Notes under the pieces: generated by a model
Told to the model about the DNA's origin: nothing
Databases searched by the model: none
Seen by the model: only the letters and a program-made list of their open reading frames with translations
Shown: positions 1-45,859 of the stretch, piece by piece
Layout: the number at the start of each line of letters is the position of its first letter
How positions within the stretch are numbered: the stretch's first letter is position 1
Translations under genes and position numbers: made by a program
Virus record (IMG/VR): IMGVR_UViG_2718218168_000002
Strand: one strand, 5' to 3'
Length of the DNA: 45,859 bases
DNA from: a virus
Lineage: Duplodnaviria; Heunggongvirae; Uroviricota; Caudoviricetes

Positions 1-1248
1 ATGGCACTGAATATTCCATTCAGAAATGCGTACTATCGTTTTGCATCCAGTTACTCATTTCTCTTTTTTATTTCCTGGTCGCTGTGGTGGTCGTTATACG
101 CTATTTGGCTGAAAGGACATCTAGGGTTGACAGGGACGGAATTAGGTACACTTTATTCGGTCAACCAGTTTACCAGCATTCTATTTATGATGTTCTACGG
201 CATCGTTCAGGATAAACTCGGTCTGAAGAAACCGCTCATCTGGTGTATGAGTTTCATCCTGGTCTTGACCGGACCGTTTATGATTTACGTTTATGAACCG
301 TTACTGCAAAGCAATTTTTCTGTAGGTCTAATTCTGGGGGCGCTATTTTTTGGCTTGGGGTATCTGGCGGGATGCGGTTTGCTTGATAGCTTCACCGAAA
401 AAATGGCGCGAAATTTTCATTTCGAATATGGAACAGCGCGCGCCTGGGGATCTTTTGGCTATGCTATTGGCGCGTTCTTTGCCGGCATATTTTTTAGTAT
501 CAGTCCCCATATCAACTTCTGGTTGGTCTCGCTATTTGGCGCTGTATTTATGATGATCAACATGCGTTTTAAAGATAAGGATCACCAGTGCGTAGCGGCA
601 GATGCGGGAGGGGTAAAAAAAGAGGATTTTATCGCAGTTTTCAAGGATCGAAACTTCTGGGTTTTCGTCATATTTATTGTGGGGACGTGGTCTTTCTATA
701 ACATTTTTGATCAACAACTTTTTCCTGTCTTTTATGCAGGTTTATTCGAATCACACGATGTAGGAACGCGCCTGTATGGTTATCTCAACTCATTCCAGGT
801 GGTACTCGAAGCGCTGTGCATGGCGATTATTCCTTTCTTTGTGAATCGGGTAGGGCCAAAAAATGCATTACTTATCGGAGTTGTGATTATGGCGTTGCGT
901 ATCCTTTCCTGCGCGCTGTTCGTTAACCCCTGGATTATTTCATTAGTGAAGTTGTTACATGCCATTGAGGTTCCACTTTGTGTCATATCCGTCTTCAAAT
1001 ACAGCGTGGCAAACTTTGATAAGCGCCTGTCGTCGACGATCTTTCTGATTGGTTTTCAAATTGCCAGTTCGCTTGGGATTGTGCTGCTTTCAACGCCGAC
1101 TGGGATACTCTTTGACCACGCAGGCTACCAGACAGTTTTCTTCGCAATTTCGGGTATTGTCTGCCTGATGTTGCTATTTGGCATTTTCTTCTTGAGTAAA
1201 AAACGCGAGCAAATAGTTATGGAAACGCCTGTACCTTCAGCAATATAG
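1..1248 (+). CDS. cscB: Sucrose:H+ symporter, LacY-family MFS permease
   Basis: 415-aa ORF with a 12-TM-like hydrophobic profile; N-terminus MALNIPFRNAYYRFASSYSFLFF recalled as E. coli CscB / oligosaccharide:H+ symporter family. Not database-verified. Confidence 0.8.
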   Translation: MALNIPFRNAYYRFASSYSFLFFISWSLWWSLYAIWLKGHLGLTGTELGTLYSVNQFTSILFMMFYGIVQDKLGLKKPLIWCMSFILVLTGPFMIYVYEPLLQSNFSVGLILGALFFGLGYLAGCGLLDSFTEKMARNFHFEYGTARAWGSFGYAIGAFFAGIFFSISPHINFWLVSLFGAVFMMINMRFKDKDHQCVAADAGGVKKEDFIAVFKDRNFWVFVIFIVGTWSFYNIFDQQLFPVFYAGLFESHDVGTRLYGYLNSFQVVLEALCMAIIPFFVNRVGPKNALLIGVVIMALRILSCALFVNPWIISLVKLLHAIEVPLCVISVFKYSVANFDKRLSSTIFLIGFQIASSLGIVLLSTPTGILFDHAGYQTVFFAISGIVCLMLLFGIFFLSKKREQIVMETPVPSAI

Positions 1249-1689
1249 ACGTAAACTTTTTCCGGTTGTTGTCGATAGCTCTATATCCCTCAACCGGAAA
1301 ATAATAATAGTAAAATGCTTAGCCCTGCTAATAATCGCCTAATCCAAACGCCTCATTCATGTTCTGGTACAGTCGCTCAAATGTACTTCAGATGCGCGGT
1401 TCGCTGATTTCCAGGACATTGTCGTCATTCAGTGACCTGTCCCGTGTATCACGGTCCTGCGAATTCATCAAGGAATGCATTGCGGAGTGAAGTATCGAGT
1501 CACGCCATATTTCGCTATCAGGATTCTGTGTGATGGTTACATCGCCCGGCCCAGGGCTGTTTAGTCATCAGCGCTTTCTGACAGTGCTGAGATTTCAACC
1601 TGTTGCAGTAAAAATGAGTAGATATAAGGCAAGTGTGCTGCCAAACCCATCTTTTACGGGGTGAAGGTAGATTTCGTTTGAAGGGTATC

Positions 1690-1704
1690 TGGTGTCCCCT
1701 GCAG
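1690..1704. repeat. Prophage attachment core (attR side): 15-bp direct repeat of the argW 3-prime end
   Basis: tggtgtcccctgcag at 1690-1704 is identical to 44776-44790 inside the tRNA-Arg gene; lies just outside torI. Confidence 0.75.
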
Positions 1705-1777
1705 ACATCTACTTGGCGCGGCAGGGGATTGATTGGAATGGTGTTTTTTAGATGTGAAAAATATTTTACCCGCTATT

Positions 1778-1978
1778 TTACTCATTGGCGCGGCTTAAGA
1801 GCTTATTTTTGAATTCACAATGGTCACGATATAACCATCTTGCTCGCCCGTGGATAACTTTGGCTTTAGGCAGGTCGCCGGACTTAATCCGGTCATAGAT
1901 GAAGGTTTTACCGAAGCCAGTATCGGCCATGATGAATTTCAAATCAACCAGTGAATCAGGCTGTAGTTCGTGTTGCAT
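1778..1978 (-). CDS. torI: Excisionase / recombination directionality factor TorI (AlpA-like)
   Basis: 66-aa ORF MQHELQPDSLVDLKFIMADTGFGK..., recalled as KplE1 TorI; sits at the prophage end opposite the integrase. Confidence 0.75.
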   Translation of the reverse strand: MQHELQPDSLVDLKFIMADTGFGKTFIYDRIKSGDLPKAKVIHGRARWLYRDHCEFKNKLLSRANE

Positions 1979-1997
1979 GAGTGCTATCTCCGAATAG

Positions 1998-2013
1998 GGA
2001 ATCGAACCTGCAA
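1998..2013. repeat. 16-bp copy of the argW T-arm segment upstream of torI
   Basis: ggaatcgaacctgcaa at 1998-2013 is identical to 44790-44805, the segment of argW contiguous with the att core. Confidence 0.6.
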
Positions 2014-2302
2014 ATCAGGTAATAAAAAACCGCCATCAGGCGCTTGGTGTTCTTTCAGTTCTTCAATTCGAATATTGGTTACGTCTGCATGTGCTATCTG
2101 TGCCCATAGCATCCAGTGGTCATAGCAGTCGTTGATGTTCTATGCTTCGATAACTCTGTTGAATGGCTCTCCATTCCATTCTCCTGTGACTCGGAAGTGC
2201 ATTTATCATCTCCATAAAACAAAACTCGCCGTAGCGAGTTCAGATAAAAGAAATCCCCGCGAGTGCGAGGATTGTTATTCACCTTTGACGGCAAGTTGCA
2301 GG

Positions 2303-2590
2303 TTAGCCACGACCTTCCTCCTTTGGCTTGTGAATTTGTATCGTCATGCCGCTTTGAGTGGTGACTACAACGACAGAACCAGGCTGAAGACTGTTAAGAT
2401 TGAATGCTTCGTAAAACGAAGCCAAGGCCAGCGCTTTTTTATTCTTTCGGTTCCACCAACGCCATCCATTGCTACAGGCTACACTGACAATCCACTGTCC
2501 ACTCCTGTAAGCCATATAAAACCAGATGAGCAAAACCTGAATGAATGCTATCCAGTCAATAATCGTATATTTCGCGAAGGAGACCATCAA
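2303..2590 (-). CDS. Hypothetical phage protein
   Basis: 95-aa ORF; its start overlaps the stop of the upstream gene by 4 nt (2587-2590), suggesting translational coupling. Confidence 0.45.
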   Translation of the reverse strand: MMVSFAKYTIIDWIAFIQVLLIWFYMAYRSGQWIVSVACSNGWRWWNRKNKKALALASFYEAFNLNSLQPGSVVVVTTQSGMTIQIHKPKEEGRG

Positions 2591-3372
2591 TTAACCTCCT
2601 GCGGCGGTTCCGGTAGAGGCATCCAGTACAAGGCGTTCCCTAACCACGATAAAGTGCCGTCGCTCAACTCCACGTATTCCTCTTGTACCTGTCCTGCCAT
2701 ATACTCGCCGTGCTTTGAATAAATTAAAATCCAATCATCTTGAGCGGGCATTCGCTCACTACAGCTTATCCAACCATCCGGAGTTACCGGAGAGTTGCCA
2801 CCCTGAACAGTAGGCATATCCGGACCTTTGCGAATCGCCCTGGCAAGATCGATTGGGTCGTCGTACAACCAGTCACCTGTTTGCGGATGATTGGCCTCTG
2901 CCTGTTGCGCCGCCCACTCCAGACCGTCTTTGTGTCCTTGAAGATAGTCCAGCGGTAACTCATCACTATTACTTACAGGTTCGGCCTGAAGCATGGCGGC
3001 GCGGCAGGCGTTCCAGCCAGCTGTTCGCCCAAGCGCGTAAACTTCAGATGGCTCAAGATAATCAATGTCATGCCCGTCCTCATCGTCGTTCTCAGGTAAT
3101 GCAGCAGGTACTACCGGTACTGGCGGAGCGGCGTAGACCTCAATAATTCCATTATCAATAGGCCATTCTCCATCCTTGAGATAGTCACTTGTGCCGTCAA
3201 CTTGCTGTTCTGCAATGTGGAAAGCGCCTATTGGTTTTGCTTCCAGCGATGCCAGCGCAATCCGTGCCAGCTCTTCCGCTTCTTCTGCTGGCAGTACAAC
3301 GTTGCTACCAGGTCCGTATGTTTCGCGCCACTCCTTGATTGTCAGCAGTCGCTCTTTGGTAATAGTGGTCAT
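2587..3372 (-). CDS. Hypothetical phage early protein (possible DUF551-like C-terminus)
   Basis: 261-aa ORF in the leftward early operon; C-terminal WISCSERMP motif recalls DUF551. Weak assignment. Confidence 0.5.
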   Translation of the reverse strand: MTTITKERLLTIKEWRETYGPGSNVVLPAEEAEELARIALASLEAKPIGAFHIAEQQVDGTSDYLKDGEWPIDNGIIEVYAAPPVPVVPAALPENDDEDGHDIDYLEPSEVYALGRTAGWNACRAAMLQAEPVSNSDELPLDYLQGHKDGLEWAAQQAEANHPQTGDWLYDDPIDLARAIRKGPDMPTVQGGNSPVTPDGWISCSERMPAQDDWILIYSKHGEYMAGQVQEEYVELSDGTLSWLGNALYWMPLPEPPQEVN

Positions 3373-3375
3373 GTG

Positions 3376-3525
3376 TTAGTCCTCTGTAGCAGGTGATACG
3401 CCGTAGTTGCATTCTTCATAGAATATGTCTCTGCCTATTTCTTCGGCATCCTCTGGCGTGTCTGCTTCAAACTCAACAACCTTGCAATCATTAAATCCTT
3501 CGATAGTCACGATGTACTTAGCCAT
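3376..3525 (-). CDS. Small hypothetical protein
   Basis: Internal ATG of track ORF 3376..3606, preceded by AAGGAGAG Shine-Dalgarno; starts 2 nt after the upstream stop. Confidence 0.4.
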   Translation of the reverse strand: MAKYIVTIEGFNDCKVVEFEADTPEDAEEIGRDIFYEECNYGVSPATED

Positions 3526-3526
3526 A

Positions 3527-4126
3527 TCACTCTCCTTTGATGCGAATGCCTGCGGCGCGTGGCACATTAACTTCCACGATGCGCACAGTTGGTTTGTACA
3601 TCTCAATCGCTGTCAGCCAGTCAGCGCCGGTCATATGCTTTTCTGCATCGCCATTAGTCCATTGAACCGGCACACCAATAGCTTTCATCGCAATTTCTAT
3701 TTCCCCGGCAATGGCGCTTTTCCCGCAACCAGTAAAACCAGAGACAACGACAAGAACTTCGCCTTTGGCTGGTTTTATTTCCCGTGCTTCCAGTTCAGCA
3801 ATACGCTTACTCCCATCCGAGATAACACCTTCGTAATACTCACGCTGCTCGTTGAGTTTTGATTTTGCTGCCTCCAGTTCGTCCAGTAGTGCAATCACAT
3901 CAGGGGCACTGTCATCAACTACTGTTACGCGTGATTTTTCATAATGCTCGTCGGCAAGTGTTCGACCAATTTTGAAATCTCCATCACCACCATAACTGGA
4001 GCAGGCATAAGTGACATGTGCTCCAGATATACGCTGTATTGACATTTCCTCGCCACAAACAGAGCATTCAGGTACTGGCTTAGGTGAATAACGTTCCCGT
4101 AGCGCCTGATAATCAATCTTGCTCAC
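3527..4126 (-). CDS. Ea22-like early protein (hypothetical)
   Basis: 199-aa ORF with an N-terminal Cys cluster and a coiled-coil-like middle, as in ead/Ea22-family proteins of lambdoid early-left regions. Confidence 0.5.
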   Translation of the reverse strand: MSKIDYQALRERYSPKPVPECSVCGEEMSIQRISGAHVTYACSSYGGDGDFKIGRTLADEHYEKSRVTVVDDSAPDVIALLDELEAAKSKLNEQREYYEGVISDGSKRIAELEAREIKPAKGEVLVVVSGFTGCGKSAIAGEIEIAMKAIGVPVQWTNGDAEKHMTGADWLTAIEMYKPTVRIVEVNVPRAAGIRIKGE

Positions 4127-4178
4127 TGGTTGCCCCCTGCTTTTCTGCCTTCAACACCATGTGCGAACCATCATCCAG

Positions 4179-4367
4179 CTACCACGCGATCTCACCACCT
4201 TCAGCCATAACCAGTCGCCACACCAATTGAGCAGCCTCATTGGTAACATCACGACCTGGATCATTGCCAACGCGCATACGCCCACCTTCAACATCGCGCA
4301 TTTTTGCCAGCATGATAGTTTTTGATAGCGGTGAAAAACCAAGCTGTAGTCGTGCTGAATTACTCAC
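4179..4367 (-). CDS. Small hypothetical ORF
   Basis: 62-aa ORF in a head-to-tail chain of small leftward ORFs; no recognisable motif. Confidence 0.3.
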
Positions 4368-4549
4368 TGGTTGCCTCCTTTGCGCAACATCGCATTCAGA
4401 TATTTGTTTTTATTCACTGATGGAAAAGAATTTCTCTTAAGCAATTCCTCTCTCGATGGCATTGGCTTTACGCGTTGGCGAATAATCATTTCTGCCGGAA
4501 GAATGCCGGGATTGTATGCAAGTCCTCTCATGGTAAATTCCTCAGTCAT
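4364..4549 (-). CDS. Small hypothetical ORF
   Basis: Internal-start version of track ORF 4364..4564; start ambiguous. Confidence 0.3.
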
Positions 4550-4838
4550 TACTGATAGCGCCATAGCGTGAGCGGTAATTACGCAGGCGCGGGTCGATAT
4601 ATTCAGGGAATTTGTCTATTGTCGCTTTTCGCAACGGTCGCATTGCTGTTTCGTTTGTTCGGTCCCTCTCATCTTTTAACGCGAGCTGTATATCGCGTCG
4701 GTACATCCGTTCTGCTTTTGTTTCTGGTGTCAGGGCAATAAACGTGTCGAAATTGTTTTTGATATTTTCCAGCACCTCCGCCTTGGAGCTACCGGAGCAG
4801 TTGCGCGGGTCATCCGCACCATACAGAGGCGCTGGCAT
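4542..4838 (-). CDS. Hypothetical phage protein
   Basis: 98-aa ORF in the leftward operon, immediately downstream of the DUF669-like gene. Confidence 0.4.
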
Positions 4839-4861
4839 AATGGGAGCCTTATTTTCAGTAA

Positions 4862-5449
4862 TCAGAAAGGAGGGTAATCGTTCTGGCTGTAACCATAATC
4901 ATCTGCATGATTCTGGATTACGTTTTTAGAGCGATTGTCTTTATCTTTGAGACTGGCAACCATGTTGGCGATAGTTTCTGGTTGCTTGCCTTCCGCCTTT
5001 TCTTTAAGGGTTTGACCAGTTTGTGCAATAAACGGGATGCGTATTTCCATCTGGTAGCTGTCTGCGCCAGTCTTTTTGTTTGTGGTTAATACTTTCTGGA
5101 GCACCAACCCGATTTTCTTTCCATGAAATTCAGGTGCAACAAATTTACTGACGGAAATCATATGTTGCGTTAACTGCCCAATCCCGGCACACCCCATCAT
5201 GGCGTGAACGACATTTGCGCCAAATTTGTTTTCCGTTCCGTCATTTTTCTGAACGCAGACGCTAAGATATTGGATTTTACGTCCGTCGTCGGATTCGCCA
5301 GAAAACTCAATAAATTTGGCTCCTTTTTCTGATTGCTTTAGTTCTGCTTCAGTAATGGTAATGATATGAGCGCCAGTTTCGTTAATAAAACCACCTTGCC
5401 CTGCTGTCAGTGCTGCTTCTTCGTTATAAGTAAAAATCACGTTGCTCAT
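4862..5449 (-). CDS. DUF669-like ssDNA-binding protein with SSB-like acidic C-terminal tip
   Basis: 195-aa ORF ending in DYPPF (compare the SSB DDDIPF tip); overlaps the upstream ATPase gene by 4 nt, the usual Sak4/DUF669 pairing. Confidence 0.5.
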   Translation of the reverse strand: MSNVIFTYNEEAALTAGQGGFINETGAHIITITEAELKQSEKGAKFIEFSGESDDGRKIQYLSVCVQKNDGTENKFGANVVHAMMGCAGIGQLTQHMISVSKFVAPEFHGKKIGLVLQKVLTTNKKTGADSYQMEIRIPFIAQTGQTLKEKAEGKQPETIANMVASLKDKDNRSKNVIQNHADDYGYSQNDYPPF

Positions 5450-6126
5450 GCGGCGTTTTCCTTAATTTGATGAACATTATTGATGCCGTAGTAATCACAA
5501 ACAGTGGCATCGACAAAAGAGAGATCGTTATCAATCTCATTGGAATCAAACATTCCCATTGGGGATTTAACAGTGTCTGCACCGTTGTTTTTCGTGGTGA
5601 AAAAGAACTGGTCATCACGGGTAAGGGTGCGAAGAACTATAGTAAACATGCCTTCGACAGTGATTTTCTCGTCCAGCATTTTGCCGATAGTTTTCATTTT
5701 CACGCGCCCCATAGGGGTTTCTTCTGTGTGCGCAAGAAAATAGACTCTCAGGTCATCAGGTGCATCCTGTGCAGCCTTAATCACCTCCCATGCGTGGCGG
5801 CCTATCTCAGTAAATTTATCAAACGATTTTTCTTCTGAGCGGCGCATAAACTCATTGCTCATCACATACTGGAAGTCATCAACAATAACGATTCTTTTCC
5901 CGTATTCGTGAGCACGCTTAATTACGGCAACTATTACGTCCCATTTGTCAGTGGTAACTACGGTTCCTTTTTTTGCTCTGGCATCCCATGCCAGCCATTC
6001 TTTTGATTTAAAAGGTAGCGGCTTGCCTATTGGTTTTATAAGTATTGCTTCCTCTGGATTGATATTTCTCATGCTGGTTGATTTTCCGGTGCCAGATTCA
6101 CCGAGTATTAATGTCGCAGTTCCCAT
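5446..6126 (-). CDS. Sak4-like AAA_24 ATPase (phage recombination)
   Basis: 226-aa ORF with N-terminal Walker A GESGTGKST and a Walker B-like IVIVDD; occupies the position of lambda Red. Confidence 0.6.
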   Translation of the reverse strand: MGTATLILGESGTGKSTSMRNINPEEAILIKPIGKPLPFKSKEWLAWDARAKKGTVVTTDKWDVIVAVIKRAHEYGKRIVIVDDFQYVMSNEFMRRSEEKSFDKFTEIGRHAWEVIKAAQDAPDDLRVYFLAHTEETPMGRVKMKTIGKMLDEKITVEGMFTIVLRTLTRDDQFFFTTKNNGADTVKSPMGMFDSNEIDNDLSFVDATVCDYYGINNVHQIKENAA

Positions 6127-6134
6127 AATTTGCC

Positions 6135-6335
6135 TCAGAATGGTAATTCGGATGGGACGGAAAGAAATTCGCGCTCATTCATGCGCTCTCTTTGAGCCTG
6201 CCATAAACAAAGTTGTTTCTTTGATTTATCTCCCGCTTTACGCCAGTAACGAGCCTCAGCAATGTGATATTCTCTTTTTAATCGACTTAATTCTGGAGTT
6301 TTCGCCAGTTCTACCGGAATCATTTTGACCTCCAT
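6135..6335 (-). CDS. Hypothetical phage protein
   Basis: 66-aa ORF directly downstream of kil; overlaps the kil end by 16 nt. Confidence 0.35.
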   Translation of the reverse strand: MEVKMIPVELAKTPELSRLKREYHIAEARYWRKAGDKSKKQLCLWQAQRERMNEREFLSVPSELPF

Positions 6336-6433
6336 TTTCTGTAGGCTTCGATGGCCTCACGAAACATCTTTTCATCGCCAATAAAAGTGGCGATAGTGAA
6401 TTTAGTCTGGATAGCCATAAGTGTTTTATCCAT
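6320..6433 (-). CDS. kil: Kil-like host-killing protein
   Basis: 37-aa product MDKTLMAIQTKFTIATFIGDEKMFREAIEAYRKW from the internal ATG of track ORF 6320..6559; recalled as lambda Kil-like; directly follows cIII as in lambda. Confidence 0.5.
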   Translation of the reverse strand: MDKTLMAIQTKFTIATFIGDEKMFREAIEAYRKWRSK

Positions 6434-6566
6434 TTTTGGGAACTCCTGGCTGATTAAGTACGTCGATGAGTCGTTTCCATCCGTCACGTAATTTGCGGGT
6501 GATTCGTTCAAGTAAAGATTCGGAAGGGCAGCCAGCAACAGGCCACCCTGCAATGGCATATTGCAT
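6426..6566 (-). CDS. cIII: CIII-like protease inhibitor
   Basis: 46-aa ORF below the track cutoff: MQYAIAGWPVAGCPSESLLERITRKLRDGWKRLIDVLNQPGVPKNG, matching recalled lambda CIII; AAGGAG Shine-Dalgarno upstream. Confidence 0.65.
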   Translation of the reverse strand: MQYAIAGWPVAGCPSESLLERITRKLRDGWKRLIDVLNQPGVPKNG

Positions 6567-6645
6567 GGTGTGCTCCTTATTTATACATAACGAAAACGCC
6601 TCAAGTGAAGCGTTATTGGTATGCGGTAAAGCCGCGCTCAGGCGG

Positions 6646-6894
6646 CTACTCTATTTCTTCTTCGAATGATTTTATTAGCCGGTCAATAACATCATCTGTT
6701 TCAATATCATTTCCGTCTGATTGCTTTAATACGTCTATTGATTCTGCTGCGGTAAATTCCATCGCTGTGAGAAACTCGACAATTGCACACTCAACGACAT
6801 GTCGTTCTTCATCTGTACGACATGAGATAAAAGAGCATTTAATTGCTGTTATTACTTTTTGTTTAAGTTCTGCAGGATAATCAGTTTTTATCAT
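6646..6894 (-). CDS. Hypothetical phage protein
   Basis: 82-aa acidic ORF in the pL operon, with GGAG before the ATG. Confidence 0.45.
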   Translation of the reverse strand: MIKTDYPAELKQKVITAIKCSFISCRTDEERHVVECAIVEFLTAMEFTAAESIDVLKQSDGNDIETDDVIDRLIKSFEEEIE

Positions 6895-6907
6895 CGTTTA
6901 CTCCGTC

Positions 6908-6935
6908 AAAAAAAATCGCCCTCACACTGGAGGGC
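6908..6935 (-). terminator. Rho-independent terminator in the leftward operon (tL-like)
   Basis: Minus strand reads GCCCTC-cagtgt-GAGGGC followed by an 8-nt T run (plus-strand A run 6908-6915). Confidence 0.55.
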
Positions 6936-7071
6936 AAAGAAGATTTCCAATAATCAGAACAAGTCGGCTCCTGTTTGGTTACGAGCGACATTGCTCCGTG
7001 TATTCACTCGTTGGAATGAATACACAGTGCAGTGTTTATTCTGTTGTTTATGCCAAAGATAAAGGCCACTA

Positions 7072-7169
7072 TCAGGCAGCTTTGTTGTTCTGTTTACCAA
7101 GTTCTCTGGCAATCATTGCCGCCGCTCGTAATGCCCACACCATTGATTCTTATCAATAGTCGCAGTCAT
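7072..7169 (-). pseudogene. ral: ral (restriction alleviation) remnant with internal deletion and frameshift
   Basis: N-terminal frame gives MTATIDKNQWCG then a stop after 18 codons; a second frame gives WALRAAAMIARELGKQNNKAA. Both match recalled lambda Ral termini; about 100 nt of the middle are missing. Confidence 0.45.
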
Positions 7170-7293
7170 ACGGATAGTCCTGGTATTGTTCCATCACATC
7201 CTGCGGATGCTCTTCGAACTCTTCAAATTCTTCTCCCATATCTCACCTCAAATAAGTGGTTTGCTGCGAAAGTAAATACGCTTAAGTTACCTG

Positions 7294-7431
7294 TTATTTA
7301 TCCCACCAAGTTCCGTATCTATCTATCCAGTTACACCAATCATCGACACTCCATTTTGTTGTGTCGCATTTTGGCAACTGGCATGAATATCTACCTTCTT
7401 TGTAAAGTCGGCGTTTGACTTTCTTGAGCAT
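7294..7431 (-). CDS. Small Cys-containing protein immediately downstream of N
   Basis: 45-aa ORF MLKKVKRRLYKEGRYSCQLPKCDTTKWSVDDWCNWIDRYGTWWDK, with GAGGTGAG Shine-Dalgarno; below the track length cutoff. Confidence 0.35.
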   Translation of the reverse strand: MLKKVKRRLYKEGRYSCQLPKCDTTKWSVDDWCNWIDRYGTWWDK

Positions 7432-7439
7432 GGCTCACC

Positions 7440-7745
7440 TCAATCGTAATAAGCTGGAATTGATTTTCCGCGTTGCTTCTGGCGGCCTGAGCATGTCACA
7501 CCCATTTCACTGCGTGGCTTGCGGTAGTAAATGCGATTCTGTTTACTCTCGACTTCTTCTGCCTTCTTGCAGCGAAGGCTTCCGAGTGATGCTGCTTTAT
7601 CTGCTCTGACGCAACCAGAGAGCTTTAGCGCAATTTTTCGTGCCAGTCGCTGCTCTTGCATTGCCTGTTCACGTTGAGCCTGTCTGCGTGCTCTGCGGCG
7701 ATTTCTGGCGTTATCGTCAGCCAGATATGTAATGACTACTGTCAT
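7440..7745 (-). CDS. N: N-like transcription antitermination protein
   Basis: 101-aa basic ORF with an arginine-rich N-terminal motif (ARNRRRARRQAQRE) and C-terminus GVTCSGRQKQRGKSIPAYYD resembling lambda N; first gene downstream of pL. Confidence 0.7.
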   Translation of the reverse strand: MTVVITYLADDNARNRRRARRQAQREQAMQEQRLARKIALKLSGCVRADKAASLGSLRCKKAEEVESKQNRIYYRKPRSEMGVTCSGRQKQRGKSIPAYYD

Positions 7746-7852
7746 GTTGACCTCCGATGATTGATTTTGGCGGTGACGCGCCGGGTGCTTATCTTCCGGT
7801 TGCCGTCGTGCAGCTGCACTTCACGTCACCCCAAAGCCAACTACTCTTTGGT

Positions 7853-7894
7853 TCCCGCATTTCGGCGGGACAATCCCATCAATGTTAAAGAGCC
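7853..7894 (-). promoter_or_regulatory. nutL-like site (boxA plus boxB hairpin)
   Basis: Minus strand reads GGCTCTTTAACA (boxA-like), a 12-nt spacer, then hairpin TCCCGC-cgaaat-GCGGGA; the same pair recurs downstream of cro. Confidence 0.55.
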
Positions 7895-7940
7895 TGCCAA
7901 TCTGTTCCGTTTGGCTTCCAGCTTCCTGCTGATGTGTTTA

Positions 7941-8003
7941 GTATCACCGCTAGTGGTATGCGTGTCAACACCGCCAGAGATAATTTATCACCGCAGATGG
8001 TTA
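7941..8003 (-). promoter_or_regulatory. pL promoter with oL1-oL3 operators (lambda-type)
   Basis: Minus strand TTGACA (7964-7969), 17-nt spacer, GATACT (7941-7946); operator-like 17-mers tatcaccgctagtggta, caacaccgccagagata and tatcaccgcagatggtt. Confidence 0.8.
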
Positions 8004-8160
8004 TCTGTATGTTTTTTATATAGATTTATTTTTTGCAGGGTTGTATGGATTGGGAAGGTGATCGAGAGATCTGAATTGCGATGTTTAGTGAGTTGTATCT
8101 ATTAATTTTCAAATAAATACAATTGGTTATGTGTTTTTAGGTGTGGCGATCGTGAGGCAA

Positions 8161-8186
8161 AGAAAACCCGGCGCTGAGGCCGGGTT
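8161..8186 (-). terminator. Rho-independent terminator ending the cI operon
   Basis: 8-bp stem aacccggc/gccgggtt with a 6-nt loop, then a T-rich tail on the minus strand; 6 nt after the stop of 8192..9064. Confidence 0.5.
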
Positions 8187-8191
8187 GTATA

Positions 8192-9064
8192 TTATTTAAT
8201 TTCTTTTTCCGGTAAATACATTGTCATTTGAACAGGTTTCTTTCCATAGTGTTGAGCAACTCGACTTCTTAGCTCATGCATGGTGTCGCATGTTTTTGCG
8301 ACCCCAATAACCTCCCAGCACCTTGATACAAGCTGCCTTACACCTAGGTTCTCGGTTAACTGTCTATGCCAGTGAACTCCTGCCGCAGGCTTGTTTTCTT
8401 TAAGATATTTAGCCACATCTTCGTCAAGAGTGTCATAAATTAACTCTATAACTAATTTCCCCCACCATTTGGGCCTTGATTGCAATGGGGTACTCCATCC
8501 TGTCAATCTACCAAATTCTTCCCATAACTCATCAGGAAATGTTTTTTCCCATGCTCTTAGTTCCTCAGCGATGAACGCCCTGAGTTTTACTTGGAGAGCA
8601 TCCTCTGCGCGCTCATACTGATACCCAGTAGCCTCATCAATTAGAGCATCTAACCCAGTCCTGGTTAAACCTGCTGTTAATACAGCACATTTAATTGCTA
8701 TTTCTCGCTGTCTATCTGTCAATGGCGCGCCTTTGTATAGCGCCTGTACATAGCCGCGACAAATCAATTCAAATTGCTCAGTCTTAAGTCCTTGGCTTTT
8801 AAATTGGGTTCCTGGTATGGAAAACTCTATGAGTTCGGCCAGGACTAAGTCTTTGTCTATAAAGCCATTAAGTGAGCTAACGCCAATAAATTTAGCCAGG
8901 TCTCCTGACTCCGCATTGGCAATTGCTTTTACAGTTGCTCGCAAAGCTATAACACGATGTCCAGTGTCAAGCACATAGCAATCAATACTTTCACCACCTA
9001 AGTCGATCTTCCCCTTCCATTTTGCGAATGGGGATGGTAATTGCTGTAAATCATCATGTTCCAT
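8192..9064 (-). CDS. Uncharacterised cargo protein in the rexAB slot of the immunity operon
   Basis: 290-aa product from the internal ATG (MEHDDLQQLPSPFAKWKGK...) 32 nt after the cI stop; the full track ORF 8192..9160 would overlap cI by 65 nt. No similarity to RexA/RexB recalled. Confidence 0.6.
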   Translation of the reverse strand: MEHDDLQQLPSPFAKWKGKIDLGGESIDCYVLDTGHRVIALRATVKAIANAESGDLAKFIGVSSLNGFIDKDLVLAELIEFSIPGTQFKSQGLKTEQFELICRGYVQALYKGAPLTDRQREIAIKCAVLTAGLTRTGLDALIDEATGYQYERAEDALQVKLRAFIAEELRAWEKTFPDELWEEFGRLTGWSTPLQSRPKWWGKLVIELIYDTLDEDVAKYLKENKPAAGVHWHRQLTENLGVRQLVSRCWEVIGVAKTCDTMHELRSRVAQHYGKKPVQMTMYLPEKEIK

Positions 9065-9095
9065 TAATTGAATTACCCTTTTTTGCTGCGTTGAA

Positions 9096-9812
<717 letters not shown>

Positions 9813-9819
9813 TTAAATC

Positions 9820-9885
9820 TATCACCGCAAGGGATAAATATCTAACACCGTGCGTGTTGACTATTTTACCTCTAGCGGTGATAAT
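9820..9885. promoter_or_regulatory. oR3-oR2-oR1 operators with divergent pRM and pR
   Basis: tatcaccgcaagggata, taacaccgtgcgtgttg, tacctctagcggtgata; pR -35 TTGACT (9857-9862) and -10 GATAAT (9880-9885); AGGAGG before cro. Confidence 0.9.
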
Positions 9886-9900
9886 GATTGCATGTACTAA

Positions 9901-10110
<210 letters not shown>

Positions 10111-10117
10111 GTAACAC

Positions 10118-10161
10118 CGCTCTTTAACAGTCATGGTCCTCATTCCCGCCGAAATGCGGGA
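10118..10161 (+). promoter_or_regulatory. nutR-like site (boxA plus boxB hairpin)
   Basis: CGCTCTTTAACA (10118-10129) then hairpin TCCCGC-cgaaat-GCGGGA (10144-10161), identical in boxB to the nutL-like copy. Confidence 0.6.
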
Positions 10162-10219
10162 ATACAACGCGCATAAGTTGATGCGCATAACTTCTTATTT
10201 GTTAAGGAAATACTTACAT

Positions 10220-10516
10220 ATGGTTCGTGCAAACAAACGCAACGAGGCTCTACGAATCGAGAGTGCGTTGCTTAACAAAATCGCAATGCTTGGAACTGAG
10301 AAGACAGCGGAAGCTGTGGGAGTTGATAAGTCGCAGATCAGTAGGTGGAAGAGGGACTGGATTCCAAAGTTCTCAATGCTGCTTGCTGTTCTTGAATGGG
10401 GCGTCGTTGACGACGACATGGCTCGATTGGCACGACAAGTTGCTTCGATTCTCACCAATAAAAAACGCCCGGTGTGCAAGACCGAGCGTTCTGATCAAAT
10501 ACAAATGGAATTTTAA
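10220..10516 (+). CDS. cII: CII transcriptional activator
   Basis: Internal ATG of track ORF 10133..10516 gives MVRANKRNEALRIESALLNKIAMLGTEKTAEAVGVDKSQISRWKRDW..., recalled as lambda CII. Confidence 0.9.
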   Translation: MVRANKRNEALRIESALLNKIAMLGTEKTAEAVGVDKSQISRWKRDWIPKFSMLLAVLEWGVVDDDMARLARQVASILTNKKRPVCKTERSDQIQMEF

Positions 10517-10538
10517 CAACATCCAACGAGGTAATTAT

Positions 10539-10682
10539 ATGCGAAAAACGCAGGAAAATAAACGCGTTAATCACCGAAAAGATGTGCTACGTGACCAGTT
10601 TTATCAGGGGGTTAATCCAGCAATAGCTGTGCCACTGAGAGAAATACTTAACAGGTACAAAACTTCGGAGAAGTCAAAATGA
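10539..10682 (+). CDS. Small basic hypothetical protein upstream of the replication initiator
   Basis: 47-aa ORF MRKTQENKRVNHRKDVLRDQFYQGVNPAIAVPLREILNRYKTSEKSK with GAGG Shine-Dalgarno; its stop overlaps the next start (ATGA). Confidence 0.4.
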   Translation: MRKTQENKRVNHRKDVLRDQFYQGVNPAIAVPLREILNRYKTSEKSK

Positions 10683-11563
10683 GCATGAATCTTATGGCTA
10701 AGGCCATGAATATAAAGGTTGGCAACCCACTGAGAAAACTGGTTCTGATTAAACTTGCCGATAACGCCAATGATAATGGCGAATGCTGGCCTTCATATCA
10801 ACATGTCGCTGACCAGTGTGAGGTGAGCAGATCGACAGTAAAAAGTCACATTAGGGCACTGGAAGAGATGGGGCTTTTGAAAAGGGAATTCAGAAGAAAA
10901 GGAGAGCTTAACCAGTCAAACGTTTTTTATCTGACGCTGGATAATGCACAACAAATCCAACCAGAATCAGGTGGGGCAGGAGCTGCCCGGGGTGGGGCAG
11001 GAGCTGCCCGGGGTGGGGCAGGAGCTGCCCGGGGTGGGGCAGGAGCTGCCCGGGGTGGGGCAGGAGCTGCCCGGGGTGGGGCAGGAGCTGCCCTAGGGGG
11101 TGGGGCAGGAGCTGCCCTAGGGGGTGGGGCAGGAGCTGCCCCCAGAACCTATCACTCTTTTGAACCAGTCAATGAACCTAAAAACATTATGTTCGAACAT
11201 GTCCGAACAGAGTGTGAAAAAACTCCTGACCGTCACGAAGAAACCGACAAGGCATTCGAGGAAATATTCTGGTGTGCAGGAATGCGGAAAGCCGGGAAGA
11301 AAAACGCAGCTTCGGCATTCAGAACACAGTTCAGGGAATGGCGTAAAACTACCAGGGGTACGGCAAGCGAGTTTGCCACGATGCTGGCAGAAGACATCGC
11401 ATGCAGGAATGGTAAGCAGTTCGGATTCGACAGGTTGTTACCATCGAGCTACCTGAACGGTCAACGCTGGAACGACGAGAAGCCAGAAACTATTCAACCA
11501 CAATCCAAACCATCATCCGCAATCACCGTATCGAAAACTGGCTACGTGTTTTTCGACAGGTGA
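10679..11563 (+). CDS. Replication initiator protein (winged-helix HTH N-terminus; O-like role)
   Basis: 294-aa ORF at the lambda O position; N-terminal HTH-like segment (SYQHVADQCEVSRSTVKSHIRALEEMGLLKR); internal Gly/Ala-rich linker encoded by an iteron array. Confidence 0.55.
   Translation: MSMNLMAKAMNIKVGNPLRKLVLIKLADNANDNGECWPSYQHVADQCEVSRSTVKSHIRALEEMGLLKREFRRKGELNQSNVFYLTLDNAQQIQPESGGAGAARGGAGAARGGAGAARGGAGAARGGAGAARGGAGAALGGGAGAALGGGAGAAPRTYHSFEPVNEPKNIMFEHVRTECEKTPDRHEETDKAFEEIFWCAGMRKAGKKNAASAFRTQFREWRKTTRGTASEFATMLAEDIACRNGKQFGFDRLLPSSYLNGQRWNDEKPETIQPQSKPSSAITVSKTGYVFFDR
10970..11143 (+). repeat. Tandem 21-bp iteron array inside the initiator gene (candidate origin)
   Basis: Five exact copies of ggtggggcaggagctgcccgg, then three 24-bp variants; each unit holds inverted arms gggcag/ctgccc. 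Confidence 0.6.
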
Positions 11564-11670
11564 ACCATGAAATCAAAAATCAAATCGCTACTGGTCGCTG
11601 GTTATAACCACGGCTGGTTAAGTATTTCGTTTGTCGATTTCTGGTTTAAAAATCTCAATCTGAGGGAATC

Positions 11671-13551
11671 ATGAGGCCAAGTGAACTCAGCGACCTGCTT
11701 TGGGCGCAGGTTGACAGGGTGGCTCCGCACCTGTTGCCAAACGGCAAGAAAGAGGGGCATGAGTGGGTTGCCGGTAACGTTAACGGTGACAAGGGAAACA
11801 GCCTTAAGGTCAACCTTAGCGGCAAGAAAAAATGGGCTGATTTCGCTGAGGGAGACGGCGGTGACATGCTTGATTTGTGGATGTCATGTCGTGGAATTAA
11901 TCTGCATCAGGCTATGCAGGAAGCGAAAGCATTTCTCGGTATCAAGGATGACGATCACCATTTCGATGCCAAACGTGAGAAGAAATTCTCCAGACCTGAC
12001 CGCAAGAAAATCGCCCGCTACGTTACCAGAACAGAATCCCATCTTGAGTACCTGCAATCGCGTGGCATATCGCCAGAAATCGTAAAGCGCTACGAGGTTG
12101 TCAGCGGCAAGGTGTGGAATGGAGAGCGAGAACTGGATGCTCTGGTGCTTCCGTACAAACGCGATGGTGAGTTGTTGCAGGTAAAGCGAATCAGCACTGA
12201 GCGCCCGGGCGGGAAGAAAGTCATTATGGCAGAAGGTGATTGCGAACCTTGTCTGTTCGGATGGCAGGCTCTGGACGCTGGCGTGAGGGCGGTTGTACTT
12301 TGCGAAGGCGAAATTGATTGTATGAGCTATGCGCAATACGGCATCTCGGCGTTATCCGTACCGTTTGGTGGCGGGAAAGGCGCTAAGCAGCAGTGGATTG
12401 AGTTTGAGTATCACAACCTCGACAGGTTTGAGGAAATATTCATCTCGATGGACGTTGATGATGTTGGTCGTGAAGCCGCAAGGGAAATCGCAAGCCGACT
12501 CGGTGAACATCGTTGCCGTCTTGTTACTCTGCCGTACAAAGACATCAACGAATGCCTGATGAACGGTGTTACCGAGGATGAAATCTGGCAGTACATCGGC
12601 ACGGCATCCTACTTCGATCCTGAAGAACTCTACAGCGCGCGAGAGTTTTACCAGGACACTATCAACGCTTTCTACGGCAAGCAGCAGTATCTGTTTAATC
12701 CACCGTGGGAATCTCTGGCAGATAAATTCCAGTTCCGTGAGGCCGAGTTGACGCTGGTCAATGGTGTGAACGGTCACGGAAAAACGGAGGTTGTCGGGCA
12801 TATGGCACTTGAGGCAATGCGTCAGGGTGTGAAGACGTGCATCGCGTCACTTGAGCTGAAGCCTGGTATTCTCCTTAAGCGCCTTACCCGTCAGGCGACG
12901 TGCTGCAAGATGCCGCCAGTGCTGGAAATTGACTCTGCATTTAAATTTTATGACGAAAGACTTTGGGTGTTTGGCCTGACCGGAACGGCGAAAGCCGACA
13001 GGCTGATCGAAATATTCGACTACGCTCGCCGCCGATACGGGATCCAGTTATTCATCATCGACAGCCTGATGAAATGTGGCATAGGCGACGATGACTATAA
13101 CGGGCAGAAGGCGTTTGTTGACTCGATTTGCGACTTCAAAAACAAAACAAACTCCCACGTCATTCTCGTTACTCACTCGCGAAAAGGAGACAGCGAAGAA
13201 AAACCAACCGGGAAAATGGACGTAAAAGGCTCTGGAGCGATAACAGACCTGACAGACAACCTTTTCATCATCTGGCGTAACAAGGCTCGCGAGAGAGCGT
13301 TACAGAGAGTTCAGAGTGGTGAAAAGATGTCTGAGAAGGACGAACAGCTACTGGCATCTCCGGCATCTGTTTTGATGCTTGAAAAACAACGTAACGGAGA
13401 AGGTTGGGAAGGTGGTGTCCCGTTGTTCCTTGACGAGCAATCGCACCAGTTCCTGCAACTTGAATCAGGATCGCCATATAGCTACATCGCCAATATGCCG
13501 AAATCGGAATATGACGAGGCGTGGCGACAGGAAAACGTGACGGAGTATTAA
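11671..13551 (+). CDS. Bifunctional DNA primase/helicase (TOPRIM plus DnaB/SF4-like ATPase)
   Basis: 626-aa ORF; TOPRIM-like acidic motifs (VVLCEGEIDCMSYAQ, ISMDVDDVGREAA) and a C-terminal Walker A (NGVNGHGKTE) with a RecA-like core (FIIDSLMK); GAGGGA before the ATG. Confidence 0.7.
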   Translation: MRPSELSDLLWAQVDRVAPHLLPNGKKEGHEWVAGNVNGDKGNSLKVNLSGKKKWADFAEGDGGDMLDLWMSCRGINLHQAMQEAKAFLGIKDDDHHFDAKREKKFSRPDRKKIARYVTRTESHLEYLQSRGISPEIVKRYEVVSGKVWNGERELDALVLPYKRDGELLQVKRISTERPGGKKVIMAEGDCEPCLFGWQALDAGVRAVVLCEGEIDCMSYAQYGISALSVPFGGGKGAKQQWIEFEYHNLDRFEEIFISMDVDDVGREAAREIASRLGEHRCRLVTLPYKDINECLMNGVTEDEIWQYIGTASYFDPEELYSAREFYQDTINAFYGKQQYLFNPPWESLADKFQFREAELTLVNGVNGHGKTEVVGHMALEAMRQGVKTCIASLELKPGILLKRLTRQATCCKMPPVLEIDSAFKFYDERLWVFGLTGTAKADRLIEIFDYARRRYGIQLFIIDSLMKCGIGDDDYNGQKAFVDSICDFKNKTNSHVILVTHSRKGDSEEKPTGKMDVKGSGAITDLTDNLFIIWRNKARERALQRVQSGEKMSEKDEQLLASPASVLMLEKQRNGEGWEGGVPLFLDEQSHQFLQLESGSPYSYIANMPKSEYDEAWRQENVTEY

Positions 13552-13580
13552 ATGGCCATCTACATCACTGAGCTAATAAC

Positions 13581-13613
13581 AGGCCTGCTGGTAATCGCAG
13601 GCCTTTTTATTTG
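13581..13613 (+). terminator. Rho-independent terminator after the primase-helicase gene
   Basis: Stem aggcctgc/gcaggcct with an 8-nt loop, followed by ttttatttg. Confidence 0.6.
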
Positions 13614-13627
13614 GGGGAGAGGGAAGT

Positions 13628-13954
13628 GTGGCTGACTGGCAAATTCCAATCATCATTCTTGCCGGAGCTTCGCTGGTTGCTGGCTTTATCCTGCTGAAAA
13701 AGCATAAAGACCGTGATCAAAAAGTCGAAGTTCTCTATGGGTATCCAGCGAACAGCACAACATGGCTGACCATTTACCACTACCGAAAATCAGGCCGTTG
13801 GGTATTCGAATGGGATGATCTGTTCGCTGAAAAGCGACCAAAGTCATGGGGAGACATCAGCGAATGCATGATGTTTGAAGAAAGAAAATCCGGCGCAACC
13901 CGAGAAGAGTTTAACGAAGCGTGGAGGCGATTAAGTGAGAGGGGGTATCAATGA
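13628..13954 (+). CDS. Hypothetical protein with N-terminal transmembrane segment
   Basis: 108-aa ORF with a GTG start after GGGAGAGGG; hydrophobic N-terminus IPIIILAGASLVAGFILL. Confidence 0.4.
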   Translation: MADWQIPIIILAGASLVAGFILLKKHKDRDQKVEVLYGYPANSTTWLTIYHYRKSGRWVFEWDDLFAEKRPKSWGDISECMMFEERKSGATREEFNEAWRRLSERGYQ

Positions 13955-13976
13955 GCAGAATTAAGTCGAGGTAACA

Positions 13977-14423
13977 ATGAAGCAAATATACATGCTTCGC
14001 AACGAAGCAATCAGAAATAACGCCATAGACGCAATACTCTCACTTCCGATCGACGACAAGTCACCTCACGAAGTCCACATTAAAGAACCCAAGCGGAGCA
14101 ATCCTCAAAACCGCCTTATGTGGGCGTTATTGCAGGACGTATCACGTCAGGTGCTTTGGCATGGACAGAGACTTGCGCCGGAGGACTGGAAAGACCTGTT
14201 TACTGCCCTGTGGCTTAAGACCAAAAAACTGGAGCAACGAAGTGTGCCTGGTATCGACGGTGGCGTTGTCATGCTTGGCGTGCGTACCAGCAAAATGCGA
14301 AAGGCCAGCATGACTGAGCTTATCGAAATCATGTTTTGGTTCGGCTCAGAGCGCAACGTGCGGTGGAGTGATGACTCCCGGCGAGAGTATGAATGGTCAC
14401 AACGAAAAGGGAAGGCTGCATGA
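13977..14423 (+). CDS. ninB: NinB (Orf-family recombination protein)
   Basis: 148-aa ORF; NPQNRLMWALLQDVSRQVLWHG and the C-terminal RNVRWSDDSRREYEW match the recalled lambda NinB pattern. Confidence 0.75.
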   Translation: MKQIYMLRNEAIRNNAIDAILSLPIDDKSPHEVHIKEPKRSNPQNRLMWALLQDVSRQVLWHGQRLAPEDWKDLFTALWLKTKKLEQRSVPGIDGGVVMLGVRTSKMRKASMTELIEIMFWFGSERNVRWSDDSRREYEWSQRKGKAA

Positions 14424-14947
14424 CTATCAAATCAAATACGCCAGCGTCAGATAGGTATCGGCTTATTGAGGATTATCTGTATTTAGACGGAGATACAGTC
14501 AGATACAAAAAGGACTCGCTAAAACACCCCAACCACAGCCACCGGGCAGGAGATGAAATTAAAACATCGATAAATGGATCTGGGTATAGACAGGTGTGTT
14601 TTGCAGGCATTCAGATGTTTGTTCACGTAGTTGTTTTTGCGCTGCACAACAAAAGAATGCCATTGAAAAATATTGACCATATTAACGGGAACAGGCTGGA
14701 CAATTCCCCAAAAAATCTTAGGGAGGCAGGCCGGATAGCAAACAGCCGAAATCAGAAAACTAAGTGCAATAGCCGTTCTGGAATAAAAAATGTTTTATGG
14801 AACAAGCAAAAAAATAAATGGGCCGTTCAAGTGCGCACAGATTTTGGCCGGTTGTATTTTGGGCTCTATGAAGATCTTGAACTTGCTTGTTTGGTTGCCA
14901 GTGAGGCTATCAACAAATATCACGGACAATATGCGAAGGTTGTATGA
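14420..14947 (+). CDS. HNH endonuclease with AP2-like DNA-binding domain
   Basis: Internal ATG (MTIKSN) of track ORF 14393..14947; HNH motif HVVVFALHNKRMPLKNIDHINGNRLDNSPKNL; overlaps the ninB stop by 4 nt. Confidence 0.65.
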   Translation: MTIKSNTPASDRYRLIEDYLYLDGDTVRYKKDSLKHPNHSHRAGDEIKTSINGSGYRQVCFAGIQMFVHVVVFALHNKRMPLKNIDHINGNRLDNSPKNLREAGRIANSRNQKTKCNSRSGIKNVLWNKQKNKWAVQVRTDFGRLYFGLYEDLELACLVASEAINKYHGQYAKVV

Positions 14948-15474
14948 TTAAGCATAAATCAGAAACACCAAAAGAAGTTAGAGACTGCTGGCAAACACCG
15001 CTTTGGCTTTTTGATGCACTGGATATTGAGTTTGGATTCTGGCTGGATTCGGCAGCGAGCGACAAAAATGCTCTGTGTGCTCACTGGCTAACTGAGGCCG
15101 ACGACGCGCTCAATTCTGAGTGGGTAAGCCACGGTGCAATCTGGAATAACCCACCGTACAGCAATATCAGGCCGTGGGTGGAAAAAGCCGCTGAGCAGTG
15201 CATACAACAGCGACAGACGGTAGTGATGCTTGTGCCAGAGGATATGTCAGTCGGATGGTTCAGCAAGGCTCTGGAGAGTGTTGACGAAGTTCGTATTATC
15301 ACTGATGGACGGATTAATTTTATCGAACCATCGACAGGGCTGGAGAAGAAGGGAAACAGCAAAGGCTCCATGCTGCTGATTTGGCGACCGTTCATCAGTC
15401 CTCGACGGATGTTTACTACCGTATCCAAAGCGGCATTGATAGCGATCGGGCAGGGCGTCAGGAGGGCTGCATGA
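14944..15474 (+). CDS. Phage Dam-family DNA N6-adenine methyltransferase
   Basis: 176-aa ORF with the catalytic NPPY motif (WNNPPYS); ATGA start/stop overlap with the HNH gene. Confidence 0.7.
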   Translation: MIKHKSETPKEVRDCWQTPLWLFDALDIEFGFWLDSAASDKNALCAHWLTEADDALNSEWVSHGAIWNNPPYSNIRPWVEKAAEQCIQQRQTVVMLVPEDMSVGWFSKALESVDEVRIITDGRINFIEPSTGLEKKGNSKGSMLLIWRPFISPRRMFTTVSKAALIAIGQGVRRAA

Positions 15475-16316
15475 TAAATGTCGTTAGTTTCTCCGGTGGC
15501 AGGACGTCAGCATATTTGCTCTGGCTAATGGAGCAAAAGCGACAGGCAGGTGAAGACGTGCATTACGTTTTCATGGATACAGGGGCAGAGCACCCTAAAA
15601 CATATGAGTTCATCCGAAATATCGTCAGTAACTGGAAAATAGACTTACATTGCCTTCGTGTAATACCTAATCCAGAAATGGGGAAGGCCAGTAGTTATGA
15701 AGAGATAGGTGTCAATGATATTGGTCCAGATCTTATACCGTGGAAAAGGATGTTAAATAAATACGGACATCCATATATCGGCGGTGCGTTCTGTACCGAC
15801 AGAATGAAGTCTGTTCCATTCACCAAATATTGTCAGGAAAAGTTTGGGAAAGGAAATTACATCACATGGCTTGGCATTCGCACAGATGAACCAAACAGGC
15901 TTAAAAGGGCTAATGGTTTTCGGTACCTGGCTGATATAAGCGATTTTGAAAAACAGGATGTGCTTGATTGGTGGAGTGGGCAGAAGTTTGATCTTGGCAT
16001 ACAGGAGCATCTTGGTAATTGTGTTTTCTGTATAAAAAAAAGTATGCAAAAGGTTGCGCTGGCAGCCATGGATGAGCCAGAACTTGCAGATGCATTTATC
16101 AACATCCTTGATACAGAAATAAAAACAGGAAAGGAACCGGTTATGTATCGAGGGAATAATACACTTAAATCACTGATTGCCTTGTTTAGTGATATATCAA
16201 GAGATGAGTTAGCCTCAAGAATGACATCAATGCGACAGTATGATTCAGGTTCGTGTTCTGAATCATGTGAAGCATTTTCATGTCAGCTTGGATTTAATTT
16301 TGAGGATGCGGCATGA
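15471..16316 (+). CDS. PAPS-reductase-like PP-loop ATPase family protein
   Basis: Internal ATG after AGGAGG; PP-loop motif [12 protein letters not shown]; C-terminal Cys clusters; 4-nt overlap with the methyltransferase gene. Confidence 0.65.
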
Positions 16317-16495
16317 GACGACAGCGACGAAGCATCACCGACATAATCTGCGAAAACTGCAAATACCTTCCAACGAAACGCTCCAGAAATAAACGCAAGC
16401 CAATCCCAAAAGAATCTGACGTAAAAACCTTCAACTACACGGCTCACCTGTGGGATATCCGGTGGTTAAGACATCGTGCGAGGAATACAAGGTGA
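16313..16495 (+). CDS. ninE: NinE-like protein
   Basis: 60-aa [32 protein letters not shown]..., recalled as lambda NinE; start overlaps the upstream stop. Confidence 0.55.
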
Positions 16496-16586
16496 TTGAC
16501 GCGATGATTTATTCGGGGCTATATTCCCAGCACGCCAGCAAAATCTGGCGTCGGGATTGGAACCCCGGATAGAGACCGCGACAAAC

Positions 16587-16610
16587 ACACGCCGCGAGCG
16601 TGTTTTTTAT
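16587..16610 (+). terminator. Rho-independent terminator upstream of the ORF6N moron
   Basis: Stem acacgc/gcgtgt with loop cgcga, followed by tttttatt. Confidence 0.5.
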
Positions 16611-16769
16611 TGTCGTATGCACGCGCACATCTGAATTATGGTGGGGCGCATGGGGGAGCTGAAAAGCTCGCCGGTCGGTTTCCCGGTAGTTCCAACCCTG
16701 TGCGTCTCACCACCCGATGATTGGAACCTGACGGTGGTGATAGTTTAGAAACCACCAGAGGGCGTCATT

Positions 16770-17450
16770 ATGACAACTCAAATTTCTGTTGAAACTCTCT
16801 CCCCGATCACCCATAACCAGATTCCTGTTATTACCACCGAACTTTTGGCGCAGCTTTACGGCACTGAGCCGGTGCGTATTCGCCAGAATCATCATGAGAA
16901 CAAAGTACGCTTCGTTGAAGGGATACACTTTTTCAAAGTTGTTGGTAATGACCTTAAAGAATTGCGGGTAGCTTTAAACTACTCACAAAATCCCATCTCT
17001 CCCAAAGCCCGCTCCCTCATCCTCTGGACAGAACGAGGCGCAGCACGCCACGCCAAAATGCTCGAAACCGATCAGGCGTGGGAAGTGTTCGAAAAACTGG
17101 AAGACTGCTATTTCAGCCAGTGCGAGAAAAATACAGGTAAACAAGAGAAGAGCACCAACAAGCTTTCCGCAAAAGAAGCAAACAGCCTTGTATGGTTATG
17201 GGATTATGCTAACCGCTCACAGGCATTATTCCGCGAATTGTATCCAGCGCTAAAGCAAATTCAGTCTAACTATTCCGGCAGATGCTACGACTACGGTCAT
17301 GAGTTCTCGTATGTTATTGGAATGGCGAGAGACGTTTTAATCAATCACACACGAGATGTTGATATCAATGAGCCAGACGGACCAACGAATCTTTCCGCAT
17401 GGTTAAGGCTTAAGAACAAAGAATTACCTCCTTCACTGCATCGCTACTGA
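16770..17450 (+). CDS. ORF6N-domain antirepressor-like protein
   Basis: 226-aa ORF; N-terminal pattern [11 protein letters not shown]...[10 protein letters not shown]...[36 protein letters not shown] typical of the ORF6N domain; C-terminal half unassigned. Confidence 0.6.
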
Positions 17451-17467
17451 CAATTGACAACTTAACA

Positions 17468-17492
17468 AACCCAGCTTCGGCTGGGTTTTTTA
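17468..17492 (+). terminator. Rho-independent terminator after the ORF6N gene
   Basis: Stem aacccagc/gctgggtt with loop ttcg, then a T run; two TTGACA hexamers lie just upstream. Confidence 0.65.
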
Positions 17493-17518
17493 TTGGTGAA
17501 TTTTCAATATGAGAGGAC

Positions 17519-18247
17519 ATGACAATGAACGAGCTGATAAATAGCAATGTCATCAAAATGACTAGCATTGAAATCGCTGAGCTTACAGGTAAGCGTCATG
17601 ACAATGTGAAACGTACCATCGAAACGCTGGCTAAAAATGGTGTTATCCGGCTTCCTCAAATTGAGGTTTCCGAAAGAATCAATAACTTAGGGTTCAATGT
17701 TCAGTACGAGCATTACGTCTTCGAGGGCGAACAAGGTAAGCGAGACAGTATTGTCGTTGTTGCCCAGTTGTCGCCGGAATTCACGGCTCGCCTTGTTGAC
17801 CGTTGGCGAGAGCTTGAAGAAACTGCGGTTAATATCCCCAAAACGCTACCGGAAGCGTTGCGCCTTGCTGCTGACCTTGCTGAGCAGAAAATGCAACTGG
17901 AAAACCAGCTCGCAATTGCCGCACCTAAAGTTGAGTTTGCCGATCGCGTTGGCGAGGCCAGCGGAATTTTGATTGGAAACTTTGCAAAGGTTGTTGGTAT
18001 TGGTCCAAACAAACTGTTTGCGTGGATGCGCGATCACAAAATCCTTATTGCTTCAGGTTCCCGGCGCAATGTGCCAATGCAGGAATATATGGATCGCGGC
18101 TATTTCACAGTGAAAGAAACAGCGGTCAACACAAATCACGGAATACAGATATCGTTCACCACAAAAATCACCGGGCGTGGTCAACAGTGGCTGACCAGAA
18201 AGCTGCTCGATAACGGAATGCTGAAAGTAACAGGGGAGGCTGCTTAA
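17519..18247 (+). CDS. Rha/Ant-family phage antirepressor
   Basis: 242-aa ORF; N-terminal Rha-like segment (MTSIEIAELTGKRHDNVKRTIETL) and a C-terminal AntA/AntB-like region; GAGAGG before the ATG. Confidence 0.65.
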   Translation: MTMNELINSNVIKMTSIEIAELTGKRHDNVKRTIETLAKNGVIRLPQIEVSERINNLGFNVQYEHYVFEGEQGKRDSIVVVAQLSPEFTARLVDRWRELEETAVNIPKTLPEALRLAADLAEQKMQLENQLAIAAPKVEFADRVGEASGILIGNFAKVVGIGPNKLFAWMRDHKILIASGSRRNVPMQEYMDRGYFTVKETAVNTNHGIQISFTTKITGRGQQWLTRKLLDNGMLKVTGEAA

Positions 18248-18537
18248 TGGCTAACCTACGCAAAGAAGCGCGCAACAGAGAATGCCAGGTACGTATTTAC
18301 GGCGTATGCAATGGTAATCCTGAAACTACAGTTCTGGCACATTACCGGATGGCTGGAATTTGCGGAACGGGAATGAAGCCTGACGACCTGATCGGTGCAT
18401 GGGCTTGTAGTGACTGCCACGCGGAGATCGACCGACGCACCCATAATCTCGACAACAAAGACGCCAGACTTTACCACCTCGAAGGCGTGATCAGGACGCA
18501 GGCGATACTGCTGAAGGAGGGGAAGATTAAGTCATGA
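18247..18537 (+). CDS. YbcO-like DUF1364 protein (putative nuclease)
   Basis: 96-aa ORF with a conserved Cys/His pattern (CQVRIYGVCNGNPETTVLAH...CSDCHAEIDRRTH), recalled as similar to DLP12 YbcO. Confidence 0.65.
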   Translation: MANLRKEARNRECQVRIYGVCNGNPETTVLAHYRMAGICGTGMKPDDLIGAWACSDCHAEIDRRTHNLDNKDARLYHLEGVIRTQAILLKEGKIKS

Positions 18538-18896
18538 ACGAATATCAGTTTGTGCTTCCATACCCGCCGTCGGTGAACACCTACTGGCGAAGACGGGGAA
18601 GCCAATACTACATCAGCGATAAAGGCCAGAAATACCGAAAAGACGTTCAGCAAATCATCCGCCAACTCAAGTTAGATATTTTCACCAAATCACGACTCCG
18701 CATCAAAGTCATCGCAGACGTTCCAGACTCCCGCCGCCGCGACCTCGATAACATCCTGAAAGGTTTACTCGACTCCCTTATCCACGCCGGATTTGCGGAA
18801 GACGACGAGCAATTCGATGACATTCGCGTAATTCGTGGTGTGAAAGTACCTGGCGGACGGCTTGGAATAAAAATCACCGAACTGGAGAGCGTATGA
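18534..18896 (+). CDS. rusA: Holliday-junction resolvase RusA
   Basis: 120-aa ORF with the RusA signature (VNTYWRRRG..., DSRRRDLDNILKGLLDSL, GGRLGIKITELE). Confidence 0.85.
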   Translation: MNEYQFVLPYPPSVNTYWRRRGSQYYISDKGQKYRKDVQQIIRQLKLDIFTKSRLRIKVIADVPDSRRRDLDNILKGLLDSLIHAGFAEDDEQFDDIRVIRGVKVPGGRLGIKITELESV

Positions 18897-19027
18897 ACAA
18901 AGCATTCGAACGATATATGCGCCAGCGTTATGGCAATCGCTACGATCTGACCCGCGATACTGGCGGTTTCTACTGCCGTGAGGTTGTGAAACGAATGTTT
19001 GAAGTGTGGTGTCATTGCAAAGGATAG
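18893..19027 (+). CDS. Small hypothetical protein between rusA and Q
   Basis: 44-aa ORF MNKAFERYMRQRYGNRYDLTRDTGGFYCREVVKRMFEVWCHCKG; its ATG overlaps the rusA stop. Confidence 0.35.
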   Translation: MNKAFERYMRQRYGNRYDLTRDTGGFYCREVVKRMFEVWCHCKG

Positions 19028-19038
19028 AGGGGAAGACG

Positions 19039-19527
19039 ATGAGCATAAGAGAACTAAACCTCACCAAAGAACAGCACGATTGGCTGAATGGCTGGCTTGA
19101 ACTGTGGGGAGCATGGGTTTATTCAGGTCGTCTTGAAAAGCGCATGAGCAGCGTAATAGCGAAGTTTATGGAGAGCGTAGAGCCGGGAAGAGTTATTACA
19201 AGGCCAATGTGTAATGATGATGATGGAATGTTGATTTCTCAGGTCGTCGATTCCGTCATGTACATTGACAAGAAAGCCTTTGGCATCCTCCTCAGCTACT
19301 ACGCTCATGGATCTTCCAAGCACGCCATTGCATCTTACTATCATCGTGTCGCAAGACCTCGCAAGATGTTATGCCGGGGCGGCGGGCGCATTCAAAAACC
19401 ATCGCTCGCAACCTGTCGCCGGGAAGTTGACGAAATCCTCAATGCCTCGTTGTTTATGATTTATCCGGCTCTGGATAGTGCGTTTAAAAACCGGAAACGT
19501 GTAGAGAAAATTAAACATATAGCATAG
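19039..19527 (+). CDS. Late-gene antiterminator Q-like protein
   Basis: Internal ATG (MSIRELNLTKEQHDWLNGWLELWGAWV...) of track ORF 19006..19527; sits between rusA and the lysis cassette; motif recalled from Q-family proteins. Confidence 0.6.
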   Translation: MSIRELNLTKEQHDWLNGWLELWGAWVYSGRLEKRMSSVIAKFMESVEPGRVITRPMCNDDDGMLISQVVDSVMYIDKKAFGILLSYYAHGSSKHAIASYYHRVARPRKMLCRGGGRIQKPSLATCRREVDEILNASLFMIYPALDSAFKNRKRVEKIKHIA

Positions 19528-19533
19528 AACGTG

Positions 19534-19614
19534 TTGACATCATTGAGCAAATGAGCAACACTATTCGCATAAGCTGCCGTTAGTGGCTCTTAAGTTGCAA
19601 CGGTGGCTTTTTTT
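19534..19614 (+). promoter_or_regulatory. Candidate late promoter (pR-prime-like) and short-transcript terminator
   Basis: TTGACA at 19534-19539, 7 nt after the Q stop; 9-bp stem (gctgccgtt/aacggtggc, two G-U pairs) then TTTTTTT at 19608-19614. The -10 is weak. Confidence 0.35.
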
Positions 19615-20054
19615 GTTTGCACAACAGGTAAGAGCATTCTCCTTTATGGGGCTTGGCTTAAATGCACCGAGTGCTCTTATCGTTGTGGTGAAGCTCAATG
19701 GCGAGCTAGCAGATAGGCGACAGTGAAAATACTAGTCATGTAGCTGACCGCCGCGCGTACTGCAATCGGCAGCGCACCGATGGAAGCCGGTTCGATTCCG
19801 GCCGCCACAACCCAAACTGAGCCGTAGCCACTGGCTATCCTGAATTCATCAGTGATAGTTACGCTGCGGCCTTCTACACATGACCTCGTGAAAGCGGGTG
19901 GCAGGAGGTTGCGCTAACAACCCCCTGCCGCTTTGCCCGTGCATATCGGTCACGAACAAATCTGATTACTAAACACAGTAGCCTGGATTTGTTCTATCAG
20001 TAACCGACCATATTCCTAATTAAATAGAGCAAATCCCCTTATTGGGGGTAAGAC

Positions 20055-20378
20055 ATGAAGATGCCAGAAAAAAATGACCTGTTAGCCGCCATTCTCGCGG
20101 CAAAGGAACAAGGCATCGGGGCAATCCTTGCGTTTGCAATGGCGTACCTTCGCGGCAGATATAATGGCGGTGCGTTTACAAAAACAGTAATCGACGCAAC
20201 GATGTGCGCCATTATCGCCTGGTTCATTCGTGATCTTCTCGACCTCGCCGGACTAAGTAGCAATCTCGCTTATATAACGAGCGTGTTCATCGGCTACATC
20301 GGTACTGACTCGATTGGTTCGCTTATCAAACGCTTCGCTGCTAAAAAAGCCGGAGTAGAAGATGGTGGAAATCAATAA
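20055..20378 (+). CDS. S: Holin S (lambda type)
   Basis: 107-aa [46 protein letters not shown]..., recalled as lambda S with a dual-start MKM. Confidence 0.9.
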
Positions 20379-20838
20379 TCAACGTAAGGCGTTCCTCGAT
20401 ATGCTGGCATGGTCAGAGGGAACTGATAACGGACGGCAGAAAACCAGAAATCATGGTTATGACGTCATTGTAGGAGGAGAGCTATTCACTGATTACTCCG
20501 ATCACCCTCGCAAACTTGTCACGCTAAACCCCAAACTCAAATCAACAGCCGCCGGACGCTACCAGCTTCTTTCCCGTTGGTGGGATGCCTACCGCAAGCA
20601 GCTTGGCCTGAAAGACTTCTCTCCCAAAAGCCAGGACGCTGTGGCACTGCAGCAGATTAAGGAGCGTGGCGCTTTACCGATGATTGATCGCGGTGATATT
20701 CGTCAGGCTATTGATCGTTGCAGCAATATTTGGGCTTCATTGCCCGGCGCTGGCTACGGTCAGTATGAACACAAGATCGATAGTCTGATTGCCAAATTCA
20801 AAGAAGCTGGCGGGGTGGTTAATGAAACTTCGCTATAA
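20362..20838 (+). CDS. R: Endolysin R (lytic transglycosylase, lambda type)
   Basis: 158-aa [42 protein letters not shown]..., recalled as lambda R. Confidence 0.9.
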
Positions 20839-21283
20839 GCTGGTTATTTCTGCTTTCCTCCTGACTTTATTCGGTTCTCTCGTCTGGTCAGCTAATCATT
20901 ACCACAATAAAGCCATTGAATACAAAAAACAGCGCGACGAAAACGCTATGGCATTAGATTCGGCTATGTCGACGATCTCTGATATGCAGAAGCGTCAACG
21001 TGACGTAGCAGAACTCGATGCCAGATATACAAAGGAGCTTGCTGATGCTAACGCGACTATCGAAAGTCTCCGTGCTGATGTTTCTGCTGGTCGTAAGCGC
21101 CTGCAAGTCGCCGCCACCTGTGCAAAGTCAACGACCGGAGCCAGCGGCATGGGCGATGGAGAAAGCTCAGGACTTACAGCAGATGCTGAACTCAATTATT
21201 ACCGTCTCCGAAGTGGAATCGACAGGATAACCGCGCAGGTTAACTACCTGCAGGAATACGTCAGGACGCAATGCCTGAAATAA
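20822..21283 (+). CDS. Rz: i-spanin Rz
   Basis: Internal ATG of track ORF 20789..21283; N-terminal TM segment then a coiled-coil region similar to recalled lambda Rz (RQRDVAELDARYTKELADA). Confidence 0.8.
   Translation: MKLRYKLVISAFLLTLFGSLVWSANHYHNKAIEYKKQRDENAMALDSAMSTISDMQKRQRDVAELDARYTKELADANATIESLRADVSAGRKRLQVAATCAKSTTGASGMGDGESSGLTADAELNYYRLRSGIDRITAQVNYLQEYVRTQCLK
21045..21230 (+). CDS. Rz1: o-spanin Rz1 (lipoprotein embedded in Rz in +1 frame)
   Basis: Embedded ORF with a signal/lipobox-like LLVVSAC followed by a proline-rich segment, as in lambda Rz1. Confidence 0.6.
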   Translation: MLTRLSKVSVLMFLLVVSACKSPPPVQSQRPEPAAWAMEKAQDLQQMLNSIITVSEVESTG

Positions 21284-21316
21284 ATTTTTTTGCAAATCAC
21301 AAAGTCCATTTAATGA

Positions 21317-21341
21317 GCCTCGCGAAAAGCGGGGCTTTTTT
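21317..21341 (+). terminator. Rho-independent terminator after the lysis cassette
   Basis: 7-bp stem gcctcgc/gcggggc (one G-U pair), loop gaaaa, then TTTTTT. Confidence 0.6.
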
Positions 21342-21492
21342 ATGTCCGCAGTAAACCGCGCATTCTCGTGCGCATATCAACCAAGAGCTTTTCGGGATAT
21401 GAGACAGAGACAGGATGGTGGCTTACATCGTGCCGCTCTTGGGCTGTCCATGTCTGCGAGAACTGGCTCATATCACCAAAAAGGTAAATACG

Positions 21493-22221
21493 ATGTCCAA
21501 TATCATCCCGATTGATTTCGAAGGCCATCCCATGCGTTTTTCTGACGATGGCTGGTTTGACGCGACTGCGGCAGCTGACAAGTTCAACAAGGAGCCGGCT
21601 CAGTGGCTTAGGCTTCCTGAGACTGTCCGTTACATCGAGGCGTTAAAGAGTAGATATGGGAATATCACATATGTAAAAACCAGCCGCGCTCGCAAAGACC
21701 GTGGCGGCGGAACATGGCTTCACCCAAAACTGGCGGTCAGATTTGCTCGATGGCTTTCTGTAGATTTTGAGATCTGGTGTGATGAGCAAATTGACGCAAT
21801 CATTCAGGGTTCCGTTCATCATATCGACGATGAAAGAATAAAGGCTATTTTCCTTCTGGATAAATCTCAGCCATGGGAAAAGAGGTTTAGCGATCCGTTT
21901 TATTCTGCGATGTTCAAAATGTCAGGGCTGCCCCGTCATCGACCAGGTCGTCGCCCCGCACTATTTGGGATGATCAGTGCCAAGTGGGTATATGGCCCGG
22001 TATTACCACCAGAAGTATATGCAGAGGTTAAAAGACGGCTGGCTGCGGGAGACAAAATCCATCAGCACCTTAAACCTGACGCGCTGACATTGGTTGAGCG
22101 ACAGATCATTGCCGTTACCAGCATTGCCAATGGGTGCTCTGATTATCGTGATTTCGAAGCGCGTTGCATGTCGGCATTCCCGGTGAAAGGGCAGATGAAA
22201 TTGCTCTATGCGGCGGCCTGA
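21493..22221 (+). CDS. KilA-N domain protein
   Basis: Internal ATG (MSNIIPIDFEGHPMRF...) after AAGGTAAA; KilA-N-like core (GTWLHPKLAVRFARWL). Confidence 0.55.
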   Translation: MSNIIPIDFEGHPMRFSDDGWFDATAAADKFNKEPAQWLRLPETVRYIEALKSRYGNITYVKTSRARKDRGGGTWLHPKLAVRFARWLSVDFEIWCDEQIDAIIQGSVHHIDDERIKAIFLLDKSQPWEKRFSDPFYSAMFKMSGLPRHRPGRRPALFGMISAKWVYGPVLPPEVYAEVKRRLAAGDKIHQHLKPDALTLVERQIIAVTSIANGCSDYRDFEARCMSAFPVKGQMKLLYAAA

Positions 22222-22223
22222 TC

Positions 22224-22481
22224 ATGATCACCCGAATAATAGAATGCGCCTCCAGAGCGGGGCGCGACTTCTCAGAGTTTATGAAAGGCGAGAAGGGCAT
22301 GATGGAAGCATTGGCCTCGGTGGATGAGTTTGGCGAGCAGCTGCGCCTCAACGGCTGTGTCAATCATCACTTTGTTAGCTACATGATGCGGAACTCGATC
22401 ATGCAGGCATTCATGGACATGGCAAAAGCCGAGAGGAAAGAAGAGCGCCGGCGTAAGCGAGCGGAAGCAAAAGCGAAGTAG
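22224..22481 (+). CDS. Small hypothetical protein with basic C-terminal tail
   Basis: 85-aa product from the internal ATG 3 nt after the KilA-N stop; C-terminus KAERKEERRRKRAEAKAK. Confidence 0.4.
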   Translation: MITRIIECASRAGRDFSEFMKGEKGMMEALASVDEFGEQLRLNGCVNHHFVSYMMRNSIMQAFMDMAKAERKEERRRKRAEAKAK

Positions 22482-22775
22482 CCATTACAAAGCCCATCTA
22501 CTGGTGGGCTTGATAATGAAACCGGAATTTATTCTGGGCAACCAGTTACGGCAGTACAGCGAAACAACCCAAGCCAGTAAGTGGGGAAATAACACTGGCA
22601 GCCACTGAAAGATGAACCTCCAGCCTTATGGCAAAAAAGATTCTTTGTGGTGGCGGACTGATGGAAAGACATCGGTTATTGCAGAGGCCATTCAATGAGT
22701 GGTCTCGACAATGGCTTATACCCTACACGGGATAACTTAACTGATATCCCTTTTAACGGATAAACGGAGCCAACA

Positions 22776-23330
22776 ATGGCAAAGCTCACAGACAAACAAG
22801 AGCTGTTTGCCCGTGAGTACCTGAAAGATTTAAACGCCACTCAGGCAGCTATCAGGGCGGGTTACAGCGAGAAAACTGCTCGCGCCACTGGCAGCGAGAA
22901 CCTGTCAAAACCTGACATAGCAGATCGCATTGCTGAGCTAAAGGCTGAACGCAATGAAGAGGTAGGTATAGACGCTGCCTATGTATTGCGACGGCTGACT
23001 GAAATCGATCAGATGGACGTGCTTGACATTCTGCTTGCCAATGGCGAACTGAAGCCGATTAAAGACTGGCCTAAGGTGTGGCGTACAACGCTATCAGGAA
23101 TGGATGTCGTCGAGATGGCATCAGCAGATAGTGCTGCTCTCCTGAAGAAAATCAAATGGCCTGATAAGGTTAAAAACCTTGAGTTGCTTGGGCGTCATGT
23201 TTCTGTTCAGGCGTTTAAAGACAACGTCAAAAATGAAGTGACTGGCGCTGATGGAGGACCAGTCAGAACAGAAATTACCAACTTAACGCCGGAGCAGGCT
23301 GCAGAGGCGTATAGAAAAATGATGGGCTAA
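22776..23330 (+). CDS. Terminase small subunit
   Basis: 184-aa ORF; N-terminal HTH-like [32 protein letters not shown] typical of TerS; directly precedes the large subunit. Confidence 0.7.
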
Positions 23331-23332
23331 GT

Positions 23333-24955
23333 ATGCCGTTACCATTCCCCTTCGATTTTAAACATCCTGATTACCAGATGGTTTTTGAATGGCGGATGGA
23401 GCGCTTACAGCGCATTCGCCAGAACCCTGAAATGCTGCCAGCGCTTAAGCAGTTTTATCGCACCAACCCGGCCCAGTTCATTATCGACTGGGGCATGACG
23501 ACAGACCCGCGCAACATTGATTATGGCCTGCCGGTCACCATCCCTTTTCTGCTGTTCCCGAAACAGGAAGAGTGGATTCACTGGATCATGGAGCGGCGCG
23601 AAAAGCTGGAGAACGGCATTACCGAAAAGAGCCGTGAAATGGGGCTCAGCTGGACGGCGATCGGGCTGGCCTGCTCGCTCTGCCTCTTCAACAAAGAGAT
23701 GGTTATCGGCTTCGGCTCCCGTAAAGAGGAATACGTCGACAGTACCGGTGACCCGAAGGCGCTGTTCTGGAAGGCGCGAAAGTTCGTGGAAACACTGCCC
23801 ATTGAGTTTCGTGGTTCGTGGGACGAGAAGAAGCATGCGCCGTATATGCGCGTTGAGTTTCCAGATACTGGCGCGGTTATCAAAGGCGAGGCTGGCGACA
23901 ATATCGGACGTGGTGACCGTACCACGCTCTACCTGGTGGATGAAGCTGCATTCCTCCAGCGTCCTCTGTTGATTGATGCGGCGCTGTCGCAAACCACCCG
24001 TTGCCGTATTGACCTGAGCTCGGTTAATGGCATGGCGAACCCGTTCGCGCAGAAGCGCCACGGCGGAAAGATACCAGTATTCACGTTCCACTGGCGAGAT
24101 GACCCGCGCAAGGATGAAGAGTGGTATCGCAGGGAGTGCGAGAAAATCGACAATCCGGTGGTGGTGGCGCAGGAACTTGACCTGAACTACAGCGCATCTG
24201 CGGAAGGCGTCCTGATCCCGTCCGACTGGGTACAGGCTGCCGTCGACGCGCATATCAAACTTGGTATTCAGCCAACGGGCAAGCGACTGGGCGCGATGGA
24301 CGTCGCCGACGAAGGCCGGGACAAAAATGCCTTTTCGACCCGTCACGGCTTCCTTCTGGAGAACGTGCGTGAATGGTCCGGCGTTGGCAGCGACATTTAC
24401 CAGTCTGTTGAGAAGGTCTTCGGCTTTTGCGAACAGGACAACCTCGAAGAGTTTCGCTTCGACGAGGACGGCCTGGGTGCTGGCGTTCGCGGCGATGCGC
24501 GCGCCATCAACGAACTGCGTTACGCAGCGCGCCGACCGTCAATACTCGCCACACCGTTTCGTGGTAGCGGCGCGGTATTTGATCCGGACGATGAAGCGGT
24601 GCGCGGGGACAACGGACAGGCCGCACGCCTGAACAAGGACTTCTTCGCCAACGCCAAGGCCCAGAGCTGGTGGTGGCTACGCAAGCTTTTCCAGAACACC
24701 TATCGCGCCGTGGTTGAGGGCATGGCCTACAACCCGGACGAAATCATCTCAATCAGCAGCGCCATGGCGAGCAAAGACAAACTCATCATTGAGCTGTCGC
24801 AGCCGACCTACTCCATTAATGGCGTGGGGAAAATCGTTGTTGATAAACAGCCTGATGGAACCCGGTCGCCAAACCTTGCCGACTCGGTGATGATCAGCTA
24901 CGCGCCAATGAATTCAGCCCTGAACATCTGGGAGCTGCTAGGGAGACAGGCCTGA
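23333..24955 (+). CDS. Terminase large subunit
   Basis: 540-aa ORF between TerS and portal; Walker B-like LYLVDEAAF; an acidic C-terminal half is consistent with a nuclease domain. Confidence 0.65.
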
Positions 24956-26421
24956 TGGCACGAAACAAACAAGCCACGCGGCGAACGGCACAGGCCACCG
25001 CTGATGGCTATGAGAACTTTGTTGCCCGCGTGGGGATGCAGACACCTAACCAGCACTCAGCATCCACCTACCGGGCTAATTTCACCAGTCGTAACCGCAT
25101 GCTGGTGGAATGGTCCTATCGTTCGTCCTGGATTATCGGCGAAGCAGTCGATGCTATCCCGGATGATATGACCCGCAAAGGCATTCGCATCACTTCGGAA
25201 ATTGATGCAAAAGATCGTGGCATTCTCGAATCACAACTGGATGAGTTGCAAATCTGGGATGCGCTGAATGACGTGCTGAAATGGTCGCGCCTCTACGGCG
25301 GCGCGGTGGGTTTCATCATGATTGAGGGGCAGGCACCAATGACCCCGCTGCGACCCGAAACCATCGGTAAGGGCAAGTTTAAGGGGATTCTCCCGCTCGA
25401 CCGCTGGATGATTGACCCGGTACTGACCCGCCGCATTAAAGATATGGGGCCGGACCTGGGTAAACCTGAGTTTTACGATGTGGTGACCACAGCAACGGGA
25501 ATTCCTGCCTGGCGCATTCATCACAGTCGACTGATTCGCTTTGATGGCGTCACGCTGCCATTTCAGCAGAAGATGACCGAGAACGAATGGGGAATGTCGG
25601 TTGTAGAGCGTATCTGGGATCGTCTTACCGCGTTCGACAGCGCTACTGTCGGCGCGGCGCAGCTGGTCTACAAAGCGCATTTGCGCACCTACAGCGTGGA
25701 GAAGCTACGCGAGCTTATCGCACTTGGTGGTCCTGCGTATGAAGCGTTGCTGAAGAATATTGACCTGATTCGACAGTTCCAGAGCAATGAAGGCATGACG
25801 CTCATGGACTCGCGGGATAAGTTTGAAACTCATCAGTACAGCTTCAGTGGTCTGGATGACATCCTTTCACAGTTTGCAGAACAGATTAGTGGCGCTGTTG
25901 GTATCCCACTGGTGCGGCTGTTTGGACAGTCCCCGAAAGGATTTTCTACCGGTGATGCAGACCTTGCCAACTATTACGACCGCATCAGTTCGTTGCAGGA
26001 GAGGCGTTTACGTCTTCCGGTGCGGCGGATACTGGACATCATGCATCGTTCGGAACTTGGCAAGCCGCTCCCGGATGATTTCACGTTTGAGTTTAACCCG
26101 CTCTGGCAAATGTCTGATGTCGATCGCTCAACGGTGGCGTTAAACACCACCAACGCAATCAGTACGGCGCTGGGTGATGGTCTGATGACACTGAAAGCCG
26201 CTATGACCGATTTGCGCGAAAATTCTGACGTAACCGGCATCGGGGCATCCATTACCGACGAGGACATAGAGAATGCCGAAGACGAAGCGCCGCCCGGCAT
26301 CGGCGAACCTGATGACGAACCGCAGGAACCGTCAGGCGGAAATCCGCTATCGAACCAGCCTACGCAGGATAGCGCGGGCGGTCGGAGACATCGTAAATGG
26401 TCGCTACGATGGTTCAAATGA
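24955..26421 (+). CDS. Portal protein (candidate)
   Basis: 488-aa ORF whose start overlaps the TerL stop (tgATG); position between terminase and Mu-F-like gene; acidic C-terminal tail. Confidence 0.6.
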   Translation: MARNKQATRRTAQATADGYENFVARVGMQTPNQHSASTYRANFTSRNRMLVEWSYRSSWIIGEAVDAIPDDMTRKGIRITSEIDAKDRGILESQLDELQIWDALNDVLKWSRLYGGAVGFIMIEGQAPMTPLRPETIGKGKFKGILPLDRWMIDPVLTRRIKDMGPDLGKPEFYDVVTTATGIPAWRIHHSRLIRFDGVTLPFQQKMTENEWGMSVVERIWDRLTAFDSATVGAAQLVYKAHLRTYSVEKLRELIALGGPAYEALLKNIDLIRQFQSNEGMTLMDSRDKFETHQYSFSGLDDILSQFAEQISGAVGIPLVRLFGQSPKGFSTGDADLANYYDRISSLQERRLRLPVRRILDIMHRSELGKPLPDDFTFEFNPLWQMSDVDRSTVALNTTNAISTALGDGLMTLKAAMTDLRENSDVTGIGASITDEDIENAEDEAPPGIGEPDDEPQEPSGGNPLSNQPTQDSAGGRRHRKWSLRWFK

Positions 26422-27046
26422 CAGTATCACGGAAATTATTGAGGCGCTGGAACGCTACAGTGAAATCATCACCCCCTGGGCGACAAAGGTCGCGGAAAAC
26501 TTTACCGCCGATATTGTGCGCAAGAATGATGAGCAGTGGCGTAAACACAGCAAAACCATCAGCCGTGAGCTACGCAATCTGGTAAACAGTGCCCCGCCAG
26601 GGCAGGTGATGAAATCCATCGTTGCTGAACAGGTTAAGTACATTAAATCGCTACCCCTCGAGGCGGCTGACAGGGTGTACGACATCCAGAATCGGGCGAT
26701 TGAAGCTGTTGTGACCGGTGGGAGAGCGGAACATTTTGCTAAAGAAATAGCCGCATCGGGTGATATAGCAAAGTCCAGAGCTGACCTGATTGCCCGTACT
26801 GAACTTGGACGTGCAACCGGCGCGCTGGATCAGGCGCGTGCGCTGGCAATTGGTTCGAATGGTTATATCTGGCGTACAGCCGAAGATGGTGACGTCAGGC
26901 ATTCTCATCGGGAAATGGAAGGTAAATTTGTCGAATGGGGCAAACCTCCAACGCTTGATGGCATGACCGGTCACGCTGGCGAGCTCCCGAATTGTCGCTG
27001 TTATAAAGAAATCGTTTTTCCCACCTCCCATTCTTATCCCGCCTGA
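26273..27046 (+). CDS. Head morphogenesis protein (Mu F / SPP1 gp7 family)
   Basis: C-terminal Mu-F-like motifs (RTELGRATG, DGDVRHSHREMEGKF, ELPNCRCY); start uncertain, as the track ORF overlaps the portal by about 150 nt. Confidence 0.65.
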   Translation: MPKTKRRPASANLMTNRRNRQAEIRYRTSLRRIARAVGDIVNGRYDGSNDSITEIIEALERYSEIITPWATKVAENFTADIVRKNDEQWRKHSKTISRELRNLVNSAPPGQVMKSIVAEQVKYIKSLPLEAADRVYDIQNRAIEAVVTGGRAEHFAKEIAASGDIAKSRADLIARTELGRATGALDQARALAIGSNGYIWRTAEDGDVRHSHREMEGKFVEWGKPPTLDGMTGHAGELPNCRCYKEIVFPTSHSYPA

Positions 27047-27060
27047 ATCGCAGGTAACAC

Positions 27061-28281
27061 ATGAAATATTTTTTCAATACCCGGCTGGGGGAAACCCGCT
27101 ATCAGCTGGCTGACGGCTCGTTGCTGTGCAAAGACGTGCCGATAGGACGAACAGGTAAGCAGCTCTATGGTGCTGATGACCTGCCAAAACTGAAACCCGA
27201 TAAGTTCGGTGAAATAGTCGTCACGCGTTCTCCTGAGCAGGTATTCCATCCCGCCACGCTTGCCTCATTCGAAGGAATGAGTATCACGGTGTTGCATCCC
27301 GAGGATGAAAACGGGGATGTGCGGCTGGTGAATCCAGAGAACTGGAAAGAGCTCGCGGTCGGGCATCTTCAGAATGTCCGGCGCGGGACGGGTGTGCAGT
27401 CTGATTTGATGCTGGCTGACCTTATCGTCAAAGACGAAAACGCCATTCAGCTGATCGAAGATGGCCTGCGCGAAGTGTCGTGTGGCTATGACGCGGAATA
27501 TAAGCAGACTGAGCCGGGTAAGGCTGAGCAGGTTGATATTACCGGAAACCATGTGGCTCTTGTCCCTAAAGGCAGAGCCGGAAATCGTTGTGCAATTGGA
27601 GACAGAGACACAATGGCAAATCAAAAGAAAAGCTGGTGGACCCGCATGCGCACGGCCATCAAAACGGGTGACGCTGACACCATGAACGAACTGGTGGAGT
27701 CGGCTCCCGCATCGGTTACAGGAGATGAGGGGGATTTGCCGCAGGGCGTTAATCTCAACATCAACCTGTCCCCGCAGCAACCGCTACCGGACAAAGCACC
27801 AGAGATGGGCGGAGGTCCAACGGGCGACAGTGATGATGACCTCAAAACATTACTGAAAGCCCTGCTGGCTAAGCTGGAAGGAAATGCGACGGGCGATAAC
27901 GACAATAAGCCTGACGATAATCCGACCGGTGACGGCGAGGACGATGAAGAGGAAACCACGATTACTGGTGACTCAGCCTGGCGTGCCGAAGTTATCGTTC
28001 CGGGTATTGATCTGAGCCGTAAGATGAAACCGACCGCGTTCAAACGTGAGGTTCTGGCTTCTGCTGACAAAACGCTGGTTCGCCAGATAGTCGGTGATGC
28101 GGATATCCGCAAATTGCCGAAACAATCAGTCGACATGGCGTTTAATGCCGTGTCTGAGATTGCCAAAGGGCGAAACACCCGCGCCACCACCGGCGATGCA
28201 CAGCGCCCAAATATGGGCATGACCAGTATCGCTTCCCTGAACAAACAAAACGCTGAATTCTGGGCAAACCGTAAAGGGTAA
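27061..28281 (+). CDS. Head scaffold/protease-like protein (DUF2213-like)
   Basis: 406-aa ORF between Mu-F-like and capsid genes; acidic low-complexity central region typical of scaffolds. Confidence 0.5.
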   Translation: MKYFFNTRLGETRYQLADGSLLCKDVPIGRTGKQLYGADDLPKLKPDKFGEIVVTRSPEQVFHPATLASFEGMSITVLHPEDENGDVRLVNPENWKELAVGHLQNVRRGTGVQSDLMLADLIVKDENAIQLIEDGLREVSCGYDAEYKQTEPGKAEQVDITGNHVALVPKGRAGNRCAIGDRDTMANQKKSWWTRMRTAIKTGDADTMNELVESAPASVTGDEGDLPQGVNLNINLSPQQPLPDKAPEMGGGPTGDSDDDLKTLLKALLAKLEGNATGDNDNKPDDNPTGDGEDDEEETTITGDSAWRAEVIVPGIDLSRKMKPTAFKREVLASADKTLVRQIVGDADIRKLPKQSVDMAFNAVSEIAKGRNTRATTGDAQRPNMGMTSIASLNKQNAEFWANRKG

Positions 28282-28284
28282 AAA

Positions 28285-28791
28285 ATGAATAATGTATTTC
28301 TGTACCGGATGCCTGTTGGCATTGCCGGGGCTGTCTCTCGTCCGCAGGACTTAACCGTCGAACCGGTGGTCCTTAAATCCGATAACGCCTTTGCTGCCTA
28401 TGGGCTGGCTGGTAAATACGATGATGACGGTTTTTTCGTGCCGCTGGCAGATGGTGATACCGCAGACAAGGTGAAGGGGATCTATGTGCGCCCTTATCCG
28501 ACCACTTCGCAGCCGGACATGGTTCGCCAGGTGGGGAGTGGCAAGAACTTCCCTGGCGACGCCATGAAGCGTGGCTACGTGACCGTTAATCTCGGTTCTG
28601 ATTTTGATGCCAGCACCATCAAAAAAGGCGACCCGGTATACGTTGTCGTCTCCACTGATGAATCCATCAAAGTGCCGCTGGGTGGATTCATGTCCACGTC
28701 AGTCAGTGGCAAAAATGTGGTGCTGACCAACGCTGAATTCACAGGTGCCGGTGATGCTGACGGCAATGCAGAAATTTCCTGGAAGATTTAA
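28285..28791 (+). CDS. Head structural protein (decoration-like; hypothetical)
   Basis: 168-aa ORF immediately upstream of the major capsid gene; position-based. Confidence 0.4.
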   Translation: MNNVFLYRMPVGIAGAVSRPQDLTVEPVVLKSDNAFAAYGLAGKYDDDGFFVPLADGDTADKVKGIYVRPYPTTSQPDMVRQVGSGKNFPGDAMKRGYVTVNLGSDFDASTIKKGDPVYVVVSTDESIKVPLGGFMSTSVSGKNVVLTNAEFTGAGDADGNAEISWKI

Positions 28792-28802
28792 GGAACAGAC
28801 GA

Positions 28803-29744
28803 ATGATTACTTTTGATCAGGCAACCGTTGACAGCTCTGGTGCCTTTCTCATCGGAGAGCTGGAGCGACTCGACCAGACGCTGAACCTGCCACTGGTGGG
28901 GTACACCTGGACCCGCGATATTCAGTTGCGTGAAGATGTCTCTATCGCAGATGACATTTCCAGCTGGACGAATACCAGCTTCGCCGCTGCGGGTACTGGT
29001 GCAAATCCGAATGGCAAAAACTGGGTAGGCAAAGACTCAACCGCTATTGCTGGCGTAAACGTGGATATCGGCAAATCCGGTAACCCGCTGAACCTGTGGG
29101 GGATGGAACTTGGCTGGACGGTCATAGAATTGCAGGCTGCTCAGCAGGTCGGACGCCCGATCGATACGCAGAAGTATGACGGGATGCAACTGAAATGGCA
29201 GATGGATAACGATGAACAGGTATATGTTGGCGATTCCGCATTAAACCTGAAAGGCCTTGTTACCCTGGACGGCGTGCCTGTCAACAACGCTGCCAAAACG
29301 TGGGCAACCTCAACACCGGACGAAATCCGCGCAAGCATTAACCAGGTGCTGTCTGATGCGTGGGCCGCTTCTGGTTACTCTGTGGTCCCGCGTGATTTGC
29401 TGATCCCGCCTGAGCAGTTTGCTCTGTTGTCCAGCATCATCGTTTCATCTGCGGGTAACCAGTCCCTGTTGACGTACCTTCAGACCAACACCATCAGCTA
29501 TCACCAGAACGGTATTCCGCTGAATATCCGCGCGGTTAAATGGCTGAAAGGCCGTGGTGTGGGGAATAAGGATCGCATGGTTGCGTACACCAACGATAAA
29601 AAATACGTCCGCTACCCGCTGGTTCCGCTTCAGAGCGTGCCGGTGCAGTATCGCGGTCTGTATCAGATCGTCACTTACTACGGCAAGCTGGGTGCAGTCG
29701 AGCCAGTGTACAAAGAAACCATTTCGTACGTTGATGGCATTTAA
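28803..29744 (+). CDS. Major capsid protein (candidate)
   Basis: 313-aa ORF in the head module; size and position fit a major capsid protein of Mu-like heads. Confidence 0.55.
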   Translation: MITFDQATVDSSGAFLIGELERLDQTLNLPLVGYTWTRDIQLREDVSIADDISSWTNTSFAAAGTGANPNGKNWVGKDSTAIAGVNVDIGKSGNPLNLWGMELGWTVIELQAAQQVGRPIDTQKYDGMQLKWQMDNDEQVYVGDSALNLKGLVTLDGVPVNNAAKTWATSTPDEIRASINQVLSDAWAASGYSVVPRDLLIPPEQFALLSSIIVSSAGNQSLLTYLQTNTISYHQNGIPLNIRAVKWLKGRGVGNKDRMVAYTNDKKYVRYPLVPLQSVPVQYRGLYQIVTYYGKLGAVEPVYKETISYVDGI

Positions 29745-29785
29745 CAGCCACATGGCCCCCTGGCGGGGCCATTAAGGATGACCCG

Positions 29786-30007
29786 ATGGCAAAAAATAAT
29801 GCAGTAATACACGTACATACCCCGTTTGTGCTCACGCTTCCCGACGGTTCACGGCGCGAGTTTGTTAAAGGCCGTCATGCTGTGGAGGAAGACGTTGCCA
29901 CGCACTGGTTCACTCGTGCGCACGCGGAAGTATCCGTTGGCAAAGCCACAGACGCGCGTAACGAGGTAAAAAATGCCAAAGAATCAAAGTCTGCCAGCGG
30001 TAAGTGA
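29786..30007 (+). CDS. Small hypothetical protein
   Basis: 73-aa ORF between capsid and head-tail genes. Confidence 0.3.
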
Positions 30008-30380
30008 TTTTCGCCGCGACTTCCCGCAGTTTGCTGACCCTGCCAAATATCCCGAAGCGCAAATCCAGTTTCGTCTGAATCTGGCCGATGAACTGCTGAG
30101 CGAAAACGTCACCGGCAAAAAGTTGTTTCCGTACTTTGCCGGGTTGTTCGTTGCGCACTACATGACGCTCTGGGCGGCAGACAGCCGGGCGATGCTGGCT
30201 GGTGGTTCGGGCGGTTCAACCAATGGTGTTCAGTCCTCAAAGTCCGTGGATAAGGTAAGCGTCAGTTATGACACCAGCGCGACGCTGAATCCTGATGCAG
30301 GTTTCTGGAATAACACCCGATATGGCGCTGAATTTTATCAGTTGATCACGATGTTCGGTGCAGGCGGTCGCCAGCTATGA
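29973..30380 (+). CDS. Head-tail connector region protein (DUF4054-like; hypothetical)
   Basis: 135-aa ORF with GAGGT Shine-Dalgarno; position-based. Confidence 0.4.
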
Positions 30381-30931
30381 GTTTCAAAAGCGGTGTAACA
30401 ACGAGGGTGGATAACGCTAAGGCCATTCTGGATGCGCTCAGGTCGTTAACCAAAAAAGATGTGCTGGTCGGCATCCCTTCGGAAGACAGCGAGCGGGATG
30501 ATGTTCCGTTTGGTAATGCGGGCATCGGTTACCTCAACGAATACGGCTCACCAGAGCAGAACATCCCGCCACGACCTCACCTGGCCCCCGGCGTTAAATC
30601 GGCAGAAGAGCAGACGGTGCCGCAGCTCAAAGCCGCGGCGCAGGCTGCGCTTGATGGTAATGCGTCGGGTGCGGAAAGAGCGCTCAACCGTGCCGGAACG
30701 CTGGCCGTTAATGGTGTCAGGCGTTACATGACCATTACCGGCTTTACGCCGCTTGCTGACAGTACTGTTGAAGCCCGGGCTCGTCGGGGGCGCAAGGGGG
30801 CAACACTGGAACTTGCCCGGCGTGCTGCTGGCGAATCTCCCGGAACCGATCTGGCGAAACCATTAATTGACACCGGGCAATATCGCAGAGCTATTACCCA
30901 TGTAGTGAGGGATAAAGATGCCGACTCTTGA
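30377..30931 (+). CDS. Hypothetical virion protein
   Basis: 184-aa ORF with an ATGA overlap to the upstream gene. Confidence 0.4.
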
Positions 30932-31307
30932 TGTAACAGATGTGCTTTTTGACCCCGATTTTTGCGACTTCAATTTGTGGGTAACACGCCGAGTGCAAAC
31001 GGTGGATGAGGACGGGATCGGCAGCGACAGCGAAGTTAAAAAGCAGTTTGCCGGAGTCGTAACTGTTGATCGCTCTCTGGAAAACCGCCGTATGCAGGCA
31101 GGGCAGGTAATCAGCGGTGCAATTCTGATTGTGACGACTGAGCGACTGACGCAGGGACAGACTGGCCGTGATGCCGATATCGTGACGTATCAGGGCCGTG
31201 ATTATCGTGTGACTTTCGTCGACCCATATACAGCGTATGGTGCCGGATTCGTTCAGGCGCATTGTGAGTTGCTGCCGTTTGATGGGGGAATTCCGGTTGA
31301 GCAATAA
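30918..31307 (+). CDS. Hypothetical virion protein
   Basis: 129-aa ORF in the head-tail joining cluster. Confidence 0.4.
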   Translation: MPTLDVTDVLFDPDFCDFNLWVTRRVQTVDEDGIGSDSEVKKQFAGVVTVDRSLENRRMQAGQVISGAILIVTTERLTQGQTGRDADIVTYQGRDYRVTFVDPYTAYGAGFVQAHCELLPFDGGIPVEQ

Positions 31308-31845
31308 CACCAGCACAGAGCGCGGATGGCTGATACCAACCAGTGGCGATCCGGATTATGACGAAGCGCTCGACAGGCTGTTAAGCCAGTGGATGCGTAA
31401 CGTTTCCGGTCTGTCTGCCGGGATGGTTCGCCCGCGCTGGCAGAAAGAGCAGCCGCCACTGCTACCGGTTGAAACGAACTGGTGTGCGTTTGGGGTTATC
31501 GGATGGTCAGGTGATGACAGTCCGGCATTCACCAGACAGACCGATGATGGCTCTCAGCTCTGGCGGCATGAAACGATTGAGTGTATGGCTTCGTTTTATG
31601 GTCCGGCGGGGATGGTGTATGCGTCCCGGTTTCGTGACGGTATATCTGTACCGCAGAACAATGCAGCACTGAATGCGCTGGGGCTGTCTCTTGGCGATTA
31701 CACAGGTCTGACTCCCTTCCCTGAACTTATTAATCAGCAATGGGTCCGCCGCTACGATATGACGGTGCGTCTGCGCCGGAAGGTTGTGCGCGAGTACGGT
31801 ATTAAATCGCTGGTGGAAGCACCAGTCATCTTTTTCGGAGATTAA
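31282..31845 (+). CDS. Hypothetical virion protein (start uncertain)
   Basis: Internal ATG of track ORF 31237..31845; overlaps the upstream gene by 26 nt. Confidence 0.35.
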   Translation: MGEFRLSNNTSTERGWLIPTSGDPDYDEALDRLLSQWMRNVSGLSAGMVRPRWQKEQPPLLPVETNWCAFGVIGWSGDDSPAFTRQTDDGSQLWRHETIECMASFYGPAGMVYASRFRDGISVPQNNAALNALGLSLGDYTGLTPFPELINQQWVRRYDMTVRLRRKVVREYGIKSLVEAPVIFFGD

Positions 31846-31848
31846 GCT

Positions 31849-32994
31849 ATGGCACAGGGCTTGCCTGTATCAAACGTTGTTAATGTTGATGTGATCATGT
31901 CGCCGCGTGCAGCATCAGGGCGAAATTTTGGTGCATTACTCATTCTCGGCCCGTCCACAATCATTCCGGTAAGTGAGCGCATTCGTCGTTATTCTGCCAC
32001 GGAAGATATTGGAAAAGATTTTGGCGTGGAATCACCAGAATATAAAGCTGCGCAGGTGTTTTTCTCACAATCACCGAAACCTCAGGAGGTTTTTGTTGGT
32101 CGTTGGGTGAAAACGAAGGGAGACAGCGAACAGGCCACGACTGAGACGCTGGAGCAGGCTGTGAATGCCATGCTCGATTATACTTCATGGTATGGGCTGG
32201 GGATTGCAGACGATGAAGATATTCCGGATGCAGACTGGCTGAAAGTGGCTGCGGCGATCGAATCCTCTTCTGTAAGCCGTATTCTGGCGATTACGACAAG
32301 CGATGAGAAATGCCTACAGACTGCATCCAGCGATGATTTGGCATCAAAACTGAAAACCGCCGGATATTCACGCAGTTTTATTCAGTATTCATCGGGTAAT
32401 AAATACGCTGCGTTATCTGCATTTGGCCGGGCATTCACGGTTAATTTCAATGGCAGTAATACCGCGATTACGCTCAAGTTTAAGCAGGAGCCGGGTGTCG
32501 GGTATGAAACACTGACAGTCAGCCAGGCATCGGCACTTGATGCAAAAAACTGCAATGTGTTCGTGTACTACCAGAATGATACAGCTATCCTCCAGCAGGG
32601 AGTGATGGCTAACGGCGATTTCTTTGATGAACGCCACGGCCTGGACTGGTTACAGAATTATGTGCAGACCAACCTCTATAACCTGCTTTATACCAGCACC
32701 ACGAAGGTTCCCCAGACTGAAGCCGGTATTACCAGACTGTTATCAAATGTTGAAAAATCACTGGATCAGGCCGTTCAGAATGGACTGATTGCTCCGGGCG
32801 TATGGAACGGGGGCGACCTTGGCCAGTTGTCATCAGGTGACACGCTGCCCAAAGGTTATTACGTATACGCCCAGCCGCTGGATGAACAGGCACAATCAGA
32901 ACGTGAAGCCCGTAAGGCTCCGGTGATTCAGGCTGCAATAAAACTTGCAGGCGCGGTTCATTACGCTGACGTACAGATTAACGTTGTTCGCTAA
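31849..32994 (+). CDS. Tail sheath-like protein (DUF3383-like)
   Basis: 381-aa ORF followed by a tube-like gene, a frameshifted chaperone and the tape measure: the sheath slot of a contractile-tail cluster. Confidence 0.5.
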
Positions 32995-33004
32995 GGGGAA
33001 GTGA

Positions 33005-33445
33005 ATGTCTACCTATTCTTTTATGGATGTCACTGCGACGCTGACCGGGCCGACCGGTTCGATTGACCTCGGGTACGGTTCTGCAAGTTCTGAAGAGGGG
33101 ATTGTGGTTGCGATGGGCGGTCCTAAAAACACCATGACCATCGGTGCTGATGGCGAAGTGATGCACAGTCTCCATGCAGATAAAAGCGGGACGATTACCG
33201 TTAACCTTCTGAAGACATCACCGACAAATAAAAAATTGTCGCTGGCGTATAACGCACAGAGCCAGTCTTCTGCCACATGGGGGAATAACGTTATTGTGAT
33301 CCGAAACAAGGTCAGCGGCGACATCATCACGGCACGTAGTGTTGCGTTCCAGAAACAACCGGATAATGCCAACGCTAAAACCGGTAATACGATGCCGTGG
33401 GTGTTTGACTGCGGCAAGATTGACCAGGTTCTCGGGGAGTTTTAA
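33005..33445 (+). CDS. Tail tube-like protein (DUF3277-like)
   Basis: 146-aa ORF between the sheath-like and chaperone genes. Confidence 0.5.
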   Translation: MSTYSFMDVTATLTGPTGSIDLGYGSASSEEGIVVAMGGPKNTMTIGADGEVMHSLHADKSGTITVNLLKTSPTNKKLSLAYNAQSQSSATWGNNVIVIRNKVSGDIITARSVAFQKQPDNANAKTGNTMPWVFDCGKIDQVLGEF

Positions 33446-33448
33446 TAC

Positions 33449-33901
33449 ATGGAATTCGAAATCAAAGGCGTGAAATATCGCGCGGCAAAACTCAGCGTTT
33501 TTGATCAGCTGAAAGTGACCCGCAAACTTCTGCCTGTGCTGGCAGGAATGATGTCAGATTTCGGGAGCATTCGCTCCCGTTTGCCTGCTGATGGCAAAAT
33601 CGACACCGTGAAATTCGAGCAGTTAAAACCGGTGTTTGAAACCATGCTCCCGCGTATCGCTGAGGAACTGTCTTCCCTGACCGAAGATGACACCAGTGCG
33701 ATTATTCATCCCTGTCTTGCGGTGGTATCGCGGCGTCATATGGACGGATGGGTTCCGGTATTTACCCAGGGCGAACTGATGTTTGATGATATTGACTTGC
33801 TGGTCATGCTGCATCTGGTGGCGCGGGTGGTCGCCGATTCGCTGGGAAATTTTTTGCCTACACCCCTTACCAGCACGACGCAGAGCCTGCAACAGGGCTG
33901 A
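33449..33901 (+). CDS. Tail assembly chaperone (short form)
   Basis: 150-aa ORF directly upstream of the tape measure gene; slippery heptamer near its 3-prime end with an open -1 frame continuing to 34089. Confidence 0.5.
   Translation: MEFEIKGVKYRAAKLSVFDQLKVTRKLLPVLAGMMSDFGSIRSRLPADGKIDTVKFEQLKPVFETMLPRIAEELSSLTEDDTSAIIHPCLAVVSRRHMDGWVPVFTQGELMFDDIDLLVMLHLVARVVADSLGNFLPTPLTSTTQSLQQG
33850..33856 (+). other. Candidate -1 programmed ribosomal frameshift site (T TTT TTG)
   Basis: Heptamer in X XXY YYZ register relative to the chaperone frame; the -1 frame is open from 33850 to the stop at 34087-34089. Confidence 0.5.
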
Positions 33902-34078
33902 CGTTTAACAGCCTGCCTGACGGGCTGTCTTACCTTCTCAATCCGGTTGACGCCGGGTTAATTCCTTATACAGCACTTAAAGATGGCTCTGTCGATTTGT
34001 ACGACATTGCTCTCTTGAATGACCATCTGGCGGTAAAAGCGGATAACCAGCGGCGCATTGAGAAATGGAGAGAGGATA

Positions 34079-36067
34079 ATGAACGCTGAAACTATTAAAG
34101 ATTTCCTCGTCTCGCTTGGCTTCAGTGTGGATGATGCAGGAGCGAAAAAGTTCGGTTCTGTCCTCGCCGGTACAACTGCAAATGTCATCAAAATGGGACT
34201 GGCCGTTGAAGGAGCTGCGCTGTCCGTGGTGGCCTTCACGGCTAAGATCGCCTCCGGCCTGGATAATCTTTACCGGGCGTCACAGCGCACCGGCGCGACA
34301 GTCCAGGGAATTCAGTCTATTGGCTATGCGGTTTCGCAGGTTGGCGGCAGCGTGGACGCGGCGCGAACCTCTCTGGAAAGCCTCTCCCGGTTTGTTCGTA
34401 ACAATCCCGGCGCGGAAGGCTTCCTGAATCGCCTGGGGGTACAGACACGGGATGCCAGCGGTAACATGCGTGACATGGCCGCTATTTTTACAGGTGTAGG
34501 CCAGAAGCTCAGCGGCATGCCGTATTACCGGGCTAACCAGTATGCGCAGATGCTAGGCATTGACGAAAATACCCTTATGGCGATGCGCCGGGGTGTGGGT
34601 GATTTCTCCGGGCAGTACAGCGCAATGGCGAAAGCTATCGGCTTCAATGCTGACGAGGCGGCCAGAAGCTCCAACAAATTCATGACCTCCCTGCGCGAGT
34701 TCGGCGCGATGGCAGGCATGGCCCGTGACAAAATCGGCTCTAATCTTGCTGGTGGTCTGGCGGGTTCGCTGGACACACTGCGCCGCCACATCCTCGATAA
34801 CTTCCCGCGCATCGAGCAGACCCTGACGAAAGCCATAAAAGGCATTCTGGCGATCGGAGACATCATCGGGCGGCTGTTCTTCAGGCTAATTGAGGGAACA
34901 TCCAGCCTTATCACCTGGTGGCAATCGCTGGATAAGCAAACGCGGGAGCTCATCTCGCTGTTTGGCGCGCTGACGATTGCGCTGCGCATTCTGAACAGTA
35001 CGTTCTGGATGTCGCCGATTGGCCTCATTACCGCGCTGGCGGCGGGGATTGCCCTTCTGTGGGAGGACTATCAGACCTGGAAGGAAGGCGGCGACAGCCT
35101 GATTGACTGGGGCAAGTGGAAGCCGGAGGTCGATGCCGCGCTGAAGATGGTTCGTGACCTGAAAGGGTCTGTTAATGAACTGGCGAAAGCGCTGGCGAAA
35201 CTGCTCAATATTGACCCCAAATCATGGTCCCTGAAGTGGGATTTCAGCAACTTCATCGACCAGATGGGCGAATTCAGCAAAATGCTGAACATGATCGCCG
35301 ACCTGCTCAACGCTATCAAAGATGGCCGCTGGGCTGATGCCGTCATCATCGGCAAACAGATACTTAATCAGGGCAGCGAAAATCCGTCAGCGATGCCGAT
35401 GGTTACAGACAGCGCTAACAGTACTGCCGACTGGATTAAAGAGCACTGGGGATTCGATCCCCGCAGTGTGGGCCGGACGGTACGCGGCTGGTTTGGTGAT
35501 GATGAGCCGGAACAATATGCACAGGCTACGAAACGAGGAGAACGGAATAACAATCCGGGAAACCTTAATTTTGCTGGTCAGGCAGGGGCTTCTCTTGAAC
35601 GCCCGGGCGGGCGATTTGCCAGATTTGAAACTGCTTTTGATGGATTACGGGCTCTTGCTCGTCAGTTAATGCTGTACGCCGGACGGGGAATAAACAGTGT
35701 GGAGAAAATTATCTCTACCTGGGCACCTGCGTCTGATAATAACAACACAACTGCGTATATCAGGGCTGTATCGCAACGACTGGGAGTGGATCCCCGGGCT
35801 GCCCTGAATATGAGCGATCCGCAAACCATGTCAGCATTGATGAGCAGCATTATCCAGCATGAGAATGGAAGAAATATCTATTCTCGAGAGCTGATTAATA
35901 AGGCTGCCGTGGCGGGAATTAGTGGCAAAATGACAGAGGTTAACCAGCAAAATACTTACCACATTTACGGTGGCGGAGATCCGCACGCTGTCGGTAATGA
36001 GGTTGCACGTCGGCAACAGTCTGCAAATGCTCAGGTCATGCGAAGTAATCAGGTGAGGGTGGGTTAG
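34079..36067 (+). CDS. Tail tape measure protein
   Basis: Long ORF after the chaperone; ATG at 34079 preceded by GAGAGAGGA (track ORF uses TTG at 34058); alpha-helical, Ala/Gly-rich N-terminal half. Confidence 0.7.
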   Translation: MNAETIKDFLVSLGFSVDDAGAKKFGSVLAGTTANVIKMGLAVEGAALSVVAFTAKIASGLDNLYRASQRTGATVQGIQSIGYAVSQVGGSVDAARTSLESLSRFVRNNPGAEGFLNRLGVQTRDASGNMRDMAAIFTGVGQKLSGMPYYRANQYAQMLGIDENTLMAMRRGVGDFSGQYSAMAKAIGFNADEAARSSNKFMTSLREFGAMAGMARDKIGSNLAGGLAGSLDTLRRHILDNFPRIEQTLTKAIKGILAIGDIIGRLFFRLIEGTSSLITWWQSLDKQTRELISLFGALTIALRILNSTFWMSPIGLITALAAGIALLWEDYQTWKEGGDSLIDWGKWKPEVDAALKMVRDLKGSVNELAKALAKLLNIDPKSWSLKWDFSNFIDQMGEFSKMLNMIADLLNAIKDGRWADAVIIGKQILNQGSENPSAMPMVTDSANSTADWIKEHWGFDPRSVGRTVRGWFGDDEPEQYAQATKRGERNNNPGNLNFAGQAGASLERPGGRFARFETAFDGLRALARQLMLYAGRGINSVEKIISTWAPASDNNNTTAYIRAVSQRLGVDPRAALNMSDPQTMSALMSSIIQHENGRNIYSRELINKAAVAGISGKMTEVNQQNTYHIYGGGDPHAVGNEVARRQQSANAQVMRSNQVRVG

Positions 36068-36654
36068 TGGATATTCTCTCTACACTTTTTCATCAGCAGA
36101 GCAGAAAAATAGGAATGATTGTTCCCAGTGTTGTTATTTCAGAGAAGCATACAGATATGCTTGAAATAACAGAGCATCCGGTAGAGGTCGGGGCCGCTGT
36201 CGCTGATCATGCCTATAAAAAACCGTCAGAAGTGGTGATGGAGGTTGGTTTCGCCGGTGGCGGCGCATTGCTGGATTTTGCCAGTAATCTGACGGCTACC
36301 AGCCTGCTCGGCCTGAGTCCTCAGCAGACGTATCAGGAGCTACTGGATCTGCAGGAAAGCCGTATCCCCTTCGATGTGGTAACCGGTAAACGGCTGTACA
36401 GCAACATGTTGATCCGGGCGCTGGAAGTGACGACGGACAAGACAACCGAAAACGTCCTGTCCGCCGTCCTCACCCTGAGGGAGGTCATTATCTCCCGGAC
36501 ACAGCAGATTACCGTCGCGGATAAAACCAACATGAAGGAAGGGGCCAGCACGTCGGCGGTACAGAATAGAGGTAACAAAACCACAAAGCCTCCAGATACT
36601 TCACTGCTGAAAAGCATCACGGGTAACGTGGCGTCATTACTGGGAGGCGGCTAA
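36067..36654 (+). CDS. Hypothetical tail protein
   Basis: 195-aa ORF with a GTG start overlapping the tape-measure stop. Confidence 0.4.
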   Translation: MDILSTLFHQQSRKIGMIVPSVVISEKHTDMLEITEHPVEVGAAVADHAYKKPSEVVMEVGFAGGGALLDFASNLTATSLLGLSPQQTYQELLDLQESRIPFDVVTGKRLYSNMLIRALEVTTDKTTENVLSAVLTLREVIISRTQQITVADKTNMKEGASTSAVQNRGNKTTKPPDTSLLKSITGNVASLLGGG

Positions 36655-36956
36655 TGACAATTCAGGAAATTCCGCTGACAGCGGACAACCAGCAGTTCAG
36701 CATCGTCCTGGGTGGTGTCACCTGGCGGATTAGCATCATATGGCGCGATCCTTACTGGATTATGGACCTGCAGAACGACAGAGGAGAGCCGGTAATCTCC
36801 GGTATTCCTCTCGTCACTGGCGCTGATCTGCTGGCGCAGTACGCCTGTATGGGACTTGGTTTTAAGCTGTTGGTGGTCTGCGATGACAACACACAGGATT
36901 ATCCCACGAAAACTGACCTGGGCGGGCGCAGTCATTTGCTGGTATCAACGGAGTAA
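36654..36956 (+). CDS. Hypothetical tail protein
   Basis: 100-aa ORF with a start/stop overlap to the upstream gene. Confidence 0.4.
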   Translation: MTIQEIPLTADNQQFSIVLGGVTWRISIIWRDPYWIMDLQNDRGEPVISGIPLVTGADLLAQYACMGLGFKLLVVCDDNTQDYPTKTDLGGRSHLLVSTE

Positions 36957-36958
36957 GC

Positions 36959-38020
36959 ATGTCACAGAACTGGATGAGACATTTCGAGCTGCAGCTTGTG
37001 GACGGGAACGGTAAGGGAATTGAGCTAAGTGATTTCAAAGTCACCTTTACGATCGACTGGTTCAACATCAGCAGCGCGTCCCGGGTAGGGACTATCAAAA
37101 TTTATAACCTTTCGGCAGATACTGTGAACCGAATTACCGGGCAGGAGTTTTCGAAAGTGCGGCTGATTGCCGGTTACGACGGTATCGCGCCGGAGGTGGC
37201 GGCAAGCGACGTCGGGACTGTGCGTGAAGTTGACGCGGCGGACGTGGGCCAGAGTGATGGCCGCAACTACGGGCTGATTTTCAGCGGAGAAATTCGCTAC
37301 TCGGTCACAGGAAAAGACAGTCCGGTTGATACCTACGTCCTGATTCAGGCAGCAGATACTGATCTGGCATTTGCCACCAGTATAACCTCACAGACGCTGG
37401 CTGCCGGTTACACAGTCGCAGATGTGAACCGTGCGCTGATGAAAGACTTTGAGGCCAAAGGCGCGACCGAAGGACTGACACCTGAAATGCCTGCTACCGT
37501 ATACCCTCGAGGGCGGGTGCTGTTCGGCATGACACGGCATCTTATGGATAACGTGGCCGGACAATGTGGCGCAACATGGCAATTTGTGGACGGTCAGCGC
37601 CAGATGGTGGCGAATAACGAGTATGTTCACGACGCGATTGTGCTCAACAGCGCCACCGGGCTTATCGGCATGCCGCAGCAGACTATCGGTAACGGCGTAA
37701 ACGTCCGCGCTCTTATTAATCCGAACATCCGGGTTAACGGGCTTATTCAGCTGGATCAGGCTTCCGTGTACCGCACCGCGCTGTCGAACAATGATATCGC
37801 GATGGCTGGTGGGCAGATCACCGACCAGAACACAGACGGAAATATCACGCTCAGCGGCACCACAGCACAACCTGCCAGCATCGCAACGGATGGCGTTTAT
37901 ATTGTGCGCGGGATTATGTACACTGGCGATACAAGGGGCCAGGCGTGGTACATGGATATGATGTGCGAAGCGCGTGGCGCGGCGGATCTGTATACGCAAT
38001 CGGCTTTGCAAAGGGGATGA
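36959..38020 (+). CDS. Tail/baseplate hub-like protein (hypothetical)
   Basis: 353-aa ORF between tape-measure-proximal genes and the baseplate cluster; position-based. Confidence 0.45.
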   Translation: MSQNWMRHFELQLVDGNGKGIELSDFKVTFTIDWFNISSASRVGTIKIYNLSADTVNRITGQEFSKVRLIAGYDGIAPEVAASDVGTVREVDAADVGQSDGRNYGLIFSGEIRYSVTGKDSPVDTYVLIQAADTDLAFATSITSQTLAAGYTVADVNRALMKDFEAKGATEGLTPEMPATVYPRGRVLFGMTRHLMDNVAGQCGATWQFVDGQRQMVANNEYVHDAIVLNSATGLIGMPQQTIGNGVNVRALINPNIRVNGLIQLDQASVYRTALSNNDIAMAGGQITDQNTDGNITLSGTTAQPASIATDGVYIVRGIMYTGDTRGQAWYMDMMCEARGAADLYTQSALQRG

Positions 38021-38023
38021 GCA

Positions 38024-38365
38024 ATGAGGGGTATCATTTTTCTGTTAGCTGTCTTTTCTGCGTGCAGCGTGTGGGCGGATGGCTTCACGGTTAAATGCGG
38101 TGGCTACACTATGGTTGCAAACCAGGGCGAGTTATCGACAATTAACGGTGAAAGAGTTACCTCTCAAAAAATCACCGAACTGGGTACCAATGGTTTGAAA
38201 GTAGACATGGGGATTATGCCTGCCAAAGACGGTAACAACTACGGCTTTGAATACATTCGTCGCCCTGGTACCGAAACGCGATTCCTGAATGTGCAACTGC
38301 TGCAGAACAGCATGGATGCGCCGAAAATCATCGGTTCCTTTCCATGCAAAAAGATTGTTGATTAA
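38024..38365 (+). CDS. Secreted or lipoprotein moron (uncharacterised)
   Basis: 113-aa ORF with signal peptide MRGIIFLLAVFSACSVWA (possible lipobox FSAC); unlike the flanking structural genes. Confidence 0.5.
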   Translation: MRGIIFLLAVFSACSVWADGFTVKCGGYTMVANQGELSTINGERVTSQKITELGTNGLKVDMGIMPAKDGNNYGFEYIRRPGTETRFLNVQLLQNSMDAPKIIGSFPCKKIVD

Positions 38366-38418
38366 TCACTCGTAATTATAATGTGATACTTCTACTTTCA
38401 CGATAAGGAATTTGTCGC

Positions 38419-38658
38419 ATGTTCGGATTTGATAAATTAATAACTCCAAAAATCATCAACGTTCTGTATGGCATCACAATGTTACTTCTGGTTGTTGCCG
38501 CCATTATAACGTTTGTTAATGGGAAGGCTGCTGGCGCTTTAGTGCTTTTGTTATGTGCTGTATTTTGCCGAATATTTTTTGAGTGCATCATGGTTTCATT
38601 TAAAAACAATGAGTATCTTCGCCGAATAGCTGAAGCGTTAGAAGCAAACAAGCAGTAA
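38419..38658 (+). CDS. Small inner-membrane protein moron (two predicted TM helices)
   Basis: 79-aa ORF with own AAGGAA Shine-Dalgarno; two hydrophobic stretches; followed by a terminator. Confidence 0.5.
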   Translation: MFGFDKLITPKIINVLYGITMLLLVVAAIITFVNGKAAGALVLLLCAVFCRIFFECIMVSFKNNEYLRRIAEALEANKQ

Positions 38659-38674
38659 TGAAACTTCAATAATG

Positions 38675-38698
38675 AACCCGCCACCCGGCGGGTTTTTT
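38675..38698 (+). terminator. Rho-independent terminator after the tail-region moron
   Basis: Stem aacccgcc/ggcgggtt with loop accc, overlapping a TTTTTT run. Confidence 0.6.
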
Positions 38699-38717
38699 GC
38701 TTTCTGGAGCCTACTAA

Positions 38718-39473
38718 ATGGCAGTATCTGACCAGACCCGCAGCGGCGACCTTGCCGAAACATTCAAATCTGAACGGGAAACAACAAAGAACCAGATCCG
38801 TGTCGCCTTGCCTGGCATTGTTCAGTCATTCGATCCCGACGCGGTGACGGCGGTTGTGCAGCCAGCTATCCGTTCGGTTGAAAAGGATAACGACGGTAAC
38901 CGCATTACCAAAAATTACCCGTTGCTGGTGGATGTGCCAGTGGTATTTCCGCGCGGTGGAGGCTGTACGTTGACTTTTCCGGTTAAAGCCGGGGATGAAT
39001 GCCTGGTGATTTTCGCCGACCGCTGCATCGATTTCTGGTGGCAGAACGGCGGGGTGCAGGAGCCTGTCGACGACCGGGTGCATGATTTATCGGATGCTTT
39101 CTGTATCGTCGGGCCGCAGTCTCAGGCGCAGAAAATAAGCGGAATAAGCACCAGTGGCGCGCAGCTGCGTACTGATGATGGCGCTGCGTTTGTGGAAGTG
39201 GCCGCAGGCCATAATATCACGGTTAAAACTCCCGGCGCGTTGACGGCGACAGCAGAAGGAGGAACCACGATCACATCACCCACCATCACGCTAAACGGCA
39301 ACGTGACAATAAACGGGAATCTCTCTCAGGGGATGGGCGAAAGCGGCGGCACCGCGACGATGCTTGGCCCTGTCACGGTGACTAACGATGTAAAAGCTGG
39401 TGGTAAGAGCCTGATGACGCACACGCACGGCGGAGTACAGACCGGCGGCGGTAACACAGGAGCGCCTAACTGA
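38718..39473 (+). CDS. Baseplate spike protein (gpV-like)
   Basis: 251-aa ORF heading a V-W-J-I-H-G-like gene order; Gly/Thr-rich C-terminal region with HTHGG. Confidence 0.55.
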   Translation: MAVSDQTRSGDLAETFKSERETTKNQIRVALPGIVQSFDPDAVTAVVQPAIRSVEKDNDGNRITKNYPLLVDVPVVFPRGGGCTLTFPVKAGDECLVIFADRCIDFWWQNGGVQEPVDDRVHDLSDAFCIVGPQSQAQKISGISTSGAQLRTDDGAAFVEVAAGHNITVKTPGALTATAEGGTTITSPTITLNGNVTINGNLSQGMGESGGTATMLGPVTVTNDVKAGGKSLMTHTHGGVQTGGGNTGAPN

Positions 39474-39826
39474 TGCGATACAGACGTGAAGACGCCGATG
39501 GCGATTATACCTTTGGCAGCGGTGATGACACCTGGCTGATTAACTCACCGGAGGCCGTGGCGCAGGCGGTAAAAACGCGATTCGAATTGTGGTATGGGCA
39601 ATGGTTTCTCGACACCACCGAGGGGACTCCGTGGATCCAGTCCGTGCTGGGCAGGCAAAAACCGGAAACTTACAACCTGGCGATCAGAAAACGCATTCTG
39701 GAAACGCGGGGCGTTAAATCAATCCTCTCTTTCAATACGACGGTGGATACCACGACCCGACGTGTCATGTTTTCCGCTGAAATCGACACTCTCTATGGAA
39801 TAACGACTGTTACATCGGAGGCGTAA
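39473..39826 (+). CDS. Baseplate wedge protein (gpW/gp25-like; candidate)
   Basis: 117-aa ORF, similar in size to P2 W, between the V-like and J-like genes. Confidence 0.45.
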   Translation: MRYRREDADGDYTFGSGDDTWLINSPEAVAQAVKTRFELWYGQWFLDTTEGTPWIQSVLGRQKPETYNLAIRKRILETRGVKSILSFNTTVDTTTRRVMFSAEIDTLYGITTVTSEA

Positions 39827-41025
39827 TGGCTCTGAACCTTGATTCTCTCGGTTTATCTGCAAAGGTAACCGCAGAGGGGATCAGTGCGCCTGATTATCAG
39901 ACGATACTCAGCACCCTGATTAGCTATTTTCAGCAGATTTATGGCAGTGATGCCTACCTCGAACCGGACAGCAAAGACGGCCAGATGGTGGCTCTGATGG
40001 CGCTGGCGATTCATGATGCCAATAATATGGCGATAACTGTCTACAACTGTTTTTCACCGGCAACCGGCTATGGGGCTGCACTGACCAGCAACGTGAAAAT
40101 AAATGGTATTTCACGTAAAGGCGCGACGAACTCTACGGTTGATTTGCTTCTTACAGGAACTGCCGGAACAACCATCATTAATGGCAGCGTGAAAGACAGT
40201 AATAATGTGATATGGCGTTTGCCTGCTTCAGTGGTGGTCGGCGTGGATGGTACAGTGATGGTGACTGCAACATGTTCCGTCAGTGGTGCAGTGGCGGCGC
40301 TGGCTGGAACTATCACTGAAATAAATACGCCAACCCGTGGCTGGGTTTCGGTAACTAATCCTGCTGCGGCTACCGTGGGCACTCCGGCAGAAACTGACGC
40401 GGAGTTACGTATCCGCCAGTCGCAAAGTGTTGCGTTGCCATCAATAACCCCATTTGAAGCACTGGATGGTGCTGTTTCTAATGTTACCGGTGTAACCCGC
40501 CACAAACTCTATGAAAACGATACTGGTTCGGAGGACGGTAACGGGTTACCGCCACACTCTGTTGCTGTAATTGTGGATGGCGGTGATGTAACGGATATTG
40601 CTCAGGCTATCAGAGGGAATAAAGGCCAGGGGACAGCCACTCACGGTACAACATCCGTTACGGTTCCGGATAAATACGGCAATCCCCATGTAATCAAATT
40701 CTCGCGTTCCAGTGATGTGCCTGTTTATGCCCGGATTAAATTAAAAGTTTTTACGGGTTATACCTCACAGATAGGGCAGCAGATCCAGCAGGCTATTTCC
40801 GACTATATCAATAGTCTGATGATTGGTAATTCGGTCCTTTTAAGTCGCATTTACTCACCGGCGAATCTTGGCGTGGTGAGTGGCGGGAATGCACGCTATT
40901 ACGATATTCAGGAACTGACGATTGGGAAATCCCCGGGGGCTTTGTCGTCATCAAACATTGATATCAGATATAACGAATCTGCGTCCTGTACCCCGGAAAA
41001 TATCGTTATAACGGTGGAGTCATGA
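39826..41025 (+). CDS. Baseplate J-like protein
   Basis: 399-aa ORF at the J position of the baseplate cluster. Confidence 0.6.
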   Translation: MALNLDSLGLSAKVTAEGISAPDYQTILSTLISYFQQIYGSDAYLEPDSKDGQMVALMALAIHDANNMAITVYNCFSPATGYGAALTSNVKINGISRKGATNSTVDLLLTGTAGTTIINGSVKDSNNVIWRLPASVVVGVDGTVMVTATCSVSGAVAALAGTITEINTPTRGWVSVTNPAAATVGTPAETDAELRIRQSQSVALPSITPFEALDGAVSNVTGVTRHKLYENDTGSEDGNGLPPHSVAVIVDGGDVTDIAQAIRGNKGQGTATHGTTSVTVPDKYGNPHVIKFSRSSDVPVYARIKLKVFTGYTSQIGQQIQQAISDYINSLMIGNSVLLSRIYSPANLGVVSGGNARYYDIQELTIGKSPGALSSSNIDIRYNESASCTPENIVITVES

Positions 41026-41702
41026 GCAAATACACCGAACTAATCACGAACTACCACGCCACCAAACCTAAATTTCTTGCACATGTTGATCTGATGACCC
41101 GGCCGCTTATTGATGTTGCGGCTGCCACCAGAGGGCTGATTACTGCATTTGATATTGACTCTGCGGTTGGTGTGCAACTTGACATTCTGGGATTGTGGAT
41201 CGGACGTAGCCGTGTTGTCAGCCAGCCTATTTCAGGTGTCTATTTCAGCTGGGATACCGACGGGCTTGGATATGATCAGGGTGTATGGCAGGGGCCATAC
41301 GATCCTGATTCCGGATACATGTACCTCAGCGATGAAACTTATCGTGTCATCCTTAAAGCGAAGATTGCGATTAATAACTGGGACGGACGGAATGATTCGC
41401 TTCCGGCAATTCTTGACGCGGCAACAGCAGGATCCGGACTGCGAATGCAGATAGTCGATAACCAGGACATGACGATATCGGTCTGGGTCTTTCCTGATAC
41501 TGATATTTCAGATGTATCGCGTGAGTTAATTGCGACAATTAAACAGGGGTATCTAACAGTAAAAGCCGCCGGGGTATGGGCGGGGAGCATTGAAACACCT
41601 TCGGTGGAAACTCCATCGGAAGGCTCTAAATTTTTTGGTTTTGATATGGATAACGAATTCATCAGTGGTTTTGATGTAGGGGCATGGGGAGTATTACTCT
41701 GA
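41022..41702 (+). CDS. Baseplate/tail protein I-like
   Basis: 226-aa ORF between the J-like and tail-fiber genes. Confidence 0.5.
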
Positions 41703-42535
41703 TGGCGAAAAATGACTTTAAAGCGTTTGCAACTGATCGAAATGCCAATGTTATGTCGCAGGAAGAATGGGAAGCGTTGCCTGCGCTTATATCCGGATTT
41801 ACAGCAGGGAAAGCATCCAGTGCGCAAGTCAATAAGGTTATTCGGCAGGCCAGCTTTATTGCTGCAGCTCTGGCCCAGTTTGTAAGTGATAAAACGCAAC
41901 GGGATGTGCTTGATAATGGTGATCTGCCCGGTTTTGTTGAATTGCTGGGATCGGGGTTTGCTGTTGAATACCTGAGCCGCAAGAATCCGTTTGGTGATAT
42001 CAAATCGGATGGCACGGTGAAAACGGCTCTCGAAAACCTTGGTTTGGGAGAAGGCTCTGCATTACCGGTTGGGGTGCCTGTTCCGTGGCCTTCAGCCACT
42101 CCGCCGACAGGCTGGCTGAAATGCAATGGTGCGGCTTTTTCTGCTGAAGAATACCCGGAACTGGCAAAGGCTTACCCGACCAATAAATTGCCTGATTTAC
42201 GTGGTGAGTTTATTCGTGGCTGGGATGATGAACGTGGTGTGGATAGTGGGCGAACTCTGCTTTCATCGCAAGGAGATGCTATTCGAAACATTACTGGCGG
42301 TTTTGGTCAGTTGCGCGTAAACAGCGAAATTAATGCAATTGTCGATGTTCAAAGTGTGAGTGGGGCTTTTTACGGAGGTACCTCAGTCCGGAATAACATC
42401 AATGTGTCTATGACATACGCTAATGACCGAAAAATCCGACAAGATGTTCACTTCTCGGCGGCAAATGTTGTTCCAACAGCAAATGAAAATCGTCCACGTA
42501 ACATCGCCTTTAATTATATTGTGAGGGCTGCATGA
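41702..42535 (+). CDS. Tail fiber protein with tail-collar motif
   Basis: Internal ATG overlapping the upstream stop; conserved collar-like segment [52 protein letters not shown]. Confidence 0.7.
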
Positions 42536-43137
42536 TGAATAAAGCTGTATTAAATAGTGAACTCATTGCCATAAAAGCGGGAGACATTATCATTTATAAT
42601 TATGATGGTGAAACGCGTGAATATATTTCTACATCAACTGAATATCTCGCTGTCGGCGTCGGTATCCCGGCATGTTCTTGTTTAGATGCACCAGTTACAC
42701 ATAAAGCTGGTTATGCAATCTGCCGTTCTGCAGATTTTAACTCATGGGAATATGTGCCAGACCATCGCGGTGAAATCGTCTTTAGCACCGAAACAGGAGA
42801 ATCAAAAGAAATCACAGCTCCGGGTGATTACCCTGATAATACAACCACTATCGCCCCGTTAACACCATACGATAAATGGGATGGTGAGAAATGGGTGACG
42901 GATACCGAAGCACAGCATAGCGCCGCAGTAGATGCAGCAGAAGCACAGCGCCAGTCACTGATTGATACTGCAATGGCTTCAATCAGTCTGATTCAGCTGA
43001 AATTACAGGCCGGACGGAAGTTGACGCAGGCAGAAACAACCCGACTTAACGCCGTGCTGGATTACATTGACGCGGTGACGGCAACAGATACCAGCACCGC
43101 GCCGGATGTCATCTGGCCTGAACTGCCGGAGGCGTAG
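42532..43137 (+). CDS. Tail fiber assembly protein
   Basis: 201-aa ORF directly after the tail fiber gene with a start/stop overlap; C-terminal motif [17 protein letters not shown]. Confidence 0.7.
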
Positions 43138-43291
43138 GCCATTCAATATCTGGCGCACCGGAAGTATCGACCAGCTCCAGTGCGTCCAGTTGACATCCTC
43201 CACGCCCTGAAGGACGGGGTTTTACGGCGCACCGGATAAATCCAAATGGAGTTTCGGGAGATAAATGAAACCGCAGCCACGTCGTATGCAA
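43109..43291 (-). pseudogene. Inverted C-terminal fragment of a tail fiber assembly gene
   Basis: Minus-strand ORF ending [21 protein letters not shown], homologous to the C-terminus of the plus-strand Tfa; overlaps its 3-prime end tail-to-tail. Confidence 0.4.
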
Positions 43292-43457
43292 GAACTTGCT
43301 GCGGTTCGCTGGTGAAGTGTCGATGGTGAGAGTATTGAATGATTTCCAACTGTTGCCAATTTTACTATGTTTTCAGTAGAACACTTAGACAAAACTGAGG
43401 CACACAAATCTTTGCACTGGATTGCAAGGCTTTGTGTTATTCGATAGTTAATGCGGA

Positions 43458-44615
43458 TCACTCCACCTTTTCATCAATCCAGTCCGCCCACCACTGCATC
43501 ATTTCTCTGCGCTTATCTAGATACTGAGCATGGTTGTAAATACCGCGCACAGATCCGCCGTTGGCATGTGCCAGTTGCACCTCAATCGCGTCAGCAGGCC
43601 ATTCGTGCTCGTTCATAATCGTGCTAAATTCATGCCTGAATCCGTGACCGCTTTCCAGACCCTCATAGCCGATTTGTTTGATCACAAGTAGAACCGCGTT
43701 CTCGCAGATTGGCTTCTTCTTATCGTTGCGCCCGGCAAAAACAAACTCTGATACTGGTTTGGTGATGGAGCTTAGCGTAGTGAGAAGTTCAACCACCTGG
43801 TCTGACATCGGGACCACATGAATTTTGCGTCCCTTCATCACACTGGCGTCGATGGTGATAATCCTGTTTTCAAAATCGACGTTCTTCCATAGCATGGAAC
43901 GAAGCTCTTTCGTTCTTAGGGCTGTGTAGCGTAAAACTTTGGTCGCAATGAGCGATACGATACTTCCTGAAAATGTTGCCAGTGCTTTGTTGAATGCCGG
44001 GATCTGGTCTGCAGGAAGAAACGGGAAGTTCTTCTTGCGGTATCCCTTCATGGCGTCTGCAAGGTCAGGTGCCGGGTTGTATTTAGCCCTTCCGGTGACA
44101 ATAGCGTAACGGAAAACTTCGCCGCATCTTCTGCGGGCTTTGTTGGCTCGCTCCATTGCACCGCGATCTTCAAATCTGCGGATTACTTCCAGCAGTTGCA
44201 TCGGCTCAATATCCTGAATTTCAAGGCTGCCGATGATAGGTAAAATGTCGTCATCAAACATTTTTGCAAGTTCATTTGCATAGCCTACTGACCAGACTTG
44301 CTTCTTGTGCTCGTACCATTCCTTGTAAATGGCGCTAAAGGAATTGTTGTTAGACGAAGCCTTTTTCGCTTTTACCGGATCGATGCCAACCGAGATGTCT
44401 TTCCTAGCGGTCCATGCTTTATCCCTTGCCTCCTGCAAAGTCATAAGCGGATATTTTCCGACGGTCAGGATTTTCTCTTTACCGTCAATCTTGTAGCGAA
44501 GCTGCCATACCTTTTTCCCGGATACAGGAACATAAAGGTACAGGCCATTACCATCGAGAAGGCGGTATGGTTTTTCTTTCGGCTTTGCTGCTTCAATCTG
44601 CTTAACGGTGAGCAT
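43458..44615 (-). CDS. intS: Tyrosine integrase (P4/KplE1 IntS type)
   Basis: Start placed at MLTVKQIEAAKPKEKPYRL (track ORF extends to 44651); C-terminal catalytic region HGFRHEF...HANGGSVRGIYNHAQY; adjacent to argW. Confidence 0.85.
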   Translation of the reverse strand: MLTVKQIEAAKPKEKPYRLLDGNGLYLYVPVSGKKVWQLRYKIDGKEKILTVGKYPLMTLQEARDKAWTARKDISVGIDPVKAKKASSNNNSFSAIYKEWYEHKKQVWSVGYANELAKMFDDDILPIIGSLEIQDIEPMQLLEVIRRFEDRGAMERANKARRRCGEVFRYAIVTGRAKYNPAPDLADAMKGYRKKNFPFLPADQIPAFNKALATFSGSIVSLIATKVLRYTALRTKELRSMLWKNVDFENRIITIDASVMKGRKIHVVPMSDQVVELLTTLSSITKPVSEFVFAGRNDKKKPICENAVLLVIKQIGYEGLESGHGFRHEFSTIMNEHEWPADAIEVQLAHANGGSVRGIYNHAQYLDKRREMMQWWADWIDEKVE

Positions 44616-44775
44616 GGGTAAAAATCCGGTGGGTAAAATTATTTTATCCACTTTTTACCCGTCATGGAGTGCGGCTGTCAACGATCTGACGCGAACCATG
44701 ACGAACCGTGAATATACGGAAGGCTTGATATTCAGGGGATTTTGCGGACTGGTACGGATGGGAGCGAACTGATAA

Positions 44776-44851
44776 ATGGTGTCCCCTGCAGGAATCGAAC
44801 CTGCAATTAGCCCTTAGGAGGGGCTCGTTATATCCATTTAACTAAGAGGAC
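44776..44851 (-). tRNA. argW: tRNA-Arg (anticodon CCU)
   Basis: Minus-strand cloverleaf: acceptor GTCCTCT/AGGGGAC, D stem GTTA/TAAC, anticodon stem AGCCC/GGGCT with loop CTCCTAA, T arm GCAGG-TTCGATT-CCTGC, discriminator A, CCA. Confidence 0.9.
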
Positions 44852-44926
44852 AATGCGGCATGAGTATACCCGCTAATGGACTGCGGGGTAAGTACGCTGC
44901 CGCTCGATTGCTTAAACCCTCGCCAT

Positions 44927-45859
44927 TTATGCTGGGTTTTTATCATTTTTCTTAATGTTTTCCGCACGTTCTGCTTTTTGGCGTGCTTCTGCTTTACGCT
45001 TGTTGCTCATGTCGTTACGAATCTGTGCATGACTCATTAACGCGAAGATAAAGGTGCCGCCGCAGATGTTCCCCGCTAAAGTAGGTAGTGCGAAGGGCCA
45101 GATGAAATCGCTCCAGTGCAGCGTGCCGTTAAACACCAGATAGAGGATTTCAACAGAACCGACAACGATGTGGGTGGTGTCACCCAGTGCAATAAGCCAG
45201 GTCATCAATATAATCACCACAATCTTTGCCGCACCCGCAGCAGGAAACATCCAAACCATAGTGGCGATCAGCCAGCCGGAAATGATCGCGTTGGCAAACA
45301 TCTCGCTGGGGGTGTTCTTCATCACATCCATGCCGATTTTGACAAATGCATCGCGAGTTTCTTCATTGAAGATAGGCATATATTCAAATGCCCATGCAGC
45401 AATACCTGTCCCGAGAATATTACCCAGCAGCACGACGCCCCATAATCGCATAAGTAAGCCGACGTTGCTCATTGTCGGTTTTTGCATGACGGGTAGTACC
45501 GCAGTCACGGTGTTTTCGGTAAATAATTGCTGGCGGGCCATAATGACGATAATAAAACCAAAGGTATAACCGAGATTCTCCAGTAAGAAGCTGCCTGGCA
45601 CTCCTTCCAGTTCGACATGAAATATCCCTTTTGCCAGTAGCGAAGCGCCCATCGACAGACCCGCCGCAATGGCTGACCACAGTAGCGCCATTGCGTCGCG
45701 TTCCAGCTCTTTTTCACCATCCTGGCGGATATGCTCATGAATTGCCATCGCCCGGGAGGGGAGTCGATCTTCATCTATTTCTATTTTTTTGCCGCGCTCT
45801 TTTTCTTCGCTCTCAACTTCAATTTCGTCGCTGTGTTGATCAATTTTGTCGTTGTCCAT
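44927..45859 (-). CDS. yfdC: Formate/nitrite-transporter-family inner membrane protein YfdC
   Basis: 310-aa ORF starting exactly at the window end; multi-TM with acidic N-terminus MDNDKIDQHSDEIEVESEEKERG; recalled as the K-12 neighbour of argW. Confidence 0.75.
   Translation of the reverse strand: MDNDKIDQHSDEIEVESEEKERGKKIEIDEDRLPSRAMAIHEHIRQDGEKELERDAMALLWSAIAAGLSMGASLLAKGIFHVELEGVPGSFLLENLGYTFGFIIVIMARQQLFTENTVTAVLPVMQKPTMSNVGLLMRLWGVVLLGNILGTGIAAWAFEYMPIFNEETRDAFVKIGMDVMKNTPSEMFANAIISGWLIATMVWMFPAAGAAKIVVIILMTWLIALGDTTHIVVGSVEILYLVFNGTLHWSDFIWPFALPTLAGNICGGTFIFALMSHAQIRNDMSNKRKAEARQKAERAENIKKNDKNPA

Follow-up and report, generated by a model that had tools for sequence, protein, structure and literature searches.

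A T-loop-like copy of argW in the torI leader of a prophage as a candidate element of excisionase control

The leader of torI, the excisionase gene of a prophage integrated at the tRNA gene argW, carries a 16-nt copy of part of argW, the kernel of which recurs in the leaders of diverged excisionase genes. We consider it on balance probable that this T-loop box is what remains of a second copy of the argW T-arm or of att, and that it has been exapted to act in cis on TorI expression and not in strand exchange. The DNA analysed, called the window below, is a stretch of 45,859 nucleotides (IMG/VR record IMGVR_UViG_2718218168_000002). A preliminary description had pointed out that two adjoining segments of argW recur as separate copies at the other prophage end. 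That observation appears real but largely explained, and what it leaves is a modest, testable lead on the control of the recombination directionality factor (RDF). A 12-nt element that survives in torI leaders where the excisionases are about 40% identical would be a concrete and cheaply mutated candidate for torI control.

Integration of the prophage at argW

The 15-mer TGGTGTCCCCTGCAG has exactly two copies in the window, one at each prophage end (Table 1), where 0.01 would be expected at up to two mismatches. The 16-mer GGAATCGAACCTGCAA has exact copies at 1998-2013 and 44791-44806, and the only other match found in a scan of the window, at 19784-19799, contains three mismatches. An exact 16-mer is expected about 2e-5 times per 45.9 kb. 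Neither of these argW-like repeats is a chance match. The exact repeats and the torI open reading frame bear out the left-end coordinates of the preliminary description (1690-1704 and 1998-2013), the order and orientation of the copies and the placement of torI between them. The contiguity of the two segments in argW was also seen correctly, but their coordinates there had been given 1 nt too low and are in fact 44777-44791 and 44791-44806.

The two segments share the base G44791 and jointly span 30 nt of argW, namely 2 nt of the variable loop, the whole T-arm, the 3' acceptor strand, the discriminator base and CCA. In the tRNA sense, the core reads CTGC-AGGGGAC-A-CCA (the last four T-stem bases, the 3' acceptor strand, the discriminator and CCA), and the inner copy reads TT-GCAGG-TTCGATT-CC (two variable-loop bases, the 5' T-stem strand, the T-loop and two bases of the 3' strand). 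At the left end the copies are 293 bp apart (1705-1997), with torI in between.

Table 1. Features of the window at the two prophage ends
Feature	Position	Strand	Basis or remark
Left att core copy TGGTGTCCCCTGCAG	1690..1704	.	Exact repeat, empty-site junction, published core CTGCAGGGGACACCA(T); attR in the KplE1 literature
8-bp inverted repeat TCCCCTGC (1695-1702) / GCAGGGGA (1721-1728), 18-nt spacer	1695..1728	.	One arm inside the core
Prophage body	1705..44776	.	Lambdoid/P22-like, KplE1/Sf6/HK620-type recombination module; ends match Sf6, HK620, CUS-3, Kapi1
Core-proximal P arm CCAAGTAGATGT (tRNA sense)	1705..1716	-	Decayed equivalent of the T-loop segment in argW
Two direct repeats TATTTTAC (GTAAAATA on the minus strand)	1762..1781	-	IntS arm-type-like sites at the torI 3' end
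torI, recombination directionality factor (excisionase), 66 aa	1778..1978	-	ORF; annotated torI in E. coli genomes
Shine-Dalgarno GGAG of torI	1988..1991	-	Within the conserved block CGGAGAT after the box; alignment A3
T-loop box, conserved kernel of the inner copy, GGTTCGATTCCC	1997..2008	-	(Nearly) invariant in 19 distinct leaders of diverged modules
Inner copy, 16 nt, equal to argW 44791-44806 (TTGCAGGTTCGATTCC in the tRNA sense)	1998..2013	-	torI leader; kept in Sf6, HK620, K-12 KplE1
Terminator-like hairpin and T-run	2024..2043	-	Immediately upstream of the box; alignment A1, homology limits
intS, integrase	43458..44615	-	Start taken as ATG 44615 (MLTVKQ...); mechanical ORF extends to GTG 44651
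intS promoter and P' arm	44676..44769	-	-35 hexamer TTGACA 44676-44681; five TorI-type pentamers (motifs of KplE1 sites I1-I5)
TorI-type pentamers, P' arm	GATCG 44682-44686; GTTCG 44692-44696, 44702-44706, 44765-44769; GTCCG 44745-44749	-	Motif match
Right att core copy	44777..44791	.	3' end of intact argW, intS-side junction (attL)
argW, tRNA-Arg(CCT), integration target	44777..44851	-	ARAGORN; Rfam tRNA, 63.4 bits

The prophage body of 43,072 bp is missing in the prophage-free E. coli SCEC020001, where the left flank, the core and the remaining part of argW run uninterrupted. The flanks of the window are 98.5-100% identical to this strain (455/455 positions on the left and 591/600 on the right). 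It therefore follows from the contiguous empty site that there was a single insertion, bounded by the 15-bp repeat, with the crossover inside it. The comparison shows that the 43-kb prophage entered the 3' end of argW by site-specific recombination of the IntS type within the 15-bp core, and the left core copy, at the torI-side junction, is the displaced original 3' end of argW. The proposal that the functional att repeat is the core alone is supported by this empty site and by the published cores, which have 16 nt in KplE1 (CTGCAGGGGACACCAT; PMC2951348) and 17 nt in Kapi1, where deletion of attB lowers lysogeny (PMC8787464). The repeat in the window is 15 bp long as against 16 in KplE1 because the flanking base is C and not A.

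The remaining features are those of the IntS-TorI module of KplE1, HK620 and Sf6. The core CTGCAGGGGACACCA(T) is duplicated on integration at the 3' end of argW, an IntS-type integrase (99.2% identical to that of CUS-3) lies beside argW, and a TorI-type RDF is encoded at the other prophage end, its residues 1-65 being 100% identical to HK620 HkaC and Sf6 gp18. Putative TorI pentamers (GTTCG, GATCG and GTCCG) and TAAA arm-type repeats overlap the intS promoter; the TAAA motif defines the IntS arm-type sites in KplE1 (PMC2951348). The module has attP between xis and int, an order visible in the free phages. The 8-bp inverted repeat that reaches into the core is found in 23 of 29 distinct P arms, among which there are two compensatory variants. 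The module is intact at the sequence level; in this family, IntS, TorI and IHF would excise the prophage. The prophage itself is ordinary, and together with its att core it adds one more member to a module family that is already well described.

The inner copy and its origin

Counted from the torI ATG, the inner copy lies 29 nt upstream and covers the stretch from 20 to 35 nt; a terminator-like hairpin precedes it and the ribosome-binding site follows. Its kernel GGTTCGATTCC(C), 11-12 nt in length, is recognizable as a look-alike of the tRNA T-loop; the final C of the box differs from the T at that position of argW.

A view of the argW segment as having been split in two does not agree with the structure of the P arm. 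Many relatives read TTCGATGTnT joined to GCAGGGGAC where argW has TTCGATTCCT joined to GCAGGGGAC (the GCAGG side), in the same register, and the window has a version, GTAGATGTCT, that is more decayed than the TTCGATGTnT of these relatives. Since the core-adjacent arm thus keeps a degenerate T-loop of its own, the inner copy is an extra, second T-arm-like element and not the other half of a divided one. Evidently, attP consists of its own contiguous tRNA-like stretch and of an additional T-arm-like box ahead of xis. The result corrects a tempting misreading, as the att site is not split, the argW segment being duplicated instead, and the strain gives no sign of a nested element.

A tandem or nested origin had been the second proposal of the preliminary description, according to which torI and its flank were left behind by an older element of the KplE1 type, next to which a second phage then integrated. 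All that speaks for such an origin in this strain is the arrangement as such, with two pieces of argW type that agree in order and orientation. We regard it as extremely improbable, and for practical purposes it is refuted by the free phages. Homology to their genomes starts exactly at 1690 and extends over both torI and the inner copy. A single uninterrupted attP region, located between xis and int, contains the core, torI and the inner copy in Sf6 and HK620, and the circular genomes of these phages, of N7 and of others have the identical arrangement, in which the order core, torI and inner copy runs on into the early genes; K-12 KplE1 has this order too. Furthermore, the empty site leaves one insertion and one pair of cores. 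These comparisons show that the inner copy is phage DNA and not a junction product. Comparison with K-12 KplE1 and other argW loci, which the preliminary description had suggested, finds the inner copy in KplE1 and in the related phages Sf6 and HK620.

Homology to K-12 ends near 2028 and homology to the lambda early-left region starts near 2021; the inner copy thus belongs to the outermost part of the conserved int-attP-xis module. Compared with Sf6 and HK620, the window has lost 1 nt from the stem of the terminator-like hairpin, which weakens this stem (alignment A1), and a consensus terminator scan made no call at 2024-2043. Similar terminators with other stems precede the box in four further loci (L014, L017, L039 and L142).

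Two possible identities of the inner copy were rejected. It is not a tRNA gene or pseudogene, as ARAGORN and Rfam see only argW and the identity ends after 16 nt on both sides. Nor does it qualify as an arm-type site of the integrase, the second half of the earlier suggestion of a regulatory or arm-type site; the regulatory half stands as the best reading. The inner copy has no TAAA motif and lies outside the minimal att substrate. Excision in vitro works with an attR of 135 bp, whose inner primer corresponds to 1593-1612 of the K-12 locus (L003) and to 1782-1801 of the window, and the inner copy is located about 197 bp beyond the end of this fragment. Judging from these positions, it is unnecessary for strand exchange.

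Conservation of the T-loop box

Modules with the order xis-attP-int and an argW-type core were compared. The survey comprised 36 genome loci from at least 20 genera or species of Enterobacterales, 35 of which have upstream sequence. In 14 of these 35 loci, the xis ATG is preceded at a distance of 26-36 nt by a box with at most one mismatch, and one further locus has it with two mismatches. All loci together contain 33 box matches, compared to 1-5 in shuffled sequences. A match at position 442 of one locus (L010) and another upstream of an endolysin gene (L218) were judged to be due to chance.

The box is also present in phages with diverged excisionases. Erwinia phage Midgardsormr38 (86% excisionase identity to TorI in alignment A2) has two tandem boxes with a 16-nt period, while Salmonella phages Emek (49%) and g341c (48%) and Erwinia phage phiEt88 (36%) have one each. 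In these four phages GGTTCGATTCCC or AGTTCGATTCCC is located 26-29 nt before the xis ATG, just 5' of CGGAGAT, and the neighbouring bases vary. Overall, the excisionases of the diverged modules that bear a box are 36-88% identical to TorI and their flanks are unrelated. In an alignment of 19 distinct leaders (A3), columns G5, T6, T7, C8, A10, T11, T12 and C14 are invariant (GTTC.ATT.C).

A scan of IMG/VR with the pattern box-N(2-8)-GGAG-N(6-11)-ATG, which makes no reference to any gene, returned 120 stretches. The ATG opens an xis-like reading frame in 81 of them, and nearly all of the remainder resemble genuine tRNA 3' ends. A scan of viral contigs with the TorI alignment returned only 100%-identical copies. 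The order xis-attP-int is absent from the more distant IntS relatives (F116-like phages, YeP4, VW-6S, S1 and phiV10), so that there is no contrast group at other tRNA targets.

The box is not universal. About half of the related modules are without it, and neither Klebsiella phage Chronis nor Erwinia phage vB_EhrS_49, both isolated phages, has one; the box is therefore dispensable. In Yersinia loci, two inverted boxes are found inside the 3' end of xis, with GGTTCGATC near int.

A coding function of the box was considered and, on inspection, rejected. In four lineages the box shares its reading frame with the xis ATG, yet the window has an in-frame TGA and no upstream start; moreover, third-codon positions are invariant and the two copies of Midgardsormr38 are 16 nt apart.

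Identity to argW extends beyond the kernel differently in different lineages. It covers TTGCAGGTTCGATTCC in E. coli (TTGCAGG...) and CAGGTTCGATTCCTG in Serratia, with ...CCTG in Serratia and Pantoea, and it covers ACAGGTTCGATTCC(C)TGT in the Edwardsiella and Pantoea stewartii loci (ACAGG...CCTGT). These lineage-specific extensions on either side of the kernel fit a descent from a once fuller copy of the T-arm. A possible route is nested integration at argW followed by aberrant excision, which would have happened in a remote ancestor and not in this strain.

The same events could have produced a relic without function: a second argW 3' end, brought beside xis by nested or tandem integration and aberrant excision, would then simply be undecayed or have been spread by phage recombination. 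Besides the extensions, this agrees with the resemblance of the block after the box to the acceptor strand (CCGGAGATAAAA versus CAGGGGACACCA, 7/12 by eye) and with the location of the box exactly at a mosaic boundary, the region being labelled 'boundary sequence' in the GenBank record of Sf6. Many lineages have lost the box, which is likewise in line with a relic; in L018 and L036, a deletion between CTGG repeats is the apparent cause. However, the 11-mer is intact where the excisionases are 36-50% identical and the flanking leader bases are scrambled, and neutral sequence is not expected to survive that divergence. Nor would a decaying relic be expected to occur in tandem, as the box does in Midgardsormr38, or in inverted copies, as it does in Yersinia. 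We therefore consider a functionless relic unlikely; even an inert box would still be a dated molecular fossil of the origin of the xis-attP-int arrangement. Since a neutral 11-mer would not outlast such coding divergence, the alignments argue for either selection or repeated exchange of leaders. Leaders are nearly identical between some modules with different types of xis, e.g. L014 and Emek, and part of the conservation could therefore be due to horizontal leader exchange instead of purifying selection.

A possible control element in the torI leader

IntS, the integrase of this module family, is made at a low, self-limited level (PMC2951348). As the integrase level is always low, excisionase production is thought to decide prophage exit (PMC2951348). 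As late as 2010, the Ansaldi group marked the promoter of torI as uncharacterised, and control of the RDF has been proposed as the main excision switch. The favoured reading of the box is that of a cis-acting element of this control. In the leader RNA, the box (GGUU..AUUCC) would pair with the Shine-Dalgarno region (GGAGAU..AACC) and damp the translation of torI, and as DNA it may also be an operator for one of the module's own proteins. In either case, it would help to hold TorI low, its level being the step thought to decide excision.

The predicted pairing joins GGUU with AACC and AUUCC(C) with GGAG(A)U, and it is the minimum-energy fold in 8 of 14 leader variants. In total, 91.8% of the cells are paired, compared to 32-60% when the partners are slid against each other, but no measure exceeds column shuffles, and no covariation beyond such shuffles was found in the hairpin. 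Its energies are modest and its z-scores weak (+0.5 to -2.8). The window's own leader is missing the outer GGUU/AACC helix, and UUCGA pairs with UCGGA instead. Furthermore, hardly any variation is seen in the two bases of the box that stay unpaired (CG), which means that the box cannot be accounted for by RNA pairing only. The hairpin is compatible with the data as a partial explanation only.

These shortcomings leave room for a protein-binding role in recombination. As an auxiliary site, the box would mimic the T-loop side of attB for the core-binding or catalytic domains of IntS, or it would be an extra RDF site; it could act in intasome assembly (e.g. attP x attB) or let IntS or TorI repress torI by looping. 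All modules that bear a box have one attB, argW, in common, and the box stays tRNA-identical while the arm-type sites (GGGTAAAA, GGGCATAA and TTGGGGGT) and the RDF repeats vary. In the arm next to the core, too, TTCGAT has stayed in register with the tRNA. Tandem and inverted boxes, such as those of Midgardsormr38 and Yersinia, are typical of protein sites and are left unexplained by RNA pairing. Set against this are the distance of 293 bp from the core, the position outside the attR that is sufficient in vitro, the absence from the box of the TGCAGG part that adjoins the crossover region, and the existence of box-less modules that are otherwise complete. In favour of TorI as the binding protein, the box contains the TorI pentamer GTTCG. 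There it is followed by A and has no partner phased by 10-11 bp, whereas all 25 P'-arm RDF pentamers inspected in five lineages have C or T next. In phiEt88, the RDF repeats differ and the box is kept. The reading as a TorI operator is weakened by these two facts, i.e. by GTTCGA versus GTTCG followed by C or T in the arm, and by the different repeats of phiEt88. On the whole, we rate an auxiliary recombination-protein site as rather unlikely, although it accounts for points that RNA pairing does not.

A more specific and, in our estimate, quite unlikely idea is that the box deliberately imitates the T-arm of attB. A factor that reads the argW T-arm, either the integrase or a host tRNA-binding protein, would then control excisionase synthesis by way of the box. 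If this were true, the torI transcript or DNA would be bracketed by tRNA-like pieces (the box and the acceptor-stem-like hairpin at the core), and phages that target argW across Enterobacterales would have a tRNA-mimicry circuit for prophage excision in common.

The inner copy is present in every classic member of the family, and in two GenBank records a predicted promoter feature lies over it. According to these records, the box would be part of a CII-dependent 'pI' promoter driving int during lysogenization. In HK620, the annotated feature ('promoter, phage integration'), which includes a cII site, covers the counterpart of 1985-2023 of the window, and in Sf6 'pI' covers that of about 1994-2021. 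In addition, an Arsenophonus locus (L024) has TTGCGTGTAATTGA at the same position, which we take to be a close match to the lambda pI CII site. The window, however, reads TTAC-N5-TTGC and not TTGC-N6-TTGC, and a promoter scan of 1500-2500 found no -35/-10 match and no sigma-70-like promoter, so that neither a sigma-70 nor a CII-dependent promoter could be recognized at the inner copy. The box is also kept in unrelated phage types (P22-like podoviruses and Erwinia phages) that need no common CII protein, and the annotations of HK620 and Sf6 are predictions, the torI promoter being still uncharacterised according to the Ansaldi group in 2010. A pI function of the box is thus improbable.

Comparison with known integration systems

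The closest known system is KplE1 (CPS-53) of E. coli K-12. It has the target, the core, TorI residues 1-65 and the type of IntS in common with the prophage described here, and also the TorI pentamers and TAAA arm repeats on the int-side arm, the location of int and xis at opposite prophage ends, and the inner copy. KplE1 is a 10.2-kb remnant with dsdC on its left flank, whereas the prophage in the window is full-length (43 kb) and has a csc-type sugar transporter gene in that position.

The likeness to the attP regions of HK620, Sf6, CUS-3 and Kapi1, which are P22-like and integrate at argW, is greater still at the DNA level, with about 97% identity from the core through torI to the terminator. 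In all of them attP lies between xis and int and the inner copy is identical. Within the module, the window does not differ from these phages in any substantive way; the changes are the loss of 1 nt from the stem of the terminator and three P-arm substitutions.

Two papers, one by Menouni et al. from 2013 (PNAS), reportedly on Rho-dependent termination and KplE1 prophage maintenance, and one by Panis et al. from 2010 (Virology), which is said to cover the protein-binding sites of the intasome, were outside the scope of our literature search, which found no statement that the inner copy matches the T-arm of argW or is conserved between genera.

Control of int and xis by a cis element is familiar from lambda, where pI lies inside xis and sib mediates retroregulation, and where an element beside att sets the Int:Xis ratio according to its context. 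The likeness is one of idea only. The order is xis-int-attP in lambda and xis-attP-int here, there is no sequence similarity, and the KplE1-type integrase has its own autoregulated promoter.

Finally, the module conforms to the 3'-end class of tRNA-derived att sites, which was reportedly described by Williams in 2002 (NAR). The crossover takes place in the 3' acceptor/CCA part, and the phage carries a tRNA 3' end, so that argW is restored after integration. What departs from the usual description of such sites is the second, separate T-arm-like element in the excisionase leader, at a distance of about 290 bp.

The inverted repeat at the attachment core

The 15-bp att core, the repeat shared by the two ends of the prophage, contains one arm of a perfect 8-bp inverted repeat (TCCCCTGC / GCAGGGGA), the arms of which are separated by an 18-nt spacer. 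The repeat was found in 23 of the 29 distinct P arms (the torI-side or xis-side arms of the att region) among the related loci L001-L044, with spacers of 12-26 nt. In two lineages it covaries with the host-specific core, being CCCCTACA/TGTAGGGG in Rouxiella and TCCCTGCATA/TATGCAGGGA in Edwardsiella. The inverted repeat resembles an acceptor-stem-like hairpin with an ACCA end, located next to the 3' end of torI.

The same P arm and the 3' end of torI each carry one copy of a 10-bp direct repeat (TTGGCGCGGC). Compared with the corresponding sequence of the phages Sf6 and HK620 and of K-12 (TTGAAGCAGC), the P-arm copy has three bases changed, and these changes make it identical to the torI 3'-end sequence. 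The direct repeat may represent a small conversion patch or may have arisen by chance.

Features of the window described in this section
Feature	Position	Strand	Context
8-bp inverted repeat	1695-1702 and 1721-1728
10-bp direct repeat	1713-1722 and 1785-1794		P arm and torI 3' end
Terminator-like hairpin	~2024-2043		Just upstream of the box
Rfam matches: lambda CIII thermoregulator, isrK, C4 antisense RNA and its a1/b1 targets	6521-6579 and 16519-16717	minus (thermoregulator)	Within the prophage
Small tRNA-like or tmRNA-like structure	19755-19813	+	Intergenic, between ORFs 19006-19527 and 20055-20378
LacY/CscB-like sugar transporter gene	1-1248		Left flank
yfdC	44950-45859		Right flank

Variants and apparent loss of the box

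The box is the argW T-loop look-alike in the torI/xis leader. Erwinia phage Midgardsormr38 carries two T-loop boxes in tandem upstream of xis (CAGGTTCGATTCCC, positions 2458-2484 of locus L004), 16 nt apart. In three Yersinia loci (L032, L033 and L035) the box is absent upstream of xis, and the xis ORF contains, in its 3' end (3165-3189), two tandem copies of a reverse-complemented variant (GGAAATCGAACC) with a 13-nt period. L032 has an extra GGTTCGATC upstream of int, near its start, flanked by inverted arm-type-like repeats.

The box-less leaders of L018 and L036 read ...TTTTTTATTGCCTGG|AGGAAAGCATG, and their counterpart in L014 reads ...ATTGCCTGG-CTTCCAGGTTCGATTCCCAAACTGG-AGATAAAACCATG. Judged against L014, the box in these two loci looks to have been lost through a deletion between CTGG repeats. 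In the xis leader of Arsenophonus nasoniae (L024) the position of the box is occupied by TTGCGTGTAATTGA, which is closely similar to the CII-binding repeat of lambda pI. This likeness suggests that the same leader slot hosts different regulatory cassettes.

Just upstream of the box, the window differs from Sf6 and HK620 by a 1-nt deletion (CAGGC-GCTT versus CAGGCGGCTT), which shortens the stem of a terminator-like hairpin from five to four G-C pairs. A consensus terminator scan made no call at this hairpin.

Other RNA elements and the prophage flanks

The Rfam matches within the prophage listed in the table reach the gathering level. The tRNA-like or tmRNA-like structure has a perfect T-arm (GCCGG-TTCGATT-CCGGC) with acceptor-like strands on either side. 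It matched both ends of the Rfam tmRNA model with 20.2 bits, which is below the gathering score of 47, and ARAGORN made no call at this location.

KplE1 of K-12 is neighbored by dsdC-dsdX, whereas the left flank of the window has the LacY/CscB-like gene instead, which in the empty-site strain is annotated as an oligosaccharide MFS transporter.

Follow-up and report, generated by a model that had tools for sequence, protein, structure and literature searches.

A mosaic lambdoid prophage in argW that joins lambda-type immunity to a contractile-tail virion module of the SEN34 type

This locus raises the question of whether 43.1 kb of DNA, in which lambda-type segments stand beside unrelated modules, constitutes one prophage, and of what kind its modules are. 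The window (the whole stretch of DNA analysed, 45,859 nt) starts and ends in the E. coli chromosome, with a cscB-like MFS transporter gene (1–1248) on the left flank and yfdC (44927–45859) on the right. Between them the prophage is bounded at each end by a copy of the KplE1 att core (1690–1704 and 44777–44791). The two form the direct repeat TGGTGTCCCCTGCAG; their outer edges are coordinates 1690 and 44790. The 16-nt KplE1 core is CTGCAGGGGACACCAT (PMC2951348), to which our copy on the tRNA side matches at 16/16 nt, and the left copy, attL, at 15/16. The attR core is the 3' end of argW, a tRNA-Arg(CCT) gene (44777–44851, minus strand). Adjoining argW is the promoter/att arm region of intS (43458–44651, minus strand; probable start 44615), a tyrosine integrase of 385 aa that is identical to K-12 IntS at 382 of them (99%); DNA from 43387 to 45859 is 96.8% identical to K-12 (blastn). 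At the opposite prophage end lies torI (1778–1978, minus strand), encoding a recombination directionality factor (RDF; excisionase) that is identical to K-12 TorI (65/65 aa, 100%), within DNA (1690–2028) that is 97.3% identical to CPS-53 (blastn). These IntS and TorI identities uphold the proposal, made from the sequence alone, of KplE1/CPS-53-type integration.

The same IntS/TorI module, the same 16-nt argW core and the same placement of integrase and RDF at opposite ends are found in KplE1 (CPS-53) and HK620; KplE1 is a remnant of 10 kb that lacks a repressor (PMC2951348), HK620 is a P22-like podovirus that has an immunity of its own, and they align to 5.0% and 18.9% of the prophage, respectively. 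The prophage would have entered at the 3' end of argW through this KplE1/HK620-type integrase, and excision would require TorI, encoded at the end opposite intS. We consider it likely (probability roughly 0.88) that the whole interval is one lambdoid temperate prophage, complete-looking and built by module recombination; the sequence-only reading likewise had one prophage at 1690–44790. A single att pair is present, with a single integrase and a single RDF. Neither IS elements nor truncated essential genes were seen in the prophage (ORFs with PHROGs/Pfam); gene starts were picked from ORFs and homology, without a gene caller.

Inward of torI, on the minus strand, are distal early-left accessory genes (1984–4367: phrog_676, DUF4752, DUF551, Ead/Ea22-like and small ORFs, by PHROGs and Pfam), among them two tandem terminators (2222–2273); their DNA gives patchy 91–97% matches to mEp043, lambda 29103–29361 and others. 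The recombination module that follows (4364–6335, minus strand, by PHROGs) comprises DUF2737, the anti-RecBCD protein Abc2, a DUF669 SSB-like protein, a Sak4-like ATPase and phrog_1723. It is shared with HK620 (95.4% DNA identity), and the SSB-like and Sak4 proteins are 98% and 100% identical (aa) to the hkaK/hkaL products. Lambda-type DNA then appears at kil and cIII (6320–6566, minus strand, overlapping reading frames, by PHROGs; CIII is 98% identical to lambda, the DNA 94.3% to lambda 33228–33544). Next come an anti-restriction-like gene (phrog_14587, 6646–6894, minus strand) and what an internal deletion has left of ral (6910–7264, minus strand), with terminators nearby at 6595–6614 and 6916–6937.

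The immunity region is of lambda type, as had been proposed: the cI repressor (9096–9809, minus strand) is identical to lambda cI at 232/237 aa (98%), Cro (9910–10110, plus strand) at 65/66 (98%), and CII (10220–10516, plus strand) is 95% identical to its lambda counterpart. A minus-strand, oop-like terminator (10462–10492) accompanies cII, and a bidirectional terminator (8165–8186) closes the cI operon. All six operators retain 16 or 17 of 17 bases as in lambda: OL1–OL3 lie with pL (TTGACA-17-GATACT) at 7940–8002 on the minus strand, and OR3, OR2 and OR1 (17/17, 17/17 and 16/17) with pR (TTGACT-17-GATAAT) at 9820–9885. Both promoters have the hexamers of their lambda counterparts. N (7440–7745, minus strand) is chimeric, with residues 1–64 of HK620 type (98%) and residues 65–97 lambda-N-like (61%), and both nutL (boxB hairpin 7850–7873, minus strand; in an alignment to HK620 7641–7840, 98.7%) and nutR (boxB hairpin 10143–10162, plus strand) are of HK620 type, with identical boxB. 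Around nutR (~10109–10222) the sequence is that of HK620 without a difference and not that of lambda, and beside pL/OL the junction of HK620-type and lambda-type DNA falls at ~7921–7934. Lysogeny would be held by the lambda-type repressor on lambda OL/OR operators and, upon induction, HK620-type N would act at the matching HK620-type nutL and nutR.

Replication was said to be non-lambda, and BLASTP of the prophage replication proteins against lambda O and P gave no match. After a DUF2740 small protein (phrog_1913, 10540–10682, plus strand) comes a replication initiator with an N-terminal HTH_36 domain (10679–11563, plus strand), within whose gene ~8 tandem 21-bp repeats form ori iterons (10970–11140). 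In the position of lambda P is a primase-helicase (11671–13551, plus strand; Pfam Toprim_2 and DnaB_C/AAA_25) that is 99% identical (aa) to mEp043 gp55; the C-terminal 141 aa of the initiator are 87% identical to the mEp043 initiator. The iteron-binding initiator and the Toprim/DnaB-like primase-helicase would stand in for O and P. Partners that need to cooperate are still paired by type: N agrees with its nut sites, and the C-terminal part of the initiator with the helicase. A terminator (13581–13604) lies 3' of the primase-helicase gene. The nin region (13628–19027, plus strand, by PHROGs/Pfam) encodes phrog_5903, NinB, an HNH protein, a Dam methylase, a NinC-like PAPS reductase, NinE, an Ant moron, Roi, a YbcO-like HNH protein, RusA and phrog_3871, and has its best DNA matches in Stx phages 2851 and Nil2 (58% coverage). 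The antirepressor moron (16496–17488, plus strand; gene 16770–17450, ORF6N and P22_AR_C) has its own promoter-like site and terminators at both sides, and it had no blastn match among 20 reference loci. A Q antiterminator of the Phage_antitermQ family, not the lambda Q type (19006–19527, plus strand), would turn on a single late operon of lysis and virion genes.

The lysis cassette (20055–21283, plus strand) consists of S (20055–20378), R (20362–20838) and Rz (20822–21283), with Rz1 embedded as a lipobox reading frame within 21018–21230. Its description as lambda S-R-Rz stands for S (97% aa) and R (95%) but not for Rz, which is 46% identical to lambda Rz versus 76% to that of HK97. Between lysis and packaging genes, and beyond a terminator (21315–21337) 3' of the cassette, are genes for a KilA-N + P63C protein (probable start 21493; 99% identical to HK97 gp73) and then a phrog_875 protein (21415–22481, plus strand).

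The remaining late genes, all on the plus strand, encode the virion, one interpolated slot aside. Packaging and head genes (22776–29744, by Pfam) specify TerS (Terminase_2), TerL, portal (Phage_portal_3), a Mu-F-domain minor head protein, DUF2213, a cement protein and the major capsid protein (PF09950); packaging/head proteins are 79–96% identical (aa) to those of SEN34, while TerS gave no BLASTP match to SEN34 TerS at E <= 1e-3. Head-tail connectors (DUF4054, neck protein, adaptor and tail terminator; 29786–31845) lead to the contractile tail (31849–36067), with sheath (DUF3383), tube (KPP10_Orf10), assembly chaperone and a tape measure that includes a lytic-transglycosylase part. The baseplate genes (36067–41702: Dit-like, Pam3_gp18 plug, hub, spike with GpV apex motif, W-like wedge, Baseplate_J and DUF2612) contain a moron slot (38024–38695) with a lipoprotein-like phrog_3443 gene, a DUF4282 membrane protein gene and a terminator. 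In the tail fibre and Tfa chaperone segment (41684–43137), the fibre has a SEN34/611R5-type N-terminus and, from ~42055, a lambda/HK97 stf-type C-terminus. The late operon would combine a holin and an endolysin of lambda type, a spanin like that of HK97, a single colinear virion module of SEN34 type, and a fibre tip and chaperone of lambda/HK97 stf/tfa type.

It had been supposed that the head was Mu-like and the tail P2-like, that is, that modules of both types had been joined on a lambdoid backbone, with a junction of unrelated modules between head and tail. Certain signals are shared: a Phage_Mu_F domain (widespread) in the minor head protein, Baseplate_J and the GpV apex motif are the only Pfam signals in common with Mu or P2, and all-against-all BLASTP below 1e-3 matched only TerL (29% to Mu gp28), the J-like protein (25% to Mu gp47) and the spike (26% to P2 gpV). 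Against this, Mu and P2 each share 0 nt with the prophage (blastn), and pairwise BLASTP of the portal, capsid, Mu-F-domain protein, sheath, tube, J and W against Mu/P2 returned nothing at E < 0.1. The families are instead Phage_portal_3, PF09950 capsid, DUF3383 sheath and KPP10_Orf10 tube; one solved phage, Pam3, is matched in the PDB by portal, capsid and sheath alike (sheath to 8hdr, and also to 7kh1); and the order sheath-tube-tape measure-baseplate-fibre differs from that of P2, which has its baseplate genes first. In SEN34 and vB_EcoM-611R5, moreover, head and tail keep this gene order and are conserved together: each of the 27 virion genes belongs to a single colinear block with SEN34 orthologues at 65–96% aa identity and with lengths equal or within a few residues, the exception being the Mu-F-domain gene (257 versus 202 aa, a start-codon difference). 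We regard the Mu/P2 chimera as very improbable; the Mu-type head with P2-type tail is refuted at the level of family membership. Judged by sequence families, the genes for the contractile-tail virion belong to the already described SEN34 type and to neither the Mu nor the P2 type, and since head and tail are one colinear module, one supposed module junction is removed.

The same colinear module (terminase, portal, DUF2213, capsid, DUF3383 sheath, baseplate J, fibre) is found in the Salmonella phage SEN34 (Brunovirus SEN34) and in the E. coli phages vB_EcoM-611R5, -683R1 and -606R2, from all of which the prophage differs in the TerS N-terminus, tail morons and fibre tip. The DNA of vB_EcoM-611R5 is ~95% identical over 23140–42054, a match that begins inside terS, but its early region is wholly unlike ours, with a DNA polymerase and a helicase. 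SEN34, like the prophage, joins a lambdoid-style early/regulatory region to the virion module, an architecture reported in 2017 (PMC5261728); it differs in its immunity region, its lambda-type O and P, its exo/bet/gam and its integrase, its lysis genes have no DNA match in the prophage, and it aligns to only 41.6% of it. Myophages Pam3, XM1 and E217 have the same families for sheath, portal, capsid, cement, plug (Pam3_gp18) and hub (E217_GP41), with PDB matches at E-values of 1e-14 to 1e-40; this apparent kinship, judged by protein family, is distant in sequence, and the hosts are unrelated.

Another reading is that the interval holds two adjacent elements, a left lambdoid remnant and an independent right contractile-tail prophage or tailocin cluster. 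GC content does change, from ~0.45–0.50 in the early region to ~0.52–0.58 in the virion genes, and 611R5 pairs the same virion module with that very different early region. There is, however, a single integrase, att pair and repressor; Q-S-R-Rz leads into the virion genes without a change of strand and with no att site or integrase between; the same layout recurs in SEN34, E. coli Br_190 and other genomes; and because terminase, portal and capsid are all present, the right half is not a tailocin. We give this possibility close to no credence.

Within the prophage, lambda segments had been said to alternate with unrelated modules in a combination that no single reference phage represents, and both points agree with our data: blastn against 20 reference loci resolved >35 segments with differing best matches, and no phage record covers the whole interval. 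Lambda (Lambdavirus lambda) itself aligns to only 11.4% of the prophage, HK97 to 19.1%, mEp043 to 15.7%, and P2 and Mu to 0%. The likeness to lambda lies in gene order, regulatory logic, cI/cro/cII with OL/OR (95–98% aa), kil, cIII, NinE, S, R and the pL/pR hexamers; the differences are a P63C gene for rexAB, nut sites and an N-terminal part of N that are of HK620 type, the absence of exo/bet/gam, a contractile-tail rather than siphovirus virion, and an initiator, helicase, Q, int, xis and att that all differ from lambda's. With HK97 the prophage has in common the lambda-type cI and cro (97% DNA), Roi-HNH-RusA, the stf/tfa tip, and the lysis cassette with the KilA-N/P63C gene (94% DNA), yet HK97 and the mEp lambdoid coliphages (mEp043, mEp234, mEp506, HK446) are siphoviruses with HK97- or lambda-type virions. 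Module boundaries had also been placed at terminators and start/stop overlaps. Strong terminator-like hairpins do mark several junctions (8165–8186, 13581–13604, 16587–16603, 17467–17488, 21315–21337 and 38674–38695), and such sites are enriched in 1–16000 (36 versus 15.6 +/- 3.4 expected), though not in 16001–31000 (16 versus 16.3). Several other junctions are intragenic (N, initiator, terS, tail fibre). Start/stop overlaps of ATGA type are found all along the operons, inside modules no less than at their borders, and hence are not boundary markers.

Could such a mosaic be a defective (cryptic) lambdoid prophage, complete-looking but yielding no infective particles, as some swapped parts are incompatible? 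The suspect pairings would be the TerS N-terminus with the packaging site, given the missing SEN34 TerS match and the 611R5 match that starts within terS, or the intragenic chimera in N; ral is a deleted remnant (though non-essential), and argW of K-12 likewise harbours the defective CPS-53. Yet every essential function is present at full length, functionally linked parts are matched, and close relatives of the virion module have been recovered as phages (the vB_EcoM isolates) or, for SEN34, upon mitomycin C induction, as a myovirus with a lambda-like early region (PMC5261728). We therefore hold a defective prophage to be unlikely, and a complete one, probably inducible to yield myovirus particles, to be the better description. 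A counter-point to completeness is that its exact combination occurs in no phage or complete E. coli record, so that no characterised phage attests to the whole: at least 80% of the left half is covered by none of them, and the module combination there is thus unrecorded. Of 5,426 complete E. coli genomes, 71 carry 80% or more of the right half, with intS annotated, and it is in these 71 that the lambdoid-early plus contractile-tail architecture is present. All component modules are already known, and the prophage is an ordinary outcome of phage module shuffling; such mosaicism, unrecorded combination included, is the normal state for lambdoid phages. The genome would have arisen as lambdoid genomes usually do, when phages and prophages that share a host recombine.

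Foremost among the side leads is an uncharacterised P63C protein encoded directly 3' of cI. Its gene (8192–9064, minus strand; 290 aa, Pfam P63C) occupies the lambda rexA-rexB slot, 31 nt 3' of cI and in the same orientation, and homologues start at residue ~31 of the long ORF. The exact protein adjoins a cI-type repressor in 8/8 loci among the matches listed, and in eight further prophages that have this gene beside cI the mosaic is different each time.

The 43.1-kb element at argW is a lambdoid prophage that carries a virion module of the type found in Salmonella phage SEN34; a sequence-only reading of this DNA had described a mosaic prophage at 1690-44790, and that observation is confirmed, its interpretation being supported in part. 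The window is a segment of E. coli-type chromosome that holds this one prophage, with a cscB-like MFS transporter gene (1-1248) as its left flank, argW (tRNA-Arg CCT; 44777-44851, minus strand) at the right end and yfdC (44927-45859) as its right flank. A direct repeat, TGGTGTCCCCTGCAG, bounds the prophage at 1690-1704 and 44777-44791. The att core of KplE1/CPS-53, a cryptic prophage of K-12, is the 16-nt sequence CTGCAGGGGACACCAT (PMC2951348), which we found intact (16/16) at the tRNA end (44776-44791) and at 15/16 positions at the distal end (1689-1704). Since the repeat is the KplE1 core at both ends, the coordinates originally proposed mark the prophage ends exactly; furthermore, the single att pair rules out two adjacent elements. 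The intS integrase gene (43458-44651, minus strand) abuts argW, and its product shares 382 of 385 residues with K-12 IntS; at the opposite end, torI (1778-1978, minus strand) encodes a 66-aa excisionase (RDF) identical to KplE1 TorI at 65/65 residues. This is the arrangement of KplE1 and HK620 and, with the duplicated 16-nt core, makes up the complete IntS-TorI module of those elements, so that the KplE1-type integration proposed earlier holds.

The proposal that does not survive is that of a Mu-like head and a P2-like tail. Neither P2 nor Mu aligned to the prophage by blastn (0 nt, that is 0% of the prophage, in each case), and pairwise BLASTP of the portal, capsid, Mu-F-domain protein, sheath, tube, J-like and W-like proteins against their Mu and P2 counterparts gave nothing at E <0.1. 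When the reference proteins were pooled (BLASTP, E <= 1e-3), Mu and P2 contributed only three matches, at 25-29% identity: TerL with Mu gp28, the J-like protein with Mu gp47, and the spike with P2 gpV (26% identity, E = 1e-4); for Mu gpI, BLASTP returned no match under 1e-3. The minor head protein does contain a Phage_Mu_F domain (E = 1.9e-17), with no BLASTP similarity to Mu gp30; this domain occurs in many non-Mu phages too, and the Baseplate_J, gpV and gpW families are common to most contractile tails. A Mu-like head is contradicted by a portal of the Phage_portal_3 family and a PF09950 capsid, which bear no similarity to Mu gp29 or gpT (E <0.1). A P2-like tail is contradicted by a DUF3383 sheath and a KPP10_Orf10 tube without similarity to FI or FII, and by gene order: here the sheath and tube genes are followed by those for chaperone, tape measure, baseplate and fibre, whereas in P2 the baseplate genes V-W-J-I-H-G lie upstream of FI-FII-E-T-U-D.

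Instead, the domain content points to another group of virions. Along with the portal, capsid and Mu-F-domain proteins, the head genes encode members of the Terminase_2, DUF2213 (the protein in the scaffold position) and DUF4054 families, and a cement protein of the E217 gp24/Pam3 gp6 family. In the tail, Pfam families comprise, besides those of the sheath and tube, a Dit-like protein, a Pam3_gp18 plug, Baseplate_J and DUF2612; the spike carries a GpV apex motif, and an E217_GP41 hub match lies below the curated Pfam cut-off. Searches of PDB chains with phmmer matched the sheath to 7kh1 (2.7e-40) and Pam3 (1.7e-23), the capsid to Pam3 (4.7e-19) and the portal to Pam3 (2.6e-37) and E217 (1.9e-14); thus all three proteins match solved Pam3 structures, and XM1-type and E217 chains were also matched. 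Sheath, portal, capsid, cement, plug and hub are thus of the same protein families as those of the Pam3, XM1 and E217 myophages. The presence of terminase, portal and capsid rules out a tailocin.

Every one of the 27 genes in the run from TerL to the fibre has a colinear orthologue in SEN34 (27/27, 65-96% aa identity by BLASTP), and 23140-42054 is ~95% identical by blastn to coliphage vB_EcoM-611R5. This colinearity, the Pam3-type families and the absence of Mu and P2 similarity together show that head and tail form a single module, rather than a Mu-type head combined with a tail from P2. The 2017 description of SEN34 gives it a lambda-like early region and myovirus morphology (PMC5261728), and among the urinary coliphages surveyed in 2026 there is an E. 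coli relative of vB_EcoM-683R1 and SEN34 (PMC12945033).

We also noted local exchanges inside this virion module, at the TerS N-terminus, in a moron slot of the baseplate region and at the fibre C-terminus with Tfa. The N-terminal two-thirds of terS (22776-23140, plus strand) is unrelated to that of vB_EcoM-611R5 at the DNA level, with a junction inside the gene at ~23140, and TerS gave no BLASTP match to its SEN34 counterpart; the position of this junction suggests that a DNA-recognition domain may have been swapped together with the packaging site. The baseplate moron slot (38024-38695, plus strand) holds a lipoprotein-like gene (phrog_3443), a gene for a 79-aa DUF4282 membrane protein and a strong terminator, whereas the slot is occupied by a Phd/Doc toxin-antitoxin pair in the related prophage of E. 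coli Br_190_kylling (NZ_CP182387.1) and by different small genes in SEN34. Both the fibre C-terminus and Tfa (42055-43365, plus strand) are of the lambda/HK97 stf/tfa type, with 86% DNA identity to HK97, and include a 340-bp piece (42847-43189) that shares 94.5% identity with the tfaS/yfdK remnant of K-12 CPS-53. Exchange of the receptor-binding tip is independent of the remaining tail.

The immunity region was correctly recognized at the outset as that of lambda. The cI gene (9096-9809) is 98% identical to lambda cI, with Cro at 98% and CII at 95%; all six lambda operators are found, at 17/17 for OR3, OR2, OL2 and OL3 and 16/17 for OR1 and OL1, along with promoter hexamers at pL (TTGACA-17-GATACT) and pR (TTGACT-17-GATAAT). 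The lambda specificity predicted for cI and Cro and the OL1-3 and OR1-3 sequences place the prophage in the imm-lambda group. This lambda patch is tightly bounded: leftward, the sequence switches to HK620-type DNA at ~7921-7934, beside OL1 (7554-7934 is 98.7% identical to HK620), and at the right boundary the 110 bp from the cro stop to the cII start is identical to HK620, not lambda. The same boxB hairpin, marking the nut sites, occurs in both HK620-type stretches (7850-7873 and 10143-10162). The N gene (7440-7745, minus strand) is itself an intragenic chimera, HK620-type over residues 1-64 (98%) and lambda-like over residues 65-97; by analogy with lambda N, its N-terminal part is presumably the RNA-binding part. 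Bearing in mind that matching boxB hairpins lie on both sides and that residues 1-64 of N are of the same origin, we conclude that this part of N and both nut sites travelled jointly around the lambda immunity core, a compact instance of interacting parts being inherited together.

Co-inheritance of parts that must interact is also evident in replication, which had been called non-lambda and is so. The initiator (10679-11563) has an HTH_36 domain and no BLASTP similarity to lambda O, and an exact-protein look-up returned none on record; over its C-terminal 141 residues it shares 87% identity with the mEp043 initiator, and the following gene encodes a 626-aa Toprim/DnaB-like primase-helicase that is 99% identical to mEp043 gp55. 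The mosaic junction of the initiator coincides with a tandem array of ~8 iterons of 21 bp (GGTGGGGCAGGAGCTGCCCGG) at 10970-11140, in which four copies are perfect. The lambdoid layout, with iterons within the initiator gene and the helicase gene next, is retained. In a related locus the initiator is 251 aa long, versus 294 aa here.

Also of interest is the gene that takes the place of rexA-rexB. A 290-aa P63C-domain protein is encoded 31 nt downstream of cI (8192-9064, minus strand), by a gene that runs up to a bidirectional operon terminator (8165-8186). With the start at 9064, 2,124 blocks of the assembly collection index this exact protein, which in 8/8 loci shown directly follows a cI-type repressor; the same order is found in the Salmonella P22-like phage SI8 and the Streptococcus pyogenes prophage Javan515. 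The best 120 homologues are 73-90% identical across alpha-, beta- and gamma-proteobacteria (Enterobacter, Pseudomonas, Burkholderiaceae, Delftia, Aureimonas), a conservation unusual among phage accessory genes. PADLOC gave no match for this protein, and no credible defence-system match among ten cargo proteins (the only matches were PDC-S22, at E = 1e-4 across 30 residues, and one to a model of a homing endonuclease, at E = 2e-3); in the library searched, the literature on the P63C domain yielded no functional study. On these grounds we take seriously a reading that we nonetheless rate as rather improbable, namely that the protein is a DNA-binding factor expressed in the lysogen that excludes other phages or interferes with them, or tunes the lysis-lysogeny switch. 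The gene is worth a defence or exclusion assay.

The rest of the early-left arm is of mixed origin. Its recombination module (Abc2, a DUF669 SSB-like protein and a Sak4-like ATPase) is HK620-type (98-100% aa, 95% DNA), and kil and cIII are lambda-like. A ral remnant (6910-7264) consists of two lambda-like pieces (97% and 92%) and has an internal deletion of ~90-100 nt relative to lambda ral; the annotation of the matching region in Br_190 is that of a Ral pseudogene with a frameshift. Among the distal genes (DUF4752, DUF551, Ead/Ea22), matches to various phages are short and patchy. Five short ORFs in the prophage (2094-2294, 7032-7418, 7761-8105, 43143-43349 and 43222-43461) are probably not genes, since any family match that they have is weak and partial, and some have none.

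Rightward, the nin region encodes NinB, HNH, Dam, a NinC-like PAPS reductase, NinE, Roi, a second HNH and RusA; coverage by any single phage record reaches 58% at best, with Stx phages 2851 and Nil2. It also includes an antirepressor gene (ORF6N + P22_AR_C; 16770-17450, plus strand) in a segment (16496-17488) with its own promoter-like site and one terminator on either side, which is the typical form of a moron; the 1-kb stretch 16501-17503 had no match in any of the 20 reference loci used for blastn. Next to the antirepressor gene lies another antirepressor-like one, Roi (17519-18247). The Q protein is a member of the Phage_antitermQ family, with no relation to lambda Q. The lysis genes S-R-Rz had been attributed to lambda: S (97%) and R (95%) bear this out, but Rz, in which Rz1 is embedded, is closer to HK97 (76%) than to lambda (46%). 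After a terminator (21315-21337) comes a KilA-N/P63C gene 99% identical to HK97 gp73. Module junctions had likewise been said to coincide with terminators and start/stop overlaps. Good hairpins do lie at several of them (8165-8186, 13581-13604, 16587-16603, 17467-17488, 21315-21337 and 38674-38695), and terminator-like sites are enriched in 1-16000 (36 versus 15.6 +/- 3.4 expected); however, several other junctions fall within genes (N, initiator, terS, fibre), and start/stop overlaps are found all along the operons.

Judged by the share of the 43.1-kb prophage aligned by blastn, coverage is 11.4% for lambda, 19.1% for HK97, 18.9% for HK620, 15.7% for mEp043, 5.0% for CPS-53, 41.6% for SEN34 (at ~76-88% identity) and 43.7% for vB_EcoM-611R5. 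The gene order, derived from an ORF map with PHROGs and Pfam, operators and promoters, is lambdoid: an early operon that includes N and reads leftward, cI flanked by OL and OR, and rightward cro-cII-replication-nin-Q-lysis-virion genes. Segments 89-97% identical to lambda, HK97, HK620 and mEp043 accompany it, near-identical stretches that would allow recombination, and this order and circuit together with the shared DNA would place the prophage in the lambdoid group. Genera are delimited at ~70% genome-wide nucleotide identity; the extent aligned to lambda puts the prophage outside Lambdavirus, and that aligned to SEN34 puts its whole genome outside Brunovirus, whose type of colinear, orthologous virion module (27/27 proteins) it nevertheless carries.

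We sought a near-identical characterized phage in INPHARED, in the complete E. coli genomes of RefSeq and in eight sampled loci, and found none in these collections, as the claim that no single reference phage represents this recombinant had predicted. No phage record spans 80% of either half or of any of four 3.6-6 kb sub-regions, and no complete E. coli genome spans 80% of the left half (best, 54%); at least 80% of the right half is present in 71 of 5,426 E. coli genomes, annotated with intS. The eight assemblies with an identical P63C protein beside a cI-type repressor are eight different mosaics, the best of which shares 11.3 kb of the left 21.3 kb. Lambdoid prophages are as a rule unique in their exact combination, so that this uniqueness is not very informative.

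From its sequence features we infer that the prophage is a functional temperate phage, inducible and able to form particles. IntS and TorI would recombine at argW, lambda cI and Cro would act as the switch, and HK620-type N would act on its matching nut sites; replication would start from the iteron origin via the phage primase-helicase, and Q-dependent late transcription would proceed through a single operon that begins with S and ends with the tail fibre chaperone. If the phage is inducible, lambda lysogens should repress it and lysogens of its own should be lambda-immune. Beyond annotation the prophage matters little: it is a clean case of lambdoid module exchange in which interacting parts are kept matched, and it shows that lambda-type immunity can be joined to a contractile-tailed, SEN34-type virion. 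The practical gain is a corrected annotation, with virion genes assigned to the SEN34/Pam3 type instead of Mu or P2.

Two further observations on prophage ends deserve mention. A 16-nt segment of the argW T-arm, GGAATCGAACCTGCAA, which adjoins the att core inside the tRNA (44791-44806), is copied at 1998-2013, just upstream of torI and ~300 bp within the prophage. The copy is also present in K-12 CPS-53, HK620 and the other argW prophages fetched, and is therefore a conserved part of the att/torI region; in HK620 the promoter and CII site annotated ahead of the torI homologue overlap it. The Br_190_kylling prophage (locus 1-49501) begins at the csc/torI end and terminates beside ybhB-bioA, the lambda attB region, not at intS-argW, which suggests a chromosomal rearrangement between two prophages.

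Follow-up and report, generated by a model that had tools for sequence, protein, structure and literature searches.

Organization of the locus

The stretch of DNA analyzed here (the window; 45,859 nucleotides) holds a whole prophage of ~43 kb. All genes from the leftward promoter pL down to ~2587 lie on the minus strand. The genes and sites considered below are given in the pL direction, followed by two accessory genes of the pR operon:

7942..8002, minus strand: lambda-type operators OL1-OL3, overlapping pL; matches to the lambda operator consensus
7440..7745, minus strand: antiterminator resembling N, encoded first in the pL operon; phrog_271, E 5.4e-36
6646..6894: gene matching the PHROG 'anti-restriction protein' family, between N and cIII
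6426..6566, minus strand: cIII, 46 aa; Pfam Lambda_CIII, E 3.1e-30; 100% identical to HK620 cIII
6320..6433, minus strand: kil, 37 aa according to the HK620 annotation; the ORF reaches up to 6559
6135..6335, minus strand: hkaM, small protein; 62 aa if started at ATG 6323, as in the HK620 annotation, or 66 aa for the full ORF
5446..6126, minus strand: sak4 (hkaL), 226 aa; assigned by identity to HK620 HkaL, phrog_2872 and Pfam AAA_24
6079..6102, minus strand: Walker A motif (P-loop) GESGTGKS, Sak4 residues 9-16, located by regular expression on the translation
5875..5892, minus strand: Walker B motif IVIVDD, Sak4 residues 79-84
4862..5449, minus strand: ssb (hkaK; SSB_HK620 or 'SSB-2'), 195 aa; predicted OB-fold ssDNA-binding protein and cognate partner of Sak4
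4865..4882, minus strand: C-terminal tip NDYPPF of the SSB, putative Sak4-recruitment motif, the same as the HK620 tip
4542..4838, minus strand: abc2, final gene of the Rec module; anti-RecBCD protein 2, which would hijack RecBCD
13977..14423, plus strand: NinB/Orf recombination mediator (accessory, pR operon); phrog_72, E 2.7e-60
18534..18896, plus strand: accessory gene of the pR operon for the Holliday-junction resolvase Rus, which shares 98% identity with its HK620 counterpart

The three operators deviate from the lambda consensus by 0, 2 and 2 mismatches, respectively, and a TTGACA -35 element is present. Across the window, five matches to the lambda operator were found, compared to 0.28 expected, the remaining two being the OR sites at 9820-9883. 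Over 67 aa, the N-like protein shares 94% of its residues with HK620 N. Kil is 100% identical to HK620 Kil, and the reading frame 6320..6559 matches Pfam Lambda_Kil with an E of 6.4e-21. HkaM, which is the first gene product of the Rec module, is likewise 100% identical to its HK620 counterpart over 62 aa (phrog_1723, E 4.5e-33). The order of the module in the pL direction is cIII–kil–hkaM–sak4–ssb–abc2.

The original prediction, made from the nucleotide sequence, had placed a Walker-A ATPase and a second, overlapping gene in a pL operon with lambda-like kil and cIII genes, at the site where lambda carries its Red genes. The setting proved correct in each of these respects, and both reading frames were recovered on the minus strand. 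The stop codon of sak4 and the start codon of ssb share the four nucleotides ATGA (GCATGAGC, 5446..5449). This overlap, which also appears in the HK620 annotation at 5065..5068, suggests coupled translation of sak4 and ssb. The prediction had also held exo, bet and gam to be absent. When the three lambda proteins were compared with the whole 45.9-kb window by tblastn, Exo gave no match at E<=1, and the best matches of Bet and Gam had E values of 0.45 and 0.59, respectively. Hence, the statement that Red is missing from the window is correct.

The ATPase belongs to the Sak4 family

The product of ORF 5446..6126 is identical to HK620 HkaL (Sak4) in all of its residues (226/226 aa, 100%). Comparison with the PHROG profiles assigned residues 1-220 to phrog_2872, 'Sak4-like ssDNA annealing protein' (E 3e-108). 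The match to Pfam AAA_24 that the original prediction expected was obtained, with 30 bits at a gathering cut-off of 27; AAA_22 scored 27 bits, and both of these scores are marginal. In an alignment of relatives that are 50-55% identical to Sak4, the Walker A residues G9, E10, S11, G12, G14 and K15 are invariant, as are D83 and D84 of Walker B. Both motifs lie within a protein of 226 aa that lacks extra domains, as expected of the family, with its length of ~220 aa. Judged from its sequence, the ATPase is a member of the Sak4 family, and would thus be an ATP-dependent single-strand annealing protein that consists of the RecA core only.

Structural searches added little to this assignment. A phmmer search of the PDB with Sak4 found nothing, and a profile built from five sequences retrieved from the PDB only artefacts from designed TIM-barrel repeats together with matches to FleQ and NtrC that were limited to Walker A. 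The AlphaFold model calculated from the single sequence was too poor for use (pLDDT 44.8). The sole hints of such a fold were matches to the NCBIfam models FlaH and ArlH, both below threshold (E 0.06-0.08). One source for a RecA/RadB-like fold of Sak4 is reportedly the work of Lopes in 2010. Here, the fold is a claim taken from the literature, namely from Hutinet 2018 (PMC5928155). Sak4 has the Walker A/B P-loop core and the ATP-dependent binding of ssDNA in common with RecA/Rad51 paralogues such as archaeal RadB, but compared to RecA it lacks the C-terminal domain and performs no strand exchange (PMC5928155).

The partner protein is a predicted SSB with a conserved tip

The 195-aa protein encoded by the second gene is identical to HK620 HkaK at 191 of 195 positions (98%), and none of the four substitutions falls within the last 17 residues. 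It matches phrog_743, 'single strand DNA binding protein', with an E of 2.6e-65. Given the two PHROG matches and an AAA_24 score above cut-off, sak4 and ssb are real genes and not chance ORFs. The SSB_HK620 or 'SSB-2' family (PHROG 743) comprises 669 clusters at 50% identity (E<=1e-3). The window SSB does not match the Pfam SSB family (PF00436), and it has no detectable sequence homology to bacterial SSB, the tail alone being alignable. When the SSB profile was compared with the PDB, the alignments with bacterial SSBs were confined to the C-terminal tail and were not significant (E 2.3-5.7). The AlphaFold model of the SSB consists of a core with an OB-like fold and a disordered tail, residues 177-195 including the tip having a pLDDT <50. 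Its structural neighbours are OB-fold SSBs; PrgE of plasmid pCF10 (PDB 8s4s; PMC11137577) was grouped with these proteins for comparison.

The protein terminates with ...GYSQNDYPPF and so carries the SSB-like DYPPF tip that had been predicted. In 36 relatives, the final residue is always F. Within the family, 253 of 326 full-length members end with F and 183/326 with PF, while exactly DDDIPF, the tip of E. coli SSB, ends 62/326. Within the last 12 positions of the family members (n = 326), the mean number of acidic residues is 3.3 and that of basic residues 0.17. The sequence data support the assignment of the 195-aa protein as the cognate SSB of Sak4 with an SSB-like interaction tip.

One label did not hold. 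The second protein had been described as DUF669-like, but the window SSB found no match to the current Pfam-A family DUF669 (PF05037) even at E<=10, an outcome that formally counts against the prediction on its own terms. Weak, sub-threshold matches to DUF669 were obtained with 8 of 36 close relatives of the SSB (best E 0.0052) and with one of 65 distant representatives (E 0.0066), and DUF669 was the most frequent weak match. A profile search with the SSB family covered 5.8 billion proteins; in each of the homologue searches, none of the best 120 matches listed had a precomputed Pfam domain. None of the four module proteins matched an NCBIfam model at the NCBIfam thresholds. The name DUF669 is used for the family by Hutinet et al. 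(PMC5928155) as well as in NCBI and UniRef records. A remote relationship between the SSB and DUF669 is plausible from these weak matches. We read the name as a remote or historical assignment, and the miss in Pfam as a reflection of model coverage. For the function of the SSB the label has no bearing, since ssDNA binding has been shown directly for the HK620 protein.

The HK620 pair anneals single-stranded DNA

Both proteins of the HK620 pair, HkaL (Sak4) and HkaK (SSB_HK620), were purified by Hutinet et al. 2018 (PMC5928155). Sak4 required ATP for ssDNA binding and for the annealing of complementary strands; it performed no strand exchange and did not stimulate RecA (PMC5928155). SSB_HK620 behaved as an apparent tetramer and formed two sequential complexes with ssDNA, like E. 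coli SSB, with an affinity for ssDNA ~4-fold below that of the E. coli protein (PMC5928155). On its own SSB_HK620 does not anneal DNA, but annealing by Sak4 is strongly enhanced in its presence (PMC5928155). A Gp2.5-type or self-annealing SSB was ruled out on this ground. When the last six residues, NDYPPF, were deleted, the SSB became inhibitory and Sak4 was kept off SSB-coated ssDNA (PMC5928155). The possible SSB-partner interaction motif of the original prediction is identical to this HK620 tip, whose removal abolishes the stimulation of Sak4.

The recombineering assay that had been proposed for the two genes has also been done already, on the identical or nearly identical HK620 pair. In a recA mutS host, oligo recombineering rose 15-fold over background with sak4 alone, and ~210-fold with sak4 and ssb or with the whole four-gene module; loss of NDYPPF from the SSB reduced recombineering 10-fold (PMC5928155). 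At some loci, Sak4 and SSB remained below lambda Red (PMC5928155). No gain in oligo recombineering was obtained from abc2, and hkaM was dispensable (PMC5928155). Since neither gene aided oligo recombineering, the part they play in the module rests on P22 genetics. An adjacent cognate ssb is reported for ~80% of sak4 genes. A survey from 2025, which covered 325 lambdoid phages, counts the HK620 arrangement among the standard types of Rec module and names HkaK 'SSB-2' (PMC12315714).

Abc2 and the boundary of the module

The last gene of the module, abc2, gave a clear match to Pfam Anti-RecBCD_p2 (PF11043; 123.7 bits at a cut-off of 25, E 3.6e-36). Residues 1-98 of the protein cover profile positions 1-97, that is the full length, and phrog_656 was matched with an E of 1.9e-44. 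Abc2 is 96% identical to the protein of phage JEP4, but only 62% identical in amino acid sequence to HK620 Abc2 (HkaJ), and the identity to P22-like alleles is also only 62%. Abc2 being a different allele, a mosaic joint lies just downstream of ssb. By analogy, Abc2 may be regarded as the functional counterpart of Gam/Exo. Since the allele is only 62% identical to those of HK620 and of P22-like phages, the RecBCD-hijacking activity of the window Abc2 is assumed.

The gene order hkaM–hkaL–hkaK–hkaJ of HK620 (AF335538), the gene lengths, the ATGA overlap and the NDYPPF tip are the same as in the window, and at the nucleotide level ssb, sak4, hkaM, kil and cIII are 97-100% identical. The two modules are carried by different phages: the prophage of the window combines lambda-type immunity and primase-helicase replication with a contractile (myovirus) tail, whereas HK620 is a podovirus. 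P22 has the same four-gene layout, arf–erf–abc1–abc2, which also closes with abc2, and the Abc2 family (PF11043) is common to both. Compared to P22, Sak4 replaces the Rad52-like Erf and the SSB replaces Abc1; HkaM is unrelated to Arf (PMC5928155).

Like lambda Red, the module follows cIII and kil in the pL operon and has the overall task of end resection and single-strand annealing, and both Red and Sak4 with SSB support oligo recombineering. A sequence relationship between the two does not exist. The annealase Sak4 is an ATP-dependent RecA-core protein that needs the phage SSB, in contrast to the Rad52-like ring of lambda Red (PMC5928155). Furthermore, the phage of the window brings no nuclease of its own, and its Abc2 would hijack RecBCD, which lambda Gam blocks (PMC5928155; PMC12315714).

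A Rec module of the HK620 type

Taken as a whole, the locus very probably represents a homologous-recombination ('Rec') module of the HK620 type in a lambdoid prophage, which is transcribed to the left from pL, behind N, cIII and kil. The central claim of the original prediction, a Sak4-like ATPase and a dedicated SSB in the position of Red, is borne out by the 100% and 98% identity to the HK620 proteins. A different annealing module does indeed stand in for Red. However, it extends beyond two genes, hkaM and abc2 having been overlooked, and it is of the P22/HK620 type rather than novel: the module and its layout are already characterized.

From the properties of the HK620 proteins, the SSB, as an apparent tetramer, would coat ssDNA, and the NDYPPF tip of the DNA-bound SSB would recruit ATP-bound Sak4. 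Sak4 would then anneal complementary SSB-coated strands, allowing oligo recombineering independent of RecA. By family membership and P22 genetics, Abc2 would bind host RecBCD and thereby turn it to the resection that Exo and Gam together provide in lambda. RecBCD altered by Abc2 may supply the 3' ssDNA that is used by SSB and Sak4. The gene content of the window suggests that NinB/Orf and Rus may complete the pathway downstream. As with other lambdoid Rec modules, the system would serve recombination-dependent late replication, mend the ends of phage DNA and allow mosaic exchange with other phages.

It could be argued that the pair serves mainly the replication of phage DNA, by fork restart, in the theta-to-sigma switch or in recombination-dependent replication, and that annealing and recombineering are by-products rather than the function under selection. 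Any SSB is inherently a replication factor, the phage has its own primase-helicase and an O-like initiator, and genes of Rec modules are implicated in the rolling-circle switch of lambda (PMC12315714). In addition, crossover recombination by the HK620 pair is only weak (PMC5928155). We nevertheless consider a mainly replicative role rather doubtful. The activity that has been demonstrated is annealing, and ssb sits beside abc2 in the pL Rec module, not among the replication genes of pR. Moreover, a replicative role overlaps with a role in recombination and does not exclude it.

The tail of the SSB might, alternatively, recruit mainly host proteins, such as RecO, PriA, exonuclease I and the chi subunit of pol III, with Sak4 as one client among several. 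The frequency of DDDIPF (62/326) and PF (183/326) ends in the family would fit such a function, as would the bacterial SSB tails, the sole, though not significant, PDB sequence match of the SSB profile. The HK620 study further reports that SSB_HK620 stimulates RecA-mediated strand exchange (PMC5928155). However, the tip in the window is the diverged NDYPPF, not DDDIPF, and its loss specifically blocks the loading of Sak4 onto SSB-coated ssDNA (PMC5928155), which makes a primarily host-directed tail unlikely.

The carrier is an E. coli prophage in a host chromosome. The window contains, at 1..1248, a gene for a cscB-like permease, and a 15-bp att core (TGGTGTCCCCTGCAG) near 1690 is repeated at the 3' end of a tRNA-Arg(CCT) gene (44777..44851). 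An intact HK620-type integrase (98% identical) is located at the right end of the prophage, and the left end has an excisionase-like gene; the layout of the integrase follows from HK620 attP sitting just beyond int. When the whole window was compared with 5,426 complete E. coli genomes, no full-length match was found, the best coverage being 56%. Given the chromosomal location and lambda-type repression by cI, the module could be silent cargo of a defective prophage with no current function. This is highly improbable: none of the module's ORFs is disrupted, their identity to the ORFs of a viable phage is 98-100%, and both att cores, the integrase, the excisionase-like gene and a complete set of replication, lysis and myovirus morphogenesis genes are present. 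A defective remnant was ruled out, as ORFs and att sites are intact. It is scarcely credible that the ATPase is a generic AAA/P-loop protein, for example a helicase loader or packaging factor, next to an unrelated protein with a coincidental DYPPF end, as the marginal AAA_24/AAA_22 scores, the lack of a Pfam or NCBIfam match for the 195-aa protein and the public labels 'ATP-binding protein' and 'hypothetical protein' might suggest, because both proteins are identical or near-identical to the characterized HK620 pair (PMC5928155), which rules out a generic AAA ATPase or helicase loader, and the tail motif is family-wide.

One further feature was recorded. Nine Chi sites are present in the window, all on the plus strand and in the late region (24666-39403), compared to 1.28 expected. 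Lambdoid phages that are Rec+ and anti-RecBCD+ are reported to be Chi-depleted (PMC12315714).

Distribution of the module and variation of the tip

At least a part of the 2.1-kb region is matched by 343 phage records, many Stx1a- and Stx2a-converting phages among them, and 64 records cover >=80% of it. Among the 5,426 complete E. coli genomes, 179 contain the region at >=80% coverage. Of 80 loci from IMG/VR, 70 have sak4 immediately upstream of ssb. The search for related loci with the SSB alignment yielded only relatives of >=87% identity. Consequently, distant synteny was judged from four individual contigs, comprising a Neisseria assembly and metagenomic contigs. The adjacency of sak4 and ssb was conserved in all of them (4/4); the SSB is only 28-42% identical there, while Sak4 is 50-55% identical with invariant Walker A/B motifs.

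The tip of the SSB varies with the genes upstream. All 73 IMG/VR loci with sak4 upstream have the tip N[DN]YP[PAS]F, whereas the tip is YG[GS]D[NS]F in 7/7 loci in which a Bet/RecT-like annealase and a lambda-Exo-like nuclease are encoded upstream; the core of the SSB is 87-88% identical. The host-type DDDIPF is kept by more distant members of the family. It is possible, and we put it forward as a tentative idea, that the last six or so residues of the SSB form an exchangeable cassette that determines partner specificity. The evidence comes essentially from two lineages, and therefore a single historical event or a fast drift of the disordered tail could account for the pattern too. If the tip alone sets which recombinase or host SSB client is loaded, a swap of tips should re-wire the specificity for the annealase. 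In the 2025 survey of lambdoid Rec modules, the 'shuffling of partner interaction domains' was explicitly left unanalyzed (PMC12315714).

The module of the window changes nothing in the current understanding of the Sak4–SSB module. Its value lies mainly in annotation, as public records list a characterized recombinase–SSB pair as 'ATP-binding protein', 'DNA binding ATPase', 'DUF669 domain-containing protein' or 'hypothetical protein'. Many Shiga-toxin-converting phages also have the pair, and in these phage recombination drives mosaicism. The pair constitutes an alternative, RecA-independent system for recombineering.

The C-terminal tip of the SSB varies with the partner recombinase

In seven IMG/VR loci that encode a related SSB but lack sak4 (L077-L083; for example L077, 2294-4588), the SSB core is 87-88% identical to that of the window (4862-5449). 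There, sak4 is replaced by two genes ahead of the SSB, one for a Bet/RecT-like annealase of 339 aa and the other for a lambda-Exo-like nuclease with 88% identity to lambda Exo. In these seven loci the SSB tip, i.e., the last residues of the protein, reads YG[GS]D[NS]F, whereas N[DN]YP[PAS]F is found in the 73 IMG/VR loci with sak4. Partner recombinase and SSB tip co-vary.

In all four distant sak4–ssb loci (L084-L087, at ~4160-4960 in each), a gene for a Sipho_Gp157 (PF05565) protein of 166-195 aa follows ssb, immediately in each case except L085, where it is next but one, and it occupies the position held by abc2 in the window. The Sipho_Gp157 protein would be a different, uncharacterised third partner of sak4–ssb outside the enterobacterial lambdoids.

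The abc2 gene of the window (4542-4838, minus strand) shares 62% amino acid and 74.5% nucleotide identity with HK620 abc2; in the flanking genes (ssb, sak4, hkaM, kil and cIII), nucleotide identity to HK620 amounts to 97-100%. Relative to the HK620 allele the middle of Abc2 is replaced, while its N- and C-terminal ends are conserved. A mosaic joint is therefore placed just downstream of ssb. HkaM (6135-6335, minus strand; 62-66 aa) is labelled 'recombinase' in PHROG 1723, but was described by Hutinet et al. (PMC5928155) as an orphan of unknown function, recombineering being possible without it. The label is probably a mis-annotation inherited from 'arf'.

Integration site and gene content of the prophage

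The window holds a complete ~43-kb prophage integrated at tRNA-Arg(CCT) and bounded by two copies of the 15-bp att core TGGTGTCCCCTGCAG, one near 1690 and one at the 3' end of the tRNA gene (44777-44851). Its left flank and terminal genes are:

1-1248, cscB-like sugar permease
1778-1978, minus strand, excisionase-like gene
43461-44615, minus strand, integrase

The integrase and excisionase-like genes thus lie at opposite ends of the prophage, a layout consistent with HK620, in which attP lies just beyond int.

The prophage shares an HK620-like integrase, Rec module and rus with HK620, and its immunity is lambda-like. However, HK620 is a podovirus, whereas the structural genes of the window (22776-43137, plus strand) are of the contractile-tail (myovirus) type, including a tail sheath (31849-32994, plus strand) with baseplate hub, wedge and tail fibres in the same region. 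Among the 5,426 complete E. coli genomes in the collection, the highest coverage of the window's first 25 kb was 56%.

Directly downstream of the lambda-type cI, and overlapping it, lies a gene for a 322-aa P63C-domain protein (8192-9160, minus strand; Pfam 2.7e-22; phrog_2384), where lambda carries rexA/rexB. It may be an exclusion or defence gene expressed from the prophage. A second protein (21415-22221) matches phrog_2384 more weakly.

The O-like replication initiator (10679-11563, plus strand) contains ~8 tandem repeats at ~10980-11130, translated as GGAGAAR/GGGAGAAL, which by analogy with lambda O probably mark an iteron-bearing origin within the gene. Three nin-region genes overlap successively (14393-16316, plus strand):

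14393-14947, plus strand, HNH endonuclease
14944-15474, plus strand, DNA methyltransferase
15381-16316, plus strand, PAPS-reductase-like protein

Chi sites are confined to the late region

A scan of the whole window for Chi (GCTGGTGG) revealed nine sites (24666-39403), all on the plus strand and all in the late/structural region; the early region and both host flanks contain no Chi. Shuffled sequences gave an expectation of 1.28 ± 1.05 sites (maximum 5). Over the ~43-kb prophage the density is one Chi per 4.8 kb, approximately the host level. As a candidate explanation, the Chi-bearing late module could have originated in a Rec-less lineage.

Follow-up and report, generated by a model that had tools for sequence, protein, structure and literature searches.

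A lambda-type ral remnant with a 103-bp internal deletion in an Escherichia coli prophage

The Ral protein of phage lambda acts on type IA restriction–modification systems such as EcoKI and EcoBI, whose restriction it alleviates and whose modification it enhances, as summarised in PMC12707154 from Zabeau 1980 and Loenen & Murray 1986. In the same summary, type IA systems are given as the only targets of Ral (PMC12707154). Translation of lambda ral from J02459 (34087-34287) gives MTTTIDKNQWCGQFKRCNGCKLQSECMVKPEEMFPVMEDGKYVDKWAIRTTAMIARELGKQNNKAA, a protein which opens with MTTTIDKNQWCG and closes with KWAIRTTAMIARELGKQNNKAA. Since a search of the PDB returned no Ral relative and no solved structure for the family, structural reasoning about this protein is limited to alignment. 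Here we describe a ral locus in the IMG/VR record IMGVR_UViG_2718218168_000002, the whole 45,859 nt of which is referred to below as the window.

The ral remnant and its place in the pL operon

Both strands of 7072-7169 were read, and translation of 7060-7172 in the three minus-strand frames yielded two pieces of Ral. The first, in one frame, is the peptide MTATIDKNQWCGHYERRQ (M-T-A-T-I-D-K-N-Q-W-C-G-H-Y-E-R-R-Q-stop), which runs from an ATG at 7169-7167 to a TGA at 7115-7113. The second, in a different frame, reads (M-V-)W-A-L-R-A-A-A-M-I-A-R-E-L-G-K-Q-N-N-K-A-A-stop with its stop at 7074-7072, and includes the terminal 21 Ral codons, WALRAAAMIARELGKQNNKAA. DNA alignment with lambda J02459 requires a single gap of exactly 103 nt, between flanks that are ~95% identical. 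When lambda, SfI, phi458 and Sf6 are aligned together with the window, this gap, which spans Ral codons 13-45 plus one base, is the sole difference in register. As 103 is 1 mod 3, the deletion is out of frame: translation from the native start would give a peptide of 18 residues, with the last 21 codons stranded in another frame. The preliminary description of this locus had placed the 12 N-terminal and about 21 C-terminal residues of Ral in different frames at 7072-7169, with about 100 nt missing between them. The translations bear this out at a level that chance would not give, the coordinates are exact, and the missing length can now be given precisely.

The homology of these segments to ral holds for both DNA and protein. 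A megablast search with 6880-7450 matched 383 phage records at 90-99% identity, lambda among them (E 1e-105); most of these matches were split into two pieces, and the flanks of the remnant were 94-97% identical to lambda-type ral loci. At the protein level, the 23-aa tail alone matches positions 46-66 of the 66 in the Pfam Ral profile PF11058 (E 4e-8, 33.1 bits, against a curated cut-off of 25 bits), a match that is confined to this part of the profile. Where a single ORF of about 59-67 codons would be expected of a Ral, the ORF that begins at the native ATG ends after 18. Descent from ral is nevertheless apparent from the DNA homology and from the location within the pL operon, where N/orf28 lie on one side and tL2a/cIII on the other, and the end of orf28 and the start of the remnant overlap in the way seen in lambda.

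The features of the locus and of its surroundings are collected in Table 1. As the preliminary description had stated, the neighbouring N, cIII and kil genes have been kept; all three are present and look intact from their PHROG and Pfam matches. The leftward early operon in which the remnant lies is otherwise complete, the pL-like promoter and the tL2a-like terminator included. The C-terminus of the N-like protein is 78% identical to Sf6 gp37. The spacer from ral to the terminator is conserved with lambda, and the homologous site in Sf6 is annotated as tL2A; an Rfam scan of 6900-7300 returned no RNA family. The cIII protein has 46 aa in the window and 54 aa in lambda (165-nt CDS, 33299-33463).

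Table 1. Positions of the ral remnant, its operon neighbours and the prophage boundaries in the window
Feature	Position	Strand	Remarks
ral remnant, whole	7072-7169	-	98 nt left of the 201 nt of lambda ral after internal loss of 103 nt
18-codon ORF from native ral start	7113-7169	-	Ral residues 1-12 (MTATIDKNQWCG) followed by HYERRQ out of frame and TGA
Deletion junction	7134-7138	-	alignment puts the break between 7138 and 7137
23-codon ORF MVWALRAAAMIARELGKQNNKAA	7072-7143	-	final 21 codons are Ral residues 46-66
pL-like promoter TTGACA-17-GATACT	7940-7968	-	from consensus scan only; would drive N, orf28, ral remnant and cIII
N-like antiterminator, 101 aa	7440-7745	-	arginine-rich NARNRRRARRQ; phrog_271, E 5e-36
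DUF5484 protein, 45 aa	7294-7431	-	like Sf6 gene 36; between N and orf28
orf28, intact	7153-7239	-	stop overlaps ral start; phrog_16060, E 8e-18; lambda 34271-34357, 28 aa
tL2a-like intrinsic terminator	6906-6937	-	GCCCTC..GAGGGC stem and T run; about 135 nt downstream of ral stop
82-aa ORF	6646-6894	-	just past the tL2a-like terminator; phrog_14587
cIII, 46 aa	6426-6566	-	PF02061, E 3e-30
cIII thermoregulator RNA, intact	6521-6579	-	over cIII start; RF01804, 88.5 bits
kil ORF, 79 aa	6320-6559	-	Lambda_Kil domain at residues 44-74; phrog_2461, E 9e-49; PF06301, E 6e-21
LacY-family (csc-type) permease	1-1248		host side, left
Prophage integrase	43458-44651		
tRNA-Arg(CCU) (argW)	44777-44851		
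Formate/nitrite-transporter-family gene	44927-45859		host side, right

The integrase, the tRNA-Arg(CCU) gene and the host genes at both ends show that the element is a prophage, and the window is a segment of the E. coli chromosome with a lambdoid prophage at argW. Mosaicism is evident in its early region, which is related to HK97, HK620, JEP4 and Stx phages. Between pL and a cI-like repressor (9096-9809), in the place of lambda rexAB, lies a gene for a 322-aa P63C-domain protein (8192-9160, minus strand; phrog_2384). Sf6 gene 33 is a separate 322-aa ORF, found after ral in Sf6 and in several prophages with the shortened ral. Further along, at 16519-16717 (plus strand), Rfam matches to the isrK Hfq-binding sRNA (78 bits), to C4 antisense RNA (71 bits) and to c4 a1/b1 target sites mark a P1/P7-type antisense immunity or antirepressor control module in this lambdoid prophage. 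The prophage with a shortened ral in E. coli 19SZHZ869Rt (L008) adjoins dsdC and torI, a neighbourhood which we take to adjoin argW on the K-12 map also. Taken together, we consider it highly probable that the locus is a pseudogene of a lambda-type ral at its normal pL-operon site, in an E. coli prophage at argW, produced by a 103-bp deletion.

The deletion and the residues it removed

The two ends of the deletion lie in similar stretches 103 nt apart, TGGACAATTCAAGCGA upstream (codons 10-15) and TGGGCAATACGAACGA downstream (codons 46-51), which in lambda are identical at 12/16 nt. Because both ends begin with TGG within this microhomology, the position of the junction is ambiguous by a few bases. 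We also considered an internal repeat element in ral, which was rejected, as shuffling mononucleotides gave a score as high as the best ungapped self-match of the lambda gene in 57% of cases, and shuffling codons in 71%. The similar stretches are a chance microhomology, and nothing unusual for a gene of 201 nt. From the position of the junction alone, we infer that replication slippage or microhomology-mediated illegitimate recombination may have joined the two imperfectly matching stretches, with loss of the 103 bp.

Conservation was assessed in an alignment of 20 full-length Rals of 64-67 aa, taken from Escherichia, Salmonella, Citrobacter, Kluyvera, Cronobacter, Providencia, Proteus, Pantoea and Erwinia. 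In lambda numbering, the residues invariant in all 20 are C11, F14, C17, L22, M27, V28, P30, G40, D44 and W46, followed by R49, T50, T51, M53, I54, R56 and L58; at least 90% conservation was seen for G19, C20, K21, E25, C26, E31, E32 and M33. Deletion of residues 13-45 takes away three of the four conserved cysteines together with the MVKPEEM/G40/D44 core, so that of the set by which a Ral would be recognised (C11, C17, C20 and C26 plus this core) C11 alone remains. The C-terminal segment W46-AIRTTAMIARE is present, out of frame with the start, and reads WALRAAAMIARE. Its substitutions I48L, T50A and T51A fall in invariant or nearly invariant columns, RAA replacing the RTT that is invariant among the 20 Rals. 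Replacement of T50 and T51 is as expected of a sequence that has ceased to be translated in the Ral frame.

Since the conserved cysteines and the core have been deleted and the RTT of the tail has become RAA, it is very likely, on this comparison of sequences, that active Ral has been lost from the prophage. Ral would push type IA enzymes such as EcoKI towards methylating unmodified DNA, and a prophage with the remnant would lack this activity. The loss of ral may have been selectively neutral.

The short allele in other genomes and the variety of its junctions

Complete genomes were queried with 81 nt centred on the junction, requiring a contiguous match at E <= 1e-18, a value that is unreachable by half-matches. 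The 103-nt deletion allele (the short allele) was present in 51 of 5,426 complete E. coli genomes, in every case on the chromosome, and the lambda-type intact middle segment in 793 of the 5,426. The short allele thus makes up ~6% of ral loci, or about 1 in 16 of the ral-carrying complete E. coli genomes. None of the complete genomes matched the junction of the window at 100%, the best match being 98.8%. The allele is also carried by the phages ECP1 (HK97-like) and E212 (P22-like), and a gap-tolerant pattern recovered it from 15 viral contigs, 6 metagenome contigs and 1 genome contig, every one with the 103-nt form. When other deletion sizes were sought with a pattern tolerating 87-117 nt, the 103-nt form alone was found. 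The exact 23-aa product of the window is encoded on 9 other NCBI E. coli contigs. The 103-nt deletion is a circulating allele common to many lambdoid phages and is not private to this prophage. The sole match among species-representative genomes was JAJXBQ010000280.1, a 3.5 kb contig with a short ral which resembles E. coli phage and is binned in a ‘Segatella copri’ MAG; its assignment to Segatella copri (Bacteroidota) is most likely a binning error, and the contig was set aside.

These counts bear directly on whether the deletion could be an artefact of assembly or sequencing, the true genome having an intact ral and the gap reflecting collapse between similar stretches. Although the deletion ends do sit in similar sequence, a microhomology of just 12/16 nt is far too short for assembly collapse. 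Two phage isolates and 22 other contigs have the identical deletion, as do 51 E. coli genomes that were finished independently, and the same product is encoded on the nine NCBI contigs; furthermore, the extra substitutions of the window allele (I48L, T50A, T51A) are those expected of an old, diverging allele. We regard such an artefact as extremely improbable. Less credible still is the reverse polarity, in which the short form would be ancestral and the 66-codon ral of lambda derived from it by insertion. All that speaks for this is that the long form contains two similar stretches. Full-length Ral is conserved in nine genera or more and has invariant residues within the supposedly extra segment, the short form is in the minority (51 vs 793 genomes), and its conserved ends lie in different frames, which is impossible for a functional ancestor. 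A deletion from a full-length ral is the reading that we retain.

The junctions themselves are not uniform. The 26 short alleles that we compared show seven junction sequences, which differ mostly at the four positions that separate the two copies of the microhomology. Ten short-allele contigs have the upstream state at the first distinguishing position (TGGACAAT...), and in E212 the upstream state is kept at all four before the junction continues as the downstream copy. Flanking haplotypes were defined by codon 7 (AAG/AAA/ACA), by a 6-nt deletion in the N-terminal part and by three markers that lie 33-50 nt beyond the junction. Short alleles occur on at least eight combinations of these markers, most of which were seen with full-length alleles as well, and they adjoin at least five different downstream modules.

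Recurrent deletion at the same microhomology, with different crossover points, would produce this pattern, and we put its probability at a little over one half. The pattern also fits a single old deletion that has spread and been reshuffled by exchange or mismatch correction against full-length alleles. We keep a single origin open for two reasons. Among full-length alleles, markers about 190 nt apart are nearly unlinked; and codon 7 AAG is enriched in the short alleles (19/21, vs 23/98 of the full-length alleles; Fisher 1e-8, although the samples are not independent). Either way, one 103-bp deletion with varied junctions conveniently illustrates deletion through microhomology, or else recombination on a very fine scale, as it occurs naturally in lambdoid phages.

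The same collection of alleles was used to consider whether the remnant might still be a gene, with either the 18-aa peptide or the 23-aa tail ORF being made and functional. The native start and the overlap with orf28 are retained, and the 18-codon frame is open in all 26 short alleles, but this openness is partly imposed, as the search pattern required the stop-containing sequence. Six substitutions in the 18-codon ORF are particular to short alleles; five of these are at third codon positions and four are silent. The numbers, however, are very small (binomial p about 0.04 with no caveats applied), two of the silent changes may derive from polymorphism among full-length alleles or from the other copy of the microhomology, and non-silent variants do exist, namely C11S (four contigs), Q13H (the window) and R16L (three). 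The tail ORF, for its part, has an ATG, exceeds the Pfam Ral cut-off and is called as a CDS by PGAP. Against this, direct reading finds no Shine–Dalgarno-like sequence before its ATG, it is without the invariant T50 and T51, and of the four cysteines of Ral just one remains in the whole remnant. A functional product from either ORF is therefore very improbable.

A more elaborate version would have recurrent deletion at a hotspot create a conserved and selected 18-codon ORF (M-T-T/A-T-I-D-K-N-Q-W-C-G-Q/H-Y-E-R-R-Q), translated from the ral start by coupling to orf28. The hints of selection arise because most of the short-allele-specific substitutions are silent in this frame and because the allele lies on many flank haplotypes. 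Were it true, the short allele would be a small new gene, or a regulatory uORF for the downstream pL genes; we think this highly doubtful, and continue to treat the short allele as a pseudogene.

Annotation, decay of ral and comparison with known systems

The short allele appears to have given rise to two kinds of annotation error. In PGAP/RefSeq, the 23-aa tail ORF is presented as an intact CDS for an ‘antirestriction Ral family protein’, e.g. WP_353654437.1 in NZ_CP080085, and not as a pseudogene; the stranded Ral tail ORF of L008 (5975-6046) is annotated in this way. In ECP1, it is the counterpart of the 82-aa ORF lying beyond the terminator in the window that bears the name ‘antirestriction protein ral’, and the PHROG of this protein is labelled ‘anti-restriction protein’. 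However, BLASTP shows no resemblance of the 82-aa protein to Ral (E 16), and the protein is ‘hypothetical’ in every named NCBI record examined. The anti-restriction or ral name on the 82-aa protein has probably slipped from the adjacent remnant, in ECP1 and then in the PHROG. Both mislabels inflate counts of anti-restriction genes in prophages. The 82-aa gene follows 6/23 short alleles vs 4/110 full-length alleles. We considered whether this neighbour might replace the function of Ral and rejected the idea, as the six include five ECP1-like contigs that are nearly the same, and the protein itself bears no relation to Ral.

Public proteomes contain many other damaged ral products. Some are frameshifted, e.g. 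...VDKWPMRRQ and ...MVKPGRNVSC..., and one viral contig has a 1-nt insertion in mid-ral. In SfI (1685-1864) and phi458, an AAA to TAA change at codon 60 results in a 59-aa Ral without the last seven residues; the short allele of ECP1 shares this TAA, and has a TAG in addition. Mosaic joints that replace the N-terminal half of Ral are also found, one form with 104 member sequences and another on 87 contigs. Many database Rals (P0060, P0063, P0065, P0068, P0069, P0073, P0078) have unrelated N-termini fused at about residue 28-38, the fusion points being KPEEMF or EDGKYVDK. This suggests that the boundaries of mosaic modules often fall inside ral.

With ~6% of the ral-bearing complete genomes having the deletion, and with many alleles broken in other ways, ral is clearly a gene that can often be dispensed with in nature. 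Such dispensability fits the narrow target range of Ral (type IA only) and its non-essential status. The biological weight of the remnant is accordingly small, a broken non-essential accessory gene in a resident prophage being expected gene decay. The short allele is confirmed as an ordinary pseudogene allele of a well-known gene, and its novelty is low. A literature search found nothing describing a 103-nt ral deletion allele, and the mildly new points are only the population frequency of the 103-bp deletion, its variable junction and the resulting annotation errors.

With respect to known systems, the restriction-alleviation function Lar/RalR of the Rac prophage is different from the PF11058 Ral considered here. 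Lar/RalR, too, was formerly named for restriction alleviation by a lambdoid prophage, and we take its protein family to be distinct from that of PF11058. RalR is described in PMC4041452 as the DNase toxin of a type I toxin–antitoxin pair. Also comparable are the other disrupted ral alleles (P0025, P0068, P0069, P0074, P0075), which likewise represent a broken accessory gene of enterobacterial prophages, but by lesions unlike that of the window: single-base frameshifts, premature stops and mosaic joints.

Other elements share the identical 103-nt deletion. ECP1 (KY979108) has it at the same microhomology, but its junction is the pure downstream copy TGGGCAATACGAACGAC, unlike that of the window. 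The junction of E212 (MZ043897) keeps the upstream copy for 15 nt (TGGACAATTCAAGCGGC), and that of the E. coli prophage in NZ_CP080085 is one base off the window (TGGGCAATACGAGCGGC vs TGGGCATTACGAGCGGC). In all three, the phage backbone and the downstream modules differ from those of the window. Finally, compared with lambda ral, the remnant has the same pL-operon locus, the same overlap with orf28, the same position upstream of tL2a and cIII, and ~95% DNA identity in the retained parts, with residues 1-12 and 46-66 still recognisable. It differs from lambda ral in the 103 nt that are missing (residues 13-45), in the shifted frame, in the loss of three of the four cysteines and in the changed T50/T51.

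Follow-up and report, generated by a model that had tools for sequence, protein, structure and literature searches.

A lambda-type immunity region flanked on both sides by HK620-type nut sites in a lambdoid prophage

Among lambdoid phages, the arginine-rich motif (ARM) of N occurs in several types that are accompanied by a boxB of their own. The lambda ARM is found with GCCCTGAA(A/G)AAGGGC, the P22 ARM with GCGCTGACAAAGCGC at nutL and ACCGCCGACAACGCGGT at nutR, the phage 21 ARM with boxB hairpins carrying a CTAACC loop, and the H-19B-type ARM, as in mEp234, with GCGCTGACAAAGCGC and a long spacer. H-19B itself has an N of 127 aa whose ARM is RSRRRER (residues 12-18; PMC3526286). A further type has been on record since the genome of HK620 was deposited; GenBank entry AF335538 labels the relevant stretches "nutL; putative N-utilization leftward" and "nutR" and places tR1 directly behind the latter, and the same type is annotated in HK630, N7, and CUS-3, so that the N/nut type described below is not new. 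Lambda immunity joined to a non-lambda N/nut type has likewise already been deposited, e.g. for mEp234 (EF120460); the match in the HK106 record (EF120461) is identical to that in mEp234, and both are immunity-region records of the study by Degnan et al. (2007). We found no paper printing the HK620-type boxB sequence itself in the searchable literature, and a literature search combining HK620 with boxB or nutR, and covering orthogonal N peptides, returned no characterization of this ARM-boxB pair, which appears to be biochemically uncharacterized. Here we compare these systems with a 45.9-kb stretch of phage DNA (45,859 nt, referred to as the window) that is a real but ordinary, and uncommon, combination of lambdoid modules. 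The features discussed are collected in Table 1.

Table 1. Position of the early control elements in the window
Feature	Position	Strand	Basis or remark
cIII thermoregulator	6521-6579		Rfam Lambda_thermo; beyond the terminator candidate, further downstream of N
Intrinsic terminator-like hairpin and T-run, 3' of N in the pL operon	6916-6937	-	tL1-like candidate antitermination target
N antiterminator gene, 101 aa, intact ORF	7440-7745	-	GGAGG ribosome-binding site 5 nt upstream
N ARM NARNRRRARRQAQREQ, codons 12-27	7665-7712	-	Translation
nutL boxB hairpin UCCCGC-CGAAAU-GCGGGA	7853-7870	-	Exact match and fold; same as annotated HK620 nutL
nutL spacer, 12 nt, TTGATGGGATTG	7871-7882	-	Read from sequence
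nutL boxA GCTCTTTAACA, rrn consensus type	7883-7893	-	Exact match
Left junction, 11 nt, CATCAGCAGGA	7924-7934	-	Common to lambda, HK620, and phage 21; start of the pL transcript
pL promoter, TTGACA, 17 nt, GATACT	7940-7968	-	Overlaps oL1 and oL2
oL1 (one G-to-A)	7942-7958	-	Lambda-type operator
oL2	7966-7982	-	Lambda-type operator
oL3	7986-8002	-	Lambda-type operator
cI repressor	9096-9809	-	232/237 identical to lambda cI
oR3	9820-9836	+	Lambda-type operator
oR2	9843-9859	+	Lambda-type operator
pR promoter, TTGACT, 17 nt, GATAAT	9857-9885	+	
oR1 (one G-to-A)	9867-9883	+	Lambda-type operator
cro	9910-10110	+	65/66 identical to lambda Cro
HK620-type nutR cassette, ~92 bp	~10111-10202	+	100% identical to HK620; between lambda-type cro and lambda-type cII
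nutR boxA GCTCTTTAACA	10119-10129	+	Exact match
nutR spacer, 14 nt, GTCATGGTCCTCAT	10130-10143	+	Read from sequence
nutR boxB hairpin, same 18 nt as nutL	10144-10161	+	Flanking A-U pairs extend the stem to 8 bp
Right junction, 20 nt, TAAGGAAATACTTACATATG (cII ribosome-binding site and start)	10203-10222	+	Common to lambda, HK620, and the window
cII, lambda-type	10220-10516	+	First 75 residues identical to lambda cII; diverges near the C-terminus

The center of the locus is that of lambda, as the initial annotation had claimed for the operators, cI, and cro. Judged by sequence, the repressor, Cro, and six operators in the oL/oR arrangement place the window in the lambda immunity group. Four operators (oR2, oR3, oL2, and oL3) are identical to those of lambda, and oR1 and oL1 each carry one substitution, the same G-to-A when compared with laboratory lambda (TACCTCTAGCGGTGATA and TACCACTAGCGGTGATA). 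CL707, mEp234, and mEp332 have the oR1 change as well, mEp332 and SfI have the oL1 change, and the close relatives WS4437A-1 (L005), L063, and L075 have both. The slot downstream of cI that is held by rexA/rexB in lambda is filled in the window by a P63C-domain gene at 8192-9103 on the minus strand (Pfam PF10546, E = 2.3e-22; phrog_2384), starting at 9103 by its PGAP homolog or at an ATG at 9064 and followed by a bidirectional terminator-like hairpin at 8165-8186. PADLOC gave no match for this gene, and in other lambda-immunity phages the same slot holds hicAB, BstA-C-domain, ParA-like, or NYN-domain genes; the P63C-domain gene is a candidate for a defense or exclusion gene expressed in the lysogen. 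On the minus strand at 10462-10492, opposite the 3' end of cII, lies a strong terminator-like hairpin whose location corresponds to that of the terminator of oop RNA in lambda.

The nut sites flanking this region, on the other hand, are not those of lambda. The 18-nt boxB TCCCGCCGAAATGCGGGA (TCCCGC-CGAAAT-GCGGGA) occurs exactly twice in the window, nutL following pL and nutR following cro, each in the sense of its transcript (pL and pR, respectively). Allowing up to 3 mismatches brought no third match in the window, 0 of 100 shuffles gave two or more matches, and the lambda boxB (GCCCTGAARAAGGGC) was absent from the window even with up to 2 mismatches allowed, all of which agrees with the initial proposal that both sites share this hairpin in place of the lambda one. 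The coordinates and sequences then given for nutL, nutR, and N were likewise reproduced throughout. When folded alone, the nutL boxB forms a 6-bp stem with a 6-nt loop (-10.5 kcal/mol, z-score -3.8) and the nutR boxB an 8-bp stem with a 6-nt loop (-11.7 kcal/mol, z-score -3.3). The boxA had been called rrn-like and is of the rrn consensus type, because the same 11-mer sits in the rrnA leader of E. coli K-12. In a scan of the whole window at the Rfam gathering threshold, no family matched at nutL or nutR, the only matches being Lambda_thermo, isrK, C4 and its target family c4-a1b1, and one tRNA.

That such hairpins might be something other than N-binding sites, i.e. intrinsic terminators, Rho-loading sites, or recombination scars flanking the immunity region, could be argued from the fact that they are only G+C-rich hairpins in intergenic DNA, with z-scores that become weak (-0.5 and -1.5) when they are folded in their 56-59-nt context. 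However, neither hairpin is followed by a T-run or called by the terminator scan, whereas a perfect consensus boxA stands 12-14 nt before each, and both are placed and oriented exactly as nutL and nutR are in lambda, phage 21, and HK620. Their presence moreover follows the ARM type of N and not the immunity type (see below), and this explanation is very unlikely.

The protein expected to read these sites is encoded by an intact gene 3' of nutL. Its N-terminus is MTVVITYLADDNARNRRRARRQAQREQAMQ, and its ARM (NARNRRRARRQAQREQ versus DAQTRRRERRAEKQAQW in lambda) bears out the earlier statement that this N departs from lambda N at its arginine-rich N-terminus. With NARNRRRARR at residues 12-21, it is a small basic protein with an N-terminal ARM, and it is assigned to phrog_271 (anti-termination protein N-like) with an E-value of 5.4e-36. 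Residues 62-98 align to residues 74-109 of lambda N in the antitermination complex of PDB 6GOV (E = 4.3e-6), i.e. a C-terminal region of 37 residues is homologous to the RNA polymerase-binding part of lambda N. The Pfam N_peptide score falls below threshold (16.9 versus 27.9 bits) and the PGAP label of the homolog is "hypothetical protein," so that N of the HK620 type escapes current automatic annotation. A tblastn search of the phage collection with residues 1-45 gave no match, probably owing to the low-complexity filter acting on the arginine-rich query. Comparison with three other loci (L002, L004, and L090) shows that N is itself a mosaic of three parts, each common to a different set of phages: residues 1-32, with the ARM, are of the HK620 type; residues 33-64 are common to HK620 and phage 21; and residues 65-101, the predicted RNA polymerase-binding region, match phage 21 at first and are then of the SfI/lambda type.

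The closest counterpart of the N/nut module is that of HK620. A megablast search with positions 7400-8000 returned HK620, HK630, N7, HF4s, CUS-3, ECP1, and others at 96-99% identity, and the same module is present in HK140 and mEpX2. Carriers such as HK620, HK630, N7, HF4s, and ECP1 are in the phage genome collection, several of them with a named isolation host. The 65-nt strings around nutL and nutR are base-for-base the same as the window in both HK620 and HK630, and those of N7 differ only in a few bases upstream of the nutR boxA. The pL leader of HK620 is also the same, as are residues 1-64 of its N except for one residue. Beyond this module the two phages part company. HK620 has its own cI, cro, and operators in place of the lambda-type immunity of the window, its cII is annotated as similar to P22 c1 whereas that of the window is lambda-type, and its N ends in a P22/H-19B-type C-terminus (...YAAGYRKSKQLTAR) as opposed to the lambda/SfI-type C-terminus of the window (...CSGRQKQRGKSIPAYYD). 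Taken by type, the window combines the HK620 ARM (DDNARNRRRARRQAQREQ) with boxB TCCCGCCGAAATGCGGGA at both nut sites. The lambda combination of boxB GCCCUGAA(A/G)AAGGGC with ARM MDAQTRRRERRAEKQAQW is not found in it, and of the phage 21 type, defined by the CUAACC hexaloop and ARM GTAKSRYKARRAELIAERR, it has only the leader, boxA, and the central N region.

The association of this ARM with this boxB was followed across relatives. A scan of IMG/VR with N gave 80 loci, 70 of them with this ARM, and HK620, HK630, and N7 brought the number to 73. The ARM is near-invariant in these 73 relatives, and in all 71 loci that have this ARM and enough flank (the two others are a truncated and a rearranged contig) both nutL and nutR have the identical boxB, with one copy on the N strand and the other on the opposite strand 1.3-3.0 kb away. 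The DNA lying between the two nut sites falls into at least seven unrelated classes representing different immunity regions, including 36 HK620-like loci, 27 N7-like loci, and 4 of lambda type, the window among them. Conservation of the hairpin with the N type in relatives, which had been suggested as a check on the co-variation of protein and RNA site, is therefore observed at both nut positions and across different immunity regions. Because the boxB sequence is invariant in all relatives, there is no stem covariation within the HK620 type that could independently prove the RNA structure. Approximately 30 relatives looked at first like counter-examples, having no boxB upstream of N, but the exact boxB lies 335-590 nt upstream in these, extra DNA having been inserted between it and N.

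In 22 relatives (e.g. L007 and L011, at ~4870-4910), nutL and N are separated by an insert of ~200 bp in which a second boxA-like TGCTCTT immediately precedes a hairpin. This hairpin has the form CCCCGTC-TAATT-GGCGGGG or GCCCCTC-AGTTC-GAGGGGC, with compensatory changes between the two stem versions; the insert could be an extra nut-like site or a regulatory structure of the N leader.

The joints between the lambda-type and HK620-type parts were placed by three-way alignment of the window, lambda, and HK620. On the left, identity to lambda runs through oL3-oL1 and pL into CATCAGCAGGA, at the start of the pL transcript (+1 at ~7933, placed by homology to lambda), and everything leftward from there is HK620. 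On the right, identity to lambda extends through cro to a few bases before its stop codon and gives way to the HK620-type cassette, which holds boxA, spacer, boxB, and the stretch homologous to tR1 (annotated there in HK620), before lambda identity resumes at TAAGGAAATACTTACATATG with cII. The lambda immunity block therefore has an HK620-type nut site at either end. Both joints fall at sequences shared between the parents, and together with the pairwise change seen in phage 21 (see below) this supports the earlier idea that protein and RNA site have co-varied through a module swap at the N/nut level.

It could be argued that the swap left specificity unchanged, lambda N or another characterized N recognizing this boxB, and that the arrangement reflects neutral shuffling. 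The ARM NARNRRRARRQAQREQ does line up with lambda DAQTRRRERRAEKQAQ at several positions and resembles the lambda RRRxRR core, and the CGAAAU loop contains GAAA, i.e. a GNRA-type tetraloop flanked by C and U. However, stem, closing pair, and loop size (6 versus 5 nt) all differ from the lambda GCCCU-GAAAA-AGGGC, and the window N has Ala at the position of lambda Trp18. Strict co-inheritance of ARM and boxB in 71 loci also speaks against neutral shuffling, as does the nutR patch, for which it is difficult to account without selection for a matching nutR, and we regard unchanged specificity as unlikely. Since it is the ARM-boxB pair that determines N specificity, a viable phage needs a matching boxB on both sides of its immunity region, and the need for N to match both nut sites accounts for the retention of an HK620-type patch of ~92 bp between lambda cro and cII. 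The patch, together with the matching nutL and ARM, illustrates selection that keeps the ARM and both boxB elements matched while their surroundings recombine at short linkers.

Very probably, then, the window carries a working lambdoid early-antitermination module of HK620 specificity, which homologous recombination at short conserved linkers has brought to both sides of a lambda-type immunity region. If it operates as the modules of lambda, P22, and phage 21 do, each early transcript, from pL and from pR, would carry a nut site made up of a boxA of rrn consensus, a spacer of 12-14 nt, and a boxB hairpin. The N-terminal ARM of the 101-aa N would bind boxB on the nascent transcripts, the consensus boxA would recruit NusB and NusE, and the central and C-terminal parts of N would contact NusA and RNA polymerase. 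Leftward, the modified polymerase would pass the terminator candidate 3' of N and reach cIII and the recombination genes. Rightward, it would read through the tR1-like, probably Rho-dependent region right after nutR toward the replication genes; the terminator scan found no rightward intrinsic terminator between nutR and 11800, so that the rightward target rests on analogy with the Rho-dependent tR1. RNA binding, use of Nus factors, and read-through are predicted here by analogy. More tentatively, the HK620-type ARM-boxB pair may represent a structurally distinct mode, in which CGAAAU would form a GAAA tetraloop, with a C-U mismatch as its closing pair, on a phage 21-like stem, orthogonal to the lambda, P22, and phage 21 pairs; if true, it would provide a fourth independent peptide-RNA tethering pair.

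The distribution of the mosaic also bears on whether it is a living combination. A 161-nt probe across the nutL/oL junction was covered to at least 80%, the threshold for counting a genome, in 21 of 5,426 complete E. coli genomes. Four of the 21 include the HK620-type boxB (LR-60, Br_190_kylling, GPEC349-628, and WS4437A-1), and the other 17 share only boxA and the leader and have another boxB, which in the one examined (PEC240) is of the P22 type. None of 50,697 phage records contained the nutL/oL junction. Over 7.4-12.9 kb that take in the nutL/oL junction and the oL1 variant, two IMG/VR contigs (L063 and L075) and WS4437A-1 (L005; NZ_CP035822) share 98-99% identity with the window. Its matches to chromosomal prophages, with the PGAP label of its N homolog, would fit a defective prophage in which the mismatch between N/nut and the lambda parts is left over from decay and has no functional consequence. 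However, N, cI, cro, and cII are all intact ORFs, both nut sites match the resident N, and the same mosaic is conserved at 98-99% in at least four complete E. coli genomes and two IMG/VR contigs; decay is therefore a distinctly improbable explanation, and a working module of HK620 specificity remains our preferred reading. When the boxA-spacer-boxB pattern was sought in one genome per species, it occurred in two places only, an Escherichia sp. contig and a short contig binned as Segatella copri, from which the HK620-type nut appears confined to Escherichia phages. The latter (L094, JAJXBQ010000254.1) is a 4.2-kb contig of a Segatella copri MAG with both HK620-type nut sites and is probably a mis-binned Escherichia phage fragment.

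Elsewhere in the prophage, the place of lambda O and P is taken by a gene for a 294-aa replication protein (10679-11563) followed by a 626-aa toprim/primase-helicase gene (11671-13551). Inside the former lies a 21-bp tandem repeat of 7.9 copies (GGTGGGGCAGGAGCTGCCCGG; 10970-11141, plus strand), which encodes a GGAGAAR peptide repeat and probably represents origin iterons. The Rfam matches to isrK and to the C4 antisense RNA with its a1/b1 targets fall at 16519-16717 on the plus strand, pointing to a P1/P7-type antisense-controlled region, possibly for antirepressor control. Near the end of the window is a tRNA gene (44780-44851, minus strand) that may be phage-borne or may mark the attachment site.

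Phage 21 has almost the same first ~55 nt of the pL transcript (leader, boxA, and start of the spacer) and almost the same N codons ~33-64 (central region LARKIALKLSGCVRADKAASLGSLRCKKAEE), and the two differ most sharply in boxB and in the ARM codons. The architecture of boxB is similar, with a 6-7-bp stem and a 6-nt loop, but the loop is CUAACC in phage 21 and CGAAAU in the window, the stems differ, and the ARM is GTAKSRYKARRAELIAERR in the former and NARNRRRARRQAQREQ in the latter. Because these differences stand out from a shared background, protein motif and RNA site co-vary as a pair. Lambda has the same layout as the window, with pL-nutL-N to one side and pR-cro-nutR-cII to the other, the same type of immunity region, and an N whose C-terminal region, the part seen in 6GOV, is homologous. 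On the other hand, its boxB (GCCCUGAARAAGGGC) has a pentaloop where the window has a hexaloop, its boxA (CGCUCUUA) falls short of the full consensus found in the window, its ARM differs, and the N residues that connect the ARM with the C-terminal region are unrelated. A match to the H-19B type of N was considered, given that a Stx1a-converting phage carries the window-type N, and was ruled out by the RSRRRER motif of H-19B and by the different ARM and boxB of mEp234. In mEp234, a wild phage with lambda immunity, N is of the H-19B type and the annotated nut sites match it, where the window has the HK620 type, and PEC240 (L091) combines lambda immunity with a P22-type N (ARM GNAKTRRHERRRKLAIERD) and P22-type boxB at nutL and nutR, using the same pL-leader/boxA linker as the window. 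What mEp234 and PEC240 have in common with the window is a core of lambda cI, cro, and operators with nut sites to either side that fit a non-lambda N.

What the first reader, a model, noticed from the sequence alone, without database searches (positions are those of the whole stretch)
8161..9064. Single unknown cargo gene replaces rexAB in an otherwise lambda immunity operon
cI, the oL/oR operators, cro and cII read as phage lambda, but downstream of cI a single 290-aa ORF (8192..9064) sits where lambda has rexA-rexB. It starts 32 nt after the cI stop, is co-oriented with cI, and is closed by its own terminator (8161..8186). The rex slot is a classic place for lysogen-expressed exclusion or abortive-infection functions. 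I recognise no catalytic motif in it, so it is a candidate uncharacterised immunity or defense determinant.
Basis: partly seen in the sequence, partly recalled or inferred. Interest (0 to 1): 0.75.

Follow-up and report, generated by a model that had tools for sequence, protein, structure and literature searches.

The report
P63C-family cargo gene behind lambda cI
In this lambda-immunity prophage the rexA-rexB exclusion genes are replaced by one gene from the uncharacterised "P63C" phage protein family, which sits next to prophage repressors in many unrelated bacteria; it is a good but untested candidate for a new single-protein phage-exclusion or lysogeny factor.

Summary
A 290-aa ORF (8192..9064, minus strand) starts 32 nt after the stop of a cI that is 98% identical to lambda cI. 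It ends 5 nt before the lambda tImm hairpin. Exactly the rexA-rexB segment (8187..9094) has been swapped.

The gene is not family-less. It matches Pfam P63C (E 2e-22) and PHROG 2384 (E 1e-86), and RefSeq already annotates it in 11 of 5426 complete E. coli genomes. Nothing is known of the family's function, and PADLOC has no model for it.

A confident AlphaFold model (pLDDT 89) shows two parts. The N-terminal alpha/beta domain weakly resembles Bro-N, KilA-N and Dachshund DNA-binding folds. The helical C-terminal half has no solved relative and carries a near-invariant DEATGYQ..R motif.

Close homologues lie directly behind at least 8 unrelated LexA-type repressors. Distant ones lie behind repressors in Streptococcus prophages and a satellite. 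The closest analogue is BstA, with the same slot and a similar two-domain layout, but the C-domains are unrelated.

The subfamily is unusually conserved: 73-90% amino-acid identity across alpha-, beta- and gamma-proteobacteria, with saturated synonymous sites.

My best guess (about 0.4) is a lysogen-expressed, BstA-like exclusion protein. A role as a regulator or antirepressor-like factor remains open.

The parts
8192..9064 (-). P63C-family gene: 290 aa plus stop, start ATG 9064. Residues ~13-110 form a Bro-N/KilA-N/DHD-like alpha/beta domain. Residues ~115-275 form a helical region containing the Pfam P63C match (161-245) and the near-invariant motif D143-E-A-T-G-Y-Q149..R152.
   Evidence: ORF; P63C, 79.8 bits against a cut-off of 26.1; PHROG 2384, E 1.3e-86; conserved columns; AF2 pLDDT 89.2, pTM 0.71; fold matches.
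9065..9095 (-). 31-nt cI-to-cargo spacer with a weak Shine-Dalgarno sequence (AAGGG, 11 nt before the ATG). It holds no terminator, so the gene should be co-transcribed with cI. The alternative PGAP start (TTG at 9103) lies just upstream, inside cI.
   Evidence: no hairpin between 9064 and 9096; PGAP model; homologues start at the ATG.
8157..8186 (-). Intrinsic terminator, the lambda tImm equivalent: hairpin 8165-8186 plus T-tract. It forms the right-hand border of the cargo slot.
   Evidence: -14.6 kcal/mol, z -3.0; hairpin conserved in lambda after rexB, in HK97 after gp48, and in SI8.
9096..9809 (-). cI repressor, 237 aa, 98% identical to lambda cI. It is the first gene of the operon that carries the cargo gene.
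   Evidence: Pfam HTH_3 + Peptidase_S24 on the identical IMG/VR copy.
9096..9123 (-). Left-hand slot border: the last codons of lambda-type cI (..QWPEETFG*), CCAGTGGCCTGAAGAGACGTTTGGATGA. The same box survives as a non-coding scar about 52-59 nt upstream of the enterobacterial P63C genes that sit behind unrelated repressors, or behind no repressor at all.
   Evidence: Absent from BTP1 (BstA cargo) and SPN9CC.
9820..9885 (.). The oR operators with pR (and pRM by lambda homology). This is the source of lysogenic transcription through cI and the cargo gene.
   Evidence: pR 9857-9885; inverted operator repeats 9820-9838 / 9865-9883; 92.8% identity to lambda.
7940..8001 (-). The oL operators and pL, immediately beyond the terminator. 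Together with oR they frame the immunity region.
   Evidence: pL 7968-7940; TATCACCGC repeats.

Best explanation
The gene is lysogen-expressed accessory cargo of the lambda immunity operon. Most likely it is a single-protein phage-exclusion or abortive-infection factor that works in the manner of BstA.

Shown:
- It occupies exactly the rexAB position, between the cI stop codon and the tImm terminator.
- It is a full-length member of the P63C / PHROG 2384 family.
- Its close relatives sit directly behind at least 8 unrelated LexA-type repressors. Distant relatives sit behind repressors in Gram-positive prophages and in a satellite.
- The predicted fold is an N-terminal alpha/beta domain of the Bro-N/KilA-N/DHD class plus a helical C-terminal half with an invariant DEATGYQ..R motif.

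Inferred:
- It is transcribed with cI from pRM/pRE, and so is present in every lysogen.
- The N-domain binds DNA, for example incoming or replicating phage DNA.
- The extremely conserved C-terminal half acts on, or binds, something invariant across Proteobacteria, such as a host replication or transcription component or a small molecule. This would block the superinfecting phage.
For: Position:
- Clean replacement of rexA-rexB, with breakpoints at the cI stop and the tImm hairpin.
- A 31-nt spacer with no terminator.
- The other known occupants of this slot are exclusion, abortive-infection or toxin-antitoxin genes: rexAB, hicAB and an NYN-domain gene, and BstA.

Neighbourhood:
- In IMG/VR, 14 of ~33 close-subfamily loci have an S24 repressor as the immediate co-oriented upstream gene. 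One further distant locus does too. Across these 15 loci the repressors fall into 8 clusters below 50% identity. Binomial P is about 1e-15 against a 1-in-50 expectation.
- The same arrangement occurs in Salmonella SI8, Erwinia Midgardsormr38, Klebsiella, Pseudomonas, Delftia, Yersinia and Stutzerimonas.
- It also occurs in S. pyogenes Javan515 and the satellite Javan441.
- The remaining copies lie in moron clusters, next to Imm_superinfect, Lom-like OMP and DUF4238 genes.

Architecture:
- AF2 model with pLDDT 89.
- BFVD hits are dominated by Bro-N and KilA proteins.
- The N-domain aligns in register with the BstA KilA-N-like domain at low confidence: hhalign probability 20%, pairwise E 0.001.

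Other:
- The gene's GC content is 4-10 points below the surrounding phage DNA in every host examined, as is typical of mobile cargo.
Against: - There is no phenotype, and no hit in PADLOC v2 for this protein or for 55 family members. The only hits fall on fused HTH domains.
- No literature on P63C function was found in the held library.
- Conservation is extreme: dN 0.08-0.24 with saturated dS. No hypervariable sensor region is evident, unlike most phage-sensing defence proteins.
- Distant family members sit in the nin region of Stx phages, which is expressed during lytic growth.
- The fold class is also that of antirepressors and Bro-type regulators.
Confidence: 0.4

Rival explanations
1. It is a regulator of the lysis-lysogeny circuit rather than a defence gene. 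It would be an antirepressor-like or co-regulatory DNA-binding protein of the modular Bro-N/KilA-N/Ant class, modulating its own or competing prophages' repressors, or tuning induction.
For: - The N-domain fold matches are Bro-N, KilA and 'repressor domain' phage proteins and DNA-binding DHD/APSES folds.
- Many long-form members carry a fused Cro/CI-type HTH at the N-terminus. Of 45 members selected for being longer than the query, 11 have YdaS, 10 P22_Cro, 3 HTH_3 and 3 Phage_CI_repr. This fusion mirrors the repressor-P63C gene adjacency.
- In Paracoccus phage Pkon1 the gene lies beside Arc-like regulators and a KilA-N protein, an immI-like setting.
- In 933W the distant homologue sits next to roi.
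- Strong purifying selection fits a partner that does not evolve quickly.
Against: - An antirepressor co-transcribed with the repressor it antagonises would be paradoxical.
- The identical protein sits behind repressors of different specificity: L011 against L013, L112 against L113, and 8 repressor clusters overall. A repressor-specific partner is therefore unlikely.
- HTH-fused forms still sit downstream of a separate repressor.
- No Pfam Bro-N, KilA-N or ANT match was found at sequence level.
Confidence: 0.25
2. It is a host-directed lysogenic-conversion or lysogeny-maintenance factor. The conserved helical half would bind or modify a universally conserved host component (for example RNA polymerase, the replisome, RecA/LexA or a protease) to benefit the lysogen, with no direct role against other phages.
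For: - 73-90% amino-acid identity from E. coli to Paracoccus, Aureimonas and Delftia despite saturated synonymous sites.
- Conservation is concentrated in residues ~115-260.
- The gene occurs in moron clusters beside Lom-like OMP genes and at prophage edges next to host genes.
Against: - No similarity to any known enzyme or host-factor-binding domain.
- The positional precedents for the cI-N slot are overwhelmingly anti-phage.
- The N-terminal nucleic-acid-binding-type fold is left unexplained.
Confidence: 0.2
3. It is an inert passenger: a selfish or decaying gene that merely hitch-hikes in a recombination-prone slot.
For: - The slot is bounded by conserved recombination-prone flanks, the cI 3' box and the tImm hairpin.
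- The gene is rare in E. coli: 11 of 618 genomes with a lambda-type cI.
Against: - The reading frame is intact in all copies seen.
- Purifying selection is very strong: dN far below a saturated dS.
- There are 1987 family representatives at 50% clustering.
- Positional conservation spans phyla.
Confidence: 0.03

Closest known systems
BstA (Salmonella prophage BTP1; Owen et al. 2021, PMC8585504; PADLOC PDLC02356; Pfam PF26567 BstA-like C-terminal domain)
   Same: - A single ~300-aa gene immediately downstream of, and co-oriented with, the prophage cI-type repressor, ended by a Rho-independent terminator, in the cI-N gap.
- A two-domain layout with an N-terminal KilA-N-like DNA-binding-type domain.
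- Homologues in alpha-, beta- and gamma-proteobacteria.
- N-domains align in register at low confidence (hhalign probability 20%).
   Different: - No sequence homology: BLASTP E 1.6, and the PADLOC BstA model does not hit it.
- C-terminal domains are unrelated (hhalign probability 0.2%).
- The P63C subfamily is far more conserved: 73-90% against 47-77% among the listed BstA homologues.
- No aba-like self-immunity element was shown. The conserved box upstream behaves as a decaying recombination scar.
- An abortive-infection phenotype is demonstrated for BstA and untested here.
Lambda RexA/RexB
   Same: Exactly the same genomic slot and operon: cI - cargo - tImm, read from pRM/pRE. Both are lysogen-expressed.
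   Different: - RexAB is a two-gene sensor plus membrane-protein system. This is a single soluble-looking protein.
- The rex DNA is entirely absent from the window, and no PADLOC hit was found.
Bro-N / KilA-N / antirepressor-type modular phage DNA-binding proteins (the class in which the P63C domain was originally defined; from my own knowledge, Iyer, Koonin & Aravind 2002, paper not held)
   Same: - Built as an N-terminal alpha/beta DNA-binding-type module plus a variable C-terminal module.
- Structural neighbours in BFVD are Bro-N and KilA proteins.
   Different: - Characterised antirepressors are kept silent in lysogens, whereas this gene sits in the repressor's own operon.
Other cargo of the lambda-type cI-tImm slot (hicAB in mEp234/HK106, gp48/gp49 in HK97, an NYN-domain gene in ev099; the Degnan et al. 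2007 phages CL707, HK244, HK542)
   Same: The flanks are identical: 95-96% identity to the window over the cI-oR flank and the oL-tImm flank. The variable segment lies between the same two breakpoints.
   Different: The cargo is unrelated. None of the 177 matching phage records carries the P63C gene in this slot at DNA level.

Membership tests
Pfam P63C (PF10546) / PHROG 2384 | HMM match above the curated gathering score | tested here: met
   P63C scores 79.8 bits against a cut-off of 26.1, E 2.3e-22, residues 161-245. PHROG 2384 gives E 1.3e-86 over residues 6-287. RefSeq product name is 'P63C domain-containing protein'.
Pfam P63C (PF10546) / PHROG 2384 | Full-length collinearity with family members (N-domain plus P63C region as one unit) | tested here: met
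   Most of the 150 best representatives align over query residues ~11-285. Near-invariant columns span both halves.
BstA abortive-infection family | Gene directly downstream of the prophage repressor, with its own terminator | tested here: met
   The comparison case, BTP1 cI-bstA, is and PMC8585504.
BstA abortive-infection family | Sequence or profile homology to BstA (PADLOC BstA model; BstA-like C-terminal domain) | tested here: not met
   BLASTP E 1.6. The PADLOC BstA model hits BTP1 BstA at 1.9e-124 but none of the P63C proteins. hhalign C-domain against C-domain gives probability 0.2%.
BstA abortive-infection family | KilA-N-like N-terminal domain | tested here: inconclusive
   [not shown]
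BstA abortive-infection family | Abortive-infection phenotype and a cognate aba DNA self-immunity element at the gene start | not testable with these tools
   The only conserved non-coding element upstream is the cI 3'-end box. It decays in step with gene divergence and is absent outside Enterobacterales, so it looks like a scar rather than a functional element.
RexAB | Homologous RexA and RexB gene pair | tested here: not met
   Lambda homology stops at 8186 and resumes at 9095. There is a single ORF in the slot and no PADLOC hit.
Type II toxin-antitoxin cargo (e.g. hicAB in the same slot) | Two adjacent small genes, toxin plus antitoxin | tested here: not met
   One 290-aa gene fills the slot. 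No second ORF lies between the cI stop and the terminator.
Bro-N / KilA-N antirepressor-type proteins | Pfam Bro-N, KilA-N or ANT/KilAC domain match | tested here: not met
   No such hit for the query (E up to 1) or for 45 family members. Only structural resemblance was found.

The most novel reading that the evidence does not exclude
P63C-domain proteins would be a widespread, cross-phylum class of single-gene, repressor-linked prophage and satellite factors. They would protect the lysogen against other phages by a mechanism unrelated to known effectors. A Bro-N/KilA-N-like DNA-binding head would be coupled to a structurally novel helical domain, with the invariant DEATGYQ..R site, that targets a component invariant across Proteobacteria. 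The extreme conservation would then reflect a host-side or universal phage-replication target rather than a variable phage protein.
Probability: 0.35. Interest if true: 0.7.

Novelty: new variant of a known kind. Interest (0 to 1): 0.5.

Why it matters
The cI-N gap of lambdoid prophages has already yielded RexAB and BstA. This gene represents a large family: 1987 representatives at 50% clustering, and more than 570 IMG/VR loci. It occupies the same privileged, lysogen-expressed position from E. coli to Streptococcus. It has no assigned function, no solved structure and no entry in the defence catalogue tested here.

If it is an exclusion factor, it adds a new effector fold. It would also be an unusually conserved and therefore broadly transferable one. 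If it is a regulator, it points to an unrecognised, near-universal accessory of temperate-phage switches. Either way, the experiment is simple: one gene, with coliphage panels.

Tried and rejected
1. **Direct BstA homology.** Rejected by BLASTP, the PADLOC model and hhalign on full-length and split domains.
2. **Known defence family.** PADLOC gave nothing for the query, 4 relatives or 55 family members.
3. **Solved-structure relatives by sequence.** None; best E 0.44-1, spurious.
5. **HEPN or nuclease motif by eye.** No Rx4-6H or PD-(D/E)xK pattern was recognised. This is my own reading, not a test.
6. **An RNA element in the slot.** No Rfam hit in 7900-9200.
7. **An aba-like cis element.** The conserved cI 3'-end box first looked constrained. 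A wider scan shows it decays with gene divergence and is confined to Enterobacterales. It is absent from BTP1 and SPN9CC. I read it as a recombination scar.
8. **Literature.** 'P63C', 'P63C domain', WP_000342823, PF10546 and phrog_2384 gave no functional study. The DefensePredictor supplements have no mention. Iyer et al. 2002 and Degnan et al. 2007 are not held.
9. **dN/dS.** It could not be computed as a ratio because dS is saturated in every pair.

Full report
**1. The observation**

The minus-strand ORF 8192..9064 encodes 290 aa. It begins 32 nt after the last base of the cI stop codon (9096), leaving a 31-nt spacer. Five nucleotides after its TAA comes an 8-bp hairpin with 6 G-C pairs at 8165-8186, followed by TTTTCTTT. 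The hairpin folds at -14.6 kcal/mol, z = -3.0 against shuffles.

The upstream gene is a cI that is 232/237 identical to lambda cI. pR, pL and the oR/oL operator repeats are in place.

BLASTN against lambda puts the homology breakpoints at 8186/8187 and 9094/9095. Exactly the rexA-rexB segment, and nothing else, has been exchanged: 1399 bp in lambda, 908 bp here.

The hairpin is the resident lambda tImm terminator. It is conserved after rexB in lambda, after gp48 in HK97 and after the homologous gene in Salmonella phage SI8. So it belongs to the slot, not to the cargo.

RefSeq's PGAP models the gene with a TTG start at 9103, giving 303 aa that overlap cI. Homologues from Klebsiella, Enterobacter and Salmonella start at the position of the ATG, and SI8 has a good Shine-Dalgarno sequence there. 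I keep 9064 as the start.

**2. How unusual is the replacement?**

Not very. The flanks match 177 phage records at 90-99% identity. These carry rexAB (lambda, SfI), hicAB (mEp234, HK106), unrelated hypothetical genes (HK97, HK244, HK542, CL707) or an NYN-domain gene (ev099) in the same place.

This variable slot was described by Degnan et al. 2007, as cited in Owen et al. 2021 (PMC8585504).

Among 5426 complete E. coli genomes:
- 618 carry a full-length lambda-type cI;
- 99 carry rexAB;
- 11 carry this gene at 99.5% identity or better.

In those genomes the cI-cargo unit sits in prophages with different replication and N modules. It therefore travels as a unit.

**3. What the protein is**

It is not family-less.
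- Pfam P63C matches residues 161-245: 79.8 bits against a cut-off of 26.1.
- PHROG 2384, of unknown function, matches end to end with E 1.3e-86.
- PADLOC v2 and NCBIfam give nothing.

An exhaustive HMMER scan of 1.8 billion 50%-identity cluster representatives finds 1987 relatives at E <= 1e-3. Most of the 150 best listed are collinear over residues ~11-285.

Across a diverse alignment the near-invariant positions are G18, V31, L32, R37, G92, A108, Q119, G137, D143-E-A-T-G147, Q149, R152, L157, W172, F176-P177, R186-L187, P198, Y210, L236, G241 and L245.

Structure prediction gave two results:
- With a shallow alignment, AlphaFold2 was uncertain in the C-half (pLDDT 69).
- With the diverse alignment, the model is confident (pLDDT 89.2, pTM 0.71).

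The confident model has a beta-beta-beta-alpha... N-terminal domain (residues ~13-110) and an all-helical remainder.

Fold searches gave the following:
- The helical half gives only generic bundle hits.
- Foldseek against BFVD returns weak matches dominated by Bro-N, 'repressor domain' and KilA proteins.

No solved structure is detectable by sequence.

The protein is therefore a Bro-N/KilA-N/DHD-class putative DNA-binding head on a structurally uncharacterised, highly conserved helical body. Of 45 family members selected for being longer than the query, about a quarter add a Cro/CI-type HTH at the N-terminus.

**4. Where relatives live**

| Relative | Identity to query | Context |
|---|---|---|
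| Salmonella P22-like phage SI8 | 90% | Repressor - P63C - (N) |
| Erwinia phage Midgardsormr38 | 61% | LexA-family repressor - P63C |
| Salmonella phage SPN9CC | 27% | cI - P63C - N |
| S. pyogenes prophage Javan515 | 31% | Repressor - P63C - integrase |
| Streptococcus satellite Javan441 | 31% | XRE regulator - DNA-binding protein - P63C - integrase |
| Gordonia phage Petra | 32% | In the repressor/integrase region |
| Pseudomonas phage Lodos | 37% | In an integrase-proximal cargo cluster |
| Burkholderia phage DC1 | 28% | Repressor - RecE - RecT - P63C, next to integrase |

A scan of IMG/VR with the DEATG[YF]Q motif returned at least 573 confirmed loci. Of the 80 kept, 15 have a Peptidase_S24 repressor as the immediate, co-oriented upstream ORF. 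Fourteen of these lie among the ~33 loci whose protein is 47% or more identical to the query; the 14 proteins themselves are 59-100% identical.

Across the 15 loci the repressors fall into 8 clusters below 50% identity. The excess over a 1-in-50 expectation gives P of about 1e-15.

Identical proteins sit behind different immunity modules: L011 against L013, and L112 against L113.

Look-ups of bacterial genomes give the same picture in Klebsiella, Pseudomonas chlororaphis, Delftia, Yersinia and Stutzerimonas. There the S24 repressor is directly upstream, or upstream with at most 2 small ORFs between. The remaining copies are in prophage-edge moron clusters beside Imm_superinfect, Lom-like OMP or DUF4238 genes.

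The exception is the distant (28%) homologue in 933W and other Stx phages. It lies in the nin region next to roi.

**5. Cassette history**

The last ~28 nt of lambda-type cI (CCAGTGGCCTGAAGAGACGTTTGGATGA) persist as non-coding DNA upstream of the enterobacterial P63C genes. This holds even where the repressor is unrelated, or absent as in Klebsiella L092. In the E. coli, Salmonella and Klebsiella copies the box lies 52-59 nt before the ATG.

Mismatches rise with gene divergence:

| Copy | Mismatches out of 24 |
|---|---|
| E. coli | 0 |
| L013 | 1 |
| Salmonella | 5 |
| Klebsiella | 6 |

The box is missing from the Pseudomonas, Delftia and Paracoccus versions, and from BTP1 and SPN9CC. I read it as a recombination scar. 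It shows that the enterobacterial cassette once sat behind a lambda-type cI and later spread to other repressor contexts.

The Erwinia copy (3 mismatches out of 24, 160 nt from the ATG) is better preserved than the gene itself. This is not fully explained.

**6. Conservation**

The close subfamily is 73-90% identical in protein between E. coli, Salmonella, Klebsiella, Pseudomonas, Delftia, Paracoccus and Aureimonas. Third-codon-position identity is only 34-48%. Nei-Gojobori dS is undefined because of saturation, with dN at 0.08-0.24.

The gene's GC content is 4-10 points below the local phage GC in every host examined. This is old divergence under very strong purifying selection, strongest over residues ~115-260. 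It contrasts with the listed BstA homologues (47-77%) and with the repressors upstream, which are about 25% identical to one another.

**7. Comparison with BstA**

BstA of Salmonella prophage BTP1 is 307 aa. It has a KilA-N-like N-domain and lies directly downstream of cI with its own terminator. It acts as an abortive-infection protein that localises to phage replication sites (PMC8585504; locus). It is the closest analogue in position and layout.

Membership is rejected:
- BLASTP E 1.6.
- The PADLOC BstA model hits BstA at 1.9e-124 but no P63C protein.
- Full-length hhalign probability is 5.7%.
- Split by domain, the N-halves align over 42 columns at 19.7% probability and the C-halves not at all, at 0.2%.

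**8. Interpretation**

Position, operon structure, positional conservation across phyla and the cargo-like GC content all say that this is a lysogen-expressed accessory gene. The precedents for this exact slot are exclusion, abortive-infection or toxin-antitoxin functions.

I therefore put a BstA-like single-protein exclusion function first, at about 0.4. The DNA-binding-type head would act as the recognition module, and the conserved helical body as the effector acting on something invariant.

The fold class, the Cro/CI-HTH fusions and the extreme conservation keep two rivals alive:
- an antirepressor-like or regulatory role (about 0.25);
- a host-directed role (about 0.2).

An inert passenger is essentially excluded by the selection signal.

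No tool result bears on phenotype. The held literature contains no functional study of any P63C protein.

**9. Verdict**

The slot and the family are both already catalogued, but the family's function is unknown. Its systematic linkage to repressors, its two-domain model and its unusual conservation make it a worthwhile, cheaply testable candidate. Interest 0.5; novelty: a new variant of a known kind, namely repressor-linked single-gene prophage cargo of the BstA/Rex type.

Noticed in passing
window 16519-16717 (+), with ORFs 16770-17450 and 17519-18247: Rfam isrK, C4 antisense RNA and the c4-a1b1 target element lie directly upstream of two antirepressor-like genes. In E. coli S51 these are annotated as P22AR C-terminal and KilAC antirepressors. 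This is a P1/P7-type RNA-controlled second immunity (immI-like) module inside a lambda-immunity prophage.
   Followed up: no
window 10970-11141, inside ORF 10679-11563: A 21-nt tandem repeat, 7.9 copies at 98% match, encodes GGAGAAR peptide repeats in the HTH replication-initiator-like protein. It is probably the origin iterons embedded in the initiator gene, as in lambda O.
   Followed up: no
window 9096-9123; L002 3949-3969; L004 3829-3849; L013/L014 ~2942-2969; L091-L093 ~3947: The 3' end of lambda-type cI survives as a non-coding scar upstream of enterobacterial P63C genes that sit behind unrelated repressors, or behind none. In Erwinia it is better conserved (21 of 24) than the adjacent gene (61% nt) and lies at a different distance. 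This is not fully explained by simple decay.
   Followed up: partly
P63C subfamily (P0001-P0120; L003, L020-L028): Protein identity is 73-90% across alpha-, beta- and gamma-proteobacterial hosts with saturated synonymous sites. The gene's GC content is always 4-10 points below the surrounding phage DNA. A Paracoccus virome paper independently noted that this protein is the sole link between phage Pkon1 and gammaproteobacterial phages.
   Followed up: partly
N-termini of long-form homologues (e.g. P0049, P0054, P0102, Pkon1 p50; P0090, P0093, P0118): There are two recurrent N-terminal extensions. One is a KGG-x-ARA..LS.E.R.EIA.KAA.ARW motif. The other is a Cro/YdaS-type HTH domain. HTH-fused forms still sit downstream of a separate repressor.
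   Followed up: partly
window 9064 against 9103: RefSeq PGAP annotates the gene with a TTG start at 9103 (303 aa) that overlaps the cI stop. Homologues and the SI8 ribosome-binding site support the ATG at 9064 (290 aa).
   Followed up: yes
window 6521-6579 (-); 44780-44851 (-) with ORF 43458-44651 (-): The lambda cIII thermoregulator RNA element is present. A tRNA gene abuts a 397-aa ORF that I take to be the integrase (not checked) at the right end of the prophage, which is probably the attachment site.
   Followed up: no
L102 7856-8755: In one metagenomic prophage edge, the HTH-fused P63C gene lies two genes from a DUF4238 protein. From memory, DUF4238 is a P2/P4-hotspot defence candidate (Rst_DUF4238); I did not check this here.
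   Followed up: no
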